IMG/VR virus record: IMGVR_UViG_3300048631_000217
Strand: one strand, 5' to 3'
DNA: 64,000 nucleotides
DNA from: a virus
Taxonomy: Duplodnaviria > Caudoviricetes
The notes beneath the pieces are model-generated. The model had not been told where the DNA came from, did not search any database, and saw nothing but the letters and a program-made list of their open reading frames with translations. Positions 1 to 64,000 of this stretch are shown here, piece after piece (positions within the stretch are counted from its first letter, which is position 1; every line of letters starts with the position of its first letter). The translations under genes were made by a program, and so were the position numbers.

Positions 1-1145
1 CGCGCATAGTTCTCACTATAGCAGAGACCGCGACGGCGTTCCCCCTCGTTATAATGCGATAGCTGAGGCATACGCATATAAGTCTTACAAGTTGCCAGAG
101 TGTTTGGCAAACCGGCAGGTAATGTAAAGGCTCTTACCCGACTGAAATCAGCTTCATTGATATTGATGACAGACGGTAGACTTCCGCCGCCTGACAACGG
201 CGGGCGAATATCTCCAATATTGGCAGATTGATTCACCGCCGTAATAACGTAGATACCTTCAAGAATTTGCGTGGCATCACGTTTACCATTAGCTGTAGGA
301 ATATTTGATGCCGGGGTTCTGACAACCTTGACTGCGGTTCCGGTAGCACCTAATGAGGCTAGGGTAACTGGCGTTCCTGTTCTGGAAGGCGCGATATTCA
401 ATGCTGGATCATACGCGATAGAATAGGTATTTTTTGCAAGAACGGCATCGCTGATAAGTTGGTCAAGACCCTGTGTACCACCCGAAAGAGGAACGATAGC
501 GGGAGACAATTCCATGCCATGCATGACCCATCCGTCCGCATCCGGGGCGGATGCGGGTGTGTCTCCTGATACGATAGCCGGGGCCGCATCTGTCAGAATA
601 CCATATGAACCATCTGCCCATTGAAAAACCGGCATGTTACGATCCAAGGTGAAGGTAACTGCACCCGGTCCATAGTCGATAAGATTCGTTGAAGTCGCTG
701 CAATGGTTCCGGTCGAACTCGTCGTCGCCGAAGCTGTATTCGACCAAGGACCGGCACCCGCTGCATTGACTGCACGAGTTTCAACATCTGCTTTAGTTTG
801 GGCCGCAAGACCGGAGATATTATAAGGACTCACGACATTGATAACTTCGGTCCACGTCGCCTTGTTATCTGTCGAATATCGCAAATCCCTTGAAGTGATT
901 GTGCTGTAATTGTCGGCAGGATCTGCGGCTAGAGTAACCTCAATTGTCGAAGCGTCCAGAACAGCGGCTGTAGGTGCCGCCATTTTGGCAGGAACGTCAA
1001 TTACCGTTACATCTGTTAATACACCAGTTCCGTCATCTACTTCATAAATGTTGGGCGAAAGATTGGCCACGGTAAAGGGTGGGGTTCCTGTAACCCGCAC
1101 CCATTCACCTACCGGGGATTTGACTCTGTAAAGGATTCTTGGCAT
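1..1145 (-). CDS. FN3-containing virion appendage/receptor-binding protein (partial, runs off window; paralog of 1157..4288)
   Basis: Missing from ORF track. ATG at 1145 reads MPRILYRVKSPVGEWVRVTGTPPF...TRAVNAAGAGPWS, open to position 1; N-terminal ~140 aa clearly homologous to 1157..4288. Confidence 0.8.
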   Translation of the reverse strand, partial: MPRILYRVKSPVGEWVRVTGTPPFTVANLSPNIYEVDDGTGVLTDVTVIDVPAKMAAPTAAVLDASTIEVTLAADPADNYSTITSRDLRYSTDNKATWTEVINVVSPYNISGLAAQTKADVETRAVNAAGAGPWSNTASATTSSTGTIAATSTNLIDYGPGAVTFTLDRNMPVFQWADGSYGILTDAAPAIVSGDTPASAPDADGWVMHGMELSPAIVPLSGGTQGLDQLISDAVLAKNTYSIAYDPALNIAPSRTGTPVTLASLGATGTAVKVVRTPASNIPTANGKRDATQILEGIYVITAVNQSANIGDIRPPLSGGGSLPSVININEADFSRVRAFTLPAGLPNTLATCKTYMRMPQLSHYNEGERRRGLCYSENYA

Positions 1146-1156
1146 AATTTAACCTC

Positions 1157-4100
1157 TTATGCTGGCCTTAAAGCCAATGTCATAGTTGCGTAAGTGTCGC
1201 TCGTGCTGTCTCCGGTTATCGTCAATGGTGCCGGATCATATGCGCCACTATTGTTCCATTTTACCGAACCCATTAACGCAGACACGTTATAGCTTCCGCC
1301 GTCGAATGTCTGATTACTGACATTACTTAGGTAAGGCGCTGTCAGGGCTGGCATGGCGGCATCATTATGAGAAGATGTTGCAATAACAACAATCATTGAA
1401 TCTGCGGTTACGGGTGTAATCGGATTCGGATCGGGTACGCGCGTACCTTGTACCGTTCTCGTAACTGCTGCAACGTCTATAGGATTGGCCAAATTAACAT
1501 TTTTGAAAACTTGGATTGTCACAACCGAAGCTTCTGCCGAAGAACCTGTAGACGAAACGCTTAATGTCGTGTCAGGTGTTGCCCCCATGAATTTCCACGC
1601 GGCTTTCATTGAGGTATCGTTTGTACCGTTCGAAAAGAGTTGCGAGAATTCTGTATATCCGGCGGTGTTATATGTAATCGTCCTATTCGTTACTGTACCT
1701 GCACCATAAGATACCAATACGAAATCATTTTCGACTAGGTTCAAAGGTGTTAGGTCGATATTATATCCGATGTTTGCTCCGCTTGTTGCCGTCAACTGAC
1801 CAGCATACGCAACACCTGTTACAGCGGTTGTCGTGAACGAAGCTGCACTGATGGCATTGGATGTTGCTGCCGATGCGTTTTCGTGAACGAAATGAGTATA
1901 ATAGACAGTGGACGGCGTTAGACCCGCCACCGTCCCGCTTACGGTCCCTGCTGCCGACACGGCAACGCTACCGCTGGCAGGAGCCGCGACACCTGTATTG
2001 TCTTGCCCCGCCTTGATTTGGGCGGCTGTGGGGGTTGTCGCCGAAGCTGTTACCACCCAATAAACGGAACCTGTCGTGCCTGTTGTGTCCACACTCCATG
2101 TCGAACCATTCGGGCCACTTGCGGCGTTTACAGGATTCGATAGGACCGGGGCACTGACCCACGGCGAAGTGAATGTGTATGGCGAAACAAAACTCTGGTG
2201 TGGTAGGGCACCGATGACCGGCGATGCGGTTGCCAGTGGCCCGCCAGCTTTCGGCGCATAGGCTGTCGTGCCGACCGTGGCCCCCTCACCCGTCGAAGGC
2301 GCGTCGAACGCCGCCGCATATGACGCGGAATCGACCGTCAGAATTTGGTTAGAAGATGTGGTAGCGGAAAGAGACGCGATATTGTTGGTAACGTTTCCAC
2401 GAATGATACACCCACTATCATTTGTAACAGAAATACGGCTTGTGCCAGATCTTAAAGGATGACCAAGCTTTTTTACACAAACGTTGTTCTGAATCGTGCA
2501 ATTCACGGCACGGTCGATAGTGATGCCATTGACCATCGTATGTTCGATGATATTACCTTCGACTAAGGCGTTTGTGATATTGACAGGCGAGACGATATCC
2601 GTCAAGAAAATACCTTGACCTTCGGCCATGTATTCGCTTCCGACACCTCTTGTTAAAACGTTTCCTCTAACGATGATATCGTCAACATCACCTGCCGCCG
2701 CACCACTAAAGCTTCCCTGAATGAAGTCAGGATGATCGGTCACGTAACGGGCAGTACCACCACTCGTATAAGGCGTGTAGCCTGTAGAGTTTACATCAAT
2801 GGTAACATCGTTTCCGGTAACTGCGGAAATGTTGAAAACACGTCCCGCCAATTCATCGGCCCCCGTCATACCCACTAACACAAAATCGTTGGTTACTGTA
2901 ATTCCGGTAGCATCTGTTACGGTTACTACGGTCGATGTACCATAGGTGATATTCGTAATCGTATAAGGGGTATAAGAGGCTTTCTTATCAGTAAAGCTGT
3001 TGCCGATGATCTTACCACGGGCAAATGGCGACGAAACCTTGATACAGTCTTCCCAAAGACGGACACCAGTATTACCTTGAATAACGCTATCGCGGCCCTT
3101 GATATTGATACCAAGAGACACGTCAGTCATTTCGTTATTCGTAATTATAATGTTGCCGTTCAATGTGCTATTGAAGTCGATAGCCGCTTTCAAATCGCCT
3201 CTATTGTAACGGGCAGGATTTTCGGTTCCGATGAACTTGTTATTCTCTACCCGAACATAGGAAGCCTGATTTCGTCCGATAAGGGCGGTTGTTTGTCCTG
3301 CACCTCTTACATCACAATTAAAGGTCAGTTTCTCGAATGAGAAATAGCAATCCTTGATTGTGATACCATCAATTCCGATATGACCAATAATGGCCTTGTA
3401 AGGATTTTCCGATTTGACGACACAATAATTGGAACCATTCCAAGTTCCGGTAAGCTGTGCGCCTCTTTTTATACGGAAATCTGCGTCAGTAGAGTTATAT
3501 TCACCGTCACGTAATTCGATGATGTCACCCATTGCACGAGTGCTTAACTCTGCGGCAATTTCCAATTGTGACGCATTGCTTACATGCGCGACATTAGCGG
3601 GCACGGATAGAGTGATCGTTGCCGAACCCTGATCCGCCGTTACATTGATTGTGGTAGAATCCTGCCCCGCCAGACTGCCGTCGGTTGTCGGGGTAATCAC
3701 ACCTGACGTAGACAGGGTGTATCCTGTTGCTGTGCCGCCGCCAGCATCCACAACATTCGTGGCCGGAATTCCATCACTGTTGACAATCTGATAACCACCG
3801 GCCCCACCAAGAGTAAGGGCACCGATACGGGCTGTCTGGTTCGGGAAGGTCGCGGCGGTATTCGTTGTGGCACTTGCCGAAGCCGACCAAGGACCGGGAC
3901 CAACGGCGTTGACCGCGCGAGTCTGGACATAGTATAGAGTTGCGGCTGTCAAAGACCCTAGAACATAAGGATCTGTGACACCAAGAACTTCTGTCCAAGT
4001 TGTCTGATCGGTCGAATAGCGAATATCTAGCGATGTAATAGGTGAATTATTATCATTTGGCGCAACCGCCAAATCTACTGTAAATTCGTTTGATTTTATT

Positions 4101-4288
4101 TGTACTAGGGTTGGTGCGGCCATTTGTGCCGGAACATCGGTCACGGTCGCATTTACAAGAACATCTGAACCATCGTCAACTTCATAGATATCGGCCACCA
4201 GACCTGTAATAGCAAACGGCACCGTTCCCGTGGCTCTTTGCCAAGGTCCGACCGGGCTTTTTACTCTGTAGAAAATACTACGCGCCAT
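1157..4288 (-). CDS. Multidomain receptor-binding/depolymerase-like protein (FN3 + right-handed beta-helix + FN3-like + C-terminal domain)
   Basis: FN3 signature LTAATLYYVQTRAVNAVGPGPWS; Asn-ladder beta-helix (VRVENNKF, IIITNNEM, VIQGNT, HPDFIQ); second FN3-like GLTPSTVYYTHF. Confidence 0.75.
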   Translation of the reverse strand: MARSIFYRVKSPVGPWQRATGTVPFAITGLVADIYEVDDGSDVLVNATVTDVPAQMAAPTLVQIKSNEFTVDLAVAPNDNNSPITSLDIRYSTDQTTWTEVLGVTDPYVLGSLTAATLYYVQTRAVNAVGPGPWSASASATTNTAATFPNQTARIGALTLGGAGGYQIVNSDGIPATNVVDAGGGTATGYTLSTSGVITPTTDGSLAGQDSTTINVTADQGSATITLSVPANVAHVSNASQLEIAAELSTRAMGDIIELRDGEYNSTDADFRIKRGAQLTGTWNGSNYCVVKSENPYKAIIGHIGIDGITIKDCYFSFEKLTFNCDVRGAGQTTALIGRNQASYVRVENNKFIGTENPARYNRGDLKAAIDFNSTLNGNIIITNNEMTDVSLGINIKGRDSVIQGNTGVRLWEDCIKVSSPFARGKIIGNSFTDKKASYTPYTITNITYGTSTVVTVTDATGITVTNDFVLVGMTGADELAGRVFNISAVTGNDVTIDVNSTGYTPYTSGGTARYVTDHPDFIQGSFSGAAAGDVDDIIVRGNVLTRGVGSEYMAEGQGIFLTDIVSPVNITNALVEGNIIEHTMVNGITIDRAVNCTIQNNVCVKKLGHPLRSGTSRISVTNDSGCIIRGNVTNNIASLSATTSSNQILTVDSASYAAAFDAPSTGEGATVGTTAYAPKAGGPLATASPVIGALPHQSFVSPYTFTSPWVSAPVLSNPVNAASGPNGSTWSVDTTGTTGSVYWVVTASATTPTAAQIKAGQDNTGVAAPASGSVAVSAAGTVSGTVAGLTPSTVYYTHFVHENASAATSNAISAASFTTTAVTGVAYAGQLTATSGANIGYNIDLTPLNLVENDFVLVSYGAGTVTNRTITYNTAGYTEFSQLFSNGTNDTSMKAAWKFMGATPDTTLSVSSTGSSAEASVVTIQVFKNVNLANPIDVAAVTRTVQGTRVPDPNPITPVTADSMIVVIATSSHNDAAMPALTAPYLSNVSNQTFDGGSYNVSALMGSVKWNNSGAYDPAPLTITGDSTSDTYATMTLALRPA

Positions 4289-4680
4289 TATGACACCTCA
4301 ATTGATTGTGCGGTTCCATTAACCGTAACCGGGGCAAGGCTCGCAAGACCGTTGACAATGATGCTTCGCGTTCCACCGACGATATTCGTCGTCGCGTCTG
4401 AAACGGTTAACGAGAAACCGCTAGATGTACTACCACTAAGGTTCTGATATGTGATGACAACGGATACCGAACTACGCAGAGTGCTTGTCGGAATACTGAT
4501 CGTCCCGTCATTGTTATTTATGACCCATGCAGGAGTAACCGACCATTGCCCACCGCCGATGTTCTGAAAGTCGCCCGAAACAGTTACAAGCTGATTACCG
4601 GTATTGTAGTTCAGAAGAACGTCTGGAAGGGCACCGTTCGATTTCGGCTTGAGTCTAAGCGTTGGGGGAGCGAAAAACAT
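4288..4680 (-). CDS. Hypothetical beta-rich virion protein
   Basis: Translationally coupled to both neighbours; Ser/Thr/Val-rich. Confidence 0.65.
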   Translation of the reverse strand: MFFAPPTLRLKPKSNGALPDVLLNYNTGNQLVTVSGDFQNIGGGQWSVTPAWVINNNDGTISIPTSTLRSSVSVVITYQNLSGSTSSGFSLTVSDATTNIVGGTRSIIVNGLASLAPVTVNGTAQSIEVS

Positions 4681-5246
4681 TATTGAAGGGCTTTCACTGA
4701 AACTAGGGATTTACCGTTGTTACGGGTAATATAAACGAAGAATTCGTCTCCATTTGTCGTCGTCAACAAATCCCCATCGGTCTTGGTATACCCTGTCAGA
4801 GTCACCGCACCGGCTGTCGCATTATTGACAAGATGTAGACAGATGCTTGTGTCAGATGCGGGAACGGCTAGAGTGAATGCCCCACCATTGATGGCGGTTT
4901 GCATGTTTCCGTTTGCAGGGTCTAGCGTTAGGGTAGAATTTGCTGATGTTGTTCCGGCATTATAGCTGGTGTATTGGACATTGGGATTCGTTCTTAGAGG
5001 ATACGGATTGCTTGTATCCATCTTGATTTTACCTAGGTCACTTGTATCCGAAAACAATACGCCATCGGTTTTGGTAATCGTGGCAACAGTTTTCGCTTTA
5101 CCTGTGATGTAATTCCAGATATCCGAGAATAGGAAGTTTGCCGTAGAGCCTGCTGCACTCTGAGTAGTATCAGCTACGTTTACGCCTAAGACATAATCAT
5201 TATCCGCGATGTTAGGATCTGTTCCGAATGAATTCTGCTTTGCCAT
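4680..5246 (-). CDS. Short fibre-like virion protein
   Basis: C-terminal domain (INGGAFTL...NNATAGAVT...GDLLTTTNG.EF) matches the C-terminus of tail fibre 18931..21582; late promoter upstream. Confidence 0.7.
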   Translation of the reverse strand: MAKQNSFGTDPNIADNDYVLGVNVADTTQSAAGSTANFLFSDIWNYITGKAKTVATITKTDGVLFSDTSDLGKIKMDTSNPYPLRTNPNVQYTSYNAGTTSANSTLTLDPANGNMQTAINGGAFTLAVPASDTSICLHLVNNATAGAVTLTGYTKTDGDLLTTTNGDEFFVYITRNNGKSLVSVKALQ

Positions 5247-5274
5247 TTTTCTTGCTCCGATTAGATTGGTTTAT

Positions 5275-5625
5275 TTAGAGTTTTCTGATAATTACGCCTG
5301 CCATGTCTTCAATGGCTGTGTTAGCCATATCCTGAATGACAGTATCGTCAGCGACCACCGATTTACCAACCTGATTTGCGGTTCTGGCGACCACATGAAA
5401 ATTAAACGCGGGACATACAATTGGTGTATTCGCCTGTAATTGAGTTGAGTTGACGTTGATCGTCGTCACACCATCAACGTCGATAAGGATATCATCCCCC
5501 CATTCGGACAATGGACCGTAACCGTGAATGGTCAGGTTATCGCCTTCAAAGGCGACAGATGAACTTTCACCATTGACCTTGATACGGAATGTTCTTATGG
5601 GTTTCTTTTCGGATAGGCTTTCCAT
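5275..5625 (-). CDS. Hypothetical virion protein, paralog of 5630..5926, with C-terminal IEDMAG motif
   Basis: Shared VNG...GD...GP.SEWG...DGV.T.NV...CPAF with neighbour. Confidence 0.7.
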   Translation of the reverse strand: MESLSEKKPIRTFRIKVNGESSSVAFEGDNLTIHGYGPLSEWGDDILIDVDGVTTINVNSTQLQANTPIVCPAFNFHVVARTANQVGKSVVADDTVIQDMANTAIEDMAGVIIRKL

Positions 5626-5629
5626 TATC

Positions 5630-5926
5630 TTAACCCCTCTTCAATCTGTTGCTGATAACGGAATTGACACCTACACCGAACCTGCCTAATATATCCACGG
5701 TAAATGCCGGGCAACTTATGGTATTACCTGAACGCAATTCCAATGGTGTCACGTTAACCGTAGCAACACCATCAGCCTCTATCACAAGATTCGTGCCCCA
5801 TTCCGAAACAGGCCCGTCCCCCGTAAATGATAATACATCGCCGGGAATTGCGGTCGCGGAACGCTTGCCGTTGACTAGAATAACCGGCTTGGGGGTTGGG
5901 GTTCTATTGACGAATGGGGATTTCAT
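5630..5926 (-). CDS. Hypothetical virion protein, paralog of 5275..5625
   Basis: Start reassigned to MKSPF (5926), just after the upstream stop; homology to neighbour. Confidence 0.65.
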   Translation of the reverse strand: MKSPFVNRTPTPKPVILVNGKRSATAIPGDVLSFTGDGPVSEWGTNLVIEADGVATVNVTPLELRSGNTISCPAFTVDILGRFGVGVNSVISNRLKRG

Positions 5927-5928
5927 GA

Positions 5929-6204
5929 TTATGCGGTTTCTACAAAGATACGCCCGGTATGCGCAAAGGTTCTGGCCCATACGTAATTGCTTGCCGCGCC
6001 ATATGTCAAATCTGCGGTCAAGGTTTTCAATTCACCTAGGCCGGGGTAGTATGGTAGACCGAAATCGGCAACTGGTGGGGTAACACCATCAACCGAGAAC
6101 CCGATATAGATCGGGTTTTGTCCCATATTAACGAAAGTTATCTCCGTCACGTTGCTGGCAATGAGTGTCCATGTCTCATCAAGTTTTACGTTGTTTTTGG
6201 CCAT
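5929..6204 (-). CDS. Hypothetical virion protein
   Basis: Coupled start/stop in late operon. Confidence 0.65.
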   Translation of the reverse strand: MAKNNVKLDETWTLIASNVTEITFVNMGQNPIYIGFSVDGVTPPVADFGLPYYPGLGELKTLTADLTYGAASNYVWARTFAHTGRIFVETA

Positions 6205-6776
6205 TATCTAATCTCTCTCGCGAAATGTAGAACCTCGTCAAATCCGTCCTTATCCATCATCAAAAGACTTTCCATGGCTTTGCGATTGGATTCGTTAAGG
6301 TCTTCCGATAGATCGTTGATGGCCTCAATATCCTCTAGAACCATTTCAACGATAGTGCCGTCTTTCAATTCCATTTCGAATTTTTCGGCAACCAATTCAT
6401 CATCGTTGAATGATTCCACCTGACCATCCGCGAATCTGACAGTCTGTGCTTGCTTGCCTTTATCGACCCGATGGACGGTTCCGACTTCACCGAAACGTTC
6501 CTCGTGCGGGTTTAGAATACGAACCTTGTCGCCTTTCTTGAAGGCTTCGACAAGCTTGCCGATCCGCTTTTCTTTTGCGGATTCATATACTTTCTTGTCT
6601 TCCCCATCTTCATAGGATGCCCGGTTTGTCCTTGATTTCTTGGTAGTCCCTTTGAATACCTCATCCCCGGCAGTAGGATGCGGAATCTTGACCGTCTTAT
6701 GTTTGTCCAAGAAACGCTTGTCTTTGCCAGATTTCGGCATTTCCACTTCTGATATGATTTGCTTGAATCTCTTCAT
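6204..6776 (-). CDS. Putative prohead core/internal head protein with KOW-like motif
   Basis: Follows portal; N-terminus MKRFKQIISE resembles T4 capsid-targeting sequence; FKKGDKVRIL...GEVGTV KOW-like. Confidence 0.55.
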   Translation of the reverse strand: MKRFKQIISEVEMPKSGKDKRFLDKHKTVKIPHPTAGDEVFKGTTKKSRTNRASYEDGEDKKVYESAKEKRIGKLVEAFKKGDKVRILNPHEERFGEVGTVHRVDKGKQAQTVRFADGQVESFNDDELVAEKFEMELKDGTIVEMVLEDIEAINDLSEDLNESNRKAMESLLMMDKDGFDEVLHFAREIR

Positions 6777-6799
6777 TTGAATCCCCGTGTGCTTTTATG

Positions 6800-8326
6800 T
6801 TATTTAGGAAACCCTCTATTCTGGTCTTCGTCTTGTTCCTCTTTCGGCTCGGCTTTGATTTCCTTATCCATATCCTTGATGTCTTCGTCCGTCTGCATAA
6901 GGACGTTCTTACGTATCCAAAGCTTAGAGAAATAGCCCCCGATTGCGCCATTGATCGAATCTATGTCACGTAACGTCGATAGTCTTTCTCTCAAAATCTC
7001 CATTTCCTTCATTTCCTCGAAATGGTTATCCTTGCGGAAATCGTATCTGATGTTGTTCTTGATAATCGACCATTCTTCGGCGGTAACGATACCTTTCAGG
7101 AGCAATTGTTTTTCCATGATACCGTCGAAAAATTGCGTAAAACGGTTGCGTAATCTGAAGATGAAACGTGAAAACTTGATTTCGTCTCTACTGATTTCGG
7201 ATGCTCGCCCGATTTGGAACCCCATTTCAGGTTCTAGACGACTAACCGGAACGTTAAGCGATTTGTATAGCTTTTTCTGGAAATATACGATATCATCCAT
7301 TTCACCTAGATTCTGCCCGCCTTGCAGGGTTTCGACTTCGGTTCCACGACCACCTTCCCGGCGGGGCAACCAGAAATCTTCCAGCATGGTCATGAACTTC
7401 CGGTCATCCCGAATCTCACCTGTCGATGCGTCATAAACAAGACGATTCTTGTGTTTGACCATCGTATCACGTAGGTATTGTTCGGCCTTGACTTTCGGTA
7501 GGTTTCCTACGTCGATATAGAATACACGGCGTTCCGGGGCGCGTGAAATGCGATAGATGACTGAGGCGTCTTCCAGCATTCGTAATTGATTGAGCGGCTT
7601 GATTGCCTTATGTAAATGTGATAGAACAAGAGTATTATGTTCATTAAGAATGCCTGATGTGGCTTCGACAACCGAATCCTTGGCGATAGCGACCCCCTGA
7701 GCGGCAGTAGCCTTTCCTTGAATTGCGGCGGTTGGGGCAAACCCGGAATCGTTATAGATATAGTATTCAGACTTCGTGACCTTGCGGATTACACCTGTTG
7801 CCGGATCGGGTAATTCCTGAATTTCCCGAACCTTTCGAATCTTTCTAGGGTCGATATACCGTAATTCCTTGATACCTTCTTTCGGGGTTTCGTTGTCGAT
7901 AATGACATGATAGCGGATACGCCCATCGACATAGAAACGTTGGAAAATGTCATACGCCTTGTTAGAGAAATCCAACATAGCGGTAACGTTCTCGAATTCT
8001 TCTGTAATGAGTTTCTTGATCCTGTCCGGTAAATCAACGTCATCCAGATTGATTTCGACCGGCTTTTCCTTGTCCGTAACAATGATACATTCGTTGATGA
8101 TATCGTCAACTGCATTATCGACTTCGGCTTGGAGAAGCATACCCCTGTATTTGGTAATCAATTCGGCTTCGGTCTTGGCCGAACCGTCCATGTCAACAAA
8201 GGTTCCGTAAGAGCCACCTGTTGCCATGACGGTAACTGCGCCGTCTTCTTCAACCTTTTCGGTAAATGACGGTCTTTCTACAACACTGTCGTCTTTTCTC
8301 TTGATTTCAAATCCGAAAAGTTTCAT
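6800..8326 (-). CDS. gp20: Portal vertex protein
   Basis: IYRISRAPERRVFYIDVGNLPK.KAEQY, EDFWLPRREGGRGTEV, EISRDEIKF. Confidence 0.97.
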   Translation of the reverse strand: MKLFGFEIKRKDDSVVERPSFTEKVEEDGAVTVMATGGSYGTFVDMDGSAKTEAELITKYRGMLLQAEVDNAVDDIINECIIVTDKEKPVEINLDDVDLPDRIKKLITEEFENVTAMLDFSNKAYDIFQRFYVDGRIRYHVIIDNETPKEGIKELRYIDPRKIRKVREIQELPDPATGVIRKVTKSEYYIYNDSGFAPTAAIQGKATAAQGVAIAKDSVVEATSGILNEHNTLVLSHLHKAIKPLNQLRMLEDASVIYRISRAPERRVFYIDVGNLPKVKAEQYLRDTMVKHKNRLVYDASTGEIRDDRKFMTMLEDFWLPRREGGRGTEVETLQGGQNLGEMDDIVYFQKKLYKSLNVPVSRLEPEMGFQIGRASEISRDEIKFSRFIFRLRNRFTQFFDGIMEKQLLLKGIVTAEEWSIIKNNIRYDFRKDNHFEEMKEMEILRERLSTLRDIDSINGAIGGYFSKLWIRKNVLMQTDEDIKDMDKEIKAEPKEEQDEDQNRGFPK

Positions 8327-8348
8327 TATTCACCCCGTATATTTACTG

Positions 8349-8372
8349 AAAAGGGCGGCTTAGCCGCCCTCT
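8349..8372 (-). terminator. Intrinsic terminator after gp19
   Basis: AGGGCGGC-taa-GCCGCCCT followed by T-run on minus strand. Confidence 0.7.
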
Positions 8373-8376
8373 TTAT

Positions 8377-8931
8377 TTAGTCGCGTGTTCCGGCGTTTCC
8401 GGTAATTCCACCCGAGATATCCCACCAATCATATTGGAAAGTGACAGTGAATTCCTGAATAGTGTCTGTCGATTCCCAATTCATTTCAACTTCCGAGATT
8501 TCAGACGGCCATAAACCGTTGAATTGGTATACCCGGATCGGGGTTCCGGTTTTAGAGAATTGCGTGATTTGGGCCTGTGCTTTGTATTGCAACGGCGAAG
8601 ATGAATTGAACGAAGTCAGGTTCCCTTCATGGCTGTTGATAGAATGTGACCATTCTTCCAAAGCGTTCTTGATCAGAAAGTCTTCATCGTTGATGACAGT
8701 GACTGTCCAAGGTTCGAATGTCCTGTCGCCCGACAATTTGACCTTACGCCCCATATAAGGGGCTTCGATGACCCCCAAAGCCGAAGGCGGTTGCGAAGCT
8801 GCCTTGACCATGAAGGGAACCTTTAGATCCCCAAGGGAATTGACCGGGTTTTGAATTTGCACTTGGAATAGGGTAGGTCGCGCCCCACCGAAGGTTAGTT
8901 GCGACCTGATTTCATTGATAGAGAATGCCAT
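8377..8931 (-). CDS. gp19: Tail tube protein
   Basis: GARPTLF, GDRTFEPWTVTVINDEDF, EFTVTFQYDWW. Confidence 0.96.
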   Translation of the reverse strand: MAFSINEIRSQLTFGGARPTLFQVQIQNPVNSLGDLKVPFMVKAASQPPSALGVIEAPYMGRKVKLSGDRTFEPWTVTVINDEDFLIKNALEEWSHSINSHEGNLTSFNSSSPLQYKAQAQITQFSKTGTPIRVYQFNGLWPSEISEVEMNWESTDTIQEFTVTFQYDWWDISGGITGNAGTRD

Positions 8932-8956
8932 TTGAATTGTCTCCTGTTAATATCTA

Positions 8957-10762
8957 TTAGACGCGACCAACAATCTCTTCAAATTCGACACCCGAACGAA
9001 CGGCCACGAAATTAAGCTGGATGAAGTTGATTGATTTTGCCGGTTTGATGTAGATATCGCCACGGAATTCGTTACGGCCAATTACGTCTGCCGTGTTATT
9101 CGTTTCATCACAGACAACGCGGAAATCATAGATACCACGTCTACCCTGAACGTCTCTCAAAAACGGCTCGATAAGGTTTCTGAATTGGGCACGAGTAAAA
9201 TCGTCGTTGAATTCAAACAATGTTGATTTTGATGCTCTGGCGATAGCCTTTTCCAGAACGATAAACAGACGACGAACGTTGATACGATCAAATGCACTCG
9301 GGCGACCTAATAGAGTCTTATCACCGAATAGCAAGGTTCCTTGTCCCGGTTGACTGATAACCGGGTTGCACCCTCTACCGTATAGAAGATCACGTTCGGC
9401 CTTGTTCGGGTTGAATGCCAGCTTGACAATGTTCTTGATCGTGCCACGATTATATCCGGCAAATGAGAACCACGGGTCGCGCACGTTATCTGTACGTGCC
9501 GCCAGACCGGCAATATCACCGTTTAGCGGAGTGTAGCGATACACGTCATTATATTTGTCGTAACGGAACTTGTATCCTGAATCTAGGAAGGCGTAAGAAC
9601 TACGGCTAACGGCGTTGGTGAAGGCGGTAATAGCCGCAACTTCGCCGCCCGGATTATTGACCACATCCGTATATTCAGGTGACACGAATACCACACAATC
9701 TTTACGGACTTCGGCGATATTGTCGATAAGGTAATTGGCCAGCCCGGAACCATCCGTCCCTAGGCGAGATTTACCCGTCATGATCAAGGATACGTCAACG
9801 TCTTCCGGCGAAATGTAAAGGTCGTATGCCGCAGCAAGCGCCGAAAGACCGATAGTCTTTTCATCGTCGCCATTCGTCCCCTCGATCAGAGTTGTGTAAG
9901 TTGCCGTCCCGGTTGCGGTAATCGTATCAGCCGTTGAATAAAGCCAATTCGAACCACGATTGATTACAGTCTTATAGAAGTTGGTCGCACCAGTTTCCGT
10001 CTTTGCGGTTGACAGGACCGAAACGTTTTCGTATACTTCGAGAATTGTTCCGGCGTTTCCGGTAATCAATCCATCTTCGTCAATGACCGCCACATGAATT
10101 TCATTCGCGCCCGGTGCCGTTTCCACGCTGCGATAGTTGCCCCAATAGCGTGTTGTCACAAGAGCCGTGTTCGAAGCTAGACGATACTTTTCTAGGAATT
10201 CCACATCGGTTCCGGTCACTGACGAAACAGTCAGATCCTGATATCCGATTGAATCGTTGCCGATATGAAGGATATCACCCGCCGCAAGATCGCCGGTTGT
10301 GGTAATCGTGGCAGTATTCGCACCTGTCGAAATCGTCACACCGCTTACGGCAGACGAATAGGCATTAGCCGATGGACATACCGAAACCTTCAGGCTATTT
10401 CCCAAAACCCCCGGATAGCGGGCAATGAAATTCGCGCCAGTAAAGGCTAGGGCGGAATCCTCGGTCAATACTTGTGTATTTGCGGCACCGGCATTGAATG
10501 CGGTATTCGAAACCGCACGGGATACGTACAGGCTATTTGAATACGATAGGAAATCTGCGGCGGTAAAGAACGTTTCGGCGTTGTCATTGGTCGGCGTTGA
10601 AAAGCGTGATACCAGATCGGTTTCCGAAGTCACAAGCACACGCTCATTGACCGGACCCCAATTGAATACCCCCGCGATAACACCTTCGGTAGTGGCAACA
10701 GATGGAACAACTGAGGTAGAATCCACCTCACTTACGTTCACACCGGGACTTACTTGGAACAT
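8957..10762 (-). CDS. gp18: Tail sheath protein
   Basis: SPGVNVSEVD, FNWGPV, SAFDRINVRRLF, KPAKSINFIQLNFVA. Confidence 0.97.
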   Translation of the reverse strand: MFQVSPGVNVSEVDSTSVVPSVATTEGVIAGVFNWGPVNERVLVTSETDLVSRFSTPTNDNAETFFTAADFLSYSNSLYVSRAVSNTAFNAGAANTQVLTEDSALAFTGANFIARYPGVLGNSLKVSVCPSANAYSSAVSGVTISTGANTATITTTGDLAAGDILHIGNDSIGYQDLTVSSVTGTDVEFLEKYRLASNTALVTTRYWGNYRSVETAPGANEIHVAVIDEDGLITGNAGTILEVYENVSVLSTAKTETGATNFYKTVINRGSNWLYSTADTITATGTATYTTLIEGTNGDDEKTIGLSALAAAYDLYISPEDVDVSLIMTGKSRLGTDGSGLANYLIDNIAEVRKDCVVFVSPEYTDVVNNPGGEVAAITAFTNAVSRSSYAFLDSGYKFRYDKYNDVYRYTPLNGDIAGLAARTDNVRDPWFSFAGYNRGTIKNIVKLAFNPNKAERDLLYGRGCNPVISQPGQGTLLFGDKTLLGRPSAFDRINVRRLFIVLEKAIARASKSTLFEFNDDFTRAQFRNLIEPFLRDVQGRRGIYDFRVVCDETNNTADVIGRNEFRGDIYIKPAKSINFIQLNFVAVRSGVEFEEIVGRV

Positions 10763-10826
10763 GTAATTTCTCCTTGTAAAACAGGCATTGATAGACTTAT
10801 TTCTGTTGTATTTAGGTTATGACGAT

Positions 10827-13427
10827 TTAGAAATCACTCACAACCCCATCATCAATACCGTTTTCTACAAATCCGAAAGGCAGCATGTCCATTTCCAATT
10901 CTTCTTCAGTCTTTTGACGTAGAGTATTTAGAGTGTTGATGTCGGTCATATCCTTGAAGTATTGTTGTGTTGTCATCCAAGAAAACAACACAAGAGTCAT
11001 GACCATATCGTCATGGCAACCGGGTTCGGCTTCGAACGATACGCCTTTCTTGGAAAAGGTCGATAATTCGTTGATTGTAGCAAAATCGTTTACGATCAAT
11101 TGTTCCTGTTCTATCAGGAGTTTCAGCACACTACATCCCACCGATTTTACACTCTTTGTAGTGCGAATGCCTTTGTCAATATTCTTACCATAACCAGAAG
11201 ATATACGCTTCCCGACCCTTCCGGCGTTTTCGGTATAGATAAGGGTTTCGCACTCGAATTCCCAATGAAGTGAGTCCGAAATAGCCTCCCCCATGTCATT
11301 CACTTCCACCAAGATATAGGCGTCGTTATATTGTTTCGAAAGTCGATAGATGACCGAAGAAAAGTCAACAGGTGTAATCAAATTGTCTCGGAATGTGGCA
11401 ACCTGTTTGTAAGGCATTTTCGTGATGTCGATGACCGAGAAAGTCGAATAGTCCAGTCCCTTGCCGCGTCCTACATCAACAATGATCGTATAGACATTAC
11501 CGGGTTCCGGTTTGTTGTAGATCTTCAGTTTATCGTATTCGAATGACGGTTCATTGATGACGAGTTGTTTCAATCGCCAACCGTCAATAAGAGTGCCCGA
11601 AGACCCCATGAACGCGCATTCGAATTCTTGGGCAAACTTTTCTGTATCGAAATCCATGGCGGCTAGTGTAGATTGACGCCACGCCTCATCCCGCCCCGGA
11701 ACCCTGTTCCAAGGAACTTCGATATAGTGATACCCGTTCCACCTATCAGGTTCGGACTCTTTCTTCTGCGCAGATTCACATATCTTGTAGAAGTGATTCA
11801 ATCCTTTCGGGGTAGATGTGAAAAGAACCTTAGTCGTCTTACCAGACGAAATTGTCGGATAGACTGAGGCAAAGAATTCGTCCCAATTTTCAACGAAGGC
11901 CGTCTCATCAATATATACAAGAGAACAAGATTTTCCTCGCACTGCCGAAGATGACGTAGACGCGGCAATGACCTTGCATCCATTTTCCAAGGTGACGGAA
12001 CCTTTGTTCCATTCTACGACACCCTGTTGCAACCATTGCGGAAGGGCTTCGTATGCAATTTGAATGCGGTCAAGGATTTCGCGGGCCGCATCGCCCTTGT
12101 TGGCCAGTAATGCGACCAGCTTGTATTCATTGAAGATGATGTAGTGCAGGATTACGGCAACGGCTGTCGTGGTATTATGGGTCGGAATGTAACTTTTGCT
12201 ACATAGAAAAAGATGCTCTTTATTATCGACCTGTATACACCTTACCGGCACACTTTCTATCGGTTCGATTTCATGTATGTAATAATGGTCATTCTTCACA
12301 TGACCCAGACACGATTCCTGATTACTGGCCTTCCTTTCCAACTTAGCGACAACATGTTTCTTGGTAGAGAACGACAAGGTAAAATATCGCCCATAGCCTG
12401 AAACGTTCTTGTGCCGCTTTCTAACCTTTATGCCCAAAGATGAAAGAATCTGTCGCACAATATCAAGAAGTTTTTCATCTTTCTGATAGAATTCACATCT
12501 TCCTTTCCTATCAACCGAACCGTCAGAATCAATCAATCCCCTGATCAATTCGAGTCTCTGCTTTTTAGAAGCAAATTGATAAGCATCCGGGATATGTTTA
12601 TTGTCTAGAAATCCATTAAGACGCAAAAGTCTGTTAAGGCCGATGACGTTAAAACGTGCAGAATTATGGGTTCTATGATCTCTCTTTGATTTACTTACAT
12701 CGAAACCGCACTCTTTCACATGATCCATAATCTCGTCTACATCCTGTATCGACGTGTATATAATGCCATTGCGACGACAACCATCACCTAACCATAACCC
12801 CAATACATAAGGATGTATCGGCAGGTCTCTTTCTGGATATTCTACACCGTCATGGTTTCTAATTCTGATCGACTGTCCGACAGATTTCGCCTTATCCAGA
12901 ATCGGGATCAATTGTTCGGTCGTCAGATTCGTTTCCTTGCCGGAATTGTGGACATTACTGGACACCTTCCATATATGGTCGGCATCCGCCTTGACAGTTT
13001 CCCCGTTGTCGAATTTGATTGAATACACGTTTCTAGCGTGATATGTTTCGGTAGCGAAAGTGATCTTCGTTGGTTTTCCATCACCGCCGAATATGATATC
13101 ACCGACGATTAATTCGCCCATCGTCTTCCAACCGGACGGGGTAGGGATAGGGGTATCTAACGAAAGGGCTTTTCCGGCTTGCCTTGATGTACATACCGCA
13201 ACCTGCCGCTCATTCGTAATGGCTCGGGTAATGTCTTTCTGATACTCGTACATTTCCATGGGAATAAGCCCATGGTCCACATGCACAATCTGTACGTATT
13301 TCTCTGCGAAATAGATAGGATCTTTGGCGCATTTGATCCATTCCTGAACCTGTTCTTCAGTGAATTCCTGAATCGCCCCTTTCTTTTTCAGATTGGCGTT
13401 GCCGCGATATGTGACGGTATCAGTCAT
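10827..13427 (-). CDS. gp17: Terminase large subunit, intein-containing
   Basis: SRQAGK|TT Walker A split by intein; YIDETAF Walker B; HDDMVM nuclease motif. Confidence 0.96.
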   Translation of the reverse strand: MTDTVTYRGNANLKKKGAIQEFTEEQVQEWIKCAKDPIYFAEKYVQIVHVDHGLIPMEMYEYQKDITRAITNERQVAVCTSRQAGKALSLDTPIPTPSGWKTMGELIVGDIIFGGDGKPTKITFATETYHARNVYSIKFDNGETVKADADHIWKVSSNVHNSGKETNLTTEQLIPILDKAKSVGQSIRIRNHDGVEYPERDLPIHPYVLGLWLGDGCRRNGIIYTSIQDVDEIMDHVKECGFDVSKSKRDHRTHNSARFNVIGLNRLLRLNGFLDNKHIPDAYQFASKKQRLELIRGLIDSDGSVDRKGRCEFYQKDEKLLDIVRQILSSLGIKVRKRHKNVSGYGRYFTLSFSTKKHVVAKLERKASNQESCLGHVKNDHYYIHEIEPIESVPVRCIQVDNKEHLFLCSKSYIPTHNTTTAVAVILHYIIFNEYKLVALLANKGDAAREILDRIQIAYEALPQWLQQGVVEWNKGSVTLENGCKVIAASTSSSAVRGKSCSLVYIDETAFVENWDEFFASVYPTISSGKTTKVLFTSTPKGLNHFYKICESAQKKESEPDRWNGYHYIEVPWNRVPGRDEAWRQSTLAAMDFDTEKFAQEFECAFMGSSGTLIDGWRLKQLVINEPSFEYDKLKIYNKPEPGNVYTIIVDVGRGKGLDYSTFSVIDITKMPYKQVATFRDNLITPVDFSSVIYRLSKQYNDAYILVEVNDMGEAISDSLHWEFECETLIYTENAGRVGKRISSGYGKNIDKGIRTTKSVKSVGCSVLKLLIEQEQLIVNDFATINELSTFSKKGVSFEAEPGCHDDMVMTLVLFSWMTTQQYFKDMTDINTLNTLRQKTEEELEMDMLPFGFVENGIDDGVVSDF
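12174..13169 (-). mobile_element. Class 3 intein (332 aa) with LAGLIDADG homing endonuclease
   Basis: Starts Ala (ALSLDTPIPTPSGW), ends THN before Thr; block B HIW, block F VRCIQV, block G IPTHN; LGLWLGDG and IRGLIDSDG motifs. Confidence 0.92.
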
Positions 13428-13827
13428 CGGAATCCTTGCTATTCTTCAAAGCTTTCTGTAGGTCCGATGTTGACCCTATGAAGAATGTATTGTTTACAGG
13501 TTGTTCTTTGTCGGTTTCGTTCTTTTTCTTGAAACGTTCCTGTTTCTTCATATCAAGGTCTATCAAATCCTTGTTACCATCAAGTATAGTTTTGATAAGA
13601 CCGGCCATTACCTCATAGGCTCTAGGATGCTCCGAAGCCTTCGCGACATCCATAAGATCCTGTAAGGCCGAACCACCTATGGCCAGCGTATCAAGAATGT
13701 TCTGACGTGCTATCCGATAATCGGCCTGCTCATCACCTTCATCCGGTAATACGTCACCGGACAAAGGTTCTTCCCTTTCCGGTTCATACGGCACCATTCC
13801 GAGACTCTTCGATAATTTGTCTTCCAT
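13420..13827 (-). CDS. gp16: Terminase small subunit
   Basis: SEHPRAYEV, NNTFFIGSTSDLQK. Confidence 0.93.
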   Translation of the reverse strand: MEDKLSKSLGMVPYEPEREEPLSGDVLPDEGDEQADYRIARQNILDTLAIGGSALQDLMDVAKASEHPRAYEVMAGLIKTILDGNKDLIDLDMKKQERFKKKNETDKEQPVNNTFFIGSTSDLQKALKNSKDSDD

Positions 13828-13835
13828 TTCTAGAC

Positions 13836-14630
13836 CTATTCAATTTTTACAATGTAATCCCAATCATCCCCAAGCTTGATATCCGTGAATGGAATAGTTT
13901 GTGTGATATCTGTCGTAGGGGTTCCGTTAGCGGTCAATCCGGGTTGAACCGTTACCTTCTCTAGCAGATCTGTCGAAGTCATGGTGCCATATACAGATGT
14001 ATTGGCGAACTTGATGACTTTCTTGTTTGTGACGGGGCCAAAATAGTATCCCTTTAAGGTGAATTGCAGCGTCCATGTCAGAATACGTCTTTCCTCGAAC
14101 GTGCCTTCGTATTGGTCTTCGGATGTGACAGAATTGAGAATGATCGGAACATCCCAATAGATTTCCAAATCGTCTATCAGGCGTACGCTACTTGTCCATT
14201 GCGGCTTGAAGAATGGTAAAATCTGTTCCACGATCTTCAAGGCGTCTTCGGGGTACTTGGCCATGATATTCAATTCTATCTGGATATCATACGGGGCCGG
14301 GTAGAAATGTTTCTTGAAATAGGAAGCATCTATTGCCTGCGCCCTTACATTCTGTAATGATGATTGGGCGCGTGTCCCGTCATATTCCATTGACATGATT
14401 TCGAAAGACATTCTCGGAAGAACGATAGCCGGTGCCTTGAATTCGGGGTCTTGTTTGACCTTGGACAAGAATTTCTGTGCCGGGCCATATGCCAGAGGAA
14501 CCTTGAATTTCTGGATTTCTACGTTGGTGTTGTCGGTTCGGGAAATGCTGATATCATTGAATATCGTCCCGAACATCACCATATATCTACGTGTAGTCTC
14601 GTTATAGAAGTCATATCCGAACATTACCAA
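13836..14630 (-). CDS. gp15: Tail sheath stabiliser/terminator
   Basis: VPLAYGP.QKF, LPRMSFE, IVEQILPFF.P (start may be 14624). Confidence 0.94.
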   Translation of the reverse strand: MVMFGYDFYNETTRRYMVMFGTIFNDISISRTDNTNVEIQKFKVPLAYGPAQKFLSKVKQDPEFKAPAIVLPRMSFEIMSMEYDGTRAQSSLQNVRAQAIDASYFKKHFYPAPYDIQIELNIMAKYPEDALKIVEQILPFFKPQWTSSVRLIDDLEIYWDVPIILNSVTSEDQYEGTFEERRILTWTLQFTLKGYYFGPVTNKKVIKFANTSVYGTMTSTDLLEKVTVQPGLTANGTPTTDITQTIPFTDIKLGDDWDYIVKIE

Positions 14631-15277
14631 CTACCCCCTGCCGAAAATGGATCGGCTTCCGAAAAATCAATGAACGTGTTTGCGGTGTTCTGGATCGTTG
14701 TGTTATCTGCCCATGGGTCAATGTCTTCAATATCCGTGTTGGCCGTCATGTCGTAATCAGCGAACAATGCGTCTATCTCGGCATTACCTGTCTGGAACCT
14801 TTGGTTACTGTATTCCAGCAACTCAACCTTCAAATCGTACATCTGAAGCTTACCGAATTGATAGAAGATTGATTCATGTTCAACGTGCATGATTTCGAAC
14901 ATTTTCCTGTTCAAAGGGAAATAGATCAAATCGCCCTCATCAGGTCTAGGGAGTCCTGTCGGTGTGCCGATAGACTCGTTGAACCGCTTGATGGCTACCG
15001 ATAGTGTCATGGCATCCCGTATCTGGATACCGAATTTGGAAAAAAGGTCGCCTTCGCCCTCGAACGAGTCCACGTTCTTGATGTACATTTCGATAGCATC
15101 CGCTCTTTGGAACAAAGGCAGATCATCGGAGTTCATCAGCTTGTCTTCCGACCCAAGAGTCCGGGGCAGATAGAAAACATCAAGACCGTGTATCTTGATT
15201 GATTCTATGATCAGGTCTTCTATAAGACCTTGTTCGCCAGCATGACCAAGTTGTGTGAAATAGCTGTTTGTTGCCAT
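14624..15277 (-). CDS. gp14: Neck protein
   Basis: ESIKIHG.DVFYLPR, SKFGIQIRD, RPDEGDLIYFP. Confidence 0.94.
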   Translation of the reverse strand: MATNSYFTQLGHAGEQGLIEDLIIESIKIHGLDVFYLPRTLGSEDKLMNSDDLPLFQRADAIEMYIKNVDSFEGEGDLFSKFGIQIRDAMTLSVAIKRFNESIGTPTGLPRPDEGDLIYFPLNRKMFEIMHVEHESIFYQFGKLQMYDLKVELLEYSNQRFQTGNAEIDALFADYDMTANTDIEDIDPWADNTTIQNTANTFIDFSEADPFSAGGSW

Positions 15278-15338
15278 GTTCCTACCATTATTCAGATATT
15301 TCAGTTATTTAGTAGGGGGAATTTTTCGTATTACTCAC

Positions 15339-15392
15339 TTGACAAAGTGTTTGGGAGAACCTATATTCATCATGTAAGCGATAGGAAAGGAA
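15339..15392 (+). promoter_or_regulatory. Early sigma70-type promoter plus conserved leader/RBS
   Basis: TTGACA-17 nt-TATATT then CATGTAAGCGATAGGAAAGGAA. Confidence 0.85.
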
Positions 15393-15398
15393 TCAGAA

Positions 15399-16166
15399 AT
15401 GACCACCATGTTTGACTTTGAAGACGGCAAAGGCCCTGTCCCGGCCCATCAACATCCGAACGGCGGCGGATGGGTCGCGGACACCGCGTATGTGGCCGAA
15501 ACCGCCTATGTCGGGCCGGATGCTCGTGTTTACGGGGATGCTTGGGTTTCCGGGCAGGCTCGTGTTTACGGGCAGGCTCAGGTTTCCGGGCAGGCTCGTG
15601 TTTTCGGGTATGCTCATGTTTTCGGGTATGCTCATGTTTTCGGGCAGGCTCAGGTTTACGGGCAGGCTCGTGTTTACGGGCAGGCTCAGGTTTCCGGGGA
15701 TGCTCAGGTTTTCGGGCAGGCTCAGGTTTCCGGGCAGGCTCGTGTTTCCGGGCAGGCTCGTGTTTACGGGCAGGCTCAGGTTTCCGGGCAGGCTCGTGTT
15801 TTCGGGTATGCTCATGTTTTCGGGTATGCTCATGTTTTCGGGTATGCTCATGTTTCCGGGCAGGCTCGTGTTTACGGGCAGGCTCAGGTTTTCGGGGATG
15901 CTCAGGTTTTCGGGCAGGCTCAGGTTTACGGGGATGCTTGGGTTTCCGGGCAGGCTCGGGTGAAAGGAATGGTGGCCAAGACCCCTATTGTGATCACTGG
16001 ATTTCCGTTCAATGTCACGATTGAGGACGAGTTGATCAACATCGGGTGCAAATCCATGACTCTTGAAGAATGGGAATCTGAGAAGGGTCGCGAGGCTTTT
16101 GATGGAGATTTCTCAAACAAATACGAAAATGCTATGACCGCGATCAAGGCCCTAAAAAACGTCTAA
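15399..16166 (+). CDS. Hexapeptide-repeat (left-handed beta-helix-like) protein, long form, 25 hexads
   Basis: Own promoter/RBS; N-cap PVPAHQHPNGGGWVADTA; A-x-V-[YFS]-G-x repeats; C-terminal TPIVITGFPF...NIGC domain. Confidence 0.88.
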   Translation: MTTMFDFEDGKGPVPAHQHPNGGGWVADTAYVAETAYVGPDARVYGDAWVSGQARVYGQAQVSGQARVFGYAHVFGYAHVFGQAQVYGQARVYGQAQVSGDAQVFGQAQVSGQARVSGQARVYGQAQVSGQARVFGYAHVFGYAHVFGYAHVSGQARVYGQAQVFGDAQVFGQAQVYGDAWVSGQARVKGMVAKTPIVITGFPFNVTIEDELINIGCKSMTLEEWESEKGREAFDGDFSNKYENAMTAIKALKNV

Positions 16167-16171
16167 GACGA

Positions 16172-17485
16172 TCAACGAAAGATAAGGCAACCACTGTCAT
16201 AGACAACATGGTGGCCTAACACGACAGGCGAAGGCGGGGTTTCGGCTATGATAGCGAACCCCGCCTCCTTGTATGTTATGTAATCATCATAACGTCTGTC
16301 GCACCTTATTAATGCGTTGTGGTATTCATCTTTTCTTTTCAAAAATTCGATGATACGAAGGGGCGCGTCAGGTAGAAAATAACCGATTTTCGTAGCATAG
16401 TTGTTTATGACCAACCCATTGTCGTATGACATTCCAACAACATACAAGAGTGTGTTACCCGAAAAAATACCAAAGGCGCGCGTCATTTCCGGTATGTGTA
16501 AATGATTCTCATCAAAGAACCTCTCAGCAACGTTTGTGGGTATCTGAGTAATGTTGCTGATGTCTGGTAGGGGTTTACCGTAATGCAGCGCCTGTTCTAT
16601 CATGCTGATGACGATATCAGGTTTCTCTTCCCCTTCATGTTGATGAAAATGTAGAAGCCTTATACCCAATCTCTCACAAGCCAAAGTCTTGTCCAGATGA
16701 TAATTCTTCCCGACCTTTTCGGCACTATGCCAGTACGTTCCATTAACCTCTACAGCGACCTTGTGTGTTGGGAAATACAGGTCAAGTTCCTTTGGGGGAA
16801 TGATTTTCCGGCTGTTGTGAATCGCCTTCGGAAAACGGTCTTGCAGGAACCGTTCTATAGATGATGTGGCCCGGTTGTTAGGTATAAGCCCTCTTGTCCG
16901 CACCGATACATAATCCCGAGAACACCCAAGAAATTCAGCAAAGTCTTTCGTGGTCCAGCCTAGGCTTACCTTATCCTTGACCCAATCAGTGTCAGACAAT
17001 CTTACGTCAATGCGACCGAAACGTTTTTTCAACCCCTCGCGAAAAACGTTTCGACTTCGATGCGGATCGGTATCAAGTTCCTGTCTTAGTCGATATAGAG
17101 AAACCCCATAACGTTCCGAAAGTTCATTTAAAGTCACCGAACCATCATTCATGTATTCGGCGCGGGCCGTCTCTATGGAATTGGTAAGATCGTGTCTGGC
17201 GGATTCTGCTCTTACCCGGTTTCTCTTCGCATTGGTAGCCGTGTTACGTTGGCCTGTAGCCGTATACGCACACGACTTCCCGCAATACTTCCCGTAGCCT
17301 TTCTTCAATGAAATGAACCTGACCGGCTCATTATTGCATACCTGACATAAGGGGCGTTCAAGGTTATGAGCGGTTCGATACGCCAATTCCTTGTCTGGCA
17401 CATCCCCCGGCAACACGCCCATTTTCCGACCATTGGGCGACTTCCCGTCTCTGAGACACCGGACCACATATTCAAATTTTGTCAA
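16172..17485 (-). CDS. Putative homing endonuclease (Hef-like/Vsr-type PD-(D/E)XK)
   Basis: ELDLYFP...AVEVNGTYWHS...YHLDK...GIRLLH; N-terminal Cys pairs; free-standing between gp13 and gp14. Confidence 0.75.
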   Translation of the reverse strand: MTKFEYVVRCLRDGKSPNGRKMGVLPGDVPDKELAYRTAHNLERPLCQVCNNEPVRFISLKKGYGKYCGKSCAYTATGQRNTATNAKRNRVRAESARHDLTNSIETARAEYMNDGSVTLNELSERYGVSLYRLRQELDTDPHRSRNVFREGLKKRFGRIDVRLSDTDWVKDKVSLGWTTKDFAEFLGCSRDYVSVRTRGLIPNNRATSSIERFLQDRFPKAIHNSRKIIPPKELDLYFPTHKVAVEVNGTYWHSAEKVGKNYHLDKTLACERLGIRLLHFHQHEGEEKPDIVISMIEQALHYGKPLPDISNITQIPTNVAERFFDENHLHIPEMTRAFGIFSGNTLLYVVGMSYDNGLVINNYATKIGYFLPDAPLRIIEFLKRKDEYHNALIRCDRRYDDYITYKEAGFAIIAETPPSPVVLGHHVVYDSGCLIFR

Positions 17486-17487
17486 AG

Positions 17488-18228
17488 CTATCCGATCATG
17501 TTGTGAACCGGAAGACTATAACTGCTAATCATTTCGTCTTCAAGCTGCATTATCTCGTCTCTGGCGTCCGACAGGATTTGTTGGCCATTAAACATTACAC
17601 CGCCGGGCAATTGCATGTTCTCAAATTTGGTCAAATTCGACCCCCATTGATATTTCATTTTGGCAGTTGCGTAATTCTGTAGCCAACGGTCTTTCCAAAC
17701 ATCAACATAGATATTTGGATCAACGATGTTATAGCATTCCGCCACGACATATTGACCTTCGACAACCTTCTTCCAATCCATGTCAATATACAGGCGGTTC
17801 ATATGCCTATTGTATCTCATTGGGGATTGACCTGACAAAATGTCTTCCATCAATTCGATATGCTGTCTGGTCATGACGTAATTCAACATAGAATATGAGG
17901 CAATATCGGTAATGTTGTTTAACATGAATTGGTATTTCGCATTGAACATACCGGAAGCTGTCAAATAGCTACTGATATCAAATATGTTCACAACCCCTAT
18001 AATGCTTTCAGGAATGGTGATATATCCATTTGCGATATCTGTGGCCGTTAGCTGATACTTGAAATAGGTCTTCTCTGTACCGTCGAAATGGTAATCCCAA
18101 TAGTATGACAAAGCTTCGTCAATTCTATCTTCGGCTTGATCATCTGAAATGTTGATATCAATGACAGGTTTGCCTAATTTACGTAGGCACCATTCTTTGA
18201 AATCAAGTCTATTGGTCGGTTGTGGCAT
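17488..18228 (-). CDS. gp13: Neck protein
   Basis: CLRKLGKPVIDINI, DYHFDG, QWGSNL.KF...LPGGV.FNG. Confidence 0.95.
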   Translation of the reverse strand: MPQPTNRLDFKEWCLRKLGKPVIDINISDDQAEDRIDEALSYYWDYHFDGTEKTYFKYQLTATDIANGYITIPESIIGVVNIFDISSYLTASGMFNAKYQFMLNNITDIASYSMLNYVMTRQHIELMEDILSGQSPMRYNRHMNRLYIDMDWKKVVEGQYVVAECYNIVDPNIYVDVWKDRWLQNYATAKMKYQWGSNLTKFENMQLPGGVMFNGQQILSDARDEIMQLEDEMISSYSLPVHNMIG

Positions 18229-18312
18229 TGTTAATTCCTTACCAGAATGCGGGCAGGACCATATACAAGGAAGGGTCCAATGTCAGGATACGTTGGTATA
18301 TGGCACGATAGA

Positions 18313-18528
18313 TCATTTGAAAACTGAATCCTTTCCTTCATCATCTTCCTTTGATTTGACTAGGTGTCCCTTGTCAATCAATTCAAGGAAGTTACCCAAA
18401 CGATACCAATACCATTTATGTTGACCTTTGGCCGCTCTCGATGAAATGGTTTCGTCGGGATCACCAAAGAGGATCGTGTTTGCGAGTTGATCCAATGCTA
18501 TAAGAATGTTCCAGATATATCGTTTCAT
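18313..18528 (-). CDS. Small conserved fibre-associated hypothetical protein
   Basis: NILIALDQLAN..GDPDETISSR motif typical of genes near tail fibres. Confidence 0.7.
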   Translation of the reverse strand: MKRYIWNILIALDQLANTILFGDPDETISSRAAKGQHKWYWYRLGNFLELIDKGHLVKSKEDDEGKDSVFK

Positions 18529-18920
18529 GCTTCTATCGTCATTGCTAATCGGAATAAGTCATCCACTTGGGTTTCGGTCAATCCGATCAATGCCGACAGG
18601 TTGGCAATCGTCGGGCTGTTACGGCGGAACTCGACGGCTTCGGCCCATGCCAGTTTCGACACGGAATCGGCATTGGCCAATGCTGCCTCGACTTGAGGTA
18701 ACAAACCCTGTTGCATCAATGCTGCCTTTGCCTGAAACCGGGAACATACCATTTTGGTGCGTTCCTTGTCAATCGTGTCGGCTTCGTCGCGGATGACAAA
18801 ATCCTTGTCGGACCAACCGGCCCTTACCGGAGTCACGAAATTGCCATTCGGAAGTCTCAGGATAGTATCGTCAGACACATCCATGACATATTCACCAGTT
18901 TTTCGAAACAGTTTAAGCAT
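18525..18920 (-). CDS. Putative tail fibre assembly chaperone
   Basis: SRFQAKAAL...AW.EA.EF.R.SP...QVDDLF; directly after fibre gene. Confidence 0.65.
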   Translation of the reverse strand: MLKLFRKTGEYVMDVSDDTILRLPNGNFVTPVRAGWSDKDFVIRDEADTIDKERTKMVCSRFQAKAALMQQGLLPQVEAALANADSVSKLAWAEAVEFRRNSPTIANLSALIGLTETQVDDLFRLAMTIEA

Positions 18921-18930
18921 ATCCTATCCC

Positions 18931-21582
18931 TTATAGTGCAATGATCTGGACGGTTTTTCGTCCGTCAATTACCAGAATATCAAATATGAATTCCTTACCA
19001 TTGACGGTACTCAATGTGTCTCCATATACCTTGTTCCAGCCCGAAAATGTAACATTACCCGCAGTGCCGTTATTGGTCATCAAGACACTTAACCTGAAGT
19101 TTCCTGTCAATGTCGGGGCACCTAACGTAAAGCTTCCCCCGTTGATGAATTTCTTGTAGTTTGAATTGACAGGTTCCGGTGTATATGTTCCGCCAGTGAC
19201 GGGCGAAGCCAGAGCATATGTTGTGGTTGATTTGATACAACCCGCATAGCTATCGTCTTCAACTTTCGATATCGCCTTGTCTTTAGTCAATACGTCGATA
19301 CCGCCGAATTGCAGTTTATCGGGGTAGATATTGAATTGAGAACCCCAAGCGACTGCCGTGCCGGAATTTGCTGTCGGGTTGCTGGCCACCTTGATCGTCA
19401 ATGGGGTTAGCGTCGTGCTGTCGATATTACCGCCAATATACCATGCGTTTCCGGGTTGGGTAAACGTTTCGGTATATGTCGTGACTGTATTACCCCCCGT
19501 CCCGGTTATGGTCGATGCAACGTAATGACCAAGACGAATTTGCACGTTCCCGGCCCCGTCATTATGGGTAATCCGGTGATTGCCACTCTTCCACTGGTAG
19601 CCATCAGCCGATGAAATCTTCAGTGAAATAGCAGTCAAGTTCTGTGCCGAAGAATCTACATCAGCCCTGACAAAACGGCTGTCGCTTGTCGTGCGGTCGT
19701 AGAATGTTCCGTCTACCTGCGCCTTAGTGTAATAGCGTAGGTCATGGGTATGCGAATCGTCGTCCACTGCTACAGTCAGAGTGACATTGGAAGATCCGTC
19801 AAAAGCCACAGAACCCGTTGCATCGCCGGATAGAGATATGGTGCGGGCCGTGCCAAGACGGGATGCTGTCGTGGCGCTGGTGGCCGTGCTGGCATTACCA
19901 CTCAGTTCCCCGTAGAAAGTCGTTGCCTGTAGTGCATTTCCTTCTGTAGAGAAACGATTAAGAGACTCATTCCATACGAAACTGACATTCGACAGGTTTC
20001 CGCGTTCAACCTCGAAACCTGCATTCTGTGTCGGGGAACCTGTTTCATTCGAATTCAGAAGGATGATGTTGTCGGCGATTGTCACGGTTTCTGTATTGAC
20101 AATAGTAGTGTTACCGCTAACTGTCAGATCCCCGCCGATTACGACACTTCCGGTTGTGGTCATGGTATTGGCGTTGATAGGCCCGTTAAATGTCACTGTA
20201 CGGCTTGTTGAAGCCCCTCGTGCCAAAACACTATCGAAACTATCTGTTGATGCGATAACCGCGTTTCCGCCTGCGGTATTACCCCCCGTGACGCTAATTC
20301 CAGACCCCGCCGAAATGCTTCGTGTGTAATTACCGCTGGTATGGGTTCCGAGAACGATACTGTTATTTGCAGTCACGGCCAAGTTCAATGAGCCGCTTGC
20401 CAATTCAGTAAGCGTAACGTTTGCACTACCTTGGACAACCCCTGACAGGTTCAATGAAATATTCGGACTCGGAACGTTCAACAGGTTCGCCCATGCCAAT
20501 TTCCCTTCAAGGGCTTGGGCGAATACAGTATTCCAACGCTGTCCAGTAGACCCGAGATTGTAGACGATATTCGCAGAAGGTGTTATCGCCGAAGATACTC
20601 TGGCATTGAACGTCACTCTATCGGTATTAGCATTACCTAATACAGTATTTCCTTGTGAATCAAGAAGTCCCAATACCGTGATCGTATTAGCGGTACTTGT
20701 ATCATATGCGAATGAAGCGTTTGACGAAAAAGTAGTCGTGCCAGTAACGGTCAGGTTTCCACCGATAGTCATGCTACCAGAGATATCGTGAACGGCATTC
20801 GCAGAATTTGCGGTCAATACCCCACCGAATGTTGCTGGACCACTTACCGACATAGTATTGGCGGTTAATGTGTCGTTCACCACCGTATTTGATGTTGTGG
20901 CAGTTTGTGCATACAGGTTGCGCCAGCGCAAGGCAGCTTCACCCAAATCATACGTGATATCAGTAAACGGCTTTACTGAATTCTGATCAACCGTCAAAAT
21001 GTCCTTGACATTGTTCGTTGATGTTTTCAGAGTGAAGGTGATCGACCTATACCCGGTATTTGTCGATTGGGCGACAACCTTTCTATCCGTAGACCCTCTT
21101 AGGATCAGGTCGGATTTCAAATCGACTGTGCCATCCGCAACCACGTTGTTAGCGTAAACGAATGACCATAAAGCTGTCGGGGTTCCGAGTGAAACCAGAC
21201 CGTTAGGTGTGATATCGCTTGTGACGTTGGCGGTCAGAGAAAAGGTTGATGTGGCGATAGAAAAGGTGTTGACACTAGATACCGAAAACTGTTCGAACCC
21301 CTGAAAGATCGTATTCGACAATACATTCAGGTTGCCGGGGACACTTGCCGAACCGCCCCGAATCCCATCGAAAACGGCCAAGGTATTTGACGACAAGACG
21401 CCTTCAACATGAACGTTTCCTGTCGTCTGTCCACCATTTGTCGTATTCGGTTGTGCTACGGCGGCGGCGGTAACAGTCACCGTGCCCATATCATAGACAA
21501 CCTGATTAAGCTTGTTAATCAGACCACCGAACGTATCGGTTGTAATCTCGACATTTGCACCCTGATAGGAAGATTTAGCCAT
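18931..21582 (-). CDS. Tail fibre protein
   Basis: YDLG....RW repeats, DNIILLN...AGFEVERG, RTISLSGDATGS, HTHDLRYYT. Confidence 0.85.
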   Translation of the reverse strand: MAKSSYQGANVEITTDTFGGLINKLNQVVYDMGTVTVTAAAVAQPNTTNGGQTTGNVHVEGVLSSNTLAVFDGIRGGSASVPGNLNVLSNTIFQGFEQFSVSSVNTFSIATSTFSLTANVTSDITPNGLVSLGTPTALWSFVYANNVVADGTVDLKSDLILRGSTDRKVVAQSTNTGYRSITFTLKTSTNNVKDILTVDQNSVKPFTDITYDLGEAALRWRNLYAQTATTSNTVVNDTLTANTMSVSGPATFGGVLTANSANAVHDISGSMTIGGNLTVTGTTTFSSNASFAYDTSTANTITVLGLLDSQGNTVLGNANTDRVTFNARVSSAITPSANIVYNLGSTGQRWNTVFAQALEGKLAWANLLNVPSPNISLNLSGVVQGSANVTLTELASGSLNLAVTANNSIVLGTHTSGNYTRSISAGSGISVTGGNTAGGNAVIASTDSFDSVLARGASTSRTVTFNGPINANTMTTTGSVVIGGDLTVSGNTTIVNTETVTIADNIILLNSNETGSPTQNAGFEVERGNLSNVSFVWNESLNRFSTEGNALQATTFYGELSGNASTATSATTASRLGTARTISLSGDATGSVAFDGSSNVTLTVAVDDDSHTHDLRYYTKAQVDGTFYDRTTSDSRFVRADVDSSAQNLTAISLKISSADGYQWKSGNHRITHNDGAGNVQIRLGHYVASTITGTGGNTVTTYTETFTQPGNAWYIGGNIDSTTLTPLTIKVASNPTANSGTAVAWGSQFNIYPDKLQFGGIDVLTKDKAISKVEDDSYAGCIKSTTTYALASPVTGGTYTPEPVNSNYKKFINGGSFTLGAPTLTGNFRLSVLMTNNGTAGNVTFSGWNKVYGDTLSTVNGKEFIFDILVIDGRKTVQIIAL

Positions 21583-21760
21583 CTGTTACCTTTTCTTTTA
21601 CAATCTGTTCTAGCATGGCAATTCGCTTTTCAAGTCCGTTCAAACGGTCTTCCAGCATCCGGTTACGATACTGCATTTCCTTTTGTTGACGGCGTTGTTC
21701 CAATGCCCTTTTGTTGGTATTTAGTAGAACATCGCCGTGTCTCTCGTAATCGCTTTTCAT
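21575..21760 (-). CDS. Small coiled-coil hypothetical protein
   Basis: Coupled to neighbours. Confidence 0.6.
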   Translation of the reverse strand: MKSDYERHGDVLLNTNKRALEQRRQQKEMQYRNRMLEDRLNGLEKRIAMLEQIVKEKVTDG

Positions 21761-24700
21761 CAGGATAGGGCAATCGCTCTAACGTCTCGTAGACGGGGAA
21801 CACGATTGTAGCTTGACGATAGCATGACGATCTTGATTGCATAGACCTTGTATCTATCGAATACTGCGCCATCCTTGCCCTGATATCTCAGGATACCTGT
21901 CGTGCTTTCCAGACCCGCACCACCGCCATTGGTGAATGTGGTTTTGGTAGGGACGAAATACTCGATTTCGCGGAAATCGTCTCTATTGGCATTCGAAGAG
22001 AATCCGTCAGTCTCGGCTTTCTTGGTTAGTTGCGTCCATTCGATTTCTTTGAAGTCTCTTGTATCGAATTCGTTCTTGAATCTCACATACACTTCTACAT
22101 CCGTTCCGGGCGGTCTATAGGCTGTCAGGAATACCTTCAGATCGTCGGCATCCATTCCTTCGGCCAATTCCACGGTCTTAGATATGTATTTCGAAGCCGC
22201 ATTACCCGAACTTGTCGTTTCGCTTGTGGTATCATTATTGATATCATAGGCATAGACAATCATGTTGGATGCTTCGTGATCAACGAATGGAGTCGAATCC
22301 TCGTTATTGTAGAGATTCATTCTCAATCTGAATGAACGTCCGGTATTATCCGAAACCTCATTCGAACGGCTCTTGATGACCGTGTTACGTGTCGTCAGAT
22401 ACTTGTTGCTGCCGAATGCCATAGGCGAAGTATATGTACCACCCCCGTCAATCGACAAGGTATCGGCAACGATATCCAGACTTGTCTTGGTCGTCGTCGC
22501 TTTGGCAATACTTGCTTGCAGGTAACTCACTTGCTGGTTATCAACAGATACTGTGTTAGCTGTCGTGCCGCTGTCCAGACCAAGCAAACTTGAGCCTGCT
22601 ACAAACACCTTACCACTTCGGGCTGTTGAATCCTGTAGCACAAGCTTTGCAGGTTCATTCGGCGACCAATAGGATGCCCGACCCACAATGCTTTCAAAAT
22701 AGGATGCGGCACTGTTTGAAGTTTCGATAGCCTCTTTGACGGTCAGAACCGTATTCGATGTAATTGCCGATATCTCGGCCAATTCATAGGTATTGGCTCC
22801 GGTATAGATAACCAGAGTATCCCCCAACTGGTGTTGACTGAAATTGGTTCCGGTCCCGGTAATCGTCGTATTCCCAGATGTTACCGAAATGGTTCCGGCA
22901 GAATTTGCAGTTACTTTGGCAACATATTCACCTTCCGCAAAATCTCCGGTAGCACTATCGACAGTCAGGAATTCACAATCTCTTGTTCCAAGATATATTG
23001 TGGATTTCTTGGTTGTGTATTCATTGCGGAAAATCGCGAATTTCAGGTTCTCGTTCTGGAAAGCTGTCCAAGCACGGTTATTCGTTGACGCGAACAACGT
23101 TCCGCTGCTCATATCTCGGACAATCGGACGCCCGGAAATAACCCCGTTTTCGCCGGGGGTAGACGTGAATACACGGTAATCGGGACTATTGGCATCCGGC
23201 TTGATGACCAGAGCATATTCCTGACCGCTTTTCAGATAAATCGGTTTATCGAAAATGAACGGAGTCCATACGCTACCGTCCCCGGATACTGTAACCTCAT
23301 CTGAAGTCAAATGCTTCGTGGCAAATGGAATCTTGCGTTTGGCTGGATATCCATTGACAGTTTCCCGAATCTCGACAGTCACACCGAATGTCGGAGATTT
23401 CTTGCGGAAGAATAGCCATACCTTGTCAACCGCCAAAGCGTTATCGTTAGTCTCACCTCTCGGGACAAAGAAGGTTTGGGCAATAGGATCAGACCCCTCA
23501 TCCGAACTTTGTTGGATCGGGAAGTTCTGAACCAATACCCGTGCCGTTGTCTCGACTTCGGGCAAGCGTGTCGATAGCCCCGCCTTCTCAACCGACATAT
23601 TGAATGCGCGGTAGATGAAGGAAGCCCGTGACGTAGATGTGTCTCGATCCTGATAGAGTTGAGTATCGTAGATCTCAAGCTTGCGATCCCCGGTGAAGAA
23701 CGTTTTCGGCGGGATGCGGAAGATTGCCCTCAGAACGCCCTTGGCATCGGTTCTGACGCCTGTTCCGAACTTTCCTGCCCTTACCATATCCATAGGACGA
23801 GTTGCCCCGTTACGGCGTCTTGCAGGCGCTATGTTTGGGTTGACGGCTGTACCATCGAAGAAAAACCAATGCAGGGTATTTGGGCGTAGACCGGATACGA
23901 AGATCCGCACGTTACGTCCGCGCATGAACGGAGAATATGAAACGTTTGTTACAAAATCCCCGACCTCTACCGTATTGGTCCCGGCATTCTGGAATCGAAT
24001 ATCAGTGTTCGTGACAGTGACATTCTGTGCCCCGATACGAGTGCTTTCCACCTGAAGCGGAACGATAGAATTCAGAGAATCCACGAAATCGCTGAATACG
24101 TTTCCAACGTCTATTGTCACATCAGGGGCACGACTTGTATCGTATGCAGCGTCATATGAAGGCTGCATATACGCTTTACCCGAGAAGATATAGTAATCGG
24201 TAACGCAGTTACGGGTTCCCGTAGCGGTTAATTGCTTGACCAAGAACCTGTCAGTATTCGGAGTGATCGTCGCGATTGTATCGTCATAGTTTCTTGCCGA
24301 AACCCAAGAATTTTCATCAACTGCCGTCAAGTCAAGAGGAATGGCGCGGAACTTTGGTGTAATTTCGCTCTTGGCAGGATCAATACCCGCCTTGAATTCC
24401 GTGTCCTTGATATCGGCAATCTTCAGGTTATTGAAATTGTCAACGAAAATCCCGTTCTTGAACCTGTCGGCACCTGTCGCATCGGTAATCAACATATTGA
24501 CCGCCTTTTGCTCCAAGGCATTCAATGCTGTGTAATATTCAAGCGAATCCAGACGGCGTTCGATTCCCCCAATATCGCGCATTGTGTAACGGCGATTCTC
24601 ATTGGTCTTTATCGTGACCCCGAATTCCGGGCGGTTCTTCCGATCCGCAAGGTTTTTCGGTAGGGACGGATAGGCAGGAACATTGATCGTTGCCAGAATC

Positions 24701-27213
24701 ATACCAGAACTAGGCGGCGCTGGTGGAGTCGGTTTTTCGCTCGCCTCACCTTTATCGACCACGAAATTACCCTCACTGTCGATATACAGGATATCGAAAC
24801 GGTTCATGTAGTATTCGTAATCTGTTTCGATATTCTCATTCGGGGCGGGGATGTATAGATCGCCACTCCCGAAGGTTGTCGTGCCATTCGGGTTGATTGT
24901 AGCCGCAGCTTCCGTTTCGGCATAAGATGCGGTGTTTTCGGCATAGGGGCGGAAGTCTATGCAATTACGCAAATCGTATCTCTTTCCGTCTTTGGCGACA
25001 AAGATCGGAATATCTTCCGTGCGAATTGAGGTATTCGGTGCCCCATCACTATCATTGATCGGGTAGCTATCGACCGTGAAGAACCCTTCGGCATAAGAGC
25101 CGGTTGTGTTCTTTCTATAGACTTTCAACTTGACCAATAGTTTGCTATTCGCCGGAATTGAATATCCGGCTGTCACCAGTCTGGAAAGGTTGTATGTCTC
25201 TAGAGTATCGTTTTTCAGAACCCGGAATTTAGACTTGACCGAAGGATTGCTTTCGGAATAGGTATTACCCTGCCAAACGTTTTCGATACCGATAACATCC
25301 GGCAGACCTAGACTATAGGAACCGCTATTCGTATTCGGGTGCGTTGCTGTGTCGATCTTGACATAGACATACTTGATGTCTTTCTTGCGAGGTGCAGCAA
25401 TGGTTCTCTTTACATTGTAATAGACGATAGCCGCCATATCCGCCGCTGGTGTAGACGGCAGAGTGATTGTCAATGATTGGCTGCTGGTAACTTCGATTGT
25501 CGCTCCTGTCAGATTGATCGGAACCCCTTGGGTATATGGACTTTGAGTAGCATTCGCGATAACTTCGAAATCAGCCTTTTGAGTATCATTCAGGATACCG
25601 ATACCATATGGCCATTCATCGTTTCCTGTCAGGTTGATAACGATATTCGCGGTAATGGAATCTGCGGTTAGCGAACTATTTACCGTACGATATACATAAT
25701 CAGTGGTAGCCGATACAACCGATTTGATGGCACTTCTGCCAATTTCGAAAATGTATGAACCGAACGCGCGTTCCTTGATGACCGGACGCCCGCTTTCCAG
25801 AATGAGATCGGCGGCACCTTTGATACTTCCGTCATGGAATACCGAACGAACGTCATCGAAGTTCTTTCCAGAATCCATGACGATATCGGTAATGTAAAGA
25901 CGATATTGTGTCTGGGCAGAACCTAACGTACCGGCATGTTTCATCACCGAACGAATCTTTGCCGTGCCGATTTTCGATGCACTAGGATATGTTCCGGTGC
26001 TACCCGCCGTAGCGCGAGCCAATGCCACATCATGCAAGGTAACGGTCGCGGCATTCTGATAAGAGAAGCCGCCCATGTATTCCTTGACGATTACATATGA
26101 TCCGTAATTGGTCGTAATATTCTGTTGAATTTCTGTTTCGAATTCCGTCGCCTTATCCAGCGGCAATACATAGCGGTCAAGCAATTCGACACGGCGACCG
26201 TCAACATATCCAAGACCTCGACCCACTGAAAGATCAAGTAGGGATGAATTTGCTGAATTGTTCGTAATAGCAAGAGGAAATTCGTTTACTGTGTAGTTAC
26301 CAGATTCCTCGAATGTACGTTTCTGCACTTCATTGAAAATGGTCGAATACTGTGTAGTCAGGTTTTGGCTGACAATTCGTCCACCTTGGTATTTCTGTAA
26401 TTCAAGGAAGGTTTCGTCATCATCTGCAATTGTCGAATCCACGGCGATAAGCCTAGGAGTCAATACGATACGATCAGCGCCCGGCGCATTTTCGTTCGGA
26501 TGCCCTTGGGCATTATCCAATAGCGACGTATCGTTGTTGGAATTTACGATAGATTCGTCAGTGACGAACCCTAGGGAAATGTTATCTGGCAGGTTCGTGT
26601 ATTTTGAAACGATTGTCAATTGCTCGTCAACGCGAACAAAGAACCCCTTTTGATAAATGATGCCATCACTTAGACGTACCGCATAGGCTGTGCCTACGGA
26701 ATCTGTATCGACTGTACCGGCTGCAACAACTTCAGCAATCAAGGCATCTGTATCAATATCTCTAATCTCAATCGTTTCCGTTCCAGAAAACACCTTGTCA
26801 TCATTCGCCCCTGTTCCGGTATAGGTGACGAATAGAGTATTCAAGTCAGGAACTTGGCTTTCCAAACCTGTTGCCACTTCGGTAACAATAGCCGTAACAC
26901 CTGTAGTCTTACCCACGGCTTTATGGGTCTTGTAGGATGACATGGATACGGGTGCGCCGTTTCCTTGAAGATCAAGGATTTTGACAAAACCAAGATTACG
27001 GATTTCGCTGAAGCTGCACCCGCTGATGACCGTCCCTTGGCGCAGGATATTGTCACCAAACCGTTCGATCTGGTTTTGGAGAATGGTTTGAAGTTGGGTT
27101 AATTCACGCGCCTGAACCGCCACCGAAGGCTTGAATAGAATCCGATGAAAGTTCTTGCTTTCATCGAAATCGTCAAAATACGGCGACTGGTTGGTGTTTG
27201 TGTTAAGGCTCAT
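21760..27213 (-). CDS. Large VrlC/DUF4815-like baseplate structural protein
   Basis: PYFDDFD...ILFKP...QARELTQLQTILQNQ, APGADR, RRYTMRDIG..E.R...LEYYT, DRFKNGIFVDNF. Confidence 0.9.
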   Translation of the reverse strand: MSLNTNTNQSPYFDDFDESKNFHRILFKPSVAVQARELTQLQTILQNQIERFGDNILRQGTVISGCSFSEIRNLGFVKILDLQGNGAPVSMSSYKTHKAVGKTTGVTAIVTEVATGLESQVPDLNTLFVTYTGTGANDDKVFSGTETIEIRDIDTDALIAEVVAAGTVDTDSVGTAYAVRLSDGIIYQKGFFVRVDEQLTIVSKYTNLPDNISLGFVTDESIVNSNNDTSLLDNAQGHPNENAPGADRIVLTPRLIAVDSTIADDDETFLELQKYQGGRIVSQNLTTQYSTIFNEVQKRTFEESGNYTVNEFPLAITNNSANSSLLDLSVGRGLGYVDGRRVELLDRYVLPLDKATEFETEIQQNITTNYGSYVIVKEYMGGFSYQNAATVTLHDVALARATAGSTGTYPSASKIGTAKIRSVMKHAGTLGSAQTQYRLYITDIVMDSGKNFDDVRSVFHDGSIKGAADLILESGRPVIKERAFGSYIFEIGRSAIKSVVSATTDYVYRTVNSSLTADSITANIVINLTGNDEWPYGIGILNDTQKADFEVIANATQSPYTQGVPINLTGATIEVTSSQSLTITLPSTPAADMAAIVYYNVKRTIAAPRKKDIKYVYVKIDTATHPNTNSGSYSLGLPDVIGIENVWQGNTYSESNPSVKSKFRVLKNDTLETYNLSRLVTAGYSIPANSKLLVKLKVYRKNTTGSYAEGFFTVDSYPINDSDGAPNTSIRTEDIPIFVAKDGKRYDLRNCIDFRPYAENTASYAETEAAATINPNGTTTFGSGDLYIPAPNENIETDYEYYMNRFDILYIDSEGNFVVDKGEASEKPTPPAPPSSGMILATINVPAYPSLPKNLADRKNRPEFGVTIKTNENRRYTMRDIGGIERRLDSLEYYTALNALEQKAVNMLITDATGADRFKNGIFVDNFNNLKIADIKDTEFKAGIDPAKSEITPKFRAIPLDLTAVDENSWVSARNYDDTIATITPNTDRFLVKQLTATGTRNCVTDYYIFSGKAYMQPSYDAAYDTSRAPDVTIDVGNVFSDFVDSLNSIVPLQVESTRIGAQNVTVTNTDIRFQNAGTNTVEVGDFVTNVSYSPFMRGRNVRIFVSGLRPNTLHWFFFDGTAVNPNIAPARRRNGATRPMDMVRAGKFGTGVRTDAKGVLRAIFRIPPKTFFTGDRKLEIYDTQLYQDRDTSTSRASFIYRAFNMSVEKAGLSTRLPEVETTARVLVQNFPIQQSSDEGSDPIAQTFFVPRGETNDNALAVDKVWLFFRKKSPTFGVTVEIRETVNGYPAKRKIPFATKHLTSDEVTVSGDGSVWTPFIFDKPIYLKSGQEYALVIKPDANSPDYRVFTSTPGENGVISGRPIVRDMSSGTLFASTNNRAWTAFQNENLKFAIFRNEYTTKKSTIYLGTRDCEFLTVDSATGDFAEGEYVAKVTANSAGTISVTSGNTTITGTGTNFSQHQLGDTLVIYTGANTYELAEISAITSNTVLTVKEAIETSNSAASYFESIVGRASYWSPNEPAKLVLQDSTARSGKVFVAGSSLLGLDSGTTANTVSVDNQQVSYLQASIAKATTTKTSLDIVADTLSIDGGGTYTSPMAFGSNKYLTTRNTVIKSRSNEVSDNTGRSFRLRMNLYNNEDSTPFVDHEASNMIVYAYDINNDTTSETTSSGNAASKYISKTVELAEGMDADDLKVFLTAYRPPGTDVEVYVRFKNEFDTRDFKEIEWTQLTKKAETDGFSSNANRDDFREIEYFVPTKTTFTNGGGAGLESTTGILRYQGKDGAVFDRYKVYAIKIVMLSSSYNRVPRLRDVRAIALS

Positions 27214-27223
27214 TAACTACCTC

Positions 27224-29035
27224 TTAGAAATCTATGATGAACTTAATTCGTTCTCTTTGTGTTGCCGAACGTGAAATCGGCTCCATACTCTCAATATATA
27301 GGATATCCCCGGAACCGTCTTCGAGATCTCCGAGAACTTTGCCGTTGACCTTGGCCACGGCGGAACTTGTCTTCCCAAAGACTTCGGCGACTTTACCGGA
27401 CGCATCATCCGAAACCCCGAAATACCCTTTCACGTTTGCCACCTGAATGACTGTGCTATTGGCTGAATATACTATACCTGTCGCTCCGGTTTCAGGTTGG
27501 TCGATAACCTCGTCTTCAAGGAACCCCGAACCATTCGGCCCCTGATCCGTCACGTTTACCGATAGGGATTGTAATTGATTGAATGTGCCGATATTCCGAT
27601 CAACCGCTACAACATTTGATGTAGCTATGGATGTATTTGTCGTGTTTGATGATGTTACAGAAACCCCGTCAACGAACTGTCCCAATACCTTTCTAAGACG
27701 AATGGTATTGTCACCATCTGCCCCGATCCCGGCAATCTCCGCAGTCACCAGACCTTGCGTTAATATCTGACCATCGGCAAAGCCTGAAGTATCTTCAAGG
27801 GTCAACACAGTGTTGGCGAAATATGGGTTCTTCAATAACCCGAATTTCCTGAAATCGTTCTGGTAGGGTATTGTACCGTTTTCGTCCCCGTTGAATTCAA
27901 CGGATATTACGACACCTGTTGAATACAATTCATCAAAGACATTCGACCCATGCCCGCCTTTAGGTGAAATGATCGGACGAACTTTTGCGGCCACCGGCAG
28001 TTTCGCTTGATTTGTCTGTAGGTCGATATATCCTGTATTTGCTACAATCGTTACATCGGCATATGTATACCCCGATCCTCTATTGACAACCTCTATGCTG
28101 GCGATTGAATTAGAGGTTGAATTGACTGTAGCAATAGCTACGGCATCTTGTCCGTCTCCGGTTATTCTAACTCTCGGGCCAATGTCGAAATTTGATGTAA
28201 AATCTGGTAGAATGTCGAATTCCTTATCCACCAGAATTCGTCTTTCGTTTCCGGTCACGATATATTCGGCAATCGTTCTGGCCTGTCCAGCCCCGCGACC
28301 GCTTCGGATAAAGAACGTATTGTTCTTGTAGAAATCAGTATTGGCAGATAATTGTGATTCACTCTGGATCGACATAATCAAGTTGTTACCCGCTACAGCA
28401 GATTCCTTTACGGTTCCGCTAACATAGCTGTTGTAATCATAACCGGGCGTTTCGATGATGAAGGTTTCCAAAGCACCGTTAACCGCATTGGCAGCAACAT
28501 TTACATCCTCGACAACAGGAATGAAATTCAAGGTAGAAAAATTGTTGAAAACTGTATCAGAAATTGAGTAACAAAACTTCCACACATAGCCGTCATTGGT
28601 TCTGTAATACTCATCATCAGGTGACGTTTCGGATTTCAAGGGCATGTCTGTAGAAGGTGCCCCAGAATTGTTGTCTAGACATTTGAACACGGAATACTCG
28701 GAACTTTCGCTTGTCACAACAAAAAAATTCTTGTAGGGTAAGTCAATATCGGTATGGTCATAGATATCATAGACCACGCCGCTATCCCACATCACCTTTT
28801 TGACAACACGATATACGTCATTCGTCGTAACCCTTTTGCCGAATGACAATTCATCGTGAATGTCAATATATGTTTCGGTAATGGATGGGGATATGTCGGG
28901 TGGATTGGAATCGTCAGGAAATGTGTCGCTTTTGGCAGCATACAGGTAATAGTAGTTGTTCTCCGAAGGATCGAATGTATCCACGAAGTTTTCAGCCATC
29001 TTGATTCTGAAATTAGGTGTGACTAGCTTTCCCAT
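27224..29035 (-). CDS. gp8: Baseplate wedge subunit
   Basis: VFKCLDNN.G..ST..P, DGYVWKF, SPKGGHG, DFRKFGL. Confidence 0.88.
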   Translation of the reverse strand: MGKLVTPNFRIKMAENFVDTFDPSENNYYYLYAAKSDTFPDDSNPPDISPSITETYIDIHDELSFGKRVTTNDVYRVVKKVMWDSGVVYDIYDHTDIDLPYKNFFVVTSESSEYSVFKCLDNNSGAPSTDMPLKSETSPDDEYYRTNDGYVWKFCYSISDTVFNNFSTLNFIPVVEDVNVAANAVNGALETFIIETPGYDYNSYVSGTVKESAVAGNNLIMSIQSESQLSANTDFYKNNTFFIRSGRGAGQARTIAEYIVTGNERRILVDKEFDILPDFTSNFDIGPRVRITGDGQDAVAIATVNSTSNSIASIEVVNRGSGYTYADVTIVANTGYIDLQTNQAKLPVAAKVRPIISPKGGHGSNVFDELYSTGVVISVEFNGDENGTIPYQNDFRKFGLLKNPYFANTVLTLEDTSGFADGQILTQGLVTAEIAGIGADGDNTIRLRKVLGQFVDGVSVTSSNTTNTSIATSNVVAVDRNIGTFNQLQSLSVNVTDQGPNGSGFLEDEVIDQPETGATGIVYSANSTVIQVANVKGYFGVSDDASGKVAEVFGKTSSAVAKVNGKVLGDLEDGSGDILYIESMEPISRSATQRERIKFIIDF

Positions 29036-29046
29036 CGGTTCCCTTG

Positions 29047-32000
29047 CTAGGTTATTGTAATGACCGAATCCTTGGCCTGTGCCTTGGATTCAACTTGCGT
29101 CACCTTTCGGATACCCCCGAATAGCTTTGTGCCAGCGACATGAAGAACATTACGTAAAACGGTTTCGTATCTATTTAGCGAACGCCCTGATAGAACATCA
29201 TACGAGAATTCTTGGTAATAGTCGCTGTCCTGAATTTTCTTTGATGACGAAAGGTGTGAAATATTACTACGCCAGTAACCCGAACCTTTACCGTGATTGA
29301 CGACATTCGCGTTTCCGGTAATGATGAAAGGGGTATTCGGATTTGCCAGAGTGACTTCCCCAAGATCCTCGTATCCGAATCCTGAGTCGATCACTTCCAC
29401 CTCAACCGCGATACCGTTGGCAGACACGACATCCCCGTCAATATTCGCATTATCCCCCATGATATTGTAATCTTCGATAGCCACGACTTCATCGACATTG
29501 GCCGAAGCCCCTGTCAGGTTTCCGGTAATATGGACACCCTTGACAAAGGCTGTCTGGAAATTCGTTCTTTCGATTATGACATGTGTGGTATTGGCAGAGA
29601 TTACCTTACCCTTACCATATGTCCGGGTAATAGACGAACTCATCAACTGGATCTGATCTCCTGCCATATCCAGAATAGGTGCCCCGGCCATGTCTTCGAT
29701 GACCGAACCTTCGGTTGAATCCATGGTAAGAATTTTTGTCCCGGACATATCTTCGATAGCGACACCGGCCATGTCTTCGATATAAGTTTCATCTGCGATA
29801 ACCGCACCCTGCACGATCAATTCACCGGGCACGAAAGAACCAGACAATGAGGAAATCTTGATGATATAGTTACCGCGTTTATGTGATGCGATATACTTGT
29901 TTCTTACCGTAATGAAAGGATCGGCATTATATCCGGTTCCGGGGTTGATTGAAGTCAGTCTTGAAATCTCACCAATCGTAAAATTATCGTTTGTCAGAAG
30001 ATCGGCAATGATTGTCGAAGAATCTCCGTTCGGACTTCTTTCGAAACCATATCCATAATCCATGACAGGTTCGACATTGGCCGTGATTCCACTCGTCGTA
30101 CCTATATCCATGACAGGCATTTCGAAATACCCTTCGCCCGGATTGGTTACTGTAATACTGGTTATTGAGCCATTAGCATCTGTCGTGATATTACCTTCGG
30201 CGGCGACCAAAGGGTTTCCGTTGGCATATCCGCCACCCGAGAAGGTCACGATTGTTCCATTAGAATACATGGTTCCGCCATTGTAGATAGTAACGGAATC
30301 CACGAAACCGACACCCGAACCTGACCCATCAAGACCCACATTCACAAACGGAATGTTTGCGAAATTGTTCGCACCTATAAGGTCGGTATTCAGAGTAACG
30401 ACTTCCTCATTGGCAATATCACCTATTTTGAAGTCTGCCGAATTGCCAGTAGAAACGCTATTGATTTCTTTCTGTTTCAATTCCTTGATATTACCGGGAA
30501 TGGCATCGGCATTCTCGGGACGCCACCATATTTGCAGCGGAGATAGGATCTTGCCCGCCCATGGGCGATTTGGTTCACCTGCCGGAATGACATTCGGGTT
30601 GCCATAATTACCCGGCACATTCCCGAACGCCTTGACATATCCGCTGGCACTCGCCTGTAACAATCCGTTGATATACAGCTTCATGTCACCGGCTGTTCCA
30701 AAGACGATATGCGCCGCCATGTCACCGGATAGAGGTAGTTGGGACACGGGCACGTCGATAAGGGCCGTGTTGGCCGTTACAGCGGCCCCGTAGCCCGCTC
30801 TCACGCGGAAGAGATATCCCCCTACCCCGTCACTGCGGATACCGGCCCACAGGGCGTTTGTCTGTCCCCCCATCGACATCAGGCTTCCGGTCGGATCGCC
30901 GATATTGAAATCAGGTAGTTTCACATCGAATTTGAAGATTTTGGCCACGTCAGGTCCAGAATAAAGACTCAGATCGTCAATGGAAGCATTGGCCGAATAG
31001 GTAAGGTCAGGATTCGGAAACCCGTATGTCGGTTCAAATTTCTCGAATTTCGGCGGGTTCCACAATTCATCGCGAACGGTTTTTATAAATGTTCCGTCGC
31101 CTGAATAGAAACGTTCGCTGTTGCCATATACCCCTATCGCGGATGTGTTTTGTCCTATCACGATACCAGAAATGGTCTTGTCAGATACAATGTCGATAAC
31201 TGCATTGGCCGATGTATTGGCCCCGATTCTGACATCAACTGCACCATCATTAGTCGCGGATAGCAGGGTTGCTTGCAGACGCGATTTTCCCCCCCTTACC
31301 ACGCCATTAACGTCGAAGATTCCGAAGATCTCATCAACGATAATGGTATTGGCATCGACAACCGACGATACTTTGGCTCTGGCACCAACTTGATCTACCG
31401 TGACATTCGACACCGTTGATGTAGCACCATTAGCGCCCACCAATGATTCATTGGTCACGAAATCACCGAAACATTCTGACAATACCAGAATCGCCCCGTT
31501 GATGGAGTCGATAACCCCATATGAATAGCTTGTAGTGAAATCCGTATTGCTGATTGTCTTGGTAACTGTCTGTTTTACAGTTTCGCCGACAGAATAGGTT
31601 CCGGTCACATTAGACACATTCAGAGTAACAAGATCCTCTTCCTCGACAATATCCCCAACAGACACACCGATAGGGCCAGACAAAGCAAGACGTTCCTGCA
31701 ATCGGAATGAACCGCTTGTCAGGAGAACTTTGATATTGCCGTTTGCCGATGGAATACTTATTGAAACGCCATTCGCATCCGTATTGGCTGAGGAAATCAC
31801 CTTGCCGGTCGCAATGACCGTATTCGATGAATTGTACCCTTCAAGAACGGTTCCATAAACGACATTCGAAAGAACATCGGTTCCTGACAGAACAGATAGA
31901 GTTTCAAGAGGTTGTTCAACCCTCTCGTATTTGATGAAATCCTTGTTGGGGTTATCTAGGAAGACGACAGAATCCGAGATATAGATATCGGTCGTATCGG

Positions 32001-32811
32001 TCTTGGTGTAACCTGATCCGCCGCCGACAATTTCAAAGTCAACCTGCCCGGTCGCATCTATGGTTTTCGTGACCCGGATTTGTCCTTGGGTTCCGCTGTC
32101 GGATACAACGTCGAAAATGTCGCCGATCTTGTTATCCCGACCACCTAGGGTAATTTGTACATCCGACAAGGAACCGATAATCGTCGGAGAGTCCGCAATC
32201 TCACCATCAGGTAGTACAACGTTTTCCCCCCTCTTGAATACCCCTTTCACGTCTGATAGATACAGAACGTCAATGATCTTGCCATTGATTCGTTTCGTGA
32301 CGATACCGTCAACAAAGGCTTTGGCAAGTGAAATCGTTCCCGTAATCTGTTGATCCAGATAGGATTTGATTTTCGGAGATCTGGTAACTTCGATATATTC
32401 CGGCTTGTGCCATTCTGAGGCAGACGGTTTCAGAATATCAGAACTCGGATAGTAAACATCAACCTCGTCACCATAGAGAAGTTGCATCAGGAGTTTCAGG
32501 CCCTGAATGGTTCCTTTAGACTTGTAGTAGTCTTGGATATGCTTTATCATGAAACGTTTGTCGGTTGCCGCCACAAACGGGAAATCCGCCAGATACTGTT
32601 TCTTGAACTTGACAATGAATTCGTCTAGTGTCTTGTCCACGTCGAATGATTCCGAAGCCGATTTCCCCCGGTTCAGATAGGACTCTTTGTCGGTTTCAAG
32701 GAATTCGTAGTATGCCTTGACGAATTCGACCATTTCTCTACCCTCTTCCCGATACAGGTTCGGGAATTGGGTTTCTATGGCGTGTGAAACTGTTTTGACA
32801 AAATCTGTCAT
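29047..32811 (-). CDS. gp7: Baseplate wedge initiator (gp7-like) with inserted LamG-like domain
   Basis: FVKAYYEFLE, YKSKGT, KIQDSDYYQEFSY, LHVAGTKLFG; between gp6 and gp8. Confidence 0.8.
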   Translation of the reverse strand: MTDFVKTVSHAIETQFPNLYREEGREMVEFVKAYYEFLETDKESYLNRGKSASESFDVDKTLDEFIVKFKKQYLADFPFVAATDKRFMIKHIQDYYKSKGTIQGLKLLMQLLYGDEVDVYYPSSDILKPSASEWHKPEYIEVTRSPKIKSYLDQQITGTISLAKAFVDGIVTKRINGKIIDVLYLSDVKGVFKRGENVVLPDGEIADSPTIIGSLSDVQITLGGRDNKIGDIFDVVSDSGTQGQIRVTKTIDATGQVDFEIVGGGSGYTKTDTTDIYISDSVVFLDNPNKDFIKYERVEQPLETLSVLSGTDVLSNVVYGTVLEGYNSSNTVIATGKVISSANTDANGVSISIPSANGNIKVLLTSGSFRLQERLALSGPIGVSVGDIVEEEDLVTLNVSNVTGTYSVGETVKQTVTKTISNTDFTTSYSYGVIDSINGAILVLSECFGDFVTNESLVGANGATSTVSNVTVDQVGARAKVSSVVDANTIIVDEIFGIFDVNGVVRGGKSRLQATLLSATNDGAVDVRIGANTSANAVIDIVSDKTISGIVIGQNTSAIGVYGNSERFYSGDGTFIKTVRDELWNPPKFEKFEPTYGFPNPDLTYSANASIDDLSLYSGPDVAKIFKFDVKLPDFNIGDPTGSLMSMGGQTNALWAGIRSDGVGGYLFRVRAGYGAAVTANTALIDVPVSQLPLSGDMAAHIVFGTAGDMKLYINGLLQASASGYVKAFGNVPGNYGNPNVIPAGEPNRPWAGKILSPLQIWWRPENADAIPGNIKELKQKEINSVSTGNSADFKIGDIANEEVVTLNTDLIGANNFANIPFVNVGLDGSGSGVGFVDSVTIYNGGTMYSNGTIVTFSGGGYANGNPLVAAEGNITTDANGSITSITVTNPGEGYFEMPVMDIGTTSGITANVEPVMDYGYGFERSPNGDSSTIIADLLTNDNFTIGEISRLTSINPGTGYNADPFITVRNKYIASHKRGNYIIKISSLSGSFVPGELIVQGAVIADETYIEDMAGVAIEDMSGTKILTMDSTEGSVIEDMAGAPILDMAGDQIQLMSSSITRTYGKGKVISANTTHVIIERTNFQTAFVKGVHITGNLTGASANVDEVVAIEDYNIMGDNANIDGDVVSANGIAVEVEVIDSGFGYEDLGEVTLANPNTPFIITGNANVVNHGKGSGYWRSNISHLSSSKKIQDSDYYQEFSYDVLSGRSLNRYETVLRNVLHVAGTKLFGGIRKVTQVESKAQAKDSVITIT

Positions 32812-32817
32812 AGGTTA

Positions 32818-34599
32818 TTATTCTTTCGCTGGAAGAACCGTAATGTTAACGTCTTGGTCTCGGATACTTATAATCCGGGTCTTCGGGGATGTGATATCGT
32901 CAATGGCCGTTCTCGCATAGAATTTGATTCCGGTTCCGGTATAGGAATCTATCTCGAATTCGGAAATCGTCAGCTTGCCCGTTTCGTAATCCACGGTCCC
33001 TGCATTCTTGAGAAGCGGAACGAACTTGTCATCGCTGATACGAACGATGTATAGCCCGCCGATACCGTCATCCATGAAGAAACCGCTTGCACCCTTATAG
33101 ACGAATGAGGATGACTTGATGACCGGGGTATGGTTAGCGGCGCTGTCGGAAAATGATAGGGGTTGCGAGTTTTTCATACGGTTCTTGAAGTCAAGCACAT
33201 AACTGCCAGTCTTGCCGAATTCCGGGGAAATTTCCAGAATGGCCCGAACCTGAGTATTGTTGGACATGATACTGGCGTCGGATTCATCAATGGCTTTCAG
33301 AAGTTTTGAAAAACGAAGGGTCTTGTTGAAATCTGCAAGAGTGCTATCCGAGAAGTCCAGTATGGCCTTGCTGACATACGAGCGAATATCGGCGGCGGTC
33401 CCGGCTGTCGTTTCCGTGTTGTAATAGATTGTGGTATCAACTGATACGAACAAGAATTCGGGGTTTATGATAACCGGCTCAATCGTCAGAGGGTTTCTCT
33501 CTTGCAGGAATTGACGGAACCTTGTCTTGGCATTGGCCGATACCCCATCCGCATTCTTCACGTCAACCGCCACGAATACCTTGCCGTATTGCGGCGGGTC
33601 AAGTGTCTCACCTCCATAGACCGCGACCGCCTGCACTTCGGGAAAACGGTTTTTCAACAGGATTCCGTAATCGCTTTCGGTCACGGCTCTTTCCTGAATC
33701 TGTGCCGCCCTAGGGGCAAAGAACCGGATACTGTCCAAGCTTTCTATGGGTGCGCCGCCATAGCTTTTGGATACGGTCACGACACTTGCCGCATATCCTG
33801 AAATGGTATCCGTAGCGGAAAAACTGTTCAATCCATTGGCTTCATCGGCTTCCGTCACCAGATATGTGACTTCCACGATGTTGCCAGTAACAGGAGAAGC
33901 CCCGAAAAGATTTCGACCGAAAGTCAGAGAATAACCGCCGTCATCCGCTTCGACATAGAACACCTTGTCGTCCGTTTTAACACCGATGATAGAATCCTCT
34001 AGGACATATTCAGTCTTTCGCGAATCGACTTCCGCACTATCTCTCACCATAACACGAATCGTACTGGTATCAACGTTATCAGAAGAGATTTTGAATTTCT
34101 GTTCAAGGTTTCCAGATACCGAAAATGTCTCTGACACCACCTTACCTTGATAGATCGGCATTGACCGGATGCAATAGACCCCGTTTTCAGGAACAACGGT
34201 ATATGAATCGAGAGTCACGAATGGGAAGGTTTTCGTGCCTGCTCTTGACGTGAACTTGGTATAGCGGGGAATGGTGATGAAGGACGGGGTTCCGGCAACA
34301 CTCAAGGTAACGTCGATATTGGCGCGGGCCACGCGAACCGAACGCGGTGTGTAGTTTAGGGACTTGGCATGTGAATTAATGGAATCACGATCCTGAGCCG
34401 AATCCAAGAACATTTCCGCGAACATCATGTTCGTATAGAAGTTGTTATGATAGGTGTTATAGGCGAGTATGTCTAGCAGAACCGACATATTCGACCCTTC
34501 GAAATCGTAATCCTTGAACCTGTCCTGACCTTTCAGATAGGTTCTTAATGACGCCTTGATAGTGTCGAAGTCAAGATCGGTAATAGGCTTTGTGGTCAT
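32818..34599 (-). CDS. gp6: Baseplate wedge subunit
   Basis: LDFDTIK, FKDYDFEGSNMSVLLDILAYNT, QERAVT..DY, PPQYGKVF. Confidence 0.95.
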   Translation of the reverse strand: MTTKPITDLDFDTIKASLRTYLKGQDRFKDYDFEGSNMSVLLDILAYNTYHNNFYTNMMFAEMFLDSAQDRDSINSHAKSLNYTPRSVRVARANIDVTLSVAGTPSFITIPRYTKFTSRAGTKTFPFVTLDSYTVVPENGVYCIRSMPIYQGKVVSETFSVSGNLEQKFKISSDNVDTSTIRVMVRDSAEVDSRKTEYVLEDSIIGVKTDDKVFYVEADDGGYSLTFGRNLFGASPVTGNIVEVTYLVTEADEANGLNSFSATDTISGYAASVVTVSKSYGGAPIESLDSIRFFAPRAAQIQERAVTESDYGILLKNRFPEVQAVAVYGGETLDPPQYGKVFVAVDVKNADGVSANAKTRFRQFLQERNPLTIEPVIINPEFLFVSVDTTIYYNTETTAGTAADIRSYVSKAILDFSDSTLADFNKTLRFSKLLKAIDESDASIMSNNTQVRAILEISPEFGKTGSYVLDFKNRMKNSQPLSFSDSAANHTPVIKSSSFVYKGASGFFMDDGIGGLYIVRISDDKFVPLLKNAGTVDYETGKLTISEFEIDSYTGTGIKFYARTAIDDITSPKTRIISIRDQDVNITVLPAKE

Positions 34600-35019
34600 T
34601 TATCTCACCCTGTCAAGTAAAAGGTCAAGTGTAGAAGGTTCCTCAGTATTTATGGTATTGAAAATGATTCGAACGAATACGGAATTTGAGTCAACCGAAG
34701 TGTCAACCACGATTTCAATGACGTTACACCTTGGCTCGTAATTCTCTAGCGTGTTGCGGATATTCTCGCGTAACACGACAACAAGGTCTGGTGTGATGTT
34801 CTCAAACAACATACCCCGAATGTCAGAGCCGATTTCGGGGTTGAATAACCGTTCTCCCCTATCTGTCAGGATCAGGTTTCGAATGGATTCCTTGATAGAA
34901 TCATCATCCGTTCTTCGGGCCAAATCGTTATTGACAGGGGATGCTTTAAGATCCTTCCTGTAATCAGAATACACCACTTGACGATTTTTTCTGGATAAAG
35001 TCATTTTCCCTCTTGACAT
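34600..35019 (-). CDS. gp25: Baseplate wedge subunit
   Basis: IRNLILT..GERLFNP.IGS...LFE, YEPR (start may be 35004). Confidence 0.93.
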   Translation of the reverse strand: MSRGKMTLSRKNRQVVYSDYRKDLKASPVNNDLARRTDDDSIKESIRNLILTDRGERLFNPEIGSDIRGMLFENITPDLVVVLRENIRNTLENYEPRCNVIEIVVDTSVDSNSVFVRIIFNTINTEEPSTLDLLLDRVR

Positions 35020-35041
35020 TGATTCCGGGTTTTGGTATAAT
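35013..35041 (+). promoter_or_regulatory. Consensus sigma70 promoter with extended -10 (copy 1)
   Basis: TTGACA(35013)-17-TATAAT(35036), TG at extended -10. Confidence 0.85.
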
Positions 35042-35306
35042 AGGTATATTGGCCTAAAAGATATGAAATGATTCGTTTATTGATTCCTGATAAGAACCCG
35101 TCAAACCGTAAGGTTTGACCTTTGCGTAGCAAAGAGTTGAAAATATTTAGAAGAAACAAGAAACCTTAAAGAACCCTGAATGATTTCAAATGATTTCAGG
35201 TTCTGAAAAGTCCCTGAAGGGATTTAAGGATAAGTGTGTCTTACAGACCTTATGTTGTTTTTTTATCACACTCTTTAATGTCTTTCTCAAAAAGTCATTT
35301 TTACTC

Positions 35307-35335
35307 TTGACATGGTTTTCGGAATTTGGTATAAT
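35307..35335 (+). promoter_or_regulatory. Consensus sigma70 promoter with extended -10 (copy 2)
   Basis: TTGACA(35307)-17-TATAAT(35330), TG at extended -10. Confidence 0.85.
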
Positions 35336-35588
35336 AGGTATATTGGCCTAAAAGATATGAAAAGAATCATTAACTGATTCGTTATAGACTCCTGATAGGA
35401 ATAAGTCAAACCGTAAGGTTTGACCTTTGCGCAGCAAAGAGTTAAGAAACACTAAGAAATCAAGAAACCTTAAAGAACCCTGAATGGTTTCAAATGCTTA
35501 TAAGGTCTTTGAAGGGATTTAAGGATAAGTGTGTCTATCGGAAACCTATAGAGGTGAATGTAAGGATGATTCCCTTTAATGGTTATAT

Positions 35589-35743
35589 GAAGGGCCTTAC
35601 GGCCCCCTGCGGTGTTTCCTATCTGGATTGTTTAAGGATCATATGAGATAGGTATGGGATATGACAAGGTTCCTTAGAGGGTTCTCTTTACACCCTTAAC
35701 GAATGTGAAAAGGGGCCTGACGGCCCCCCTGCGGTGTTTCCTA
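35589..35743 (-). repeat. Two copies of a hairpin plus conserved flank (ATAGGAAACACCGCAGG-GGGCC-GT(A/C)A-GGCCC)
   Basis: Copies at ~35589-35622 and ~35707-35743; the second may double as terminator of the upstream minus-strand genes. Confidence 0.8.
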
Positions 35744-35755
35744 TATGATCCGTTT

Positions 35756-36136
35756 CTATCTCAACATATCCCGAAAGACGGAAGCAAGTCTCGGGTTATG
35801 ATGATACTGTATAAATTCGCTTCGACTCGAAAACACAGTCTCTTTATCCGGTTCCACAGACATGTAGGCTTCTTTCAAATCAGGATCATCCGGCATTTTC
35901 ATTTCGTTCCGAAGCATGGTCATGGCTCCCCGGCAGAGCCGGGCAGTCTGGGCCTTCTCTTGGGCATCCTCACGTTCCCAATTCACCTGAAGGTGACAGG
36001 GCAGGGGTCCGTTTCCGAAACTGAAACTGCTCAGAAAGTCCCATGGATCACCTGAAGATTCCCCTAGGTATCCCGGTGCCGAAGTTCTCTTGAAGGGACA
36101 TTCACGACATACGGATTTGCAAAGTTCTCTGGTCAT
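35756..36136 (-). CDS. Cys/His-containing hypothetical protein
   Basis: CRECPF...PG.LG...CH...LCRGA metal-binding pattern. Confidence 0.7.
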   Translation of the reverse strand: MTRELCKSVCRECPFKRTSAPGYLGESSGDPWDFLSSFSFGNGPLPCHLQVNWEREDAQEKAQTARLCRGAMTMLRNEMKMPDDPDLKEAYMSVEPDKETVFSSRSEFIQYHHNPRLASVFRDMLR

Positions 36137-36369
36137 TTTTCACCCTTTTCCGCTTTCCTGAAACGTTCGATCCGTTCTTGTTTTGACAATGACGCTATAA
36201 ATTCCCATTGCTCTTTGGTCGCATTGAACATCCTTTGTCCTTCTACCGGCCCTAGTTCCCAATCTTCGGTTTTGAACAATTGGGGAATAGACAAATCGCC
36301 CCGATATACGGCTTGCAGCAAAACACAAGCGACTTTTCCGGTTTCGGGGTTATAGACGGCTTTGGCCAT
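36133..36369 (-). CDS. Hypothetical protein
   Basis: RBS AGGTG; ATGA overlap with next gene. Confidence 0.65.
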   Translation of the reverse strand: MAKAVYNPETGKVACVLLQAVYRGDLSIPQLFKTEDWELGPVEGQRMFNATKEQWEFIASLSKQERIERFRKAEKGEK

Positions 36370-36381
36370 GTTTTCACCTAT

Positions 36382-36404
36382 AAAAAGGGGGCTTGCGCCC
36401 CCTT
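36382..36404 (-). terminator. Intrinsic terminator
   Basis: AAGGGGGC-GCAA-GCCCCCTTTT. Confidence 0.8.
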
Positions 36405-36412
36405 GTCATTTC

Positions 36413-36730
36413 TCAGAAGTTGTAGTCGTAGAACCGCCGGGGTTTGTCGGAAATGTTGTAGCGGTTCCCGTACTTGTCGAACCACTTTCCGTTTTTCCGT
36501 TGCCGGATGGCGAAGGTTTCTTCGTTCGGCAGGGATTCGTAGTCGTATTCTTGTGAATAGTTATTGACCGTATGGGCCGCGAAACCTCCGGGAATCATGT
36601 CAGGCTTCCAGTCAGGCTTCAGAGTCGCTTTCATGGGCCGGATCATCTTTTTCCGCTCAGTCCGAGTCTCGACAACCTCGAAAGGTTCAACATCGGTGTA
36701 GAGAACCTTGTTGGCATATTCTTGGGTCAT
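36413..36730 (-). CDS. Hypothetical early protein in promoter-leader cassette
   Basis: Same promoter/leader as hexapeptide genes; own terminator. Confidence 0.8.
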   Translation of the reverse strand: MTQEYANKVLYTDVEPFEVVETRTERKKMIRPMKATLKPDWKPDMIPGGFAAHTVNNYSQEYDYESLPNEETFAIRQRKNGKWFDKYGNRYNISDKPRRFYDYNF

Positions 36731-36736
36731 GTCTCG

Positions 36737-36820
36737 TTTCCTTTCCTATCGCTTACATGATTAATATAGGAACTCTAGGTAACTTTGTCAAGAGAAAAAC
36801 GCCCCCGAAGGGACGTTTTC
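36737..36820 (-). promoter_or_regulatory. Terminator (UUCG hairpin) abutting early promoter and leader
   Basis: AAAACGTCCC-TTCG-GGGGCGTTTT then TTGACA(36791)-17-TATATT-AATCATGTAAGCGATAGGAAAGGAA. Confidence 0.85.
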
Positions 36821-36824
36821 AGGA

Positions 36825-37385
36825 TTATTTAGTGATTTTGATGTCCCCGGACACCCAAACATCACCGGAAACCCGAGCATTCCCGTAAACCCGAGCATCA
36901 CCCGAAACCCGAGCATCACCCGAAACCCGAGCATTTCCGTAAACCCGAGCAATCCCGAAAACATGAGCCTTTCCAGAAACCCAAGCATTCTCCAAAACCC
37001 GAGCATTGCGCGAAACCAAAGCATACCCGGAACCCCGAGCATCCCCGTAAACCCGAGCATACCCGAAAACCCGAGCATGCCCGTAAACCCGAGCCTTCCC
37101 GAAAATCTGAGCCTTTTCATAAACCCGAGCATTCCCCAAAACCTGAGCATTCCCGTAAACCCGAGCATTGTCCGAAACCTGAGCATCCCCGTAAACCCGA
37201 GCATCCCCGTAAACCCGAGCCTTCCCGAAAATCTGAGCATCCTCGAAAACCCGAGCATCCGGCCCAACATATGCACTATCAGCAACATGCGCCGTATCAG
37301 CGACCCAACCGCCCCCGTTGGGGTGGCGGTGGGCCGGGACCGGGCCAGTCCCAAAATCAAACATGGTTTGTTCGGTCATCTTCAT
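36825..37385 (-). CDS. Hexapeptide-repeat protein, short form, 23 hexads
   Basis: N-cap MTEQTMFDFGTGPVPAHRHPNGGGW; A-x-V-x-G-x repeats; ends IKITK. Confidence 0.87.
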   Translation of the reverse strand: MKMTEQTMFDFGTGPVPAHRHPNGGGWVADTAHVADSAYVGPDARVFEDAQIFGKARVYGDARVYGDAQVSDNARVYGNAQVLGNARVYEKAQIFGKARVYGHARVFGYARVYGDARGSGYALVSRNARVLENAWVSGKAHVFGIARVYGNARVSGDARVSGDARVYGNARVSGDVWVSGDIKITK

Positions 37386-37386
37386 G

Positions 37387-37467
37387 TTCCTTCTATCGCT
37401 TACATGTTTAATATAGGGACTATAAGAAACTTTGTCAAGTAAAAAACGCCCCCGAAGGGACGTTTTC
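37387..37467 (-). promoter_or_regulatory. Terminator plus early promoter and leader
   Basis: Same UUCG hairpin; TTGACA(37438)-17-TATATT; CATGTAAGCGATAGAAGGAA. Confidence 0.85.
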
Positions 37468-37471
37468 TGGA

Positions 37472-37954
37472 TTATTCAGTGATTTTGATGTCCCCGGACA
37501 CCCAAGCATTCCCAGAAACCTGAGCATTACCGCATACCCAAACCTTTCCGAAAACCCGAGCATCCCCGAAAACCCGAGCATCCCCGAAAACCCGAGCATA
37601 TCCAGAAACCCAAGCATTACCCGAAACCTGAGAATATTCGGAAACATGAGCCTTTCCGTATACCTGAGCATACTCGAAAATCCGAGCATGCCCAAATACC
37701 AGAGCATACCCGAATACCCGAGCATTCCCGTAAACCCAAGCATTCCCAGAAACCCGAGCATTCCCGAAAACCAGAGCCTTTCCGAAAACCCGAGCATTAT
37801 CCGAAACCAGAGCATCTCCCCAAACCCGAGCATCCGGGCCGACAAAAGCCGTATTCGCAACATAGGCGGTATCGGCAACCCAACCGCCCCCGTTGGGGTG
37901 GCGATGGGCCGGGACCGGCCCGGTTCCGAAATCAAACATGGTTTGTTCGGTCAT
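37472..37954 (-). CDS. Hexapeptide-repeat protein, short form, 19 hexads
   Basis: Same N-cap and end; 24 aa shorter than neighbour. Confidence 0.87.
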   Translation of the reverse strand: MTEQTMFDFGTGPVPAHRHPNGGGWVADTAYVANTAFVGPDARVWGDALVSDNARVFGKALVFGNARVSGNAWVYGNARVFGYALVFGHARIFEYAQVYGKAHVSEYSQVSGNAWVSGYARVFGDARVFGDARVFGKVWVCGNAQVSGNAWVSGDIKITE

Positions 37955-37961
37955 CTCAACG

Positions 37962-38045
37962 TTCCTTTCTATCGCTTACATCTTTAATATAGGGTCTATA
38001 AGGAAATTTGTCAAGAAAAAAAAACGCCCCCGAAGGGACGTTTTC
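37962..38045 (-). promoter_or_regulatory. Terminator plus early promoter and leader
   Basis: Same UUCG hairpin; TTGACA(38014)-17-TATATT; ATGTAAGCGATAGAAAGGAA. Confidence 0.85.
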
Positions 38046-38049
38046 AGGA

Positions 38050-38442
38050 TTATTCAGTGATTTTGGTATCATCGCAGACCCAAGTATTCCCGAAAACCCA
38101 AGCATACCCGAAAACCTGAGCATTCCCAGAAACCTGAGCATCATCGAATACCCAAACGTTCCCGAAAACCCGAGCATTCCCGAAAACCCGAGCCTTTCCG
38201 TAAACCCAAGCCTTTCCGAAAACCCGAGCATTATCTGAAACCCGAGCATTTCCGAAAACCCGAGCCTTTCCGAAAACCCGAGCATTATCTGAAACCCGAG
38301 CATTACCTGAAACCTGAGCATTCGGCCCGACATATGCACTATCAGCAACATGCGCCGTATCAGCGACCCAACCGCCCCCGTTGGGGTGGCGGTGGGCCGG
38401 GACCGGGCCAGTCCCAAAATCAAACATGGTTTGTTCGGTCAT
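38050..38442 (-). CDS. Hexapeptide-repeat protein, short form, 14 hexads
   Basis: Same N-cap; upstream degenerate promoter TTGAAA-17-TATGTT and same leader. Confidence 0.87.
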   Translation of the reverse strand: MTEQTMFDFGTGPVPAHRHPNGGGWVADTAHVADSAYVGPNAQVSGNARVSDNARVFGKARVFGNARVSDNARVFGKAWVYGKARVFGNARVFGNVWVFDDAQVSGNAQVFGYAWVFGNTWVCDDTKITE

Positions 38443-38499
38443 CTTCGTGTTCCTTCTATCGCTTACATGTTTAGAACATAGAGGAAGACAACAAAGATT

Positions 38500-38634
38500 T
38501 CAACTCATCTTGTTAAACTTTTTCTCTTTGTCAGACTTCACCATGACGATCTCTTTGGGTTGTTTGTTTCTCTTGTAGCGTCCATACAAGACTCCCACGA
38601 CGATACCTACAAGTGCGATTAAGATAATTTCCAT
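38500..38634 (-). CDS. 44-aa single-TM membrane protein
   Basis: Below ORF-track cutoff; RBS AGGAG; MEIILIALVGIVVGVLYGRYKRNKQPKE... Confidence 0.65.
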   Translation of the reverse strand: MEIILIALVGIVVGVLYGRYKRNKQPKEIVMVKSDKEKKFNKMS

Positions 38635-38648
38635 GTCTTGTTCTCCTG

Positions 38649-40628
38649 TTATGACGACCAGCTTCTTGCCGGTCCAATATCCACATGTATGAAACTGTTA
38701 TAGTACCCGAACCCCTTGAATCCGATATTCTTGCACCGGGATACGAATAAATCTCTGTTTATACCCCCCATCAACACATCCAGAGCCTTTCCAGAAAGAT
38801 GTTGACTGTTCTTTGCCGCCCCTACGCCAGTGTTTCTCAAATATTGATTATAGACCGGGTGTCGGAATGCGGAGGTGACGTTTAGCGTACGTCCCATCAT
38901 CTTTCCCACCTCATTCAACATTTCAAGAACCTTTGCTTCGGTGTACCAATATCCGACATCATTTGGCAGGCCAAGCTTTTTAGGGATGACTTGACCGCCG
39001 CCATAGTCACGCATCGACACGACTTTTTCTGAATTCCAGAAAGGATTGTTGATAACTTTTCCGGTGAAGGAAAGGTTGCTCCATTCACTATGATGACGGG
39101 TTGGCGTACCCTTTGTGAAAATCATGCGACCATCCAACCCGTCACTTTTAGGTCTCGGGTTGATGTATGCTTGGTTGGCGTAAGACTTGCGAGACTCCAT
39201 GCGCGGTATTTCGGGACGTAAGAAATCTTGAGAGAAAATTTCGGTAGCTGCGTTGACGGAATCGGTGTTCCGAATCTTGTTCAAAACCTGTCCTTCACCT
39301 GATCGAAGTTCTTGTTTCAGGAATCCGTAGTTCGCATCATATGAAGTTATGTCAAGACCGCGTTCGGCGACATAACGTTCGAATGCTTCTCGTCTGGCCC
39401 CGGTCCATTGGGCATATCCTATACCACCTCTTCCGGCCAAGGGGGAAACCTCTTGTAAAATCTCGAACCCCTGAGTTTCATGTGATAGATTCCCGACTAT
39501 ACCAGCGGCTTGAGTCCTAGTCAAGTTGAAATCCTTTTGCAGATCTTCCATAAGTCTTGACGTGATCTGGTCATTGCCAAGCGGACGAATGAACGCGGCA
39601 TTATGCAGATTTTCGAACGTTTGACAATCCTGTTTCAAAGATACAGGTTCGGCGAACAATCTACCTGCCTCGACTGATTGTCTTGTATTGTCTTCCGACA
39701 TAAGCCGCAGCTTTTCGTATTCTTCCGCCGATTTTGTCGATAGCCTGACGAAAGGTTCTGTCATGCTCTTGATATCGCTTTCGACAAATGACGACATACG
39801 ACAGAACAGGTATAGCAGGTATTCGACAATACTACCATCAAGCTTTCGTTCCTTGAAGGCGTTCGATGCGGTTATCATCAATGTGTCGATACGTGATTTA
39901 AGATTCTCGACATTTACCGACGACAGGGATATTCGCAAATCGGCGTACATTTCACCGATACGATCATTCATTGACTGAAAGGTTTGTGTCTGTAGAGGAA
40001 ACCCACTTACAAGATTCTGTATACGTCTCAGACTGGCATCAATCTTCTTCAGGGAATCGGCAACAAGCTGATCCACCACCCGTTTGACGATTGTTCCGAA
40101 TGACCGCAGTTTTGCCGAAATATCGGATAGTCCACCATTCATGATCTTGTTGACTGCATTCGCGATACCCGGAACGAAGCTGCACAATCCACCTAATGCC
40201 GTTGTAATCAATCCGGCAGACAAGAACCTGTCCAATTCTGACAGGATTGTTGTCGGGGATGTTTTCATGGCATTCTGGAATGTATCGGTATCTGGATAGG
40301 CATAGGAATCCATGAATTCCGCCATTTCAACATAAGTAACACCTACCCGAACGATTCTATCATTCACATTCGGATACAGGCTCGGATTGTCCTTGACGAT
40401 TGGCGAAAGGTTATTGTTGAAATATGACATGACCGGCAATAGATTATCGACCCCGCCATATCGACGTAGCAGGGTTTCGCCACGATTGATATCCTTCCCG
40501 AATTCGTCAAGAATTCTCGGGTAGTCGGATAATCCTGTGAAATATTCCGGGGTCACGACATTGACGGTTTCGCTTATATACGGCGAATTGCTGTTGATCG
40601 TGACAATTGTTGTATTGCTACACGTCAT
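38649..40628 (-). CDS. Virion-associated peptidoglycan hydrolase (phage tail lysozyme + peptidase M15)
   Basis: AAGIVGNL..E...GYAQWTG.RR lysozyme; SAFRH...SQHLSGKALD...FIHVD M15 zinc peptidase. Confidence 0.85.
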   Translation of the reverse strand: MTCSNTTIVTINSNSPYISETVNVVTPEYFTGLSDYPRILDEFGKDINRGETLLRRYGGVDNLLPVMSYFNNNLSPIVKDNPSLYPNVNDRIVRVGVTYVEMAEFMDSYAYPDTDTFQNAMKTSPTTILSELDRFLSAGLITTALGGLCSFVPGIANAVNKIMNGGLSDISAKLRSFGTIVKRVVDQLVADSLKKIDASLRRIQNLVSGFPLQTQTFQSMNDRIGEMYADLRISLSSVNVENLKSRIDTLMITASNAFKERKLDGSIVEYLLYLFCRMSSFVESDIKSMTEPFVRLSTKSAEEYEKLRLMSEDNTRQSVEAGRLFAEPVSLKQDCQTFENLHNAAFIRPLGNDQITSRLMEDLQKDFNLTRTQAAGIVGNLSHETQGFEILQEVSPLAGRGGIGYAQWTGARREAFERYVAERGLDITSYDANYGFLKQELRSGEGQVLNKIRNTDSVNAATEIFSQDFLRPEIPRMESRKSYANQAYINPRPKSDGLDGRMIFTKGTPTRHHSEWSNLSFTGKVINNPFWNSEKVVSMRDYGGGQVIPKKLGLPNDVGYWYTEAKVLEMLNEVGKMMGRTLNVTSAFRHPVYNQYLRNTGVGAAKNSQHLSGKALDVLMGGINRDLFVSRCKNIGFKGFGYYNSFIHVDIGPARSWSS

Positions 40629-41752
40629 GCGATTGTGTCTCCATCGTCAATATCCGTCACGGATAGAGGATTTCGGGTAATCTTGGGTTTTCTCGTCTTG
40701 GTCTTGGGTTGGACGGGGGCACCTAGTTCCGTTGAATCTGCGGCAATCGCCTTTCCATCTGCCAGATCAATTTTTGACCCGTCAAGATACATTTCTGCGC
40801 CTGACAAGAGGGACATGTTGCCTTCAGAATTTACCCGGATTTCTCCTGCTGATTTGAGATCTATGAAATCCGTTGTCGTCTCGAAAATCATTCTACCGGC
40901 TTGGCCACGGATAGCTTGCCCGACATTCACATCAAAGCGGTTGGCTATATTCAGGGTATAGCTGCCATGGACGGTATGTGTCATATCCCCGTCAACTACC
41001 ATTGCCAAATCTCCCCCGGATTTGATCGTCGCATTACCTTCGACCGTGATATTACAATCACCTCTTACCAATACATTCCCATTACGTTCTATAACCGTTG
41101 TCGAAGCGCCCCGGCTGTTATGGATCGTGTTGCCATAGGCATCAATTTCGATGTAGCTACCTGATTTGTGGTAGATATTGATTCGCTCATTGCCGGGGGT
41201 ATCATCAAATTCCATGACATGTCCCGAAGATGATTCATAGACCGCATTATGAGGGTATTCGGTATTGTAAGGTGAAGTCGGTGTTTTCCAATTGACTCCA
41301 TCGGCGGTTTCCACATCCTGCCCACCAAGAACGTTCTTGACCAGTACCGAAGTCTCTTCAAGGGATTCGGCGCGGGCCAATCTTGGCATAGTCGGCTGAT
41401 AGAGATTGCAAGGATCTGTGCCGTCGAAATTAATGCCTGACGTATCTTTCATGAATTGTGTCGGCATGGATGCCAGAGTGCCGATCAGGAGCGGGTGTTG
41501 GGCGTCTGCCCCGTCCATGAAGAAACCGAATACCCATGACCCGATGGCAGGCGGCTTGTAAGCGCCACCATAACCGCCATTGATGATATTAGCCCATGGT
41601 AAAGCATCGGTCGGTATCTCGGTCTTGTCGTCACTGTGGAAGCCGAATGCTCGCACCCGAACCCGGCCAAGCTTCATCGGATCGCGGTTATCCTCCACAA
41701 CCCCCATGAACCCGACAAGATTATTCATTCCCTCATTCATTCTTCGTTCCAT
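40625..41752 (-). CDS. gp5: Baseplate central spike, lacking internal lysozyme domain
   Basis: GVVED..DP..LGRVRVR, LPWA, WVFGFF.DG, YPHN.V.ES.SGHV.EFDDTPG.ERI...HKSG. Confidence 0.92.
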   Translation of the reverse strand: MERRMNEGMNNLVGFMGVVEDNRDPMKLGRVRVRAFGFHSDDKTEIPTDALPWANIINGGYGGAYKPPAIGSWVFGFFMDGADAQHPLLIGTLASMPTQFMKDTSGINFDGTDPCNLYQPTMPRLARAESLEETSVLVKNVLGGQDVETADGVNWKTPTSPYNTEYPHNAVYESSSGHVMEFDDTPGNERINIYHKSGSYIEIDAYGNTIHNSRGASTTVIERNGNVLVRGDCNITVEGNATIKSGGDLAMVVDGDMTHTVHGSYTLNIANRFDVNVGQAIRGQAGRMIFETTTDFIDLKSAGEIRVNSEGNMSLLSGAEMYLDGSKIDLADGKAIAADSTELGAPVQPKTKTRKPKITRNPLSVTDIDDGDTIA

Positions 41753-42999
41753 TCCAGTTTAGACAGGAGCATTTCTTGTGTATATTCACTTTCAACAAAG
41801 TTATTGTTGATTGACTCTATGAGATACTTACCCGAGACAGGATTGCGTCTTTTCTCATCCGTCAATGTGCTTATCTCAGGTAGGGCGAAATCGACCACCA
41901 TACCTGCCGTAATGGTATTTCTCCCATAGACCTTGATTGTGATTTGAGAACGTTTCTTGTGGGCAAAATACATGAATTTGTTTGGTAGGATTTCGTCATA
42001 ATGAGTCATTGTCTGCATACCGAAACGGTTGCCGGTCGATTGATCCGCATAATCCTTGAAGATGACCGGGCCTTCCGTCCTTTCCGAAAGGTAATCGTCA
42101 ACAAAGTCTTTGCTATGCTTTTCCTTAGAGACACGATCAAATTTTGGAAATCCATCCTTGATATCGGTATAACCTATCTCATTTCTTTTGATACTCTGAT
42201 TCAGGATATCGACTTCAAGGAAACGTCTCTTGTAGGAACCTGTCGCTAATTCGACCATGGAATCTGCCCGACTGGCCTCGTGATATGAAATCGTCTGGTT
42301 CATCATGACGGTTAAACCTTCGCCGTCGAAACTGCCTTCGCTGTTGTAGAAGAACTTGACTGGATTATCGGAATATTTCTCTATCATGTAATCGTCTGTG
42401 ACGAAATAGAATCTGTCCCGTGTTTCAAAGAACCTGAAAGACTGCGAACCTCTCTCCGACGAATATGCCCGTTGTGCCAGAAAGTGCATGACACGTTCGG
42501 GGGTCATGTTCGGAATGACGAAAGTGTAATCACCTTCGGTATCCTCAATCTCTATACCCTTTTCCCCCATGGAATAGAATTCGTCAAACACCGCCTTGAC
42601 GATATCGCTGATACGCCCCCTGTAAGCCTTGCTGATTTTGACAGTCTCGGAAAGAAGCTTCTCGGGGCTTGTATAATGGACCTTGTACAGATTTCCGGTG
42701 CCGGTCTTGTTCGGTTCGATATCTGTGACCGCAAACAGGCTGAGCCTGTCGGTCCTTTGGGTGTCAAGGGAATCCCTTTGGGTGAAGGTGAGGGTTTCTT
42801 CGCCTCTTAATGGGAAGCTTGATAGCAGGTTGATCGTATCAAGAATGGATGCCGTTCCTCGAATAGAACCCAATGACATGCTTTCCGTCACTGTTGCAAT
42901 ATGCAACATGTTGCGAATATCTTCTTTGTCGTTTCCTCGGTAATCCTCTATCTGCAATCGGTCCAGAAGAAACCTGCCCGGTTGAATTCTGTTAACCAT
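41737..42999 (-). CDS. Baseplate hub protein (gp27-like)
   Basis: FPLRGEE, FRFFET, AGMVV, SGKYLI; between gp53 and gp5. Confidence 0.7.
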   Translation of the reverse strand: MVNRIQPGRFLLDRLQIEDYRGNDKEDIRNMLHIATVTESMSLGSIRGTASILDTINLLSSFPLRGEETLTFTQRDSLDTQRTDRLSLFAVTDIEPNKTGTGNLYKVHYTSPEKLLSETVKISKAYRGRISDIVKAVFDEFYSMGEKGIEIEDTEGDYTFVIPNMTPERVMHFLAQRAYSSERGSQSFRFFETRDRFYFVTDDYMIEKYSDNPVKFFYNSEGSFDGEGLTVMMNQTISYHEASRADSMVELATGSYKRRFLEVDILNQSIKRNEIGYTDIKDGFPKFDRVSKEKHSKDFVDDYLSERTEGPVIFKDYADQSTGNRFGMQTMTHYDEILPNKFMYFAHKKRSQITIKVYGRNTITAGMVVDFALPEISTLTDEKRRNPVSGKYLIESINNNFVESEYTQEMLLSKLEWNEE

Positions 43000-43558
43000 T
43001 GATCACCCTTTGCAACTCATCTTGAAATCTTTGTAGATACACCTTGTTGACCAAGGTAATGACACGCTTACTCTCATTCAAGGCGACTTCGTAATCATAG
43101 ACCCGAACCGGAATCCATTCCGATGCGACGTAATCCGCCGAATACTTTACGGTATCCGGGGATATCTTCATATTCGGATCGTCCTTGTTTACGTAATGTA
43201 CGATATTGTCATCAATATCCGTGTTCATTGTCCAACGTATCACGTCATTGCCAATCGTGCCGGATTTCTCCTGATACTTCTTTATCAGGTAGTTTTCGAA
43301 CACTTCATCATTCATCAGCCATTGGGTATAAGGGTCTATGATATCGTTTGCAAGATATACCAACCAGACATAGGAAGCCGATCCGTAATAGTGATAGGCA
43401 ATCAATTCAGGTCTTTCGTCTCCGGTAATCGTATATGGTAGATAGACATACGGATCTCCGGTCAAGGTATCCGGTATCTTGACACGTCTCTTGATATCCC
43501 GAATTACCTTGCCGGAATATAATGCCTTCGGGAATGCCTCAAAATAGTTATTCCTCAT
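42992..43558 (-). CDS. gp53: Baseplate wedge subunit
   Basis: YF..FP, ERPELIA..YYG...W.V...NDI.DP...W, YDYE..LNESKR. Confidence 0.92.
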   Translation of the reverse strand: MRNNYFEAFPKALYSGKVIRDIKRRVKIPDTLTGDPYVYLPYTITGDERPELIAYHYYGSASYVWLVYLANDIIDPYTQWLMNDEVFENYLIKKYQEKSGTIGNDVIRWTMNTDIDDNIVHYVNKDDPNMKISPDTVKYSADYVASEWIPVRVYDYEVALNESKRVITLVNKVYLQRFQDELQRVING

Positions 43559-44451
43559 TCGTAATCCTCTGTCGTGTGAATACTCGTTTCGATAAGCTGT
43601 AGAGACATGTTGACGAATGCGGGTTTACCGCCTTGTAGAATGGCATGGCCACCTGTCGGCGTATAATCCATGGCCATTGACTGCACCAGACATCTTTTGA
43701 AATAGTAGAAATAGCCGGGGTCAATTCCGACAAAGAATAAATCGACCATACTCGGATATCTCAAAACGGTTCGGCTGGCGATTGTCGCTCCATCGCCGAC
43801 GAATTTCGGTGTTATCTCGCGTCTAAGGAAATTCTGGATACTCCGCAGCTTGTCGGATTCTTCTCTGGATTTCGGCGCAAATGACCATGCCAGAGTGTGA
43901 TTTCGCAGGTTCATCCCGTCGAAGTTGACGGCGACATGTGGGTTCATGGCCGTTCCTAGACCAACATCAACCGCCGCAGATGCAGTTGGCGAAATCCTAT
44001 CCAACTGGTTCCTCAACAGGAATTTGGTAGCACTGCCCCATTCCGAAAAAGATGACAAAGGGTTGTTCTTATCGAAATCGCTCGTCACATCATTGTAAGC
44101 GTCGATTATACCCTTTACCAAACTGGCTCCCAACGATTCAGGAGTCGCCTCCCCTCTACCAGCATTATCTACGCCTTTGGCAATGGTATTCCCCAACGTT
44201 TTCAAATCTACCCCGTTCATTCTAACGTCGAAGCTTTCTGTCAGGTTTGACGGCAATGGCAGAACAATTGACCCCCTATTGTTGATAGTGTTCTGGGCCG
44301 GGGTTTGCGAAAAGCTGTAGTTCTTGAAATTCAAGACTATGGCATGTGCCCCCAAATCATCAGGAAACCGATAGAATACGTTACCGTGTTTCTGGCGGCG
44401 TGATTCCTCGATTACCGATTTAGGTGGTTTGATAAGCGAACGGTTCTGCAT
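43555..44451 (-). CDS. gp48: Baseplate tail-tube cap
   Basis: IVLPLP, NPH....F.G...R.H...W.F.PKS..ES, CLV......YTP. Confidence 0.85.
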   Translation of the reverse strand: MQNRSLIKPPKSVIEESRRQKHGNVFYRFPDDLGAHAIVLNFKNYSFSQTPAQNTINNRGSIVLPLPSNLTESFDVRMNGVDLKTLGNTIAKGVDNAGRGEATPESLGASLVKGIIDAYNDVTSDFDKNNPLSSFSEWGSATKFLLRNQLDRISPTASAAVDVGLGTAMNPHVAVNFDGMNLRNHTLAWSFAPKSREESDKLRSIQNFLRREITPKFVGDGATIASRTVLRYPSMVDLFFVGIDPGYFYYFKRCLVQSMAMDYTPTGGHAILQGGKPAFVNMSLQLIETSIHTTEDYE

Positions 44452-44462
44452 AGCCTCTTTCT

Positions 44463-44492
44463 CTAAATATAGGGATATCCTATTCTATTTAT
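44463..44492. promoter_or_regulatory. Divergent pair of T4-type late promoters
   Basis: CTAAATA on + (44463) toward gp4; ATAAATA on - (44492) toward gp48. Confidence 0.7.
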
Positions 44493-44502
44493 CGAAAGAC
44501 GC

Positions 44503-44961
44503 ATGGCCAAATATCATCAGGGGCGTTTCAGACCAAAGAACCCACAGAAATACCGGGGCGATCCTAGGAACATCATCTATAGAAGTTCTTGGGAATTGAA
44601 GGTGTGTAGAAAGCTTGACCTACATCCTGACGTTATCGAATGGGGGTCCGAAGAATTGGTCATTCCTTATCGGTCCCCGATAGACGGCAAGATGCACAGA
44701 TACTTCACTGATTTCATTGTAAAACGCAAAGATCAATTCGGAAACATTGCCACAATCGTTCTGGAAGTCAAACCGAAAAAGCAGACCTTACCTCCCGACA
44801 AGAGCAAGGGAAAGACGCCTACCGGACGATACAAGAGAAGCTTTTTGCGTGAGGTTGCCACATTCCAGATAAATAGACGGAAATGGGAAGCCGCCGAAGA
44901 TTTCTGCCGAAGCCGGGGTTGGCATTTCCAGATATTGACCGAAGACGATATAGGAGTCTGA
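44503..44961 (+). CDS. gp4: Head completion protein
   Basis: PKNPQKY.GD...I.YRSSWE, W.SEE..IPY, HRYF.DF, EVKP..QT..P. Confidence 0.93.
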   Translation: MAKYHQGRFRPKNPQKYRGDPRNIIYRSSWELKVCRKLDLHPDVIEWGSEELVIPYRSPIDGKMHRYFTDFIVKRKDQFGNIATIVLEVKPKKQTLPPDKSKGKTPTGRYKRSFLREVATFQINRRKWEAAEDFCRSRGWHFQILTEDDIGV

Positions 44962-44964
44962 TAA

Positions 44965-45558
44965 GTGACCGTTATTCAAAATGCGCTGAAACGGGCCGCG
45001 AATGCCGGGGTTGCCAATGACCAGAGCAAGGAATCGGTAGCATGGTTTCGCAAGAACCTGCGGAAAACGGCTATCAACCCGTCTCGTCTTATTCGGGAAG
45101 AACGCGAAAACCTGATCGGCAACTGGCGCAATCTTGGTATCGGCAAGATGTATCAATTCTTCTATGATCCGAAATGGAAGAACGAACTACCATACTATGA
45201 CCAATTCCCGCTGATGATCCCGATCCATTTCTATGAAGACGGCCCCTTGGGTATCAATCTCCATTACCTTCCCCCAGTCTTGCGGGCAAAATTGTTCGAT
45301 GAATTATTGGCGGTCCAGAATAACCCGAAATACGATGACCGCAAGAGAATGGTCATCAGCTATGGAATCCTGAAAGGTGCCTCGAAATTCGCCCCGTTCA
45401 AACCATGCCTGAAGAGATATCTCGGAAAGCATTTCAGATCACGGTTCCTGCGAATTCCCCATGAACAATGGGTTGTCGCGGCATTCCTTCCGACCGAAAC
45501 ATTCATCAAGGCCACGAAAGATACTGTGTGGTCAGATTCAAGAAAGATGCTCAAATGA
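44965..45558 (+). CDS. gp2: DNA end protector protein
   Basis: YDPK.K..LPYYD.FPL, GINLHYLPP..R, PCLKRYL. Confidence 0.93.
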   Translation: MTVIQNALKRAANAGVANDQSKESVAWFRKNLRKTAINPSRLIREERENLIGNWRNLGIGKMYQFFYDPKWKNELPYYDQFPLMIPIHFYEDGPLGINLHYLPPVLRAKLFDELLAVQNNPKYDDRKRMVISYGILKGASKFAPFKPCLKRYLGKHFRSRFLRIPHEQWVVAAFLPTETFIKATKDTVWSDSRKMLK

Positions 45559-46301
45559 CATTCAGTATTTCCGAATTCACATCGAAGCTTGGACGGGATG
45601 GATTAGCCAAGAGCAACGTCTTCATCGTCCGATTGACGGCATTACCGAATACCTTGTCTGGCAAGATGACCGGAAACGAATTGGTGTTCTTCTGTAAGAC
45701 GGCTGATATCCCGTCCATGGCTATCACGACCAATGAACATATGCCGCAAGGATTTGGTAAGAGGGAACAACGACCGACTGGCATATCCCTGCCGTCTATC
45801 TCGACAGTGTTCATGGTAGATTCCAACCACAAGGTTCTTGAATTCTTTCACGCATGGATGCAAACGATTGTCAACTATGATACGTCTGCCGGTATCCTGT
45901 CGGAAGTTGATGGAAGATTGCCCTATGAGATAGCCTACAAGACTGATTATGTCGCGCAGATGGAAGTTCACTTCTTTTCTCCTAACGATCCGAACCGCTA
46001 TTACACCTACCAGTTTTCGAACGTGCATCCGGTAGAGGTAGGCAACCTCAGCCTTTCTTGGGAGAGTAATGACGAAATCGCCACGCTTCCGGTATCCTTC
46101 GCCTATGACAGTCTGACAGTAGACGGTAGCCGTTCGGGTATCGTGACCGGCGGAATGAACCGGGGGCCGGGATTGTTCGAATACATAGCATCCCTCAATT
46201 CATATGTACAGGTAATCAAGGGTATCCGAAAACCGCAGGGAATTCAAGATCTCGTCAATACCTATACAACCGTCAATCGTATATTCAATAACCTATTCTA
46301 A
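45555..46301 (+). CDS. gp54: Tail-tube initiator / tube-family protein (gp54-like)
   Basis: Start at MTFSISEF (ATGA overlap with gp2); GLAK.N.F, FF.AW, LPVSFAY. Confidence 0.7.
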   Translation: MTFSISEFTSKLGRDGLAKSNVFIVRLTALPNTLSGKMTGNELVFFCKTADIPSMAITTNEHMPQGFGKREQRPTGISLPSISTVFMVDSNHKVLEFFHAWMQTIVNYDTSAGILSEVDGRLPYEIAYKTDYVAQMEVHFFSPNDPNRYYTYQFSNVHPVEVGNLSLSWESNDEIATLPVSFAYDSLTVDGSRSGIVTGGMNRGPGLFEYIASLNSYVQVIKGIRKPQGIQDLVNTYTTVNRIFNNLF

Positions 46302-46316
46302 GGATAATCCGTCATC

Positions 46317-47018
46317 ATGAAAAAGAAGCTGCCAAAGATAGAACATCCTATCTTCACTGTAAAGGTTCCGTGTCTTGACAAGGAAATCAATTTCCGGCCA
46401 TTTACAGCCAAGGAAGAAAAGATTTTCCTGATGGCACGGGAATCCGGGGATTCAAAACAAATCGCATTAGCCTTGAAACAGGTTATTGGGAACTGCCTTG
46501 TCAATGATGATATTGAGGATATTCCCCTATCCGATGTGGAATACCTGTTTATCAACATCAGGTCAAAATCTATCAATAACGTGATCGAATTCAGTATCAA
46601 AGGGGAAGACGGGAAGTCTATTCCTTTATCGTTCAATCTTGAAGACGCCAAAACCATGAAATCCGATGATCACGACAAGGTTATCAGAATTAGCGATAGC
46701 ATGTCATTGGTCATGAAATACCCGACAATTGATAGCCTGTATAGCGTGATTGAGGATATTCAGAACGAATCCGCCCAACTTGAATTGGCCCTAAGCTGTA
46801 TCGACTACATTGCCGTTGATGACGAGATATTCGATCTTAAAGACTATAGCAAGGAAGAGATTGAAGAATTCGTTGACGATTTTGATGAATCCACTCTGAA
46901 CAAGATATCCAAGTTCTTTGAAACAACACCATACACCTATTTTGAAATTGCCTACAAGGATTCTAAAGGGGAAGACAAGGTATTCACGGTAAGGGGAACA
47001 GACAATTTTTTTACCTAA
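46317..47018 (+). CDS. gp26: Baseplate hub/tail assembly chaperone
   Basis: LPKI..P, FRPF..KEEK, D.EYLF.NIRSKS, MKYP, FFET.P, G..NFF. Confidence 0.9.
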   Translation: MKKKLPKIEHPIFTVKVPCLDKEINFRPFTAKEEKIFLMARESGDSKQIALALKQVIGNCLVNDDIEDIPLSDVEYLFINIRSKSINNVIEFSIKGEDGKSIPLSFNLEDAKTMKSDDHDKVIRISDSMSLVMKYPTIDSLYSVIEDIQNESAQLELALSCIDYIAVDDEIFDLKDYSKEEIEEFVDDFDESTLNKISKFFETTPYTYFEIAYKDSKGEDKVFTVRGTDNFFT

Positions 47019-47182
47019 TGCTGAGTCATAGCAATCTGGCAACGTATTACCGGATGAACTTTGACTTGGCACAACATCACAAATGGGACATATCCACAAT
47101 CGAAAACATGTTACCATTCGAACGGGATTTGTATTTCGATATGCTGATAGAATATCTGGAAAGAAAGAAAGATGAACAATAA
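47018..47182 (+). CDS. gp51: Baseplate hub assembly protein (gp51-like, 54 aa)
   Basis: Below ORF-track cutoff: MLSHSNLATYYRMNFDLAQHHKWDISTIENMLPFERDLYFDMLIEYLE. Confidence 0.8.
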   Translation: MLSHSNLATYYRMNFDLAQHHKWDISTIENMLPFERDLYFDMLIEYLERKKDEQ

Positions 47183-47435
47183 CGAAACATGGGTTCAAAA
47201 CAGGTGGCGACCGGCATTAGGTTGGTCATATGTCATGGTGTGTTTGTTCGATTTCATCATAGCGCCCCTGTTATGGGGGTATTTCCAGATGGATAACGGC
47301 ATCACTCCTGTAACGGTTTGGGAACCCCTGACCCTGCAATACAATGGCCTGTATCATATGGCCATGGGTGCGGTATTGGGGGTCACATCATGGTCGCGTG
47401 GACAAGAGAAAATCAACGGGGCAGCAGGAAAGTAA
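47172..47435 (+). CDS. Holin-like membrane protein (GTA 3TM holin family-like)
   Basis: WRPALGW.Y...C.FDFI..P...H.AMGAVLGV..W.R.QEK. Confidence 0.75.
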   Translation: MNNNETWVQNRWRPALGWSYVMVCLFDFIIAPLLWGYFQMDNGITPVTVWEPLTLQYNGLYHMAMGAVLGVTSWSRGQEKINGAAGK

Positions 47436-47436
47436 G

Positions 47437-48939
47437 ATGGAAGACGACAAGAAAAAAACAGACGAAAACCTGTTGAAAGCCATTGACGACAGGTTAACCA
47501 ATGAAGGTCAGTTGATCCGAAATACTGGCAAGAATTCCTTGAAGTCAATCAAGGATAAGATGACCAATGAAGGACAACTTGTAAGGAATACTGGCAAGAA
47601 TTCCTTGAAATCCATCAAGGACACCTTGAACGTCAATTTCGAACGCCTGACACCGCTTTTCGAAAGTATGAGCAAGAGCATGTCCTTGCAGAGCGGTTTC
47701 ATGGAAAACATGGTCAAGCAACAGGTAGAGTATACGGAATCTGTCAAGCGGGAAAGAGATTTACAAGACCTTGAACCCGAAAAACCTGCCGAAAAACGGG
47801 CGGAACCTGATAGGGATGATGACAGGGACGATGATCGTCCCGAAAAATCTTCACGATCCCCATGGGCATCTATCGGTAGCCTGCTAGGGCAATTCGTCTT
47901 GTCAAAGTTGGCTTTAGGGGCTGTCGGGGCCATGGCATTCAGCTACCTTACAAGATTCTTGTCGTCTGCGGTTCAAGAAGGTGTAAAAGCAGCTTTTCCA
48001 AATCTCGAAAACTACATCAAGAAAATAGCCGATTACTTGGGCGTCGAAAATGTCGATCCAGAAAAGGTTGTGAAAAAGGGCGCAAATACGGCTATCGGTG
48101 CCGGGTTGGGTAGGATGTTGGGAAGGTTTCTCCCCCCGCCATTAAGAATACCCGCAATGCTTCTGGGCGGTGTCATGGGATACAACACCGGAGAAGACAA
48201 AAGCTGGAATGATATGGCCATGGAAGCCTTTTTAGGATTCGGGGCGTTGAAGGGTCTAAACGGGTTCCGCAAAGGTGTATGGGGCTTGGGTAAACGATTG
48301 CTTGGTGTCGGTACAGGATCGGCAGCAACCTCAGCCGCCGAAGGCGTTGTCGGCAGAACGGCCTTAATGAGATCTATGCCGTGGCTAGCAAGAGCATTGG
48401 GAATCGGGGCAGGACTCGCCAGCGGCCCGGCCATGGCAGGTATGTACGCAGTCATTCCGACCGATGCGGGCGACGGTACACGTAAAGACCAAAGTTATGA
48501 CGAATGGGCAATGAAGATGCGGGGACAGGGCAAGATACCGTATCGTGAATTGTATGAAAATCCATGGGCGTCCGAAGATGATATGAAGGCACGTGTCGAA
48601 ACAGGGCCTGCCAAAGTGCGTCCACGTCCGAAGCCTGAAGTGACAGGTTTAGACAAACAGATTGAAAATCAGATCATGGATATGTTCACGGCTCCCAAAA
48701 TCGAACCGTTGCCTAGTGATCGACAATCATACAAGGATGTTGAACCATCACAGAACAAGCGAGCCGAACGATTGAATTCGGCTACCGAATCCATGTCGAA
48801 ACGTGCTGCACCCGTTATCGTCAAGGGAGGAAGTAACATGCAGGGCGGGAACGTCTACAACTCCACCTCAACCGTCATCAATAACATGAAAGATGCCTTG
48901 TCAACCCTTGATCCGTTTATTAACCGATACGGGTATTGA
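47437..48939 (+). CDS. Putative tape measure protein
   Basis: Start at MEDDKK; coiled-coil N-term, Gly/Ala-rich hydrophobic middle, N.YNSTSTVIN end; follows gp26/gp51. Confidence 0.55.
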   Translation: MEDDKKKTDENLLKAIDDRLTNEGQLIRNTGKNSLKSIKDKMTNEGQLVRNTGKNSLKSIKDTLNVNFERLTPLFESMSKSMSLQSGFMENMVKQQVEYTESVKRERDLQDLEPEKPAEKRAEPDRDDDRDDDRPEKSSRSPWASIGSLLGQFVLSKLALGAVGAMAFSYLTRFLSSAVQEGVKAAFPNLENYIKKIADYLGVENVDPEKVVKKGANTAIGAGLGRMLGRFLPPPLRIPAMLLGGVMGYNTGEDKSWNDMAMEAFLGFGALKGLNGFRKGVWGLGKRLLGVGTGSAATSAAEGVVGRTALMRSMPWLARALGIGAGLASGPAMAGMYAVIPTDAGDGTRKDQSYDEWAMKMRGQGKIPYRELYENPWASEDDMKARVETGPAKVRPRPKPEVTGLDKQIENQIMDMFTAPKIEPLPSDRQSYKDVEPSQNKRAERLNSATESMSKRAAPVIVKGGSNMQGGNVYNSTSTVINNMKDALSTLDPFINRYGY

Positions 48940-48964
48940 CTTTGGGTAACTTTGACCCTATATT
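48936..48964 (+). promoter_or_regulatory. Early promoter
   Basis: TTGACT-17-TATATT. Confidence 0.7.
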
Positions 48965-48999
48965 AAAGGTATAGAGTTAGACAAGAAAGGTTTTGAAAA

Positions 49000-49143
49000 A
49001 TGTCCAAATACGGTATCGCTTCGTTCGCCTTCTTTTGGGGGGTATGGACCAATGATATTGCCTATGTTGCCGCGTTGACGACTCTTCTCGTCAGCCTGTC
49101 TTACATGACTTTCAATCAGAAACGTCAGGCAGTGAAAGAATAA
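49000..49143 (+). CDS. 47-aa hydrophobic protein
   Basis: Promoter plus GAAAGG RBS; MSKYGIASFAFFWGVWTNDIAYVAALTTLLVSLSYMTFNQKRQAVKE. Confidence 0.6.
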   Translation: MSKYGIASFAFFWGVWTNDIAYVAALTTLLVSLSYMTFNQKRQAVKE

Positions 49144-49168
49144 GGCGGTAGGTTTCCCCACCGCCTTT
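49142..49168. terminator. Terminator between convergent genes
   Basis: AAGGCGGT...ACCGCCTT stem. Confidence 0.65.
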
Positions 49169-49173
49169 CTTAA

Positions 49174-50106
49174 TCAATCTTCGGCAAGTCCCTTGAAGAA
49201 TGCCATTTCGTCGTCATCCTCTTCCTCAGTTTCAGGAATAGGATCGGGTTCCTTGGTCTTGGTAGACTTGTTATCGAAATCAGGAATTTCGTCATCCATT
49301 TCGCCCATGGGTGAATGTTTCGAATCGTTCGAAGGGGCAACTTCACCAGACAGACCCAAAGCTTTGTAGAAAAGCTTCTTCAACTCGTCATACGACTTGA
49401 ATTCAGACGGGGCGATCAGCGGCTTCAACGGGTATGCCTGTTTCCAGATCTTTTCCATAGCCTCTTCATCTTCGGCTAGGGGCGATGCGGCGTCAAACGT
49501 CGATTTGTCATAACTCCGCATGTTGTTACTGCCGTTGTAGCATTTCAATCGAAGGTTCTTGCCCTCAATTGGGTCAAACACATCACATGGTTCAAAATCT
49601 GGATCGGGCACTTCCGGGGAAACCTGTTCCTGAATCATCTTGAAGATGGAATTCCCGTAGCGGTATAAGAATACCTTACCTTCGTTCTCGGGATTGGCCG
49701 GGTCTTTGATGACAAGGATATTCGACACGAAATGCTTGTTCAGGCGAATCTTACGAGCCTTGTCCTTGTTTTCCTCAATACCGCTGTTCCACAGGGCTGA
49801 GGTGTATTCAAAGACCGGATCGGTTACACCAAGGGTATAGAGTGATTTTTCGATATACCATCCGCCTTTGCCTTTGAAGCCGTAGTCCATGTATTTGATG
49901 AACGGGCTATCTTCGTCTTCCCCCGGCGGTTGGGGTAGGAACCGAATGACCGCGAAGCCGTTACCGGCCTTGTCGGTGTCTAGTTTCCAGAAACGTTCAT
50001 CGGTCGGGCGGTTGCCGCCTTTCGTGACGCTGTTAATATTGTCCGTCAGCTTCTGTAAGTTCGAAGTGCGGTTTTTTAGAATGTTGCTAAAGTTTGTGGG
50101 CATCAA
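49174..50106 (-). CDS. gp32: Single-stranded DNA-binding protein
   Basis: DERFWKL..DKAGNG.AVIRFLP, WYIE, DPANPENEGKVFLY.YG, FKSYDELK, acidic tail. Confidence 0.96.
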   Translation of the reverse strand: MMPTNFSNILKNRTSNLQKLTDNINSVTKGGNRPTDERFWKLDTDKAGNGFAVIRFLPQPPGEDEDSPFIKYMDYGFKGKGGWYIEKSLYTLGVTDPVFEYTSALWNSGIEENKDKARKIRLNKHFVSNILVIKDPANPENEGKVFLYRYGNSIFKMIQEQVSPEVPDPDFEPCDVFDPIEGKNLRLKCYNGSNNMRSYDKSTFDAASPLAEDEEAMEKIWKQAYPLKPLIAPSEFKSYDELKKLFYKALGLSGEVAPSNDSKHSPMGEMDDEIPDFDNKSTKTKEPDPIPETEEEDDDEMAFFKGLAED

Positions 50107-50118
50107 TGTTTTCCTTAG

Positions 50119-50736
50119 TTAGTCGTTGTTTTTCACATAATCAAATCTTTCAAGAACCACTTGCCTCATATCCGACAGGCGATAGTTCATGAATGGTCGG
50201 TATCGTTCACATGTCTTATTTATGCCCGGCCAGATGACCGGATCTTGTATCTTCTCATTCCACACCCGGAACATGCCGGTGATGGAGTCAAGAATGATAA
50301 GGGTTTCGATACAAACCTTACCATTGATATACATTGTCAAGAGTTTCGGATGTTGACCGTCTGTAACTATGAAGTTAGATTTCGCATCATCATCCAGACG
50401 GTTGATATCAGTCTTGAACGTATATCGCAAGCTTTGTTTGCGTCTGAGGTAGTCTTTTAACACCTCTTCGGCCTTGTCTTTCTGGTTGACGAGATTGCCG
50501 ATATACAGGTTAGGGTCTACAAGGATGTTGGACAGGATGTAGGGTTCCCAATCGTCTCGTTTCGACAGTTTGTAGAAAAAGAACCTGTCCTTGCGCCGGT
50601 CGAATGTTTCTATCTTGGTACTGGTCTTGCCACCATACTTGAAATAATCATATCGCCCCTGAAAATGGTTCTTGACGGCGACGTAGTATGTAAAGACCTT
50701 GAACCCCTTTTCCTTGGAATAATAGTCATCAATCAT
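50119..50736 (-). CDS. gp59: Helicase loader
   Basis: Y.A.K.HF...YDYFKYGGK, F..RKD.FFF.KL, ETL.IL; start taken at MIDDYY. Confidence 0.9.
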   Translation of the reverse strand: MIDDYYSKEKGFKVFTYYVAVKNHFQGRYDYFKYGGKTSTKIETFDRRKDRFFFYKLSKRDDWEPYILSNILVDPNLYIGNLVNQKDKAEEVLKDYLRRKQSLRYTFKTDINRLDDDAKSNFIVTDGQHPKLLTMYINGKVCIETLIILDSITGMFRVWNEKIQDPVIWPGINKTCERYRPFMNYRLSDMRQVVLERFDYVKNND

Positions 50737-50953
50737 CGTATAGGGGTCTAGTTGATGACTTGGCGACCATATTGAGCCGTTCGGCGTCACGCCGCAAATG
50801 TGCCGTCATCTGTTCAGACGATTTGATGATATCCGCGACGACTTCGACTTCTATACCTTTTCTCTCGGCGTATTCAACCGCCGCATCAATGAACGATAAT
50901 CCGCCATTGACATACTTCATAATTTCTTTAAGAACAATCAAATCCTTACTCAA
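50729..50953 (-). CDS. gp33: Late transcription coactivator
   Basis: FIDA.VEY.E...IE.E......DAERLN; upstream of gp59 as in T4. Confidence 0.8.
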   Translation of the reverse strand: MSKDLIVLKEIMKYVNGGLSFIDAAVEYAERKGIEVEVVADIIKSSEQMTAHLRRDAERLNMVAKSSTRPLYDD

Positions 50954-50956
50954 AAG

Positions 50957-51145
50957 TCACCCGTTCAGTTGCACGATCTCATTGAGCCATTGCGCGGCCT
51001 TTGCTTCGGCTAGGGACAGGGTTTCGACCATTTCTTGACGGGTCGGGGAACCTTCTGCATCGAAGAATTCAACGCGATAGGTATTGGCTTCCTTGTGGAT
51101 GGATACATGTCCCCGATTCGGGTCGGCGATTTGTCTCACTAACAT
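50957..51145 (-). CDS. Hypothetical protein (62 aa)
   Basis: Start moved to MLVRQ (RBS AAGAGG); longer start lies inside tmRNA. Confidence 0.6.
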   Translation of the reverse strand: MLVRQIADPNRGHVSIHKEANTYRVEFFDAEGSPTRQEMVETLSLAEAKAAQWLNEIVQLNG

Positions 51146-51170
51146 ATCATTATACCTCTTGTTTTGGGAA

Positions 51171-51566
51171 GGTGAGGTGTTTCTGTTTCTAGGCACACCC
51201 CAAAGCCCACAGACCTTACGCCACTAGGGCAGTCTTAGGAGCAAAGTTTTCGTTTGCCTCTATTGGTTTGTTGCGTTAACGCAGCTTCCGCGCGTAGTCT
51301 CCACACACCGTCCAATGTCTGTCGATCCTAGTATCAGGCCCATCAAAAACACATAAAGGGATTTAAACTACTCTCGCCGCTCGGGTCAAACGGATCTCCG
51401 GTTTATCATCCCGGTGTTCTATGGCGGCTTCCTAGACCACCATTACCCATTCCCTTTTTCGGATGTTTCATTTCTAGGAAAAATGCCACATCCTATATGT
51501 GCTTTTGGTGGACCTGTGCGGTACTGCCCCGCAGTCCAGACCATCTTCAAGTCGCTTCATCGACTA
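51171..51566 (-). ncRNA. ssrA: Two-piece circularly permuted tmRNA, tag (A)ANENFAPKTALVA
   Basis: T-arm TGCGG-GGCAGTA-CCGCA and CAGGTCC-ACCA (ends 51506) precede the 5' end GGGCCTG (51341) with G3-U70; tag ORF 51257..51216; 3' AACAGAAAC motif. Confidence 0.93.
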
Positions 51567-51573
51567 TGTTAGT

Positions 51574-51602
51574 TATATAGTATGTTTCGAATCTCTCGTC
51601 AA
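51574..51602 (-). promoter_or_regulatory. Promoter for tmRNA
   Basis: TTGACG-17-TATATA. Confidence 0.75.
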
Positions 51603-51607
51603 GTGTC

Positions 51608-51769
51608 TTATTCGAGATTGTCGGATTCAATTCCAAAACCTTGTGCAACCTCGATTCTCTTTCGGTCAATTGCGGCACTTAAACGGTTCGCCATTTCGTC
51701 ATGAAAGGCTTGTTTGAAATCTGTCGGCTTCTTTTCATAGGCTGACATGATCATATCCTTGATACTCAT
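51608..51769 (-). CDS. 53-aa helical protein, possibly gp67-like prohead core
   Basis: Below cutoff: MSIKDMIMSAYEKKPTDFKQAFHDEMANRLSAAIDRKRIEVAQ...; ATGA overlap with upstream gene. Confidence 0.55.
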   Translation of the reverse strand: MSIKDMIMSAYEKKPTDFKQAFHDEMANRLSAAIDRKRIEVAQGFGIESDNLE

Positions 51770-52914
51770 TTTGGTAGGTTTCCTTTATAGAGGTTTACGT
51801 TGTTCACGATGATTTCACCATACTCTTTGTGCAGAGTCTGTGCGGTCAGGCTACGTTTTGATGTATATGCAGACTGATCAGCATGGGCATCCTTGGCCGC
51901 TAGGGTGCGATAGGAACGACACAGCGCCCCGCCGATCTCCTGTTCCCGTTCATGATGAACATGGCCGGTATCCAGAAAACGCCAATATGTCTGCCCCCAT
52001 TCTTCCGAGAACTTTTCGGCCATGGCCAGAACCAGACGATTGAAATTGACCCTATCCCCGTGATGTGCCACAATCAGATTGCGTCCGTGGCGATACTTCA
52101 ACCAATGCGACGGACTCCATAGGATTTCAACACGCGGTTCATTCTCGTAGGCACACATCAGGGCTATCGCAAGCCAATGCGACTGGTCTACGTCATGGTT
52201 GCCGGGGATGCTACCAAAGATGACCTTGCCATGCTTCTGCAAGGCTGTTTCGATACAATATCGAATGGCTCTTACCGTGGCCACCGCGATCTTGGCGAAC
52301 CTTGTATCCATGTCCAGAATGTTGCCGGAATACGGAGTCATTCCTTTATGATCATTTGCATGAAACACGTCACCAAGATTGAGGATCATGGCAGTTTCGG
52401 AATTCGGAGTCGATTCGAGTAATTGACTGATAGAACTTGTTAGAAGGTCTTCGGCAATTTTCAAATCATAATCTTCGCCCGTTTCTTCGGCATAAGAAAA
52501 CATGCCCATGTGAAGATCAGCCAAAACATACTTTGTCAGTAAATCTTTTGATGTGCCCCAAGGTGCCTGAGTCGGCGGAACCTTCTCTAGACGATCCTGA
52601 AAGGCTTCGGTCATGATTTCGACAATCGTTTCATGTTCCTTCATCTGATCTTGGGGAACATCGAAACGAAGTGAGGCGGTTTTGCTCTTTAGCCACCCGC
52701 CTCTAAGATTTGAAAGGTCTACCCCTAGTTCCCCCATGGCAGTAGATATGCCGGGGTTCATCGAATCTAAGGAAACCTTTTTCTTGGCCCGGTCAATCAT
52801 ATGCCGGGCGACATGGCGCGATGCCAGAGACATTTCCGCCATGATATCCCTATGGGACATACCGGAATCGTATAGCTTCAGCGCCTGTCTTTCTTCATCA
52901 CTTAAACCACTCAC
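51766..52914 (-). CDS. Calcineurin-like metallophosphoesterase with N-terminal HTH
   Basis: DLH, GD.FH, GNHD, HHGD, GHVHH. Confidence 0.85.
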   Translation of the reverse strand: MSGLSDEERQALKLYDSGMSHRDIMAEMSLASRHVARHMIDRAKKKVSLDSMNPGISTAMGELGVDLSNLRGGWLKSKTASLRFDVPQDQMKEHETIVEIMTEAFQDRLEKVPPTQAPWGTSKDLLTKYVLADLHMGMFSYAEETGEDYDLKIAEDLLTSSISQLLESTPNSETAMILNLGDVFHANDHKGMTPYSGNILDMDTRFAKIAVATVRAIRYCIETALQKHGKVIFGSIPGNHDVDQSHWLAIALMCAYENEPRVEILWSPSHWLKYRHGRNLIVAHHGDRVNFNRLVLAMAEKFSEEWGQTYWRFLDTGHVHHEREQEIGGALCRSYRTLAAKDAHADQSAYTSKRSLTAQTLHKEYGEIIVNNVNLYKGNLPK

Positions 52915-52932
52915 TCATCACCTCATACGTTG

Positions 52933-53118
52933 TTAATACTCATCATTGTCGTAGAAGTTGGTCGCGAACCGTTTGGCCAGAAAACCTATGGCTAGGTTCC
53001 GTTTACCTTTTTCGATTGCGGCAGCAGCAGTCCGAATGGCGTTGTATAGGATTTCGCCCTTTTCCCGCTCGTCTCCGGTTATCTTGATTAGCAATGCTTT
53101 TTCTTCTTCGGTCAACAT
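52933..53118 (-). CDS. Hypothetical early protein
   Basis: Upstream TTGACA(53182)-17-TATATA and RBS. Confidence 0.6.
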   Translation of the reverse strand: MLTEEEKALLIKITGDEREKGEILYNAIRTAAAAIEKGKRNLAIGFLAKRFATNFYDNDEY

Positions 53119-53178
53119 TTATTACCTATTTTCGCTAGTGAATCCACATCATGTATATAAGGATAGGTCGGCTATTTG

Positions 53179-54114
53179 TCAAGATACCCAATCGACGTTA
53201 TCTGGCACGTATTTGGCAATTTTGCGTCTCACATCATCACTTAATTCCGAAACACTACGCGGAGGTTTCCCGGTTTTCTTGACCTCGACATAATCGACCA
53301 AGCTAAAGTAACCGCCTCTATACTCACCTTTCTTGCCGGTGTACATGTTGGCGTCTTTCATACTCGCCTGACCTTCACGTCGCGGATCACCCTTCTCCCG
53401 ACTAACCCAAGTGTTGTCAAATAGTTTATTAGGGATATCAACCTTGTTGAACGCGAATACAATCTCCCCGTCCATGTATTTACTGATACCCTTACCCATG
53501 TTGATGATATCGTACAAGGTGTTGGACGCACCTCTATGTGTGTTGATCAGAATCTCGACAGGCACGGTTCTAGGACGTTTCTTGTTCAGTCTGACAGCAA
53601 CTTCAATATCGTTAACGATCCATACGATATGGATGTTCTTCTTGTCGTATCCGATTTGTGAAACCTGTGTACAGATCTTGTCAAGTTTATAGAAGTCTTT
53701 TAACGTAACGTCGAAGATGATGTTGGGTCTACGTTCGGCGTTGGCAGACAGAAGAGACCTGAATAAAGCCTGTTGCCTGCGATTGTCCAGATTAAGCACA
53801 TCGGCGACGACATAATGCAACTTCGAAACGTTTTCCGGGTTTTTCATGTTATCGGCCAAAGACTTGATATCAATGTTGTAGTCTTTTTTGAGTCTGGAAA
53901 TGATAGTCGGAGTGGCCGCAGCCAGCTTCTTCAACTCGTCAACGTCGAACTTGAACCCTTCTACCCCGATCAGCTTGTCATAGACATAGCCTTTTCCGCT
54001 GGCAGCACCACCCGCCAGAATGACGACTTGACCGAATCTTGGGTAAGCCTTACCAGCAAAGGTGATCAGCTTTTCGCTTAGTTCCTGATACCCGAAATCA
54101 ATGAATCCTTGCAT
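53179..54114 (-). CDS. P-loop NTPase/kinase (zeta/AAA_33-like)
   Basis: LAGGAASGKG, NIIFDVT, N..R.R.VP. Confidence 0.75.
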   Translation of the reverse strand: MQGFIDFGYQELSEKLITFAGKAYPRFGQVVILAGGAASGKGYVYDKLIGVEGFKFDVDELKKLAAATPTIISRLKKDYNIDIKSLADNMKNPENVSKLHYVVADVLNLDNRRQQALFRSLLSANAERRPNIIFDVTLKDFYKLDKICTQVSQIGYDKKNIHIVWIVNDIEVAVRLNKKRPRTVPVEILINTHRGASNTLYDIINMGKGISKYMDGEIVFAFNKVDIPNKLFDNTWVSREKGDPRREGQASMKDANMYTGKKGEYRGGYFSLVDYVEVKKTGKPPRSVSELSDDVRRKIAKYVPDNVDWVS

Positions 54115-54151
54115 GTGTTTTTGTCCTTATTATTGATGCGTCCGTCCTTGA

Positions 54152-56587
54152 CTATTTAGGGTCAGGCTTCTTTACCGTCAATTCACCTTTCTTGATCTTG
54201 TCGGAAATCGACTTCATGGTGTCTTTATCTACCAGACTGGTTGACCATTTGCCGTCTGCGGTCTTCTGGCCTTTCTTGGCTTCGTTCATCAGGAATTCTC
54301 CAAAGCTTTTTACTCTCATAGATTCTACCACGTATTGTTGTAGGGTGTCAATGTAGGAATTGGCCGCGTTGCCGATATAGACTGCCTTGATATGGTGCTT
54401 ATCACCAACTTCCGCTATCTCGACCGGGCGGATGATCGACATTGGGGGCAGGATAACCTCTTTCTCGTGATTCACATCCGAGAACGTAAGGATAGGTAAA
54501 ACATGCGCACCTTCAGGAAGGTATATCGTCAACCGTGAGTTGCCAGAACTACCATAAGAAATTTCCTCATTAAGTGATGTTGACATAAAGCCGGGGTCAA
54601 TGATATCATCGCCGATACCGTAATCTTGCACATTAGGTATATTTGCGTTACGAAACACCCATGTAGGCGCTTTCAGGGGGCCTATCCGTTCCATGAAACT
54701 GATGATATTTTTGACATGTTCGAAATCAGACTTATCTACAAATTTGACATCTTTTGAGTAGTTACCTCTTAGGAGAGTGTTGATATACGCGTAATCCGTG
54801 CCGGTGTATTTAAATACCGAAGAAAATTCTCGGAAGTGTTCTTTCTTGGCTTTGGAAATACTTTCTTCGTACCCTAGTTTTAAGAAATAAAGTTCGCGCG
54901 TATTGACATCTTTCTGTTGTTTCGGAGTAAAGGCGAAATGATTCACTTCAGAAAAGACGATTTCTGAGAATCCGTTACCTTCAGGAAGCGGGAATTCTAA
55001 ATCAACATCGGCTTTAATTCTACTTTTGGTAGAATTTTGTATATCGTAACTAAGACTTTCAAGTTCGTTGTATTTACTTACAATTTGTGAATATAGTTTT
55101 AAACCATCTTTTGTATCGCGAATGAAATTTATCGAATCTAGTGTCTTTTTTAGTAACTGTTCATCCTTCAATTCCCCATTATCGTCTAACAAAACTTTCT
55201 TTAAGAAGCTGGGTTTACTGCCTTCTTTAGATAAAAAATTCTTAACGGTCGTAGTCGATAAATGACGGCTAAACCCCACCGCCGCCAACAAAGACGCCAG
55301 ATCAGTCTTTCCGTCATCCAGATACTTCTTTAACTGGTCTTGCGCCTGTTCCAACTTCGTTTGGTATTCGATAACTTTTTCGTTGGGTGGTAATTCGATA
55401 GTCTTCGCCTTCAGCTTGTTGCTGATATCGAACACCTTTCGGCCCTCTTCGGTATCCACCAAAGACACTTCGTAACCCTTGAAATGGTATTTGGCCGAAG
55501 GTTTCAGGTTTGGTTTGCGTGGGATGCGGCGCTTGGGTTCAAGTTCATCTAATGTTTCGGCATTGACTCCGAAATCGTATCCCTTGTAGGCTTTGGTCTT
55601 GAACACTGTGTTAGGCGAATAACCTTTCTTGATGATGAAGATGAACGATTTTCCGCCTTTGAAATAATCGTTGTACTTTACAGGAACATCCTCGAATTTC
55701 GAGACAAGTGCCCGCTTGATCAATCTCTTGGTGAACGTGTTGAAACGGGGGCTGGCGACGTTCTTCGGCACCGATATCGTTATCCCCTTGACTTGGCTTT
55801 GGATGAACATCAAAGACGCCTGAATCACATAGACGAATGTTGACAGGGCCGGGCGGATATGGCTCGTTTTCTTGAATGACCACAACCGTTTGTTGACGTT
55901 GACGATCCGGTTCAACTCAGCAAGATAGATTCCCGACTTCGAACTACGCACCAGTGATATCAGGTACTTGTCTGAATCAATCTCGAACGCCGCATGAATG
56001 GCGTCAGGAATACGTGTATCTTCGGTCATATAGGTTTCGACCGGGCTGTTCAACGACTCGTCTAACTGATCGAATTCGTCTAGGACAGTGCTTTCCTCAA
56101 CCTTCTTGTAGGCATCCACTATCACGACCTTGGGAGTCAGCCCCATCATGAAGGCGATATCCAACCGGGTGTTGCCGCCCATGATACGCAAGCGCCCATC
56201 CCGGAACCGCAGCACAATCGGCATGTTCATCGGTTGATTGTCTTCGAACGCCTTGAAGATACCGTCAATGGTCTTCTCGTTACGGTATTTCGGATAGGAC
56301 GCATACCCTTTGATAAGGTCGATCAAGTCTTCCTTGGACGTGGTATTGCTGCGATATGACACCTGACGATCAAGGCTTTTGGTCAGGCGAGTCACCTCGC
56401 CTGCCTTGTAAGCTTTCTTGAAGTCTTCGAATGTCGGCCACACATCACCTGTCATGGATTTCAAGGGCTTGATTGTATATTCTATGTCATATTCATGACG
56501 TAGCGCCTTGTCATCCATCTTCTGCCATCTGTTATAGTTGACAGATTCGTTCAGGAAGTCTTTGAAACCGCGTGGTCCTGTAGCCAT
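54152..56587 (-). CDS. Alt-like ADP-ribosyltransferase with N-terminal ParB/Srx-like domain
   Basis: YT...Y..IN..LR, VFR, FMSTS, EKEVILP (R-S-E class); N-term MPIVL...IMGGNTRL. Confidence 0.8.
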   Translation of the reverse strand: MATGPRGFKDFLNESVNYNRWQKMDDKALRHEYDIEYTIKPLKSMTGDVWPTFEDFKKAYKAGEVTRLTKSLDRQVSYRSNTTSKEDLIDLIKGYASYPKYRNEKTIDGIFKAFEDNQPMNMPIVLRFRDGRLRIMGGNTRLDIAFMMGLTPKVVIVDAYKKVEESTVLDEFDQLDESLNSPVETYMTEDTRIPDAIHAAFEIDSDKYLISLVRSSKSGIYLAELNRIVNVNKRLWSFKKTSHIRPALSTFVYVIQASLMFIQSQVKGITISVPKNVASPRFNTFTKRLIKRALVSKFEDVPVKYNDYFKGGKSFIFIIKKGYSPNTVFKTKAYKGYDFGVNAETLDELEPKRRIPRKPNLKPSAKYHFKGYEVSLVDTEEGRKVFDISNKLKAKTIELPPNEKVIEYQTKLEQAQDQLKKYLDDGKTDLASLLAAVGFSRHLSTTTVKNFLSKEGSKPSFLKKVLLDDNGELKDEQLLKKTLDSINFIRDTKDGLKLYSQIVSKYNELESLSYDIQNSTKSRIKADVDLEFPLPEGNGFSEIVFSEVNHFAFTPKQQKDVNTRELYFLKLGYEESISKAKKEHFREFSSVFKYTGTDYAYINTLLRGNYSKDVKFVDKSDFEHVKNIISFMERIGPLKAPTWVFRNANIPNVQDYGIGDDIIDPGFMSTSLNEEISYGSSGNSRLTIYLPEGAHVLPILTFSDVNHEKEVILPPMSIIRPVEIAEVGDKHHIKAVYIGNAANSYIDTLQQYVVESMRVKSFGEFLMNEAKKGQKTADGKWSTSLVDKDTMKSISDKIKKGELTVKKPDPK

Positions 56588-56943
56588 TGAAGATACTCCG
56601 TGTCGTATGTGATCGTGATAGGGTTGGTGGATTGCTGGTATTCATACATAACGTTCCACACATCCATGTAGAATCGTTCACGCCACTCGTCATCAACCGA
56701 CGATTTGAAATTGTCATAATCAATTCGGTCAACGTTCTCTTTGATCTTTCGAGACACGTAGTTACGATCCAAGAACACCCGGAAAGCGTAATCGGACCCT
56801 TCGTTGAACGAAACGGACTTAGGATCGACTTCGGGAAATGCCGCTTCGATATCCCCCTCGATCCGTGCCCGCACCAGTAGCCTTTCCGGGTTATCGTAAT
56901 CTTCTACGATAGACAGGAAAGAATTATTCATGAAAATCCACAT
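56551..56943 (-). CDS. Hypothetical protein
   Basis: MWIF...FLSIV...LLVRAR...DY.FR...IDYDNFK; own promoter. Confidence 0.7.
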   Translation of the reverse strand: MWIFMNNSFLSIVEDYDNPERLLVRARIEGDIEAAFPEVDPKSVSFNEGSDYAFRVFLDRNYVSRKIKENVDRIDYDNFKSSVDDEWRERFYMDVWNVMYEYQQSTNPITITYDTEYLQWLQDHAVSKTS

Positions 56944-57055
56944 AGAACACCTATACGTTTCTGCTTCTTACATATGACATATAGGTGTTCTGTGCGGTTT
57001 TGTCAAGGTTATTTAGACATATAGTATTCTAGAAAGGCGGTCTAATTTTTCTACT

Positions 57056-57286
57056 TCACGTCTTGCTGTTAAAGATAGCGGCCACCAGAACCGCTTGCCT
57101 GCGCCCGGTGCCCGCCTTGATCTTGCGACCCGTATCTACAATACGCCCCTGCCTTTTCAGACCAGCATAGCGAGCCGTCACGGTCGGGTATGAGTATTGA
57201 GGCAGACGTTTCAAGATCTCTTCGCTCGTGATACCCTCGCTTCCAGATGCGACAACGACCTTGTAGATTTCATCACTGACACACAT
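57056..57286 (-). CDS. Winged-helix-like DNA-binding protein
   Basis: GIT.EEI...TVTAR...L...G.IVD.G. Confidence 0.6.
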   Translation of the reverse strand: MCVSDEIYKVVVASGSEGITSEEILKRLPQYSYPTVTARYAGLKRQGRIVDTGRKIKAGTGRRQAVLVAAIFNSKT

Positions 57287-57288
57287 GG

Positions 57289-58482
57289 TTATAGGCCCCT
57301 TTCCGTAGACTTATAAAGGGGATTGGCGACAAGCCGCATACCCTTCTTTTCGATTTCTTCTTGTCCAGCAAAATACACCCTGCGGCATGTCAGGTGCATT
57401 TGTCTTGTGCAAGCCACCCCCATCACATCAGACGGTTTGACCAAGACGCGGAACATGACTCTATCGGTATTCTTGCCATACATCGACACGTCTTTTCCGA
57501 CAAAAATGTAAGGCGGGTTGTTTTCTTCTGTTGCCATATGTGCCTGATAGGTCAATTTTGACGAATGTACCGGGGATGTGAAAACCATCGGATCATCCGT
57601 TTTCTTGACATACTTGAACGTTTCGACATAGTATTCGTCGCCGATCATTTTCCAATGATCAGGCAGGGTTTCCCCGTCTTTCGAAGTGTATGAGAAAGGT
57701 GCATCGTCACGCGGAAACACCAATATCTTGCCGTCTTTCTGGGTCTTGAAATATCGGTAATCGCCCGTCTTGTCAAGTCTTGCGATCAGCACATCGGAAG
57801 ATATGTCAATCGGTTCGTTATCGCTGTAACAAGCGTATTCGAAATCTTCGGCGTTGGTCAACACATCCAAGACGTTTTCAAGACTGTATTCCTTGTCTTC
57901 TGTCATAAGACGGATCTTCTTTCCGTAGAACCCGCCGATACTTTCTTCCAACTCTGTCCAAGATTTCGGAATACCCCGTAGCGCCACCGCAATCCCGATC
58001 TTCATCAACTCTGCTTTGGGGATATGATAACCCTTCTTGCGATACTTGTTTGTTCGCACAAGGCTGGCAAAGGGGTACTTCGTTCCGGGGTTGAAATGAA
58101 TGACACGCGCCGCGTTGTCTTTCCAGAAATCATCCCCATAGACGAATTGATACGTATCCATATCATACGCGCCCATACACACCGAGAAGTCGAACGACTC
58201 GAAAATCTTGTCGCTTGTGTCATAGTATGTGTCAATGACGACTTGCGCAATCGCCCGCGCACCTTCATTGTCATGGACTTTGTATAACAGATAGGTCAGC
58301 GCCTTGTCGCTGATATTGATCAACTCACCCTCACTACCCAAGATATCTATGGCTGAGTACAGCCCTTCGACATGCTTCGGATAGATGTCGTAATCGGCAA
58401 TGGGTTGCTTGGTCATACGCGACCTGACAGCACCCCCGGCTAACCAACACCCCGGAATATCAACTTCAAAACAACTAGCCAT
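57289..58482 (-). CDS. Nucleotidyltransferase (poly(A) pol/CCA head-like domain)
   Basis: LAGGAVR...DYDIY...FDFSVC. Confidence 0.75.
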   Translation of the reverse strand: MASCFEVDIPGCWLAGGAVRSRMTKQPIADYDIYPKHVEGLYSAIDILGSEGELINISDKALTYLLYKVHDNEGARAIAQVVIDTYYDTSDKIFESFDFSVCMGAYDMDTYQFVYGDDFWKDNAARVIHFNPGTKYPFASLVRTNKYRKKGYHIPKAELMKIGIAVALRGIPKSWTELEESIGGFYGKKIRLMTEDKEYSLENVLDVLTNAEDFEYACYSDNEPIDISSDVLIARLDKTGDYRYFKTQKDGKILVFPRDDAPFSYTSKDGETLPDHWKMIGDEYYVETFKYVKKTDDPMVFTSPVHSSKLTYQAHMATEENNPPYIFVGKDVSMYGKNTDRVMFRVLVKPSDVMGVACTRQMHLTCRRVYFAGQEEIEKKGMRLVANPLYKSTERGL

Positions 58483-58744
58483 TCACACACCTCGCATTCA
58501 ATATTTCATTGTACAATTCATGTTTCACTGTGTCGTTGCCCGACTCCCTGAGCAAACGTAACAACAATTCTCTATCAGATTCTTTCAGAAGAATGTAGCC
58601 TAGATCACGATCCACTTGCAACATTTCCAAGAATTCGATATGATGATGCTGGTTTCGCTTGAAACAGTATTCGATGACTGTGTACCAGTCATCCGAGTCT
58701 TCACACTCTTTATTGATCGTTTTGAGAATATCAAGAATGTCCAT
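58475..58744 (-). CDS. Hypothetical protein
   Basis: In-operon ORF. Confidence 0.6.
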   Translation of the reverse strand: MDILDILKTINKECEDSDDWYTVIEYCFKRNQHHHIEFLEMLQVDRDLGYILLKESDRELLLRLLRESGNDTVKHELYNEILNARCVNG

Positions 58745-58748
58745 AGCT

Positions 58749-59237
58749 TCAGAGAATCTTCATGTAACGTGCGTTGATTTCGACAATCACATCTTCGATA
58801 TCGGTAACATAGGGAATATCGTAGTATTCACAAAACATCACGACATTGCCATACCGCTCGTAACCCGGATTGACGCATACAATCGTATCCTCAGACGACG
58901 CATAGGCACCTAGTTCAAGCAAGGTAATCGGTGAAATTGTGTCTGGTGCGAAGTAGTATACCATGAAATCGGCATTCTCCTGCGCATCCATTTCCCATGT
59001 TACCTGATCGTAGAAGGGATTCCCCTTCTCGGGAATCTGTTCCCAAGAGGAATCCCAATCATCGCGCCGGGGGTTTAGAACCTCTAGGTTATCCGGCCAC
59101 CCACTTAACCGTTCGATGACGTAATCCTGCCATCTTTCTGCCTTGCCCATTTCTATAGAACCGCCAAGGAACACCTTTAACTCAGCATTGCTTGGCTGAT
59201 AGATCGGAGATTCGGCGCTAGGTTTCTTGACTAACAT
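58749..59237 (-). CDS. Nucleoside 2-deoxyribosyltransferase-like protein
   Basis: VFLGGSI...WQ...NPRR..W...QV.WE...SPITLLELG. Confidence 0.85.
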   Translation of the reverse strand: MLVKKPSAESPIYQPSNAELKVFLGGSIEMGKAERWQDYVIERLSGWPDNLEVLNPRRDDWDSSWEQIPEKGNPFYDQVTWEMDAQENADFMVYYFAPDTISPITLLELGAYASSEDTIVCVNPGYERYGNVVMFCEYYDIPYVTDIEDVIVEINARYMKIL

Positions 59238-59280
59238 ACAGGTTTCCTTTCATTCGATAACCTTTCTGACAAATCTTTGG

Positions 59281-59310
59281 GAAAGAGGGGTAGCGGCTTA
59301 CGCCGCTACC
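59281..59310 (-). terminator. Hairpin terminator with DUF932 stop in loop
   Basis: GGTAGCGGC-GTAA-GCCGCTACC then pyrimidine run. Confidence 0.55.
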
Positions 59311-60287
59311 TTGCGTTCAATATCAGGCGACTTGGCGGCATATTCGACCGCCTTTTGCAGCGCCTTGTACTTGAGGTTCAGGTTAGGGCCATACCACGCC
59401 GATTGCAAGCGGGTATCGGGGCGGTAGCCCATGACGTGATCGGTCATGTAGGTGATAGCGTTGAACGCCGTCCACCATGTTCCTTGGGCATATTCGGCCC
59501 CCGGTTGCACGTCGATTGCCGCCATAGCCGCCTTGCCGTTCCGAGAAAGTTCTTTCTCGTCTTTCTTGTCGCGCCCGAGCAATTCGCCGAAATACTCTTC
59601 CATGACAGACCGTTCGGCCTTACGCGACCCGATGAACGATGCCATTTCCTTGTATTGCGACATTTTCAGGCTGGCGATGTTCAGCATGTCCGTCACCTTT
59701 TCGGCATCGAACACCGTCCGGTGATCCATCTTGACCGCCTGAGCCGCCGCCTTCGATTGGGCCAGAACCAGCGTGTTATTGCAGACCACCCGGATAGGCG
59801 TGAATCGCACGTCGATCCCTTTACCGTATTGGTGCGGATTCGTGAACAGAAGGTTGCCTTCGACTACATCCCCACCGAACAATTCGAATTTGTCGGTCAG
59901 TTTGGCCATGGCCCACACGACTTCCCCACCTTTCAGAGAACCCGCCGTGTGCATCTGCATGTTACCGGCTTCGACAAACTTCGTGAAGAAATCGAATGCG
60001 TCTTCGTTCTGGACGGGATACCAGCGGCGTCCCACGGTCGTCAGAAGCTTCCCGTCAGATTCCCGAACAAGGGCCTTCATATCCGTGGCGATTTTGGTCC
60101 GTTCGCCGTTGATGAACGTCTCTGCAAAAGTCGGCACCAGCTTGACGCGCCAGTCAAGCCCCGCCGCCTGCATGATCTCTTGCGGCGACAGATCGGCAGG
60201 CACTTCCGTCCCGAGTCCATGCCAAGGGACTTCACCAACATAAGCCATCTGCGCCTTGCCATTTACCATTTCAAGTTCATGTGACAT
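59298..60287 (-). CDS. DUF932/DUF945 family protein
   Basis: PWHGLG, AGLDW.V, PVQN..AF.FF, TAGSL.GG, TPIRVVCNNTL; promoter TTGACG(60341)-17-TATATT. Confidence 0.88.
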   Translation of the reverse strand: MSHELEMVNGKAQMAYVGEVPWHGLGTEVPADLSPQEIMQAAGLDWRVKLVPTFAETFINGERTKIATDMKALVRESDGKLLTTVGRRWYPVQNEDAFDFFTKFVEAGNMQMHTAGSLKGGEVVWAMAKLTDKFELFGGDVVEGNLLFTNPHQYGKGIDVRFTPIRVVCNNTLVLAQSKAAAQAVKMDHRTVFDAEKVTDMLNIASLKMSQYKEMASFIGSRKAERSVMEEYFGELLGRDKKDEKELSRNGKAAMAAIDVQPGAEYAQGTWWTAFNAITYMTDHVMGYRPDTRLQSAWYGPNLNLKYKALQKAVEYAAKSPDIERKVAA

Positions 60288-60359
60288 AATTTGTCTCCCT
60301 CTCTATGATAGGAATATATGTCAGCCGTCATACCACGTCAAGACTTTTGTGGAAAAACT

Positions 60360-61175
60360 TCAGGTAAGGGTTCGGGTCACGTTCAGTCCCATGGTCGTAT
60401 ACCCCCTATCCATCAAGTCTTCGGCAAGACTGCGGTAATCATCGCGGTAGGCAGCAACCTTGGCGGGGTCATAGCCACGGTCCCGGCTCTCTTCGGATAC
60501 CCATGCTGCATAAGCGGCCTTGTAGCGACGGATTAACTCGTCATCATCTTCCGAGTCGTTTTCCTCTTCATGTAATGCCCGAGATACGTTATGATGTAGG
60601 TCTTGCAACGTCCCGTGGTTGTAAAAGACTTTATCAAACTCGCCAATATCGCGAATCCAACGCCATTCGCTTTCGTGTACATGGGCGAGAGTGCTATCGG
60701 GTAGTTTTCCAGAATTAACATCCACGGCGATATCATACCATGCGATATCTTGTCTGAATACAGCCCATAACTGCCCCCCGGCCATTTGAATGATATCTTG
60801 CTCGTTTCGAAACCGGCAATCGGCAATGACATAGTTCTTATCAGGGTTCCCGAGAATCTTTTTCGCGACGATATGCACCCACACATCTTCATGAAATCCC
60901 CGGCGCATACATTCCGTGCCAAAAATCTGCAAGACGTATCGCGGGGTAATATCCTTACCCAACGCCTTTGACCAATACGGATCGGGTTGTTCCCGCCATT
61001 CCCGAGATTCTATCGTATCCCCTTCCAACAAGTGACGCGGCCAATCGAACAAGATGGCAACAGTATCCTTCAACTTGTCGGCGAATGAAATCTTTTCGAA
61101 ATCGTGATATTCTATCAAGTAATCCGCAATGGTTCCCTTGCCGCTACCGATCTGCCCACATAAACCAATAATCAT
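60360..61175 (-). CDS. gp1: Deoxynucleoside monophosphate kinase (gp1-like) with C-terminal extension
   Basis: IIGLCG..GSGK.T, SFAD.LK, TPR.VLQ..GTE, D.RF.NE, H.SE. Confidence 0.88.
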   Translation of the reverse strand: MIIGLCGQIGSGKGTIADYLIEYHDFEKISFADKLKDTVAILFDWPRHLLEGDTIESREWREQPDPYWSKALGKDITPRYVLQIFGTECMRRGFHEDVWVHIVAKKILGNPDKNYVIADCRFRNEQDIIQMAGGQLWAVFRQDIAWYDIAVDVNSGKLPDSTLAHVHESEWRWIRDIGEFDKVFYNHGTLQDLHHNVSRALHEEENDSEDDDELIRRYKAAYAAWVSEESRDRGYDPAKVAAYRDDYRSLAEDLMDRGYTTMGLNVTRTLT

Positions 61176-61645
61176 TCTACCCCCTTCCAAGTTCTTCGAT
61201 CTACAACATCCCTAATTGTCCTAGGTGTAACCCCATAAAGATCTGCCAATTCAGTATGTAACAAACCTTCTTCTCTACCTTTCCGAATCTTTCTTACAAC
61301 ATCTTCGTTCAACTTTCGGCCACTTATATAGCCTTCGGCGTTCAATACATCTTGGGCATTTTCGGAAAGTGTTCCGATTTGCAGATTGTCTTCATGGCAG
61401 TTTTCGCGATTGCCGTCAAGGTGTCTGACAAGCAATCCCTTCGGACAGGGGCCGTGAAATGCCTCGGATACCAGCTTGTGCAGGCGCTTGTAATACTTTT
61501 TCCCGTTCTTGTTGAGCGATAATCTCAGGTAGCCGTTATTGTCCTTGGACAATGCCATGATGTGTCCCTTGGCATTCCTAACCCGTCCTCGGTTCGATAC
61601 CTGATATAACCCCTCAAACCCGACCACACATAACCATATCTCCAT
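61172..61645 (-). CDS. NUMOD4-HNH homing endonuclease
   Basis: EIW...GFEGLYQVSNRGRVR; HKLV..AF, HLDGN..N....NL. Confidence 0.9.
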   Translation of the reverse strand: MEIWLCVVGFEGLYQVSNRGRVRNAKGHIMALSKDNNGYLRLSLNKNGKKYYKRLHKLVSEAFHGPCPKGLLVRHLDGNRENCHEDNLQIGTLSENAQDVLNAEGYISGRKLNEDVVRKIRKGREEGLLHTELADLYGVTPRTIRDVVDRRTWKGVE

Positions 61646-61648
61646 CCC

Positions 61649-62068
61649 TTATTTCTGCACCACCAAAGCGCCATCAAGCCACGGAACAACTTCGATCACA
61701 ACACCGTACATCGTAGATTGAGCCTGCATCGGCTGAAGTTCCATGACATCAATTTTTTGGTCATACATGACTTCTTGAAGCTGTTTCGCGCCGATCATTA
61801 TTTTGAGATCTTCCCTTTTGCAACGATACTCCCTCATAGCCATGTCAATCTGGTAATTGATGCCAAGAATGATGCTTCTTACGTGTTTTTCGTTTATCTC
61901 ATATGTCTGCATGAACGATGATTCCTCGACCGCACCAAGGCGTTTCAATATCCTCAGCAGGAAATCACAAAACTTGCGGTATCTCTTCGGTCGATAATCA
62001 TAACGTGACTTGTGGTATACTTGCCTTTTGTCAAATTGTACAATCTTTACCGGAATGTTCTTGTACAT
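61649..62068 (-). CDS. Hypothetical protein
   Basis: In-operon ORF. Confidence 0.6.
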   Translation of the reverse strand: MYKNIPVKIVQFDKRQVYHKSRYDYRPKRYRKFCDFLLRILKRLGAVEESSFMQTYEINEKHVRSIILGINYQIDMAMREYRCKREDLKIMIGAKQLQEVMYDQKIDVMELQPMQAQSTMYGVVIEVVPWLDGALVVQK

Positions 62069-62071
62069 CAG

Positions 62072-62590
62072 TCAAACCCTTTCATGAAAAATTGTGTCGG
62101 ATTTCTTCGCTCGGAACCTGTACCAAGCCGCATTGTCTTTGCCGGTGTGTTTCGAATTCTCTATCCACTTCACTCGACCTATTGAAACAATTTTGTCACA
62201 AAACGGCAGATAGTCCATGGCCTGTTTAGTGTGCATCCAATCAGCATCAAACAGGAGCCATGTCGGACAATGGTTCCGAAACCGTTCGATCATCGGATGT
62301 AACAAATGACGCGACCATGGCGGATTCGTGATTATGAAATCAGCAGATGGCAATTCTACAGTCAATGCGTCGGCGGTGTCAATATCTTCGTTTAAAGGTT
62401 CAATGTCTGATAACCAGACGCAAAGCGATCTGGTCAACCCGGTAATGTGGTTGACCAGACGACCATCCCCCGCACAAGGTTCGATGAATGAGAATTCATC
62501 CGGCAGATGCCGGATCAACGGTAAGACCGCCGGTCGCGGTGTCTGGTATAAATCGTTCTTACGTCTTTCAAAATTTGATCGCTTACCCAA
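62072..62590 (-). CDS. DNA amino-methyltransferase (probably N6-adenine)
   Basis: D.Y.TP, EPCAG.G, ITNPPW. Confidence 0.85.
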   Translation of the reverse strand: MGKRSNFERRKNDLYQTPRPAVLPLIRHLPDEFSFIEPCAGDGRLVNHITGLTRSLCVWLSDIEPLNEDIDTADALTVELPSADFIITNPPWSRHLLHPMIERFRNHCPTWLLFDADWMHTKQAMDYLPFCDKIVSIGRVKWIENSKHTGKDNAAWYRFRAKKSDTIFHERV

Positions 62591-62898
62591 TGCTCAATCT
62601 TCGTCCTCTCTAATAACCAACCGTGTTCTTCTGCATGTTTCAGGCATACCGCACATAGACATGCACATATTCCGAATTCTGCATAAGCATCCGTATCAGG
62701 CTTGATGTCAACCATATAAAGATGTTCTTCGCAGAAATAACCCTCACATGATAATCCGCCTTGTTCGCCAGCGTCACCACCACAAGCGAAGGCGAAACCA
62801 CGATGTATCATGATTTCGCATCCCGGATGTTCACATTTTGCCTCTACATTATAACCAGCTTCCTTACCGCTAGGTAAGATGTAACTACCATATCCCAT
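62515..62898 (-). CDS. Cys-rich hypothetical protein
   Basis: CEHPGC...RG....CGG...C.GYFC..H; 3' end overlaps the MTase start. Confidence 0.65.
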   Translation of the reverse strand: MGYGSYILPSGKEAGYNVEAKCEHPGCEIMIHRGFAFACGGDAGEQGGLSCEGYFCEEHLYMVDIKPDTDAYAEFGICACLCAVCLKHAEEHGWLLERTKIEHWVSDQILKDVRTIYTRHRDRRSYR

Positions 62899-62920
62899 CT
62901 GACAAACCTTTCTTTATAAG

Positions 62921-62943
62921 AAAGCGCCCGGAAACGGGCGCTT
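62921..62943 (-). terminator. Intrinsic terminator
   Basis: AAGCGCCCG-TTTC-CGGGCGCTT(T). Confidence 0.7.
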
Positions 62944-62953
62944 GGTGTAATAC

Positions 62954-63301
62954 TTACCGCAGATATTCGGGTCCGGTCCAGCGGATACTATATTCCCCGT
63001 AGATGTTGCCACGGGCGGCGTTCTTGGCCGGTGCGGCCCACGAAGCCGGTTTCAGGATATCGCCTTCCTTGAACTTACCATCATCTTTGGCGACGATGAA
63101 CGAATGGACACTGTTTTCTTTGATGACCTTGACATATTTCTTGCCGAAGGAGTAGGACAGACCTTTCACGAAATCCTGATACATCTTCTCTTGGACTTCG
63201 GATTTGCCGTCGCCTTTGGCAGTCAGAAGCTGATATTCATCATAATCGCGTTTGATGGCTTCGAGATACTGTTCAAGGGCTTTTTGGAGACGTTCGGTCA
63301 T
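62954..63301 (-). CDS. Conserved T4-like-phage hypothetical protein in promoter-leader cassette
   Basis: GKKY.KV...SVH.FI...GDILKPASW.APA..ARGN...W.GP.YL. Confidence 0.8.
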   Translation of the reverse strand: MTERLQKALEQYLEAIKRDYDEYQLLTAKGDGKSEVQEKMYQDFVKGLSYSFGKKYVKVIKENSVHSFIVAKDDGKFKEGDILKPASWAAPAKNAARGNIYGEYSIRWTGPEYLR

Positions 63302-63307
63302 TTCGAA

Positions 63308-63361
63308 TTCCTTTCCTATCGCTTACATGATTAATATAGGCGATAGGAAAGGGTTTGTCAA
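63308..63361 (-). promoter_or_regulatory. Early promoter plus conserved leader
   Basis: TTGACA-17-TATATT-AATCATGTAAGCGATAGGAAAGGAA. Confidence 0.85.
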
Positions 63362-63370
63362 GAGACTTTT

Positions 63371-63913
63371 TCAGAAATCTTCAAAGTCGATGATTCCTTT
63401 GATCAATGCCATAGCCTTTTCATACTTTTCCGAGAAACCTTCATCATCGAAAGCCTTCCGGCCTTTTTTGGATTCCCAATCCTCAAGAGTCATGGACCGG
63501 CATCCGATGTTGATCAGTTCGTCTTCAATCGTTACCGTGAAAGGGAACCCGGTGATCACGATGGGGGTCTTGGGCACGGGGCCTTGGACCAGAGCATTCG
63601 CCAAAACATGAGCCTCTCCGTAAACCCGAGCATTCTCGTAAACACGAGCATTCTCGTAAACACGAGCATCTCCGTAAACACGAGCATTCCCGTAAACCCA
63701 AGCATACCCGAAAACATGTGCATAACCGGAAACACGAGCATACCCGAAAACACGAGCCTGATCGGAAACCCGAGCATACCCGTAAACCCGAGCATCCGGC
63801 CCGACATAGGCGGTTTCGGCGACATACGCGGTGTCCGCGACCCACCCCCCGCCGTTCGGGTGTTGATGGGCCGGTACAGGGCCTTGGCCGTCTTCGAAGT
63901 CAAACATGGTCAT
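63371..63913 (-). CDS. Hexapeptide-repeat protein, long form, 12 hexads
   Basis: N-cap and C-terminal domain nearly identical to 15399..16166. Confidence 0.88.
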   Translation of the reverse strand: MTMFDFEDGQGPVPAHQHPNGGGWVADTAYVAETAYVGPDARVYGYARVSDQARVFGYARVSGYAHVFGYAWVYGNARVYGDARVYENARVYENARVYGEAHVLANALVQGPVPKTPIVITGFPFTVTIEDELINIGCRSMTLEDWESKKGRKAFDDEGFSEKYEKAMALIKGIIDFEDF

Positions 63914-64000
63914 TTCGGTTTCCTTTTCGGTTTTGCTACGTCATCCAGCGGATGCACGTTTCCATGCTTTTTTATACAGTTCAGGTTTCCCGCGCCGCTT

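What the first reader, a model, noticed from the sequence alone, without database searches (positions are those of the whole stretch)
15399..63913. Five-member family of combinatorially variable hexapeptide-repeat proteins (candidate diversifying binder system)
Seen: five paralogs (15399, 36825, 37472, 38050, 63371) share a ~41-aa N-cap and carry 25, 23, 19, 14 and 12 hexads. The 18-nt unit is GCT-NNN-GTT-TNC-GGG-NAN. The Ala/Val/Gly codons are nearly invariant even at silent sites, while the other three codons switch among small sets (mainly R/Q/H/W/L; Y/F/S; D/N/Q/Y/K). Known: this fits the left-handed beta-helix pattern [LIV]-x-x-x-[STAV]-x, where V and A face inward. Inference: variation is concentrated on exposed residues, giving a repeat-coded surface reshuffled by unequal recombination. 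Early promoters suggest host-takeover or anti-defence binders rather than acyltransferases or virion parts.
Basis: partly seen in the sequence, partly recalled or inferred. Interest (0 to 1): 0.85.

Follow-up and report, generated by a model that had tools for sequence, protein, structure and literature searches.

The report
Phage beta-solenoid repeat protein paralogs
A T4-like phage carries five copies of a very common but functionally unstudied phage gene for a rod-shaped repeat protein, each under its own early-type promoter. The repeats are real and vary mostly on the rod surface, but nothing tested here shows that they are an actively diversifying binder system.

Summary
There are five ORFs with 25, 23, 19, 14 and 12 hexads of A-x-V-x-G-x behind a ~41-aa cap, and the Ala and Val codons are almost invariant (GCT 87/88, GTT 79/89).

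All five pass Pfam PF18836 (YdcK beta-solenoid repeat) and match PHROGs 7964 and 5070, both of unknown function. The family has thousands of members in phages. This scan has met it before on other DNA.

The genes sit in PeSL-like cassettes (sigma-70 promoter, shared leader, UUCG hairpin terminator). These lie in plastic gaps of the late structural module of a T4-like myovirus.

Whole-unit duplication and mosaic paralogs support evolution by unequal recombination. Three results argue against active diversification:
- Among-unit pN/pS at the outward positions is only about 1.1-1.3.
- Ten population clusters of relatives keep an almost constant length and show no focused hypervariability.
- Distant homologues each fix their own core codons.

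The conserved parts are the N-cap, family-wide, and a small C-terminal domain. In the ESM Atlas this domain's fold also sits behind canonical hexapeptide and pentapeptide rods.

Handedness is unresolved. YdcK is the nearest solved sequence and is left-handed. The AlphaFold models superpose on right-handed bactofilin.

Verdict: a new member of a known, uncharacterised family, and not an acyltransferase.

The parts
15339..15398 (+). Promoter-leader cassette of g1. It reads TTGACA-N17-TATATT, then the shared leader CATGTAAGCGATAG, then the GGAAAGGAA ribosome-binding site.
   Evidence: exact match to the cassette motif, with 0.00 expected by chance.
15399..16166 (+). g1, 255 aa. It has the N-cap (aa 1-41), 25 hexads (nt 15522-15971) and a C-terminal alpha/beta domain (nt 15972-16163). 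It runs antisense to the flanking late genes.
   Evidence: PF18836 scores 56.8 bits and phrog_7964 gives E 4e-80. One search finds a 198-nt internal duplication at 94% identity.
16172..17485 (-). Homing-endonuclease-like gene next to g1. Together with g1 it forms a ~2.2-kb insertion between the gp13-like and gp14-like genes.
   Evidence: phrog_3339 homing endonuclease, E 2e-38; in the nearest relatives, L016-L018, gp13 abuts gp14 with nothing between them.
36825..37385 (-). g2, 186 aa from 37385, or 184 aa from the start at 37379 that matches g3 and g4. It has 23 hexads (nt 36843-37256) and ends in GDIKITK with no C-terminal domain.
   Evidence: PF18836 scores 99.5 bits. Pfam Bactofilin scores 29.0 bits against a cut-off of 27.9.
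37472..37954 (-). g3, 160 aa, with 19 hexads (nt 37490-37831).
   Evidence: PF18836 scores 83.2 bits.
38050..38442 (-). g4, 130 aa, with 14 hexads plus a cap hexad (nt 38068-38319).
   Evidence: PF18836 scores 74.3 bits. The AlphaFold model has pLDDT 82-90 across the repeats.
63371..63913 (-). g5, 180 aa, with 12 hexads (nt 63578-63793) and a C-terminal alpha/beta domain (nt 63374-63577). No cassette promoter lies in the 87 nt upstream that the window still holds.
   Evidence: The C-domain has pLDDT 93-97.
37393..37438 (-). Cassette promoter and leader of g2.
37969..38014 (-). Cassette promoter and leader of g3.
38456..38503 (-). Weaker promoter (TTGAAA-N17-TATGTT) with the shared leader, upstream of g4.
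36795..36820 (-). Intrinsic terminator after g2. It is an 11-bp stem with a UUCG loop and a U run, and it abuts the next -35 box.
   Evidence: -15.2 kcal/mol, z -3.8. Also.
37442..37467 (-). The same terminator after g3.
   Evidence: -15.3 kcal/mol.
38020..38045 (-). The same terminator after g4.
   Evidence: -15.5 kcal/mol.
36746..36791 (-). Fourth cassette promoter of the tandem block. It drives an unrelated 105-aa gene (36413-36730).
   Evidence: One search assigns that gene to phrog_19789, of unknown function.
63316..63361 (-). Cassette promoter just downstream of g5. It drives an unrelated 115-aa gene (62954-63301).
   Evidence: One search finds DUF7717 in that gene.

Best explanation
**What they are.** These are five paralogues of the widespread phage 'YdcK-repeat' beta-solenoid family (Pfam PF18836; PHROGs 5070 and 7964). 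They are small cytoplasmic, non-enzymatic rod proteins. Each has a strongly conserved N-terminal cap (F-D-F-x-x-G-P-V-P-A-H-x-H-P-N-G-G-G-W-V-A) and a variable number of A-x-V-x-G-x hexads. In g1 and g5 a small alpha/beta domain follows.

**How they are carried (shown).** The genes sit as single-gene cassettes of PeSL type, with a sigma-70 promoter, a shared leader and a hairpin terminator. The cassettes lie in plastic gaps between late structural genes of a T4-like myovirus, probably one infecting an alphaproteobacterium.

**How the arrays evolve (shown or strongly inferred).** Arrays grow and shrink by whole 18-nt units and by multi-unit blocks. Paralogues exchange segments by homologous recombination. 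Selection holds the inward Ala and Val and the corner Gly. The outward positions drift within a small permitted residue set.

**Function (inferred).** The proteins are made early, from host-RNA-polymerase promoters, and act inside the infected cell as binding or scaffold rods. I take the conserved ends (N-cap and C-domain) as the specific contacts. The basic, Arg- and aromatic-rich rod would supply length, valency or a broad interaction surface. The paralogues would then be a fixed panel of different lengths and surfaces, not a rapidly varying repertoire.
For: **Family.** PF18836 scores above its cut-off in all five. PHROG 7964 and 5070 match at E 4e-80 to 4e-30. More than 6000 and more than 4500 homologues were found. 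The N-cap is invariant or nearly so across diverse homologues.

**Translated and under purifying selection.** Cap differences between g2 and g3 are 13 synonymous and 4 non-synonymous codons. In the C-domain of g1 versus g5 they are 17 and 8.

**Cassettes.** Searches show the promoter, leader and terminator. This architecture matches the PeSLs of T4-like phages (PMC2839356, PMC4122927).

**Insertion into the core module.** gp13 and gp14 are adjacent in the nearest relatives.

**Whole-unit dynamics.**
- g1 carries a 198-nt duplication, and g4 and g5 show 54-nt periods.
- g2 is a mosaic. Its 5' end is 98% identical to g4, and its 3' end is 90% identical to g3.
- Relatives show length variants of 6 or 12 aa.
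- PMC3296602 reports an 18 versus 22 hexad polymorphism.

**Each lineage fixes its own core codons.** The choices are GCT/GTG, GCC/GTA and GCG/GTG in three distant phages. This points to array turnover, not to a special codon.

**Early context in unrelated phages.** Searches show this.

**Portable C-domain.** The ESM Atlas models place the same fold behind YdcK-type, Hexapep and Pentapeptide rods, and in stand-alone 61-89-aa phage proteins.

**Basic rods.** The repeat region has pI 9.4-10.0 and a net charge of +3 to +8.

**Precedent for a non-catalytic binding role.** The acyltransferase-like domain of Svx recognises glycans (PMC13164431). The NCBIfam Svx/AvrXca model, over positions 460-561 of 601, is the best NCBIfam match to our cap plus first hexads (E 7e-23). 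That these model positions lie within Svx's acyltransferase-like domain is my inference and was not checked.
Against: - No member of the family has a tested function, so the binding or scaffold role is inference.
- No expression data exist. Promoter timing is inferred from the sigma-70 consensus alone.
- g5 shows no cassette promoter in the window, and g4's promoter is weak.
- No close relative of this phage could be found, so stability of these particular arrays is untested.
- Population clusters at 90% identity would by construction miss strongly diverged alleles.
- Ala GCT is far more invariant (1 of 88 varies) than the Gly third position (22 of 77 vary). Simple drift plus array turnover does not fully explain this.
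Confidence: 0.55

Rival explanations
1. The arrays are an actively diversifying binder repertoire. Frequent unequal recombination reshuffles a combinatorial exposed surface, and diversity is positively selected in an arms race with host defences.
For: - Variation sits at outward positions, while the Ala and Val codons are fixed even at silent sites.
- The three variable positions are only weakly associated with each other.
- 59 distinct hexads occur among the 93 units.
- g1 has pN/pS 2.6.
- Most homologue clusters are singletons.
- Unit-number polymorphism is published for a prophage gene of this kind (PMC3296602).
Against: - pN/pS at the x positions is about 1.1-1.3 in g2-g5, which is close to neutral.
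- Within-array silent diversity equals between-array diversity except in g1, so most units are old.
- Relatives keep their length, and variability is not focused on positions 2 and 4: 0.12 and 0.10 of columns vary, against 0.10 in the C-domain.
- The identical protein sits on 8 contigs of one T4-like relative.
- The residue sets at each position are the same across the family, which speaks for constraint.
- Variable bases are not adenine-specific. No search for a dedicated diversifying enzyme, such as a reverse transcriptase, was run on this window.
Confidence: 0.13
2. The proteins are bactofilin-like right-handed beta-helices. They polymerise end to end into filaments or scaffolds in the infected cell, as a phage-encoded cytoskeletal element.
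For: - The g4 model superposes on bactofilin BacA (2N3D) at Z 11.2, rmsd 2.2 A over 101 residues, and on 6RIA at Z 9.2, rmsd 2.2 A. Left-handed enzymes reach similar Z only at rmsd 11-12 A. The g5 model shows the same pattern.
- Foldseek's weak top rows are right-handed solenoids.
- Pfam Bactofilin scores 29.0 bits for g2 and 27.8 for g1, against a cut-off of 27.9.
- NCBI names homologues 'polymer-forming cytoskeletal protein'.
- V-x-G-x-A-x places Gly two residues after the core aliphatic residue, not one as in the canonical hexapeptide motif. That bactofilin spaces its Gly the same way is from memory and was not tested here.
Against: - Every solved structure found by sequence is left-handed: YdcK at E 1e-10, LpxA and gamma-carbonic anhydrase.
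- PF18836 scores are far higher than the Bactofilin scores.
- The models are only moderately confident (mean pLDDT 70-74).
- The reverse error is documented. BacM was modelled as left-handed on the YdcK template (PMC4372379), while the BacA ssNMR structure is described as right-handed (from memory; the rmsd pattern fits this). Handedness therefore cannot be read from such sequences.
- Polymerisation is untested.
Confidence: 0.15
3. The proteins are virion components, such as fibres, whiskers or decoration, because they lie inside the structural gene block.
For: - They lie between the neck, baseplate and tail-lysozyme genes.
- There are weak PHROG matches to tail-fibre and baseplate families at E 1e-3 to 1e-2.
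Against: - They have their own sigma-70 promoters and terminators.
- g1 runs antisense to the late operon.
- The insertion is absent from the nearest relatives.
- Homologues in other phages sit in early or replication regions.
Confidence: 0.07
4. The proteins are active hexapeptide-repeat acyltransferases or gamma-carbonic anhydrases.
For: - Automatic names in metagenome sources point this way.
- Acyltransferase models give weak NCBIfam and PDB hits.
Against: - Scores of 15-29 bits fall far below cut-offs of 150-666.
- Pfam Hexapep scores 13-18 bits, below its 27-bit cut-off.
- The arrays are uninterrupted hexads. I see none of the loop insertions or extra segments that, as I recall, such enzymes use to bind substrate.
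- The length varies freely among paralogues.
Confidence: 0.03

Closest known systems
YdcK of Salmonella and E. coli (PDB 2F9C, 2PIG; Pfam PF18836 B_solenoid_ydck; NCBIfam NF040481)
   Same: The hexad type is the same (small-x-aliphatic-x-G-x). YdcK is the best solved sequence match (E 1e-10). PF18836 scores 42-99 bits.
   Different: The window's proteins are not YdcK orthologues. NF040481 scores 36-58 bits against a cut-off of 350. They are much shorter and phage-encoded, with their own N-cap and C-domain. YdcK itself has no known function.
Phage families PHROG 7964, 5070 and 20532, such as S. thermophilus phage Sfi19 orf229 (gp229); the Liberibacter prophage gene CLIBASIA_05650 is annotated as gp229
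   Same: The architecture is the same: rod plus C-domain in an early or replication region. Alleles with 18 versus 22 hexapeptides are published for CLIBASIA_05650 (PMC3296602).
   Different: Here there are five copies in one 64-kb window, all inside a T4-type structural block. The Liberibacter phage hit fetched here scores below the Pfam cut-offs. I did not confirm that it is the CLIBASIA_05650 locus.
PeSL cassettes of T4-like phages (Arbiol et al. 2010, PMC2839356; Comeau et al. 2014, PMC4122927)
   Same: Both are a conserved sigma-70-like promoter plus a GC-rich stem-loop terminator flanking small accessory ORFs. Both serve as sites for homologous recombination and modular shuffling.
   Different: The sequence of the element differs. 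Here the hairpin lies upstream of the -35 box and a 14-nt leader is conserved. Promoter, terminator and mini-circle activities are untested here.
Bactofilins (Pfam PF04519; PDB 2N3D, 6RIA)
   Same: The AlphaFold models superpose on them at 2.2 A, and Pfam scores are borderline. That bactofilins also have a triangular beta-helix with 18 residues per turn and Gly corners is from memory.
   Different: There is no evidence of polymerisation. The conserved N-cap and C-domain belong to the phage family. The stronger sequence affinity is to left-handed proteins.
C-terminal acyltransferase-like domain of Svx/AvrXca peptidases (NCBIfam NF040510)
   Same: The cap plus first hexads align to model positions 460-561 of 601 (E 1e-15 to 7e-23). 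I take these positions to lie in the acyltransferase-like domain, which was not checked. In Svx that domain is non-catalytic and recognises a ligand, the arabinan on extensins (PMC13164431).
   Different: Svx is a secreted two-domain metallopeptidase of plant pathogens. The phage proteins have no peptidase domain, and I see no signal peptide in their N-termini (by eye, not run through a predictor).
Phage pentapeptide-repeat and canonical Hexapep proteins carrying the same C-terminal domain fold (ESM Atlas clusters)
   Same: They share a small alpha/beta C-domain fold (TM 0.70-0.76 over residues 113-180) behind a solenoid rod. Most are viral.
   Different: The rod type differs. The similarity is between predicted models only. 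No function is known for any of them.

Membership tests
PF18836 YdcK beta-solenoid repeat proteins | Whole-protein score at or above Pfam's gathering cut-off of 30 bits | tested here: met
   the scores are 56.8, 99.5, 83.2, 74.3 and 42.4 bits.
YdcK family proper (NCBIfam NF040481, equivalog) | Full-length match at or above 350 bits | tested here: not met
   the scores are 36-58 bits, and only the repeat part aligns.
PHROG 7964 / 5070 (phage proteins of unknown function) | Significant profile match over most of the protein | tested here: met
   E ranges from 4e-80 to 4e-30 for all five. The C-domain of g1 and g5 also matches phrog_20532.
Left-handed beta-helix (trimeric LpxA-like) fold | Left-handed triangular coil of three hexads per turn | tested here: inconclusive
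   All solved sequence neighbours are left-handed. Both AlphaFold models instead fit right-handed helices at 2.2-3.1 A and left-handed ones only at 10-12 A.
Hexapeptide-repeat acyltransferases and gamma-carbonic anhydrases | Enzyme family models or Pfam Hexapep score above their cut-offs | tested here: not met
   Hexapep scores 13-18 bits, below its 27-bit cut-off; the LpxA, LpxD, GlmU, NeuD and CysE models score 15-29 bits against cut-offs of 150-666.
Hexapeptide-repeat acyltransferases and gamma-carbonic anhydrases | Homotrimer with active sites at the subunit interfaces | not testable with these tools
   The oligomeric state needs the purified protein or a solved structure.
Bactofilin (PF04519) | Pfam score at or above 27.9 bits | tested here: inconclusive
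   g2 scores 29.0 (passes), g1 27.8, g3 22.7, g4 19.5 and g5 11.8.
Bactofilin (PF04519) | Polymerisation into filaments | not testable with these tools
   This needs purified protein and EM, or fluorescent fusions.
PeSL regulatory cassettes of T4-like phages | Conserved sigma-70-like promoter joined to a stable stem-loop, flanking small accessory ORFs in plastic regions | tested here: met
   Five cassette copies were found (0.00 expected by chance). The hairpins are 11 bp at -15 kcal/mol and abut the next -35 box. Two cassettes drive unrelated small genes.
PeSL regulatory cassettes of T4-like phages | Demonstrated promoter and terminator activity, and recombination between cassettes | not testable with these tools
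   Only indirect signs are available: the mosaic g2 and an insertion absent from relatives.

The most novel reading that the evidence does not exclude
The paralogues form a phage-encoded panel of repeat-built binders. The Arg- and aromatic-rich outward faces, reshuffled by unit duplication and inter-paralogue recombination, would recognise different host targets such as defence proteins or nucleic acids. The conserved N-cap and the portable C-domain, whose fold also sits behind pentapeptide and canonical hexapeptide rods, would deliver a common effector activity. This would be a solenoid-based counterpart of repeat-protein recognition systems.
Probability: 0.1. Interest if true: 0.8.

Novelty: new member of a known kind. 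Interest (0 to 1): 0.3.

Why it matters
This family is among the commoner unexplained gene families in tailed phages, with thousands of homologues. It is catalogued in Pfam and PHROGs and is often mis-annotated as an acyltransferase, glycerol kinase, transporter or even CRISPR spacers. It has no tested function.

This window offers a clean natural series. Five paralogues share the same cap. Rod lengths run from 12 to 25 hexads. Two carry the C-domain and three lack it. Each sits in its own early-type cassette. That makes the window a convenient starting point for deletion, pull-down and structural work.

Two leads go beyond this phage. First, the handedness conflict: the sequence neighbours are left-handed, but the models are right-handed and bactofilin-like. 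Second, the C-terminal domain's fold recurs behind three different kinds of solenoid rod.

The specific claim of an actively diversifying system is not supported by what could be tested.

Tried and rejected
- **Homotrimer prediction.** g4 in three copies returned no verdict. It counts neither for nor against trimerisation.
- **Fold searches for the C-domain.** Foldseek on PDB and VIA-align wide gave nothing clear, with a best Z of 5.4 to a designed protein.
- **Single-sequence phmmer with the 68-aa C-domain.** It gave 9 hits. The long ones are ankyrin, WD40 and FG-GAP repeat proteins, and I take these as spurious short matches. The real hits are 72-73-aa stand-alone proteins and family members.
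- **Close relatives of this phage.** I looked for them in order to compare arrays. There was no megablast hit in the phage collection. No relative of the gp5-like gene turned up in viral or metagenome contigs. The gp15-like gene has only ~52% relatives. No whole genome is held, and handle searches were not possible.
- **PADLOC.** No hit.
- **Antisense coding.** I considered this as the reason for fixed GCT and GTT, and rejected it. Distant homologues fix other codons, so no antisense peptide is conserved.
- **Translational codon preference.** Rejected. Tyr is TAC at position 4 but TAT at position 6, so the DNA unit is conserved, not a preferred codon.
- **G-quadruplex potential.** The GGG tracts come from the CGG and GGG codons. 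g1 uses CGT and CAG instead, so this is not general.
- **DGR-type mutagenesis.** The variable bases are not adenine-specific. No reverse-transcriptase search was run on the window.
- **Stacking ladders.** Residue identity at a lag of three hexads is no higher than at other lags.
- **T4 late promoter.** TATAAATA occurs 0 times in the window, so late promoters of this phage could not be mapped with the T4 consensus.

Full report
**1. Observation**

ORF listing finds the five genes at the stated coordinates. Tandem Repeats Finder reports period-18 arrays at exactly these five sites and nowhere else in the 64 kb. Parsing in register gives 25, 23, 19, 14 (plus one degenerate terminal hexad) and 12 hexads. 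The first hexad begins at residue 41-44.

Across the 93 units, the residue and codon counts are as follows:
- Position 1 is Ala in 88 units, and 87 of those use GCT.
- Position 3 is Val in 89 units, and 79 use GTT.
- Position 5 is Gly in 77 units, with GGG 55, GGA 14, GGT 7 and GGC 1.
- Position 2 is R/Q/W/H/L, position 4 is F/S/Y, and position 6 is N/D/Q/Y/K.

Long ORFs of the same window use GCT for 18% of Ala, GTT for 29% of Val and GGG for 23% of Gly. The bias is therefore a property of the repeat and not of the genome.

**2. The frame is real and the genes are old paralogues**

All frames are open across such repeats, so frame choice needs support. Three results give it:
- The stated frame carries a ribosome-binding site and hits Pfam PF18836 above its cut-off in all five proteins.
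- In the non-repeat cap, g2 and g3 differ at 13 synonymous and 4 non-synonymous codons.
- In the C-terminal domain, g1 and g5 differ at 17 synonymous and 8 non-synonymous codons.

That is purifying selection on this frame, and it shows substantial age. g2 most likely starts at 37379, like g3 and g4. The lengths are then 184, 160 and 130 aa, differing by 4 and 5 hexads.

**3. What the proteins are**

Family assignment:
- PHROGs 7964 and 5070, both of unknown function, match at E 4e-80 to 4e-30. The C-domain of g1 and g5 matches phrog_20532.
- NCBIfam gives only partial hits. The best is the Svx/AvrXca model over positions 460-561 of 601, followed by YdcK. Both fall far below their cut-offs, and so do the acyltransferase models.
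- PADLOC gives nothing.
- YdcK (2F9C, 2PIG) is the best solved sequence match, at E 1e-10.

Two large-database searches returned more than 6000 and more than 4500 homologues. The nearest are only 73% (g5) and about 62-70% (g4) identical. tblastn finds the family in 76 phage records, covering Streptococcus, Liberibacter, Bacillus, Vibrio, Xanthomonas, Mycobacterium and other hosts. Several copies per genome are common, with 18 places in Lactobacillus phage LfeInf.

Alignments show that the N-cap is not specific to this phage. The motif G-P-V-P-A-H-x-H-P-N-G-G-G-W-V-A is nearly invariant across the family. The C-domain also has a family-wide core: T-P-I-x-I-x-G, then D, then G-C, then W. The conserved parts are thus the two ends, and the rod is the variable part.

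**4. Fold, and a caveat on handedness**

The g4 model has mean pLDDT 73.5, with 82-90 across the repeats. It has two-residue strands every six residues, centred on x2-V3.

The structure searches disagree on chirality:
- Left-handed enzymes reach Z 9-14.5, but only at rmsd 11-12 A.
- Bactofilin and the TibA fragment superpose well. BacA (2N3D) gives Z 11.2 and rmsd 2.2 A over 101 residues. 6RIA gives Z 9.2 and rmsd 2.2 A. TibA (4Q1Q) gives Z 11.2 and rmsd 2.2 A. I recall all three as right-handed helices.
- The weaker g5 model behaves the same way, with YdcK at rmsd 10.5 A and BacA at 3.1 A.
- Foldseek's weak top rows are right-handed solenoids.

So the models are right-handed, while every sequence neighbour with a solved structure is left-handed. 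Pfam Bactofilin is borderline, with g2 at 29.0 bits against a cut-off of 27.9. The literature holds the mirror of this problem. BacM was homology-modelled as a left-handed helix on the YdcK template (PMC4372379). The later BacA structure, as I recall it, is right-handed. I therefore treat handedness as open. It does not change which positions face outward.

**5. Genomic setting**

The window is the structural region of a T4-like myovirus:
- The portal is 59% identical to those of Sinorhizobium phages phiM12, phiM7 and phiN3.
- gp13-, gp14-, gp15- and gp25-like genes and a tail-lysozyme gene are present.
- A permuted alpha-type tmRNA gene points to an alphaproteobacterial host.

g1 lies antisense between the gp14-like gene and a homing-endonuclease-like gene. 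In the nearest relatives, about 52% identical, gp13 abuts gp14. The endonuclease gene plus g1 is therefore an insertion.

g4, g3 and g2 form a tandem block upstream of an unrelated small gene. Each unit has these parts:
- A promoter, TTGACA-N17-TATATT, which is weaker for g4.
- The leader CATGTAAGCGATAG and a GGAAAGGAA ribosome-binding site.
- The ORF.
- An 11-bp UUCG hairpin (-15 kcal/mol) with a U run that abuts the next -35 box.

The same cassette drives two unrelated small genes (36413-36730 and 62954-63301). This is the architecture of the PeSLs of T4-like phages. PeSLs flank accessory ORFs in hyperplastic regions and mediate modular shuffling (PMC2839356, PMC4122927).

Homologues in unrelated phages sit in early or replication regions:
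- Before the RNA polymerase gene in an Autographiviridae phage.
- Behind the lysis-lysogeny switch in Streptococcus phage phiST1.
- Beside primase or helicase genes in a mycobacteriophage, in Sfi19 and in a Liberibacter phage.

Early expression is thus a reasonable inference, but it is not shown.

**6. How the arrays evolve**

Evidence for whole-unit turnover:
- g1 contains a 198-nt (11-unit) duplication at 94% identity.
- g4 and g5 show 54-nt periods.
- g2 is mosaic. Its first 126 nt are 98% identical to g4, and its last 48 nt are 90% identical to g3.
- A Liberibacter prophage hexapeptide-repeat gene has alleles of 18 and 22 hexads (PMC3296602).
- 90%-identity clusters of relatives contain rare variants of +6, -6 and -12 aa.

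Distant homologues each fix a different synonymous set. Aeromonas phage Aer_P220 uses GCT/GTG/GGC. Streptococcus phage phiST1 uses GCC in 31 of 31 Ala hexads and GTA in 31 of 31 Val hexads. Mycobacterium phage Boilgate uses GCG/GTG. Silent-site uniformity is therefore a family-wide signature of array amplification and homogenisation, not a special codon.

**7. Is it a diversifying system?**

The tests I could run do not support that reading:
- Among-unit pN/pS is 0-0.6 at the core codons. At the x positions it is 1.1-1.3 in g2-g5, and 2.6 only in the recently duplicated g1.
- Within-array silent diversity (0.23-0.34) equals between-array diversity (0.29), except in g1 (0.08). Most units are therefore old.
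- The three variable positions are only weakly associated, so 'combinatorial' is a fair description. The residue sets are small, partly array-specific (Q at position 6 in g1, N/D/K in g2-g4) and shared by the whole family. That indicates constraint.
- In ten population clusters of relatives, the fraction of variable columns is 0.07 in the N-cap, 0.10 in the C-domain, and 0.08, 0.12, 0.13, 0.10, 0.08 and 0.21 at hexad positions 1-6. Only the corner residue stands out, about two-fold.
- One T4-like relative carries the identical 183-aa protein on 8 contigs whose upstream gene content differs.

There are caveats. Clusters at 90% identity cannot contain strongly diverged alleles. Short-read assemblies may collapse repeats. 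No close relative of this phage exists in the collections searched.

One residue of surprise remains. The Ala third position varies in 1 of 88 units, against 22 of 77 for Gly. Drift plus homogenisation does not fully explain this difference.

**8. Function**

Nothing is known experimentally for any member. These leads came from the session:
- The repeat regions are basic (pI 9.4-10.0, net charge +3 to +8) and rich in Arg, Tyr, Phe and Trp on the outward positions.
- The N-cap is the most conserved element.
- In ESM Atlas models, the C-domain fold sits behind YdcK-type, canonical Hexapep and Pentapeptide rods, and it occurs alone in 61-89-aa phage proteins, mostly viral. The rod therefore seems interchangeable, and the C-domain looks like a portable module.
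- The acyltransferase-like domain of Svx is non-catalytic and recognises a ligand (PMC13164431). The NCBIfam Svx/AvrXca model, over positions 460-561 of 601, is the best NCBIfam match to our cap plus first hexads. Equating those positions with that domain is my inference.
- One homologue in a 244-kb T4-like contig lies about 8 kb from an Acb1-type gene. This is weak evidence.

My best reading is an early, non-enzymatic binding or scaffold rod, with specificity in the ends and length or surface supplied by the repeats. Filament formation of the bactofilin kind is the main structural alternative.

**9. Verdict**

Active diversification is not supported, and left-handedness remains open.

This is a new member, and a tidy five-paralogue example, of a known, catalogued but uncharacterised phage family. 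The scan has met this family repeatedly on other DNA. A first-stage note on an overlapping window of the same genome mentions further paralogues beyond this window's end. I could not check that.

Noticed in passing
window 51171-51606 (-): A phage-borne permuted (two-piece, alpha-type) tmRNA gene. Rfam tmRNA_permuted scores 103.5 bits and alpha_tmRNA 81 bits. ARAGORN gives the tag peptide ANENFAPKTALVA. It suggests an alphaproteobacterial host.
   Followed up: partly
window 16172-17485 (-): A homing-endonuclease-like gene (phrog_3339) lies between the gp13-like and gp14-like genes, back to back with g1. The nearest relatives have gp13 directly next to gp14, so the endonuclease gene and g1 look like one inserted block.
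   Followed up: partly
window 15371-15384, 36746-36759, 37393-37406, 37969-37982, 38456-38469, 63316-63329: The shared 14-nt leader CATGTAAGCGATAG follows the -10 box by three bases. It contains ATG-TAA, a start codon directly followed by a stop, near the predicted 5' end of each transcript. Its role is unknown.
   Followed up: no
window 35013-35041 and 35307-35335 (+): Two perfect TTGACA-N17-TATAAT promoters with a TG extension lie on the opposite strand, in the small-gene pocket next to the gp25-like gene. They form a second promoter type, distinct from the cassette promoters.
   Followed up: no
window, whole: The T4 late-promoter consensus TATAAATA is absent from the whole 64-kb structural region (0 found, 2.3 expected). 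This phage's late promoters must differ from T4's.
   Followed up: no
L002 (Vibrio phage 1.139.A, MG592510.1) 3102-3241: In several Vibrio breoganii phage records, the 18-nt repeats of the homologous gene are annotated as CRISPR spacers. Other records call homologues glycerol kinase or MFS transporter. I take all of these as mis-annotations.
   Followed up: partly
window 63374-63577 (-) and 15972-16163 (+): In ESM Atlas models, the C-terminal alpha/beta domain fold of g5 (and, by homology, g1) sits behind three different solenoid rod types: YdcK-type, Hexapep and Pentapeptide. It also occurs as stand-alone small phage proteins. No solved fold matched it clearly.
   Followed up: partly
L005 1604-2149 and 16084-17127: The 244-kb T4-like metagenome contig that carries homologue P0059 also encodes an Acb1-family protein. 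It has a reverse-transcriptase (RVT_1) gene beside the prohead protease and major capsid genes.
   Followed up: no
window 38649-40628 (-): The gp5-like protein combines a phage tail lysozyme domain (PF18013) with a C-terminal M15 peptidase domain. That gives two different wall-cutting activities in one baseplate-hub-like protein.
   Followed up: no
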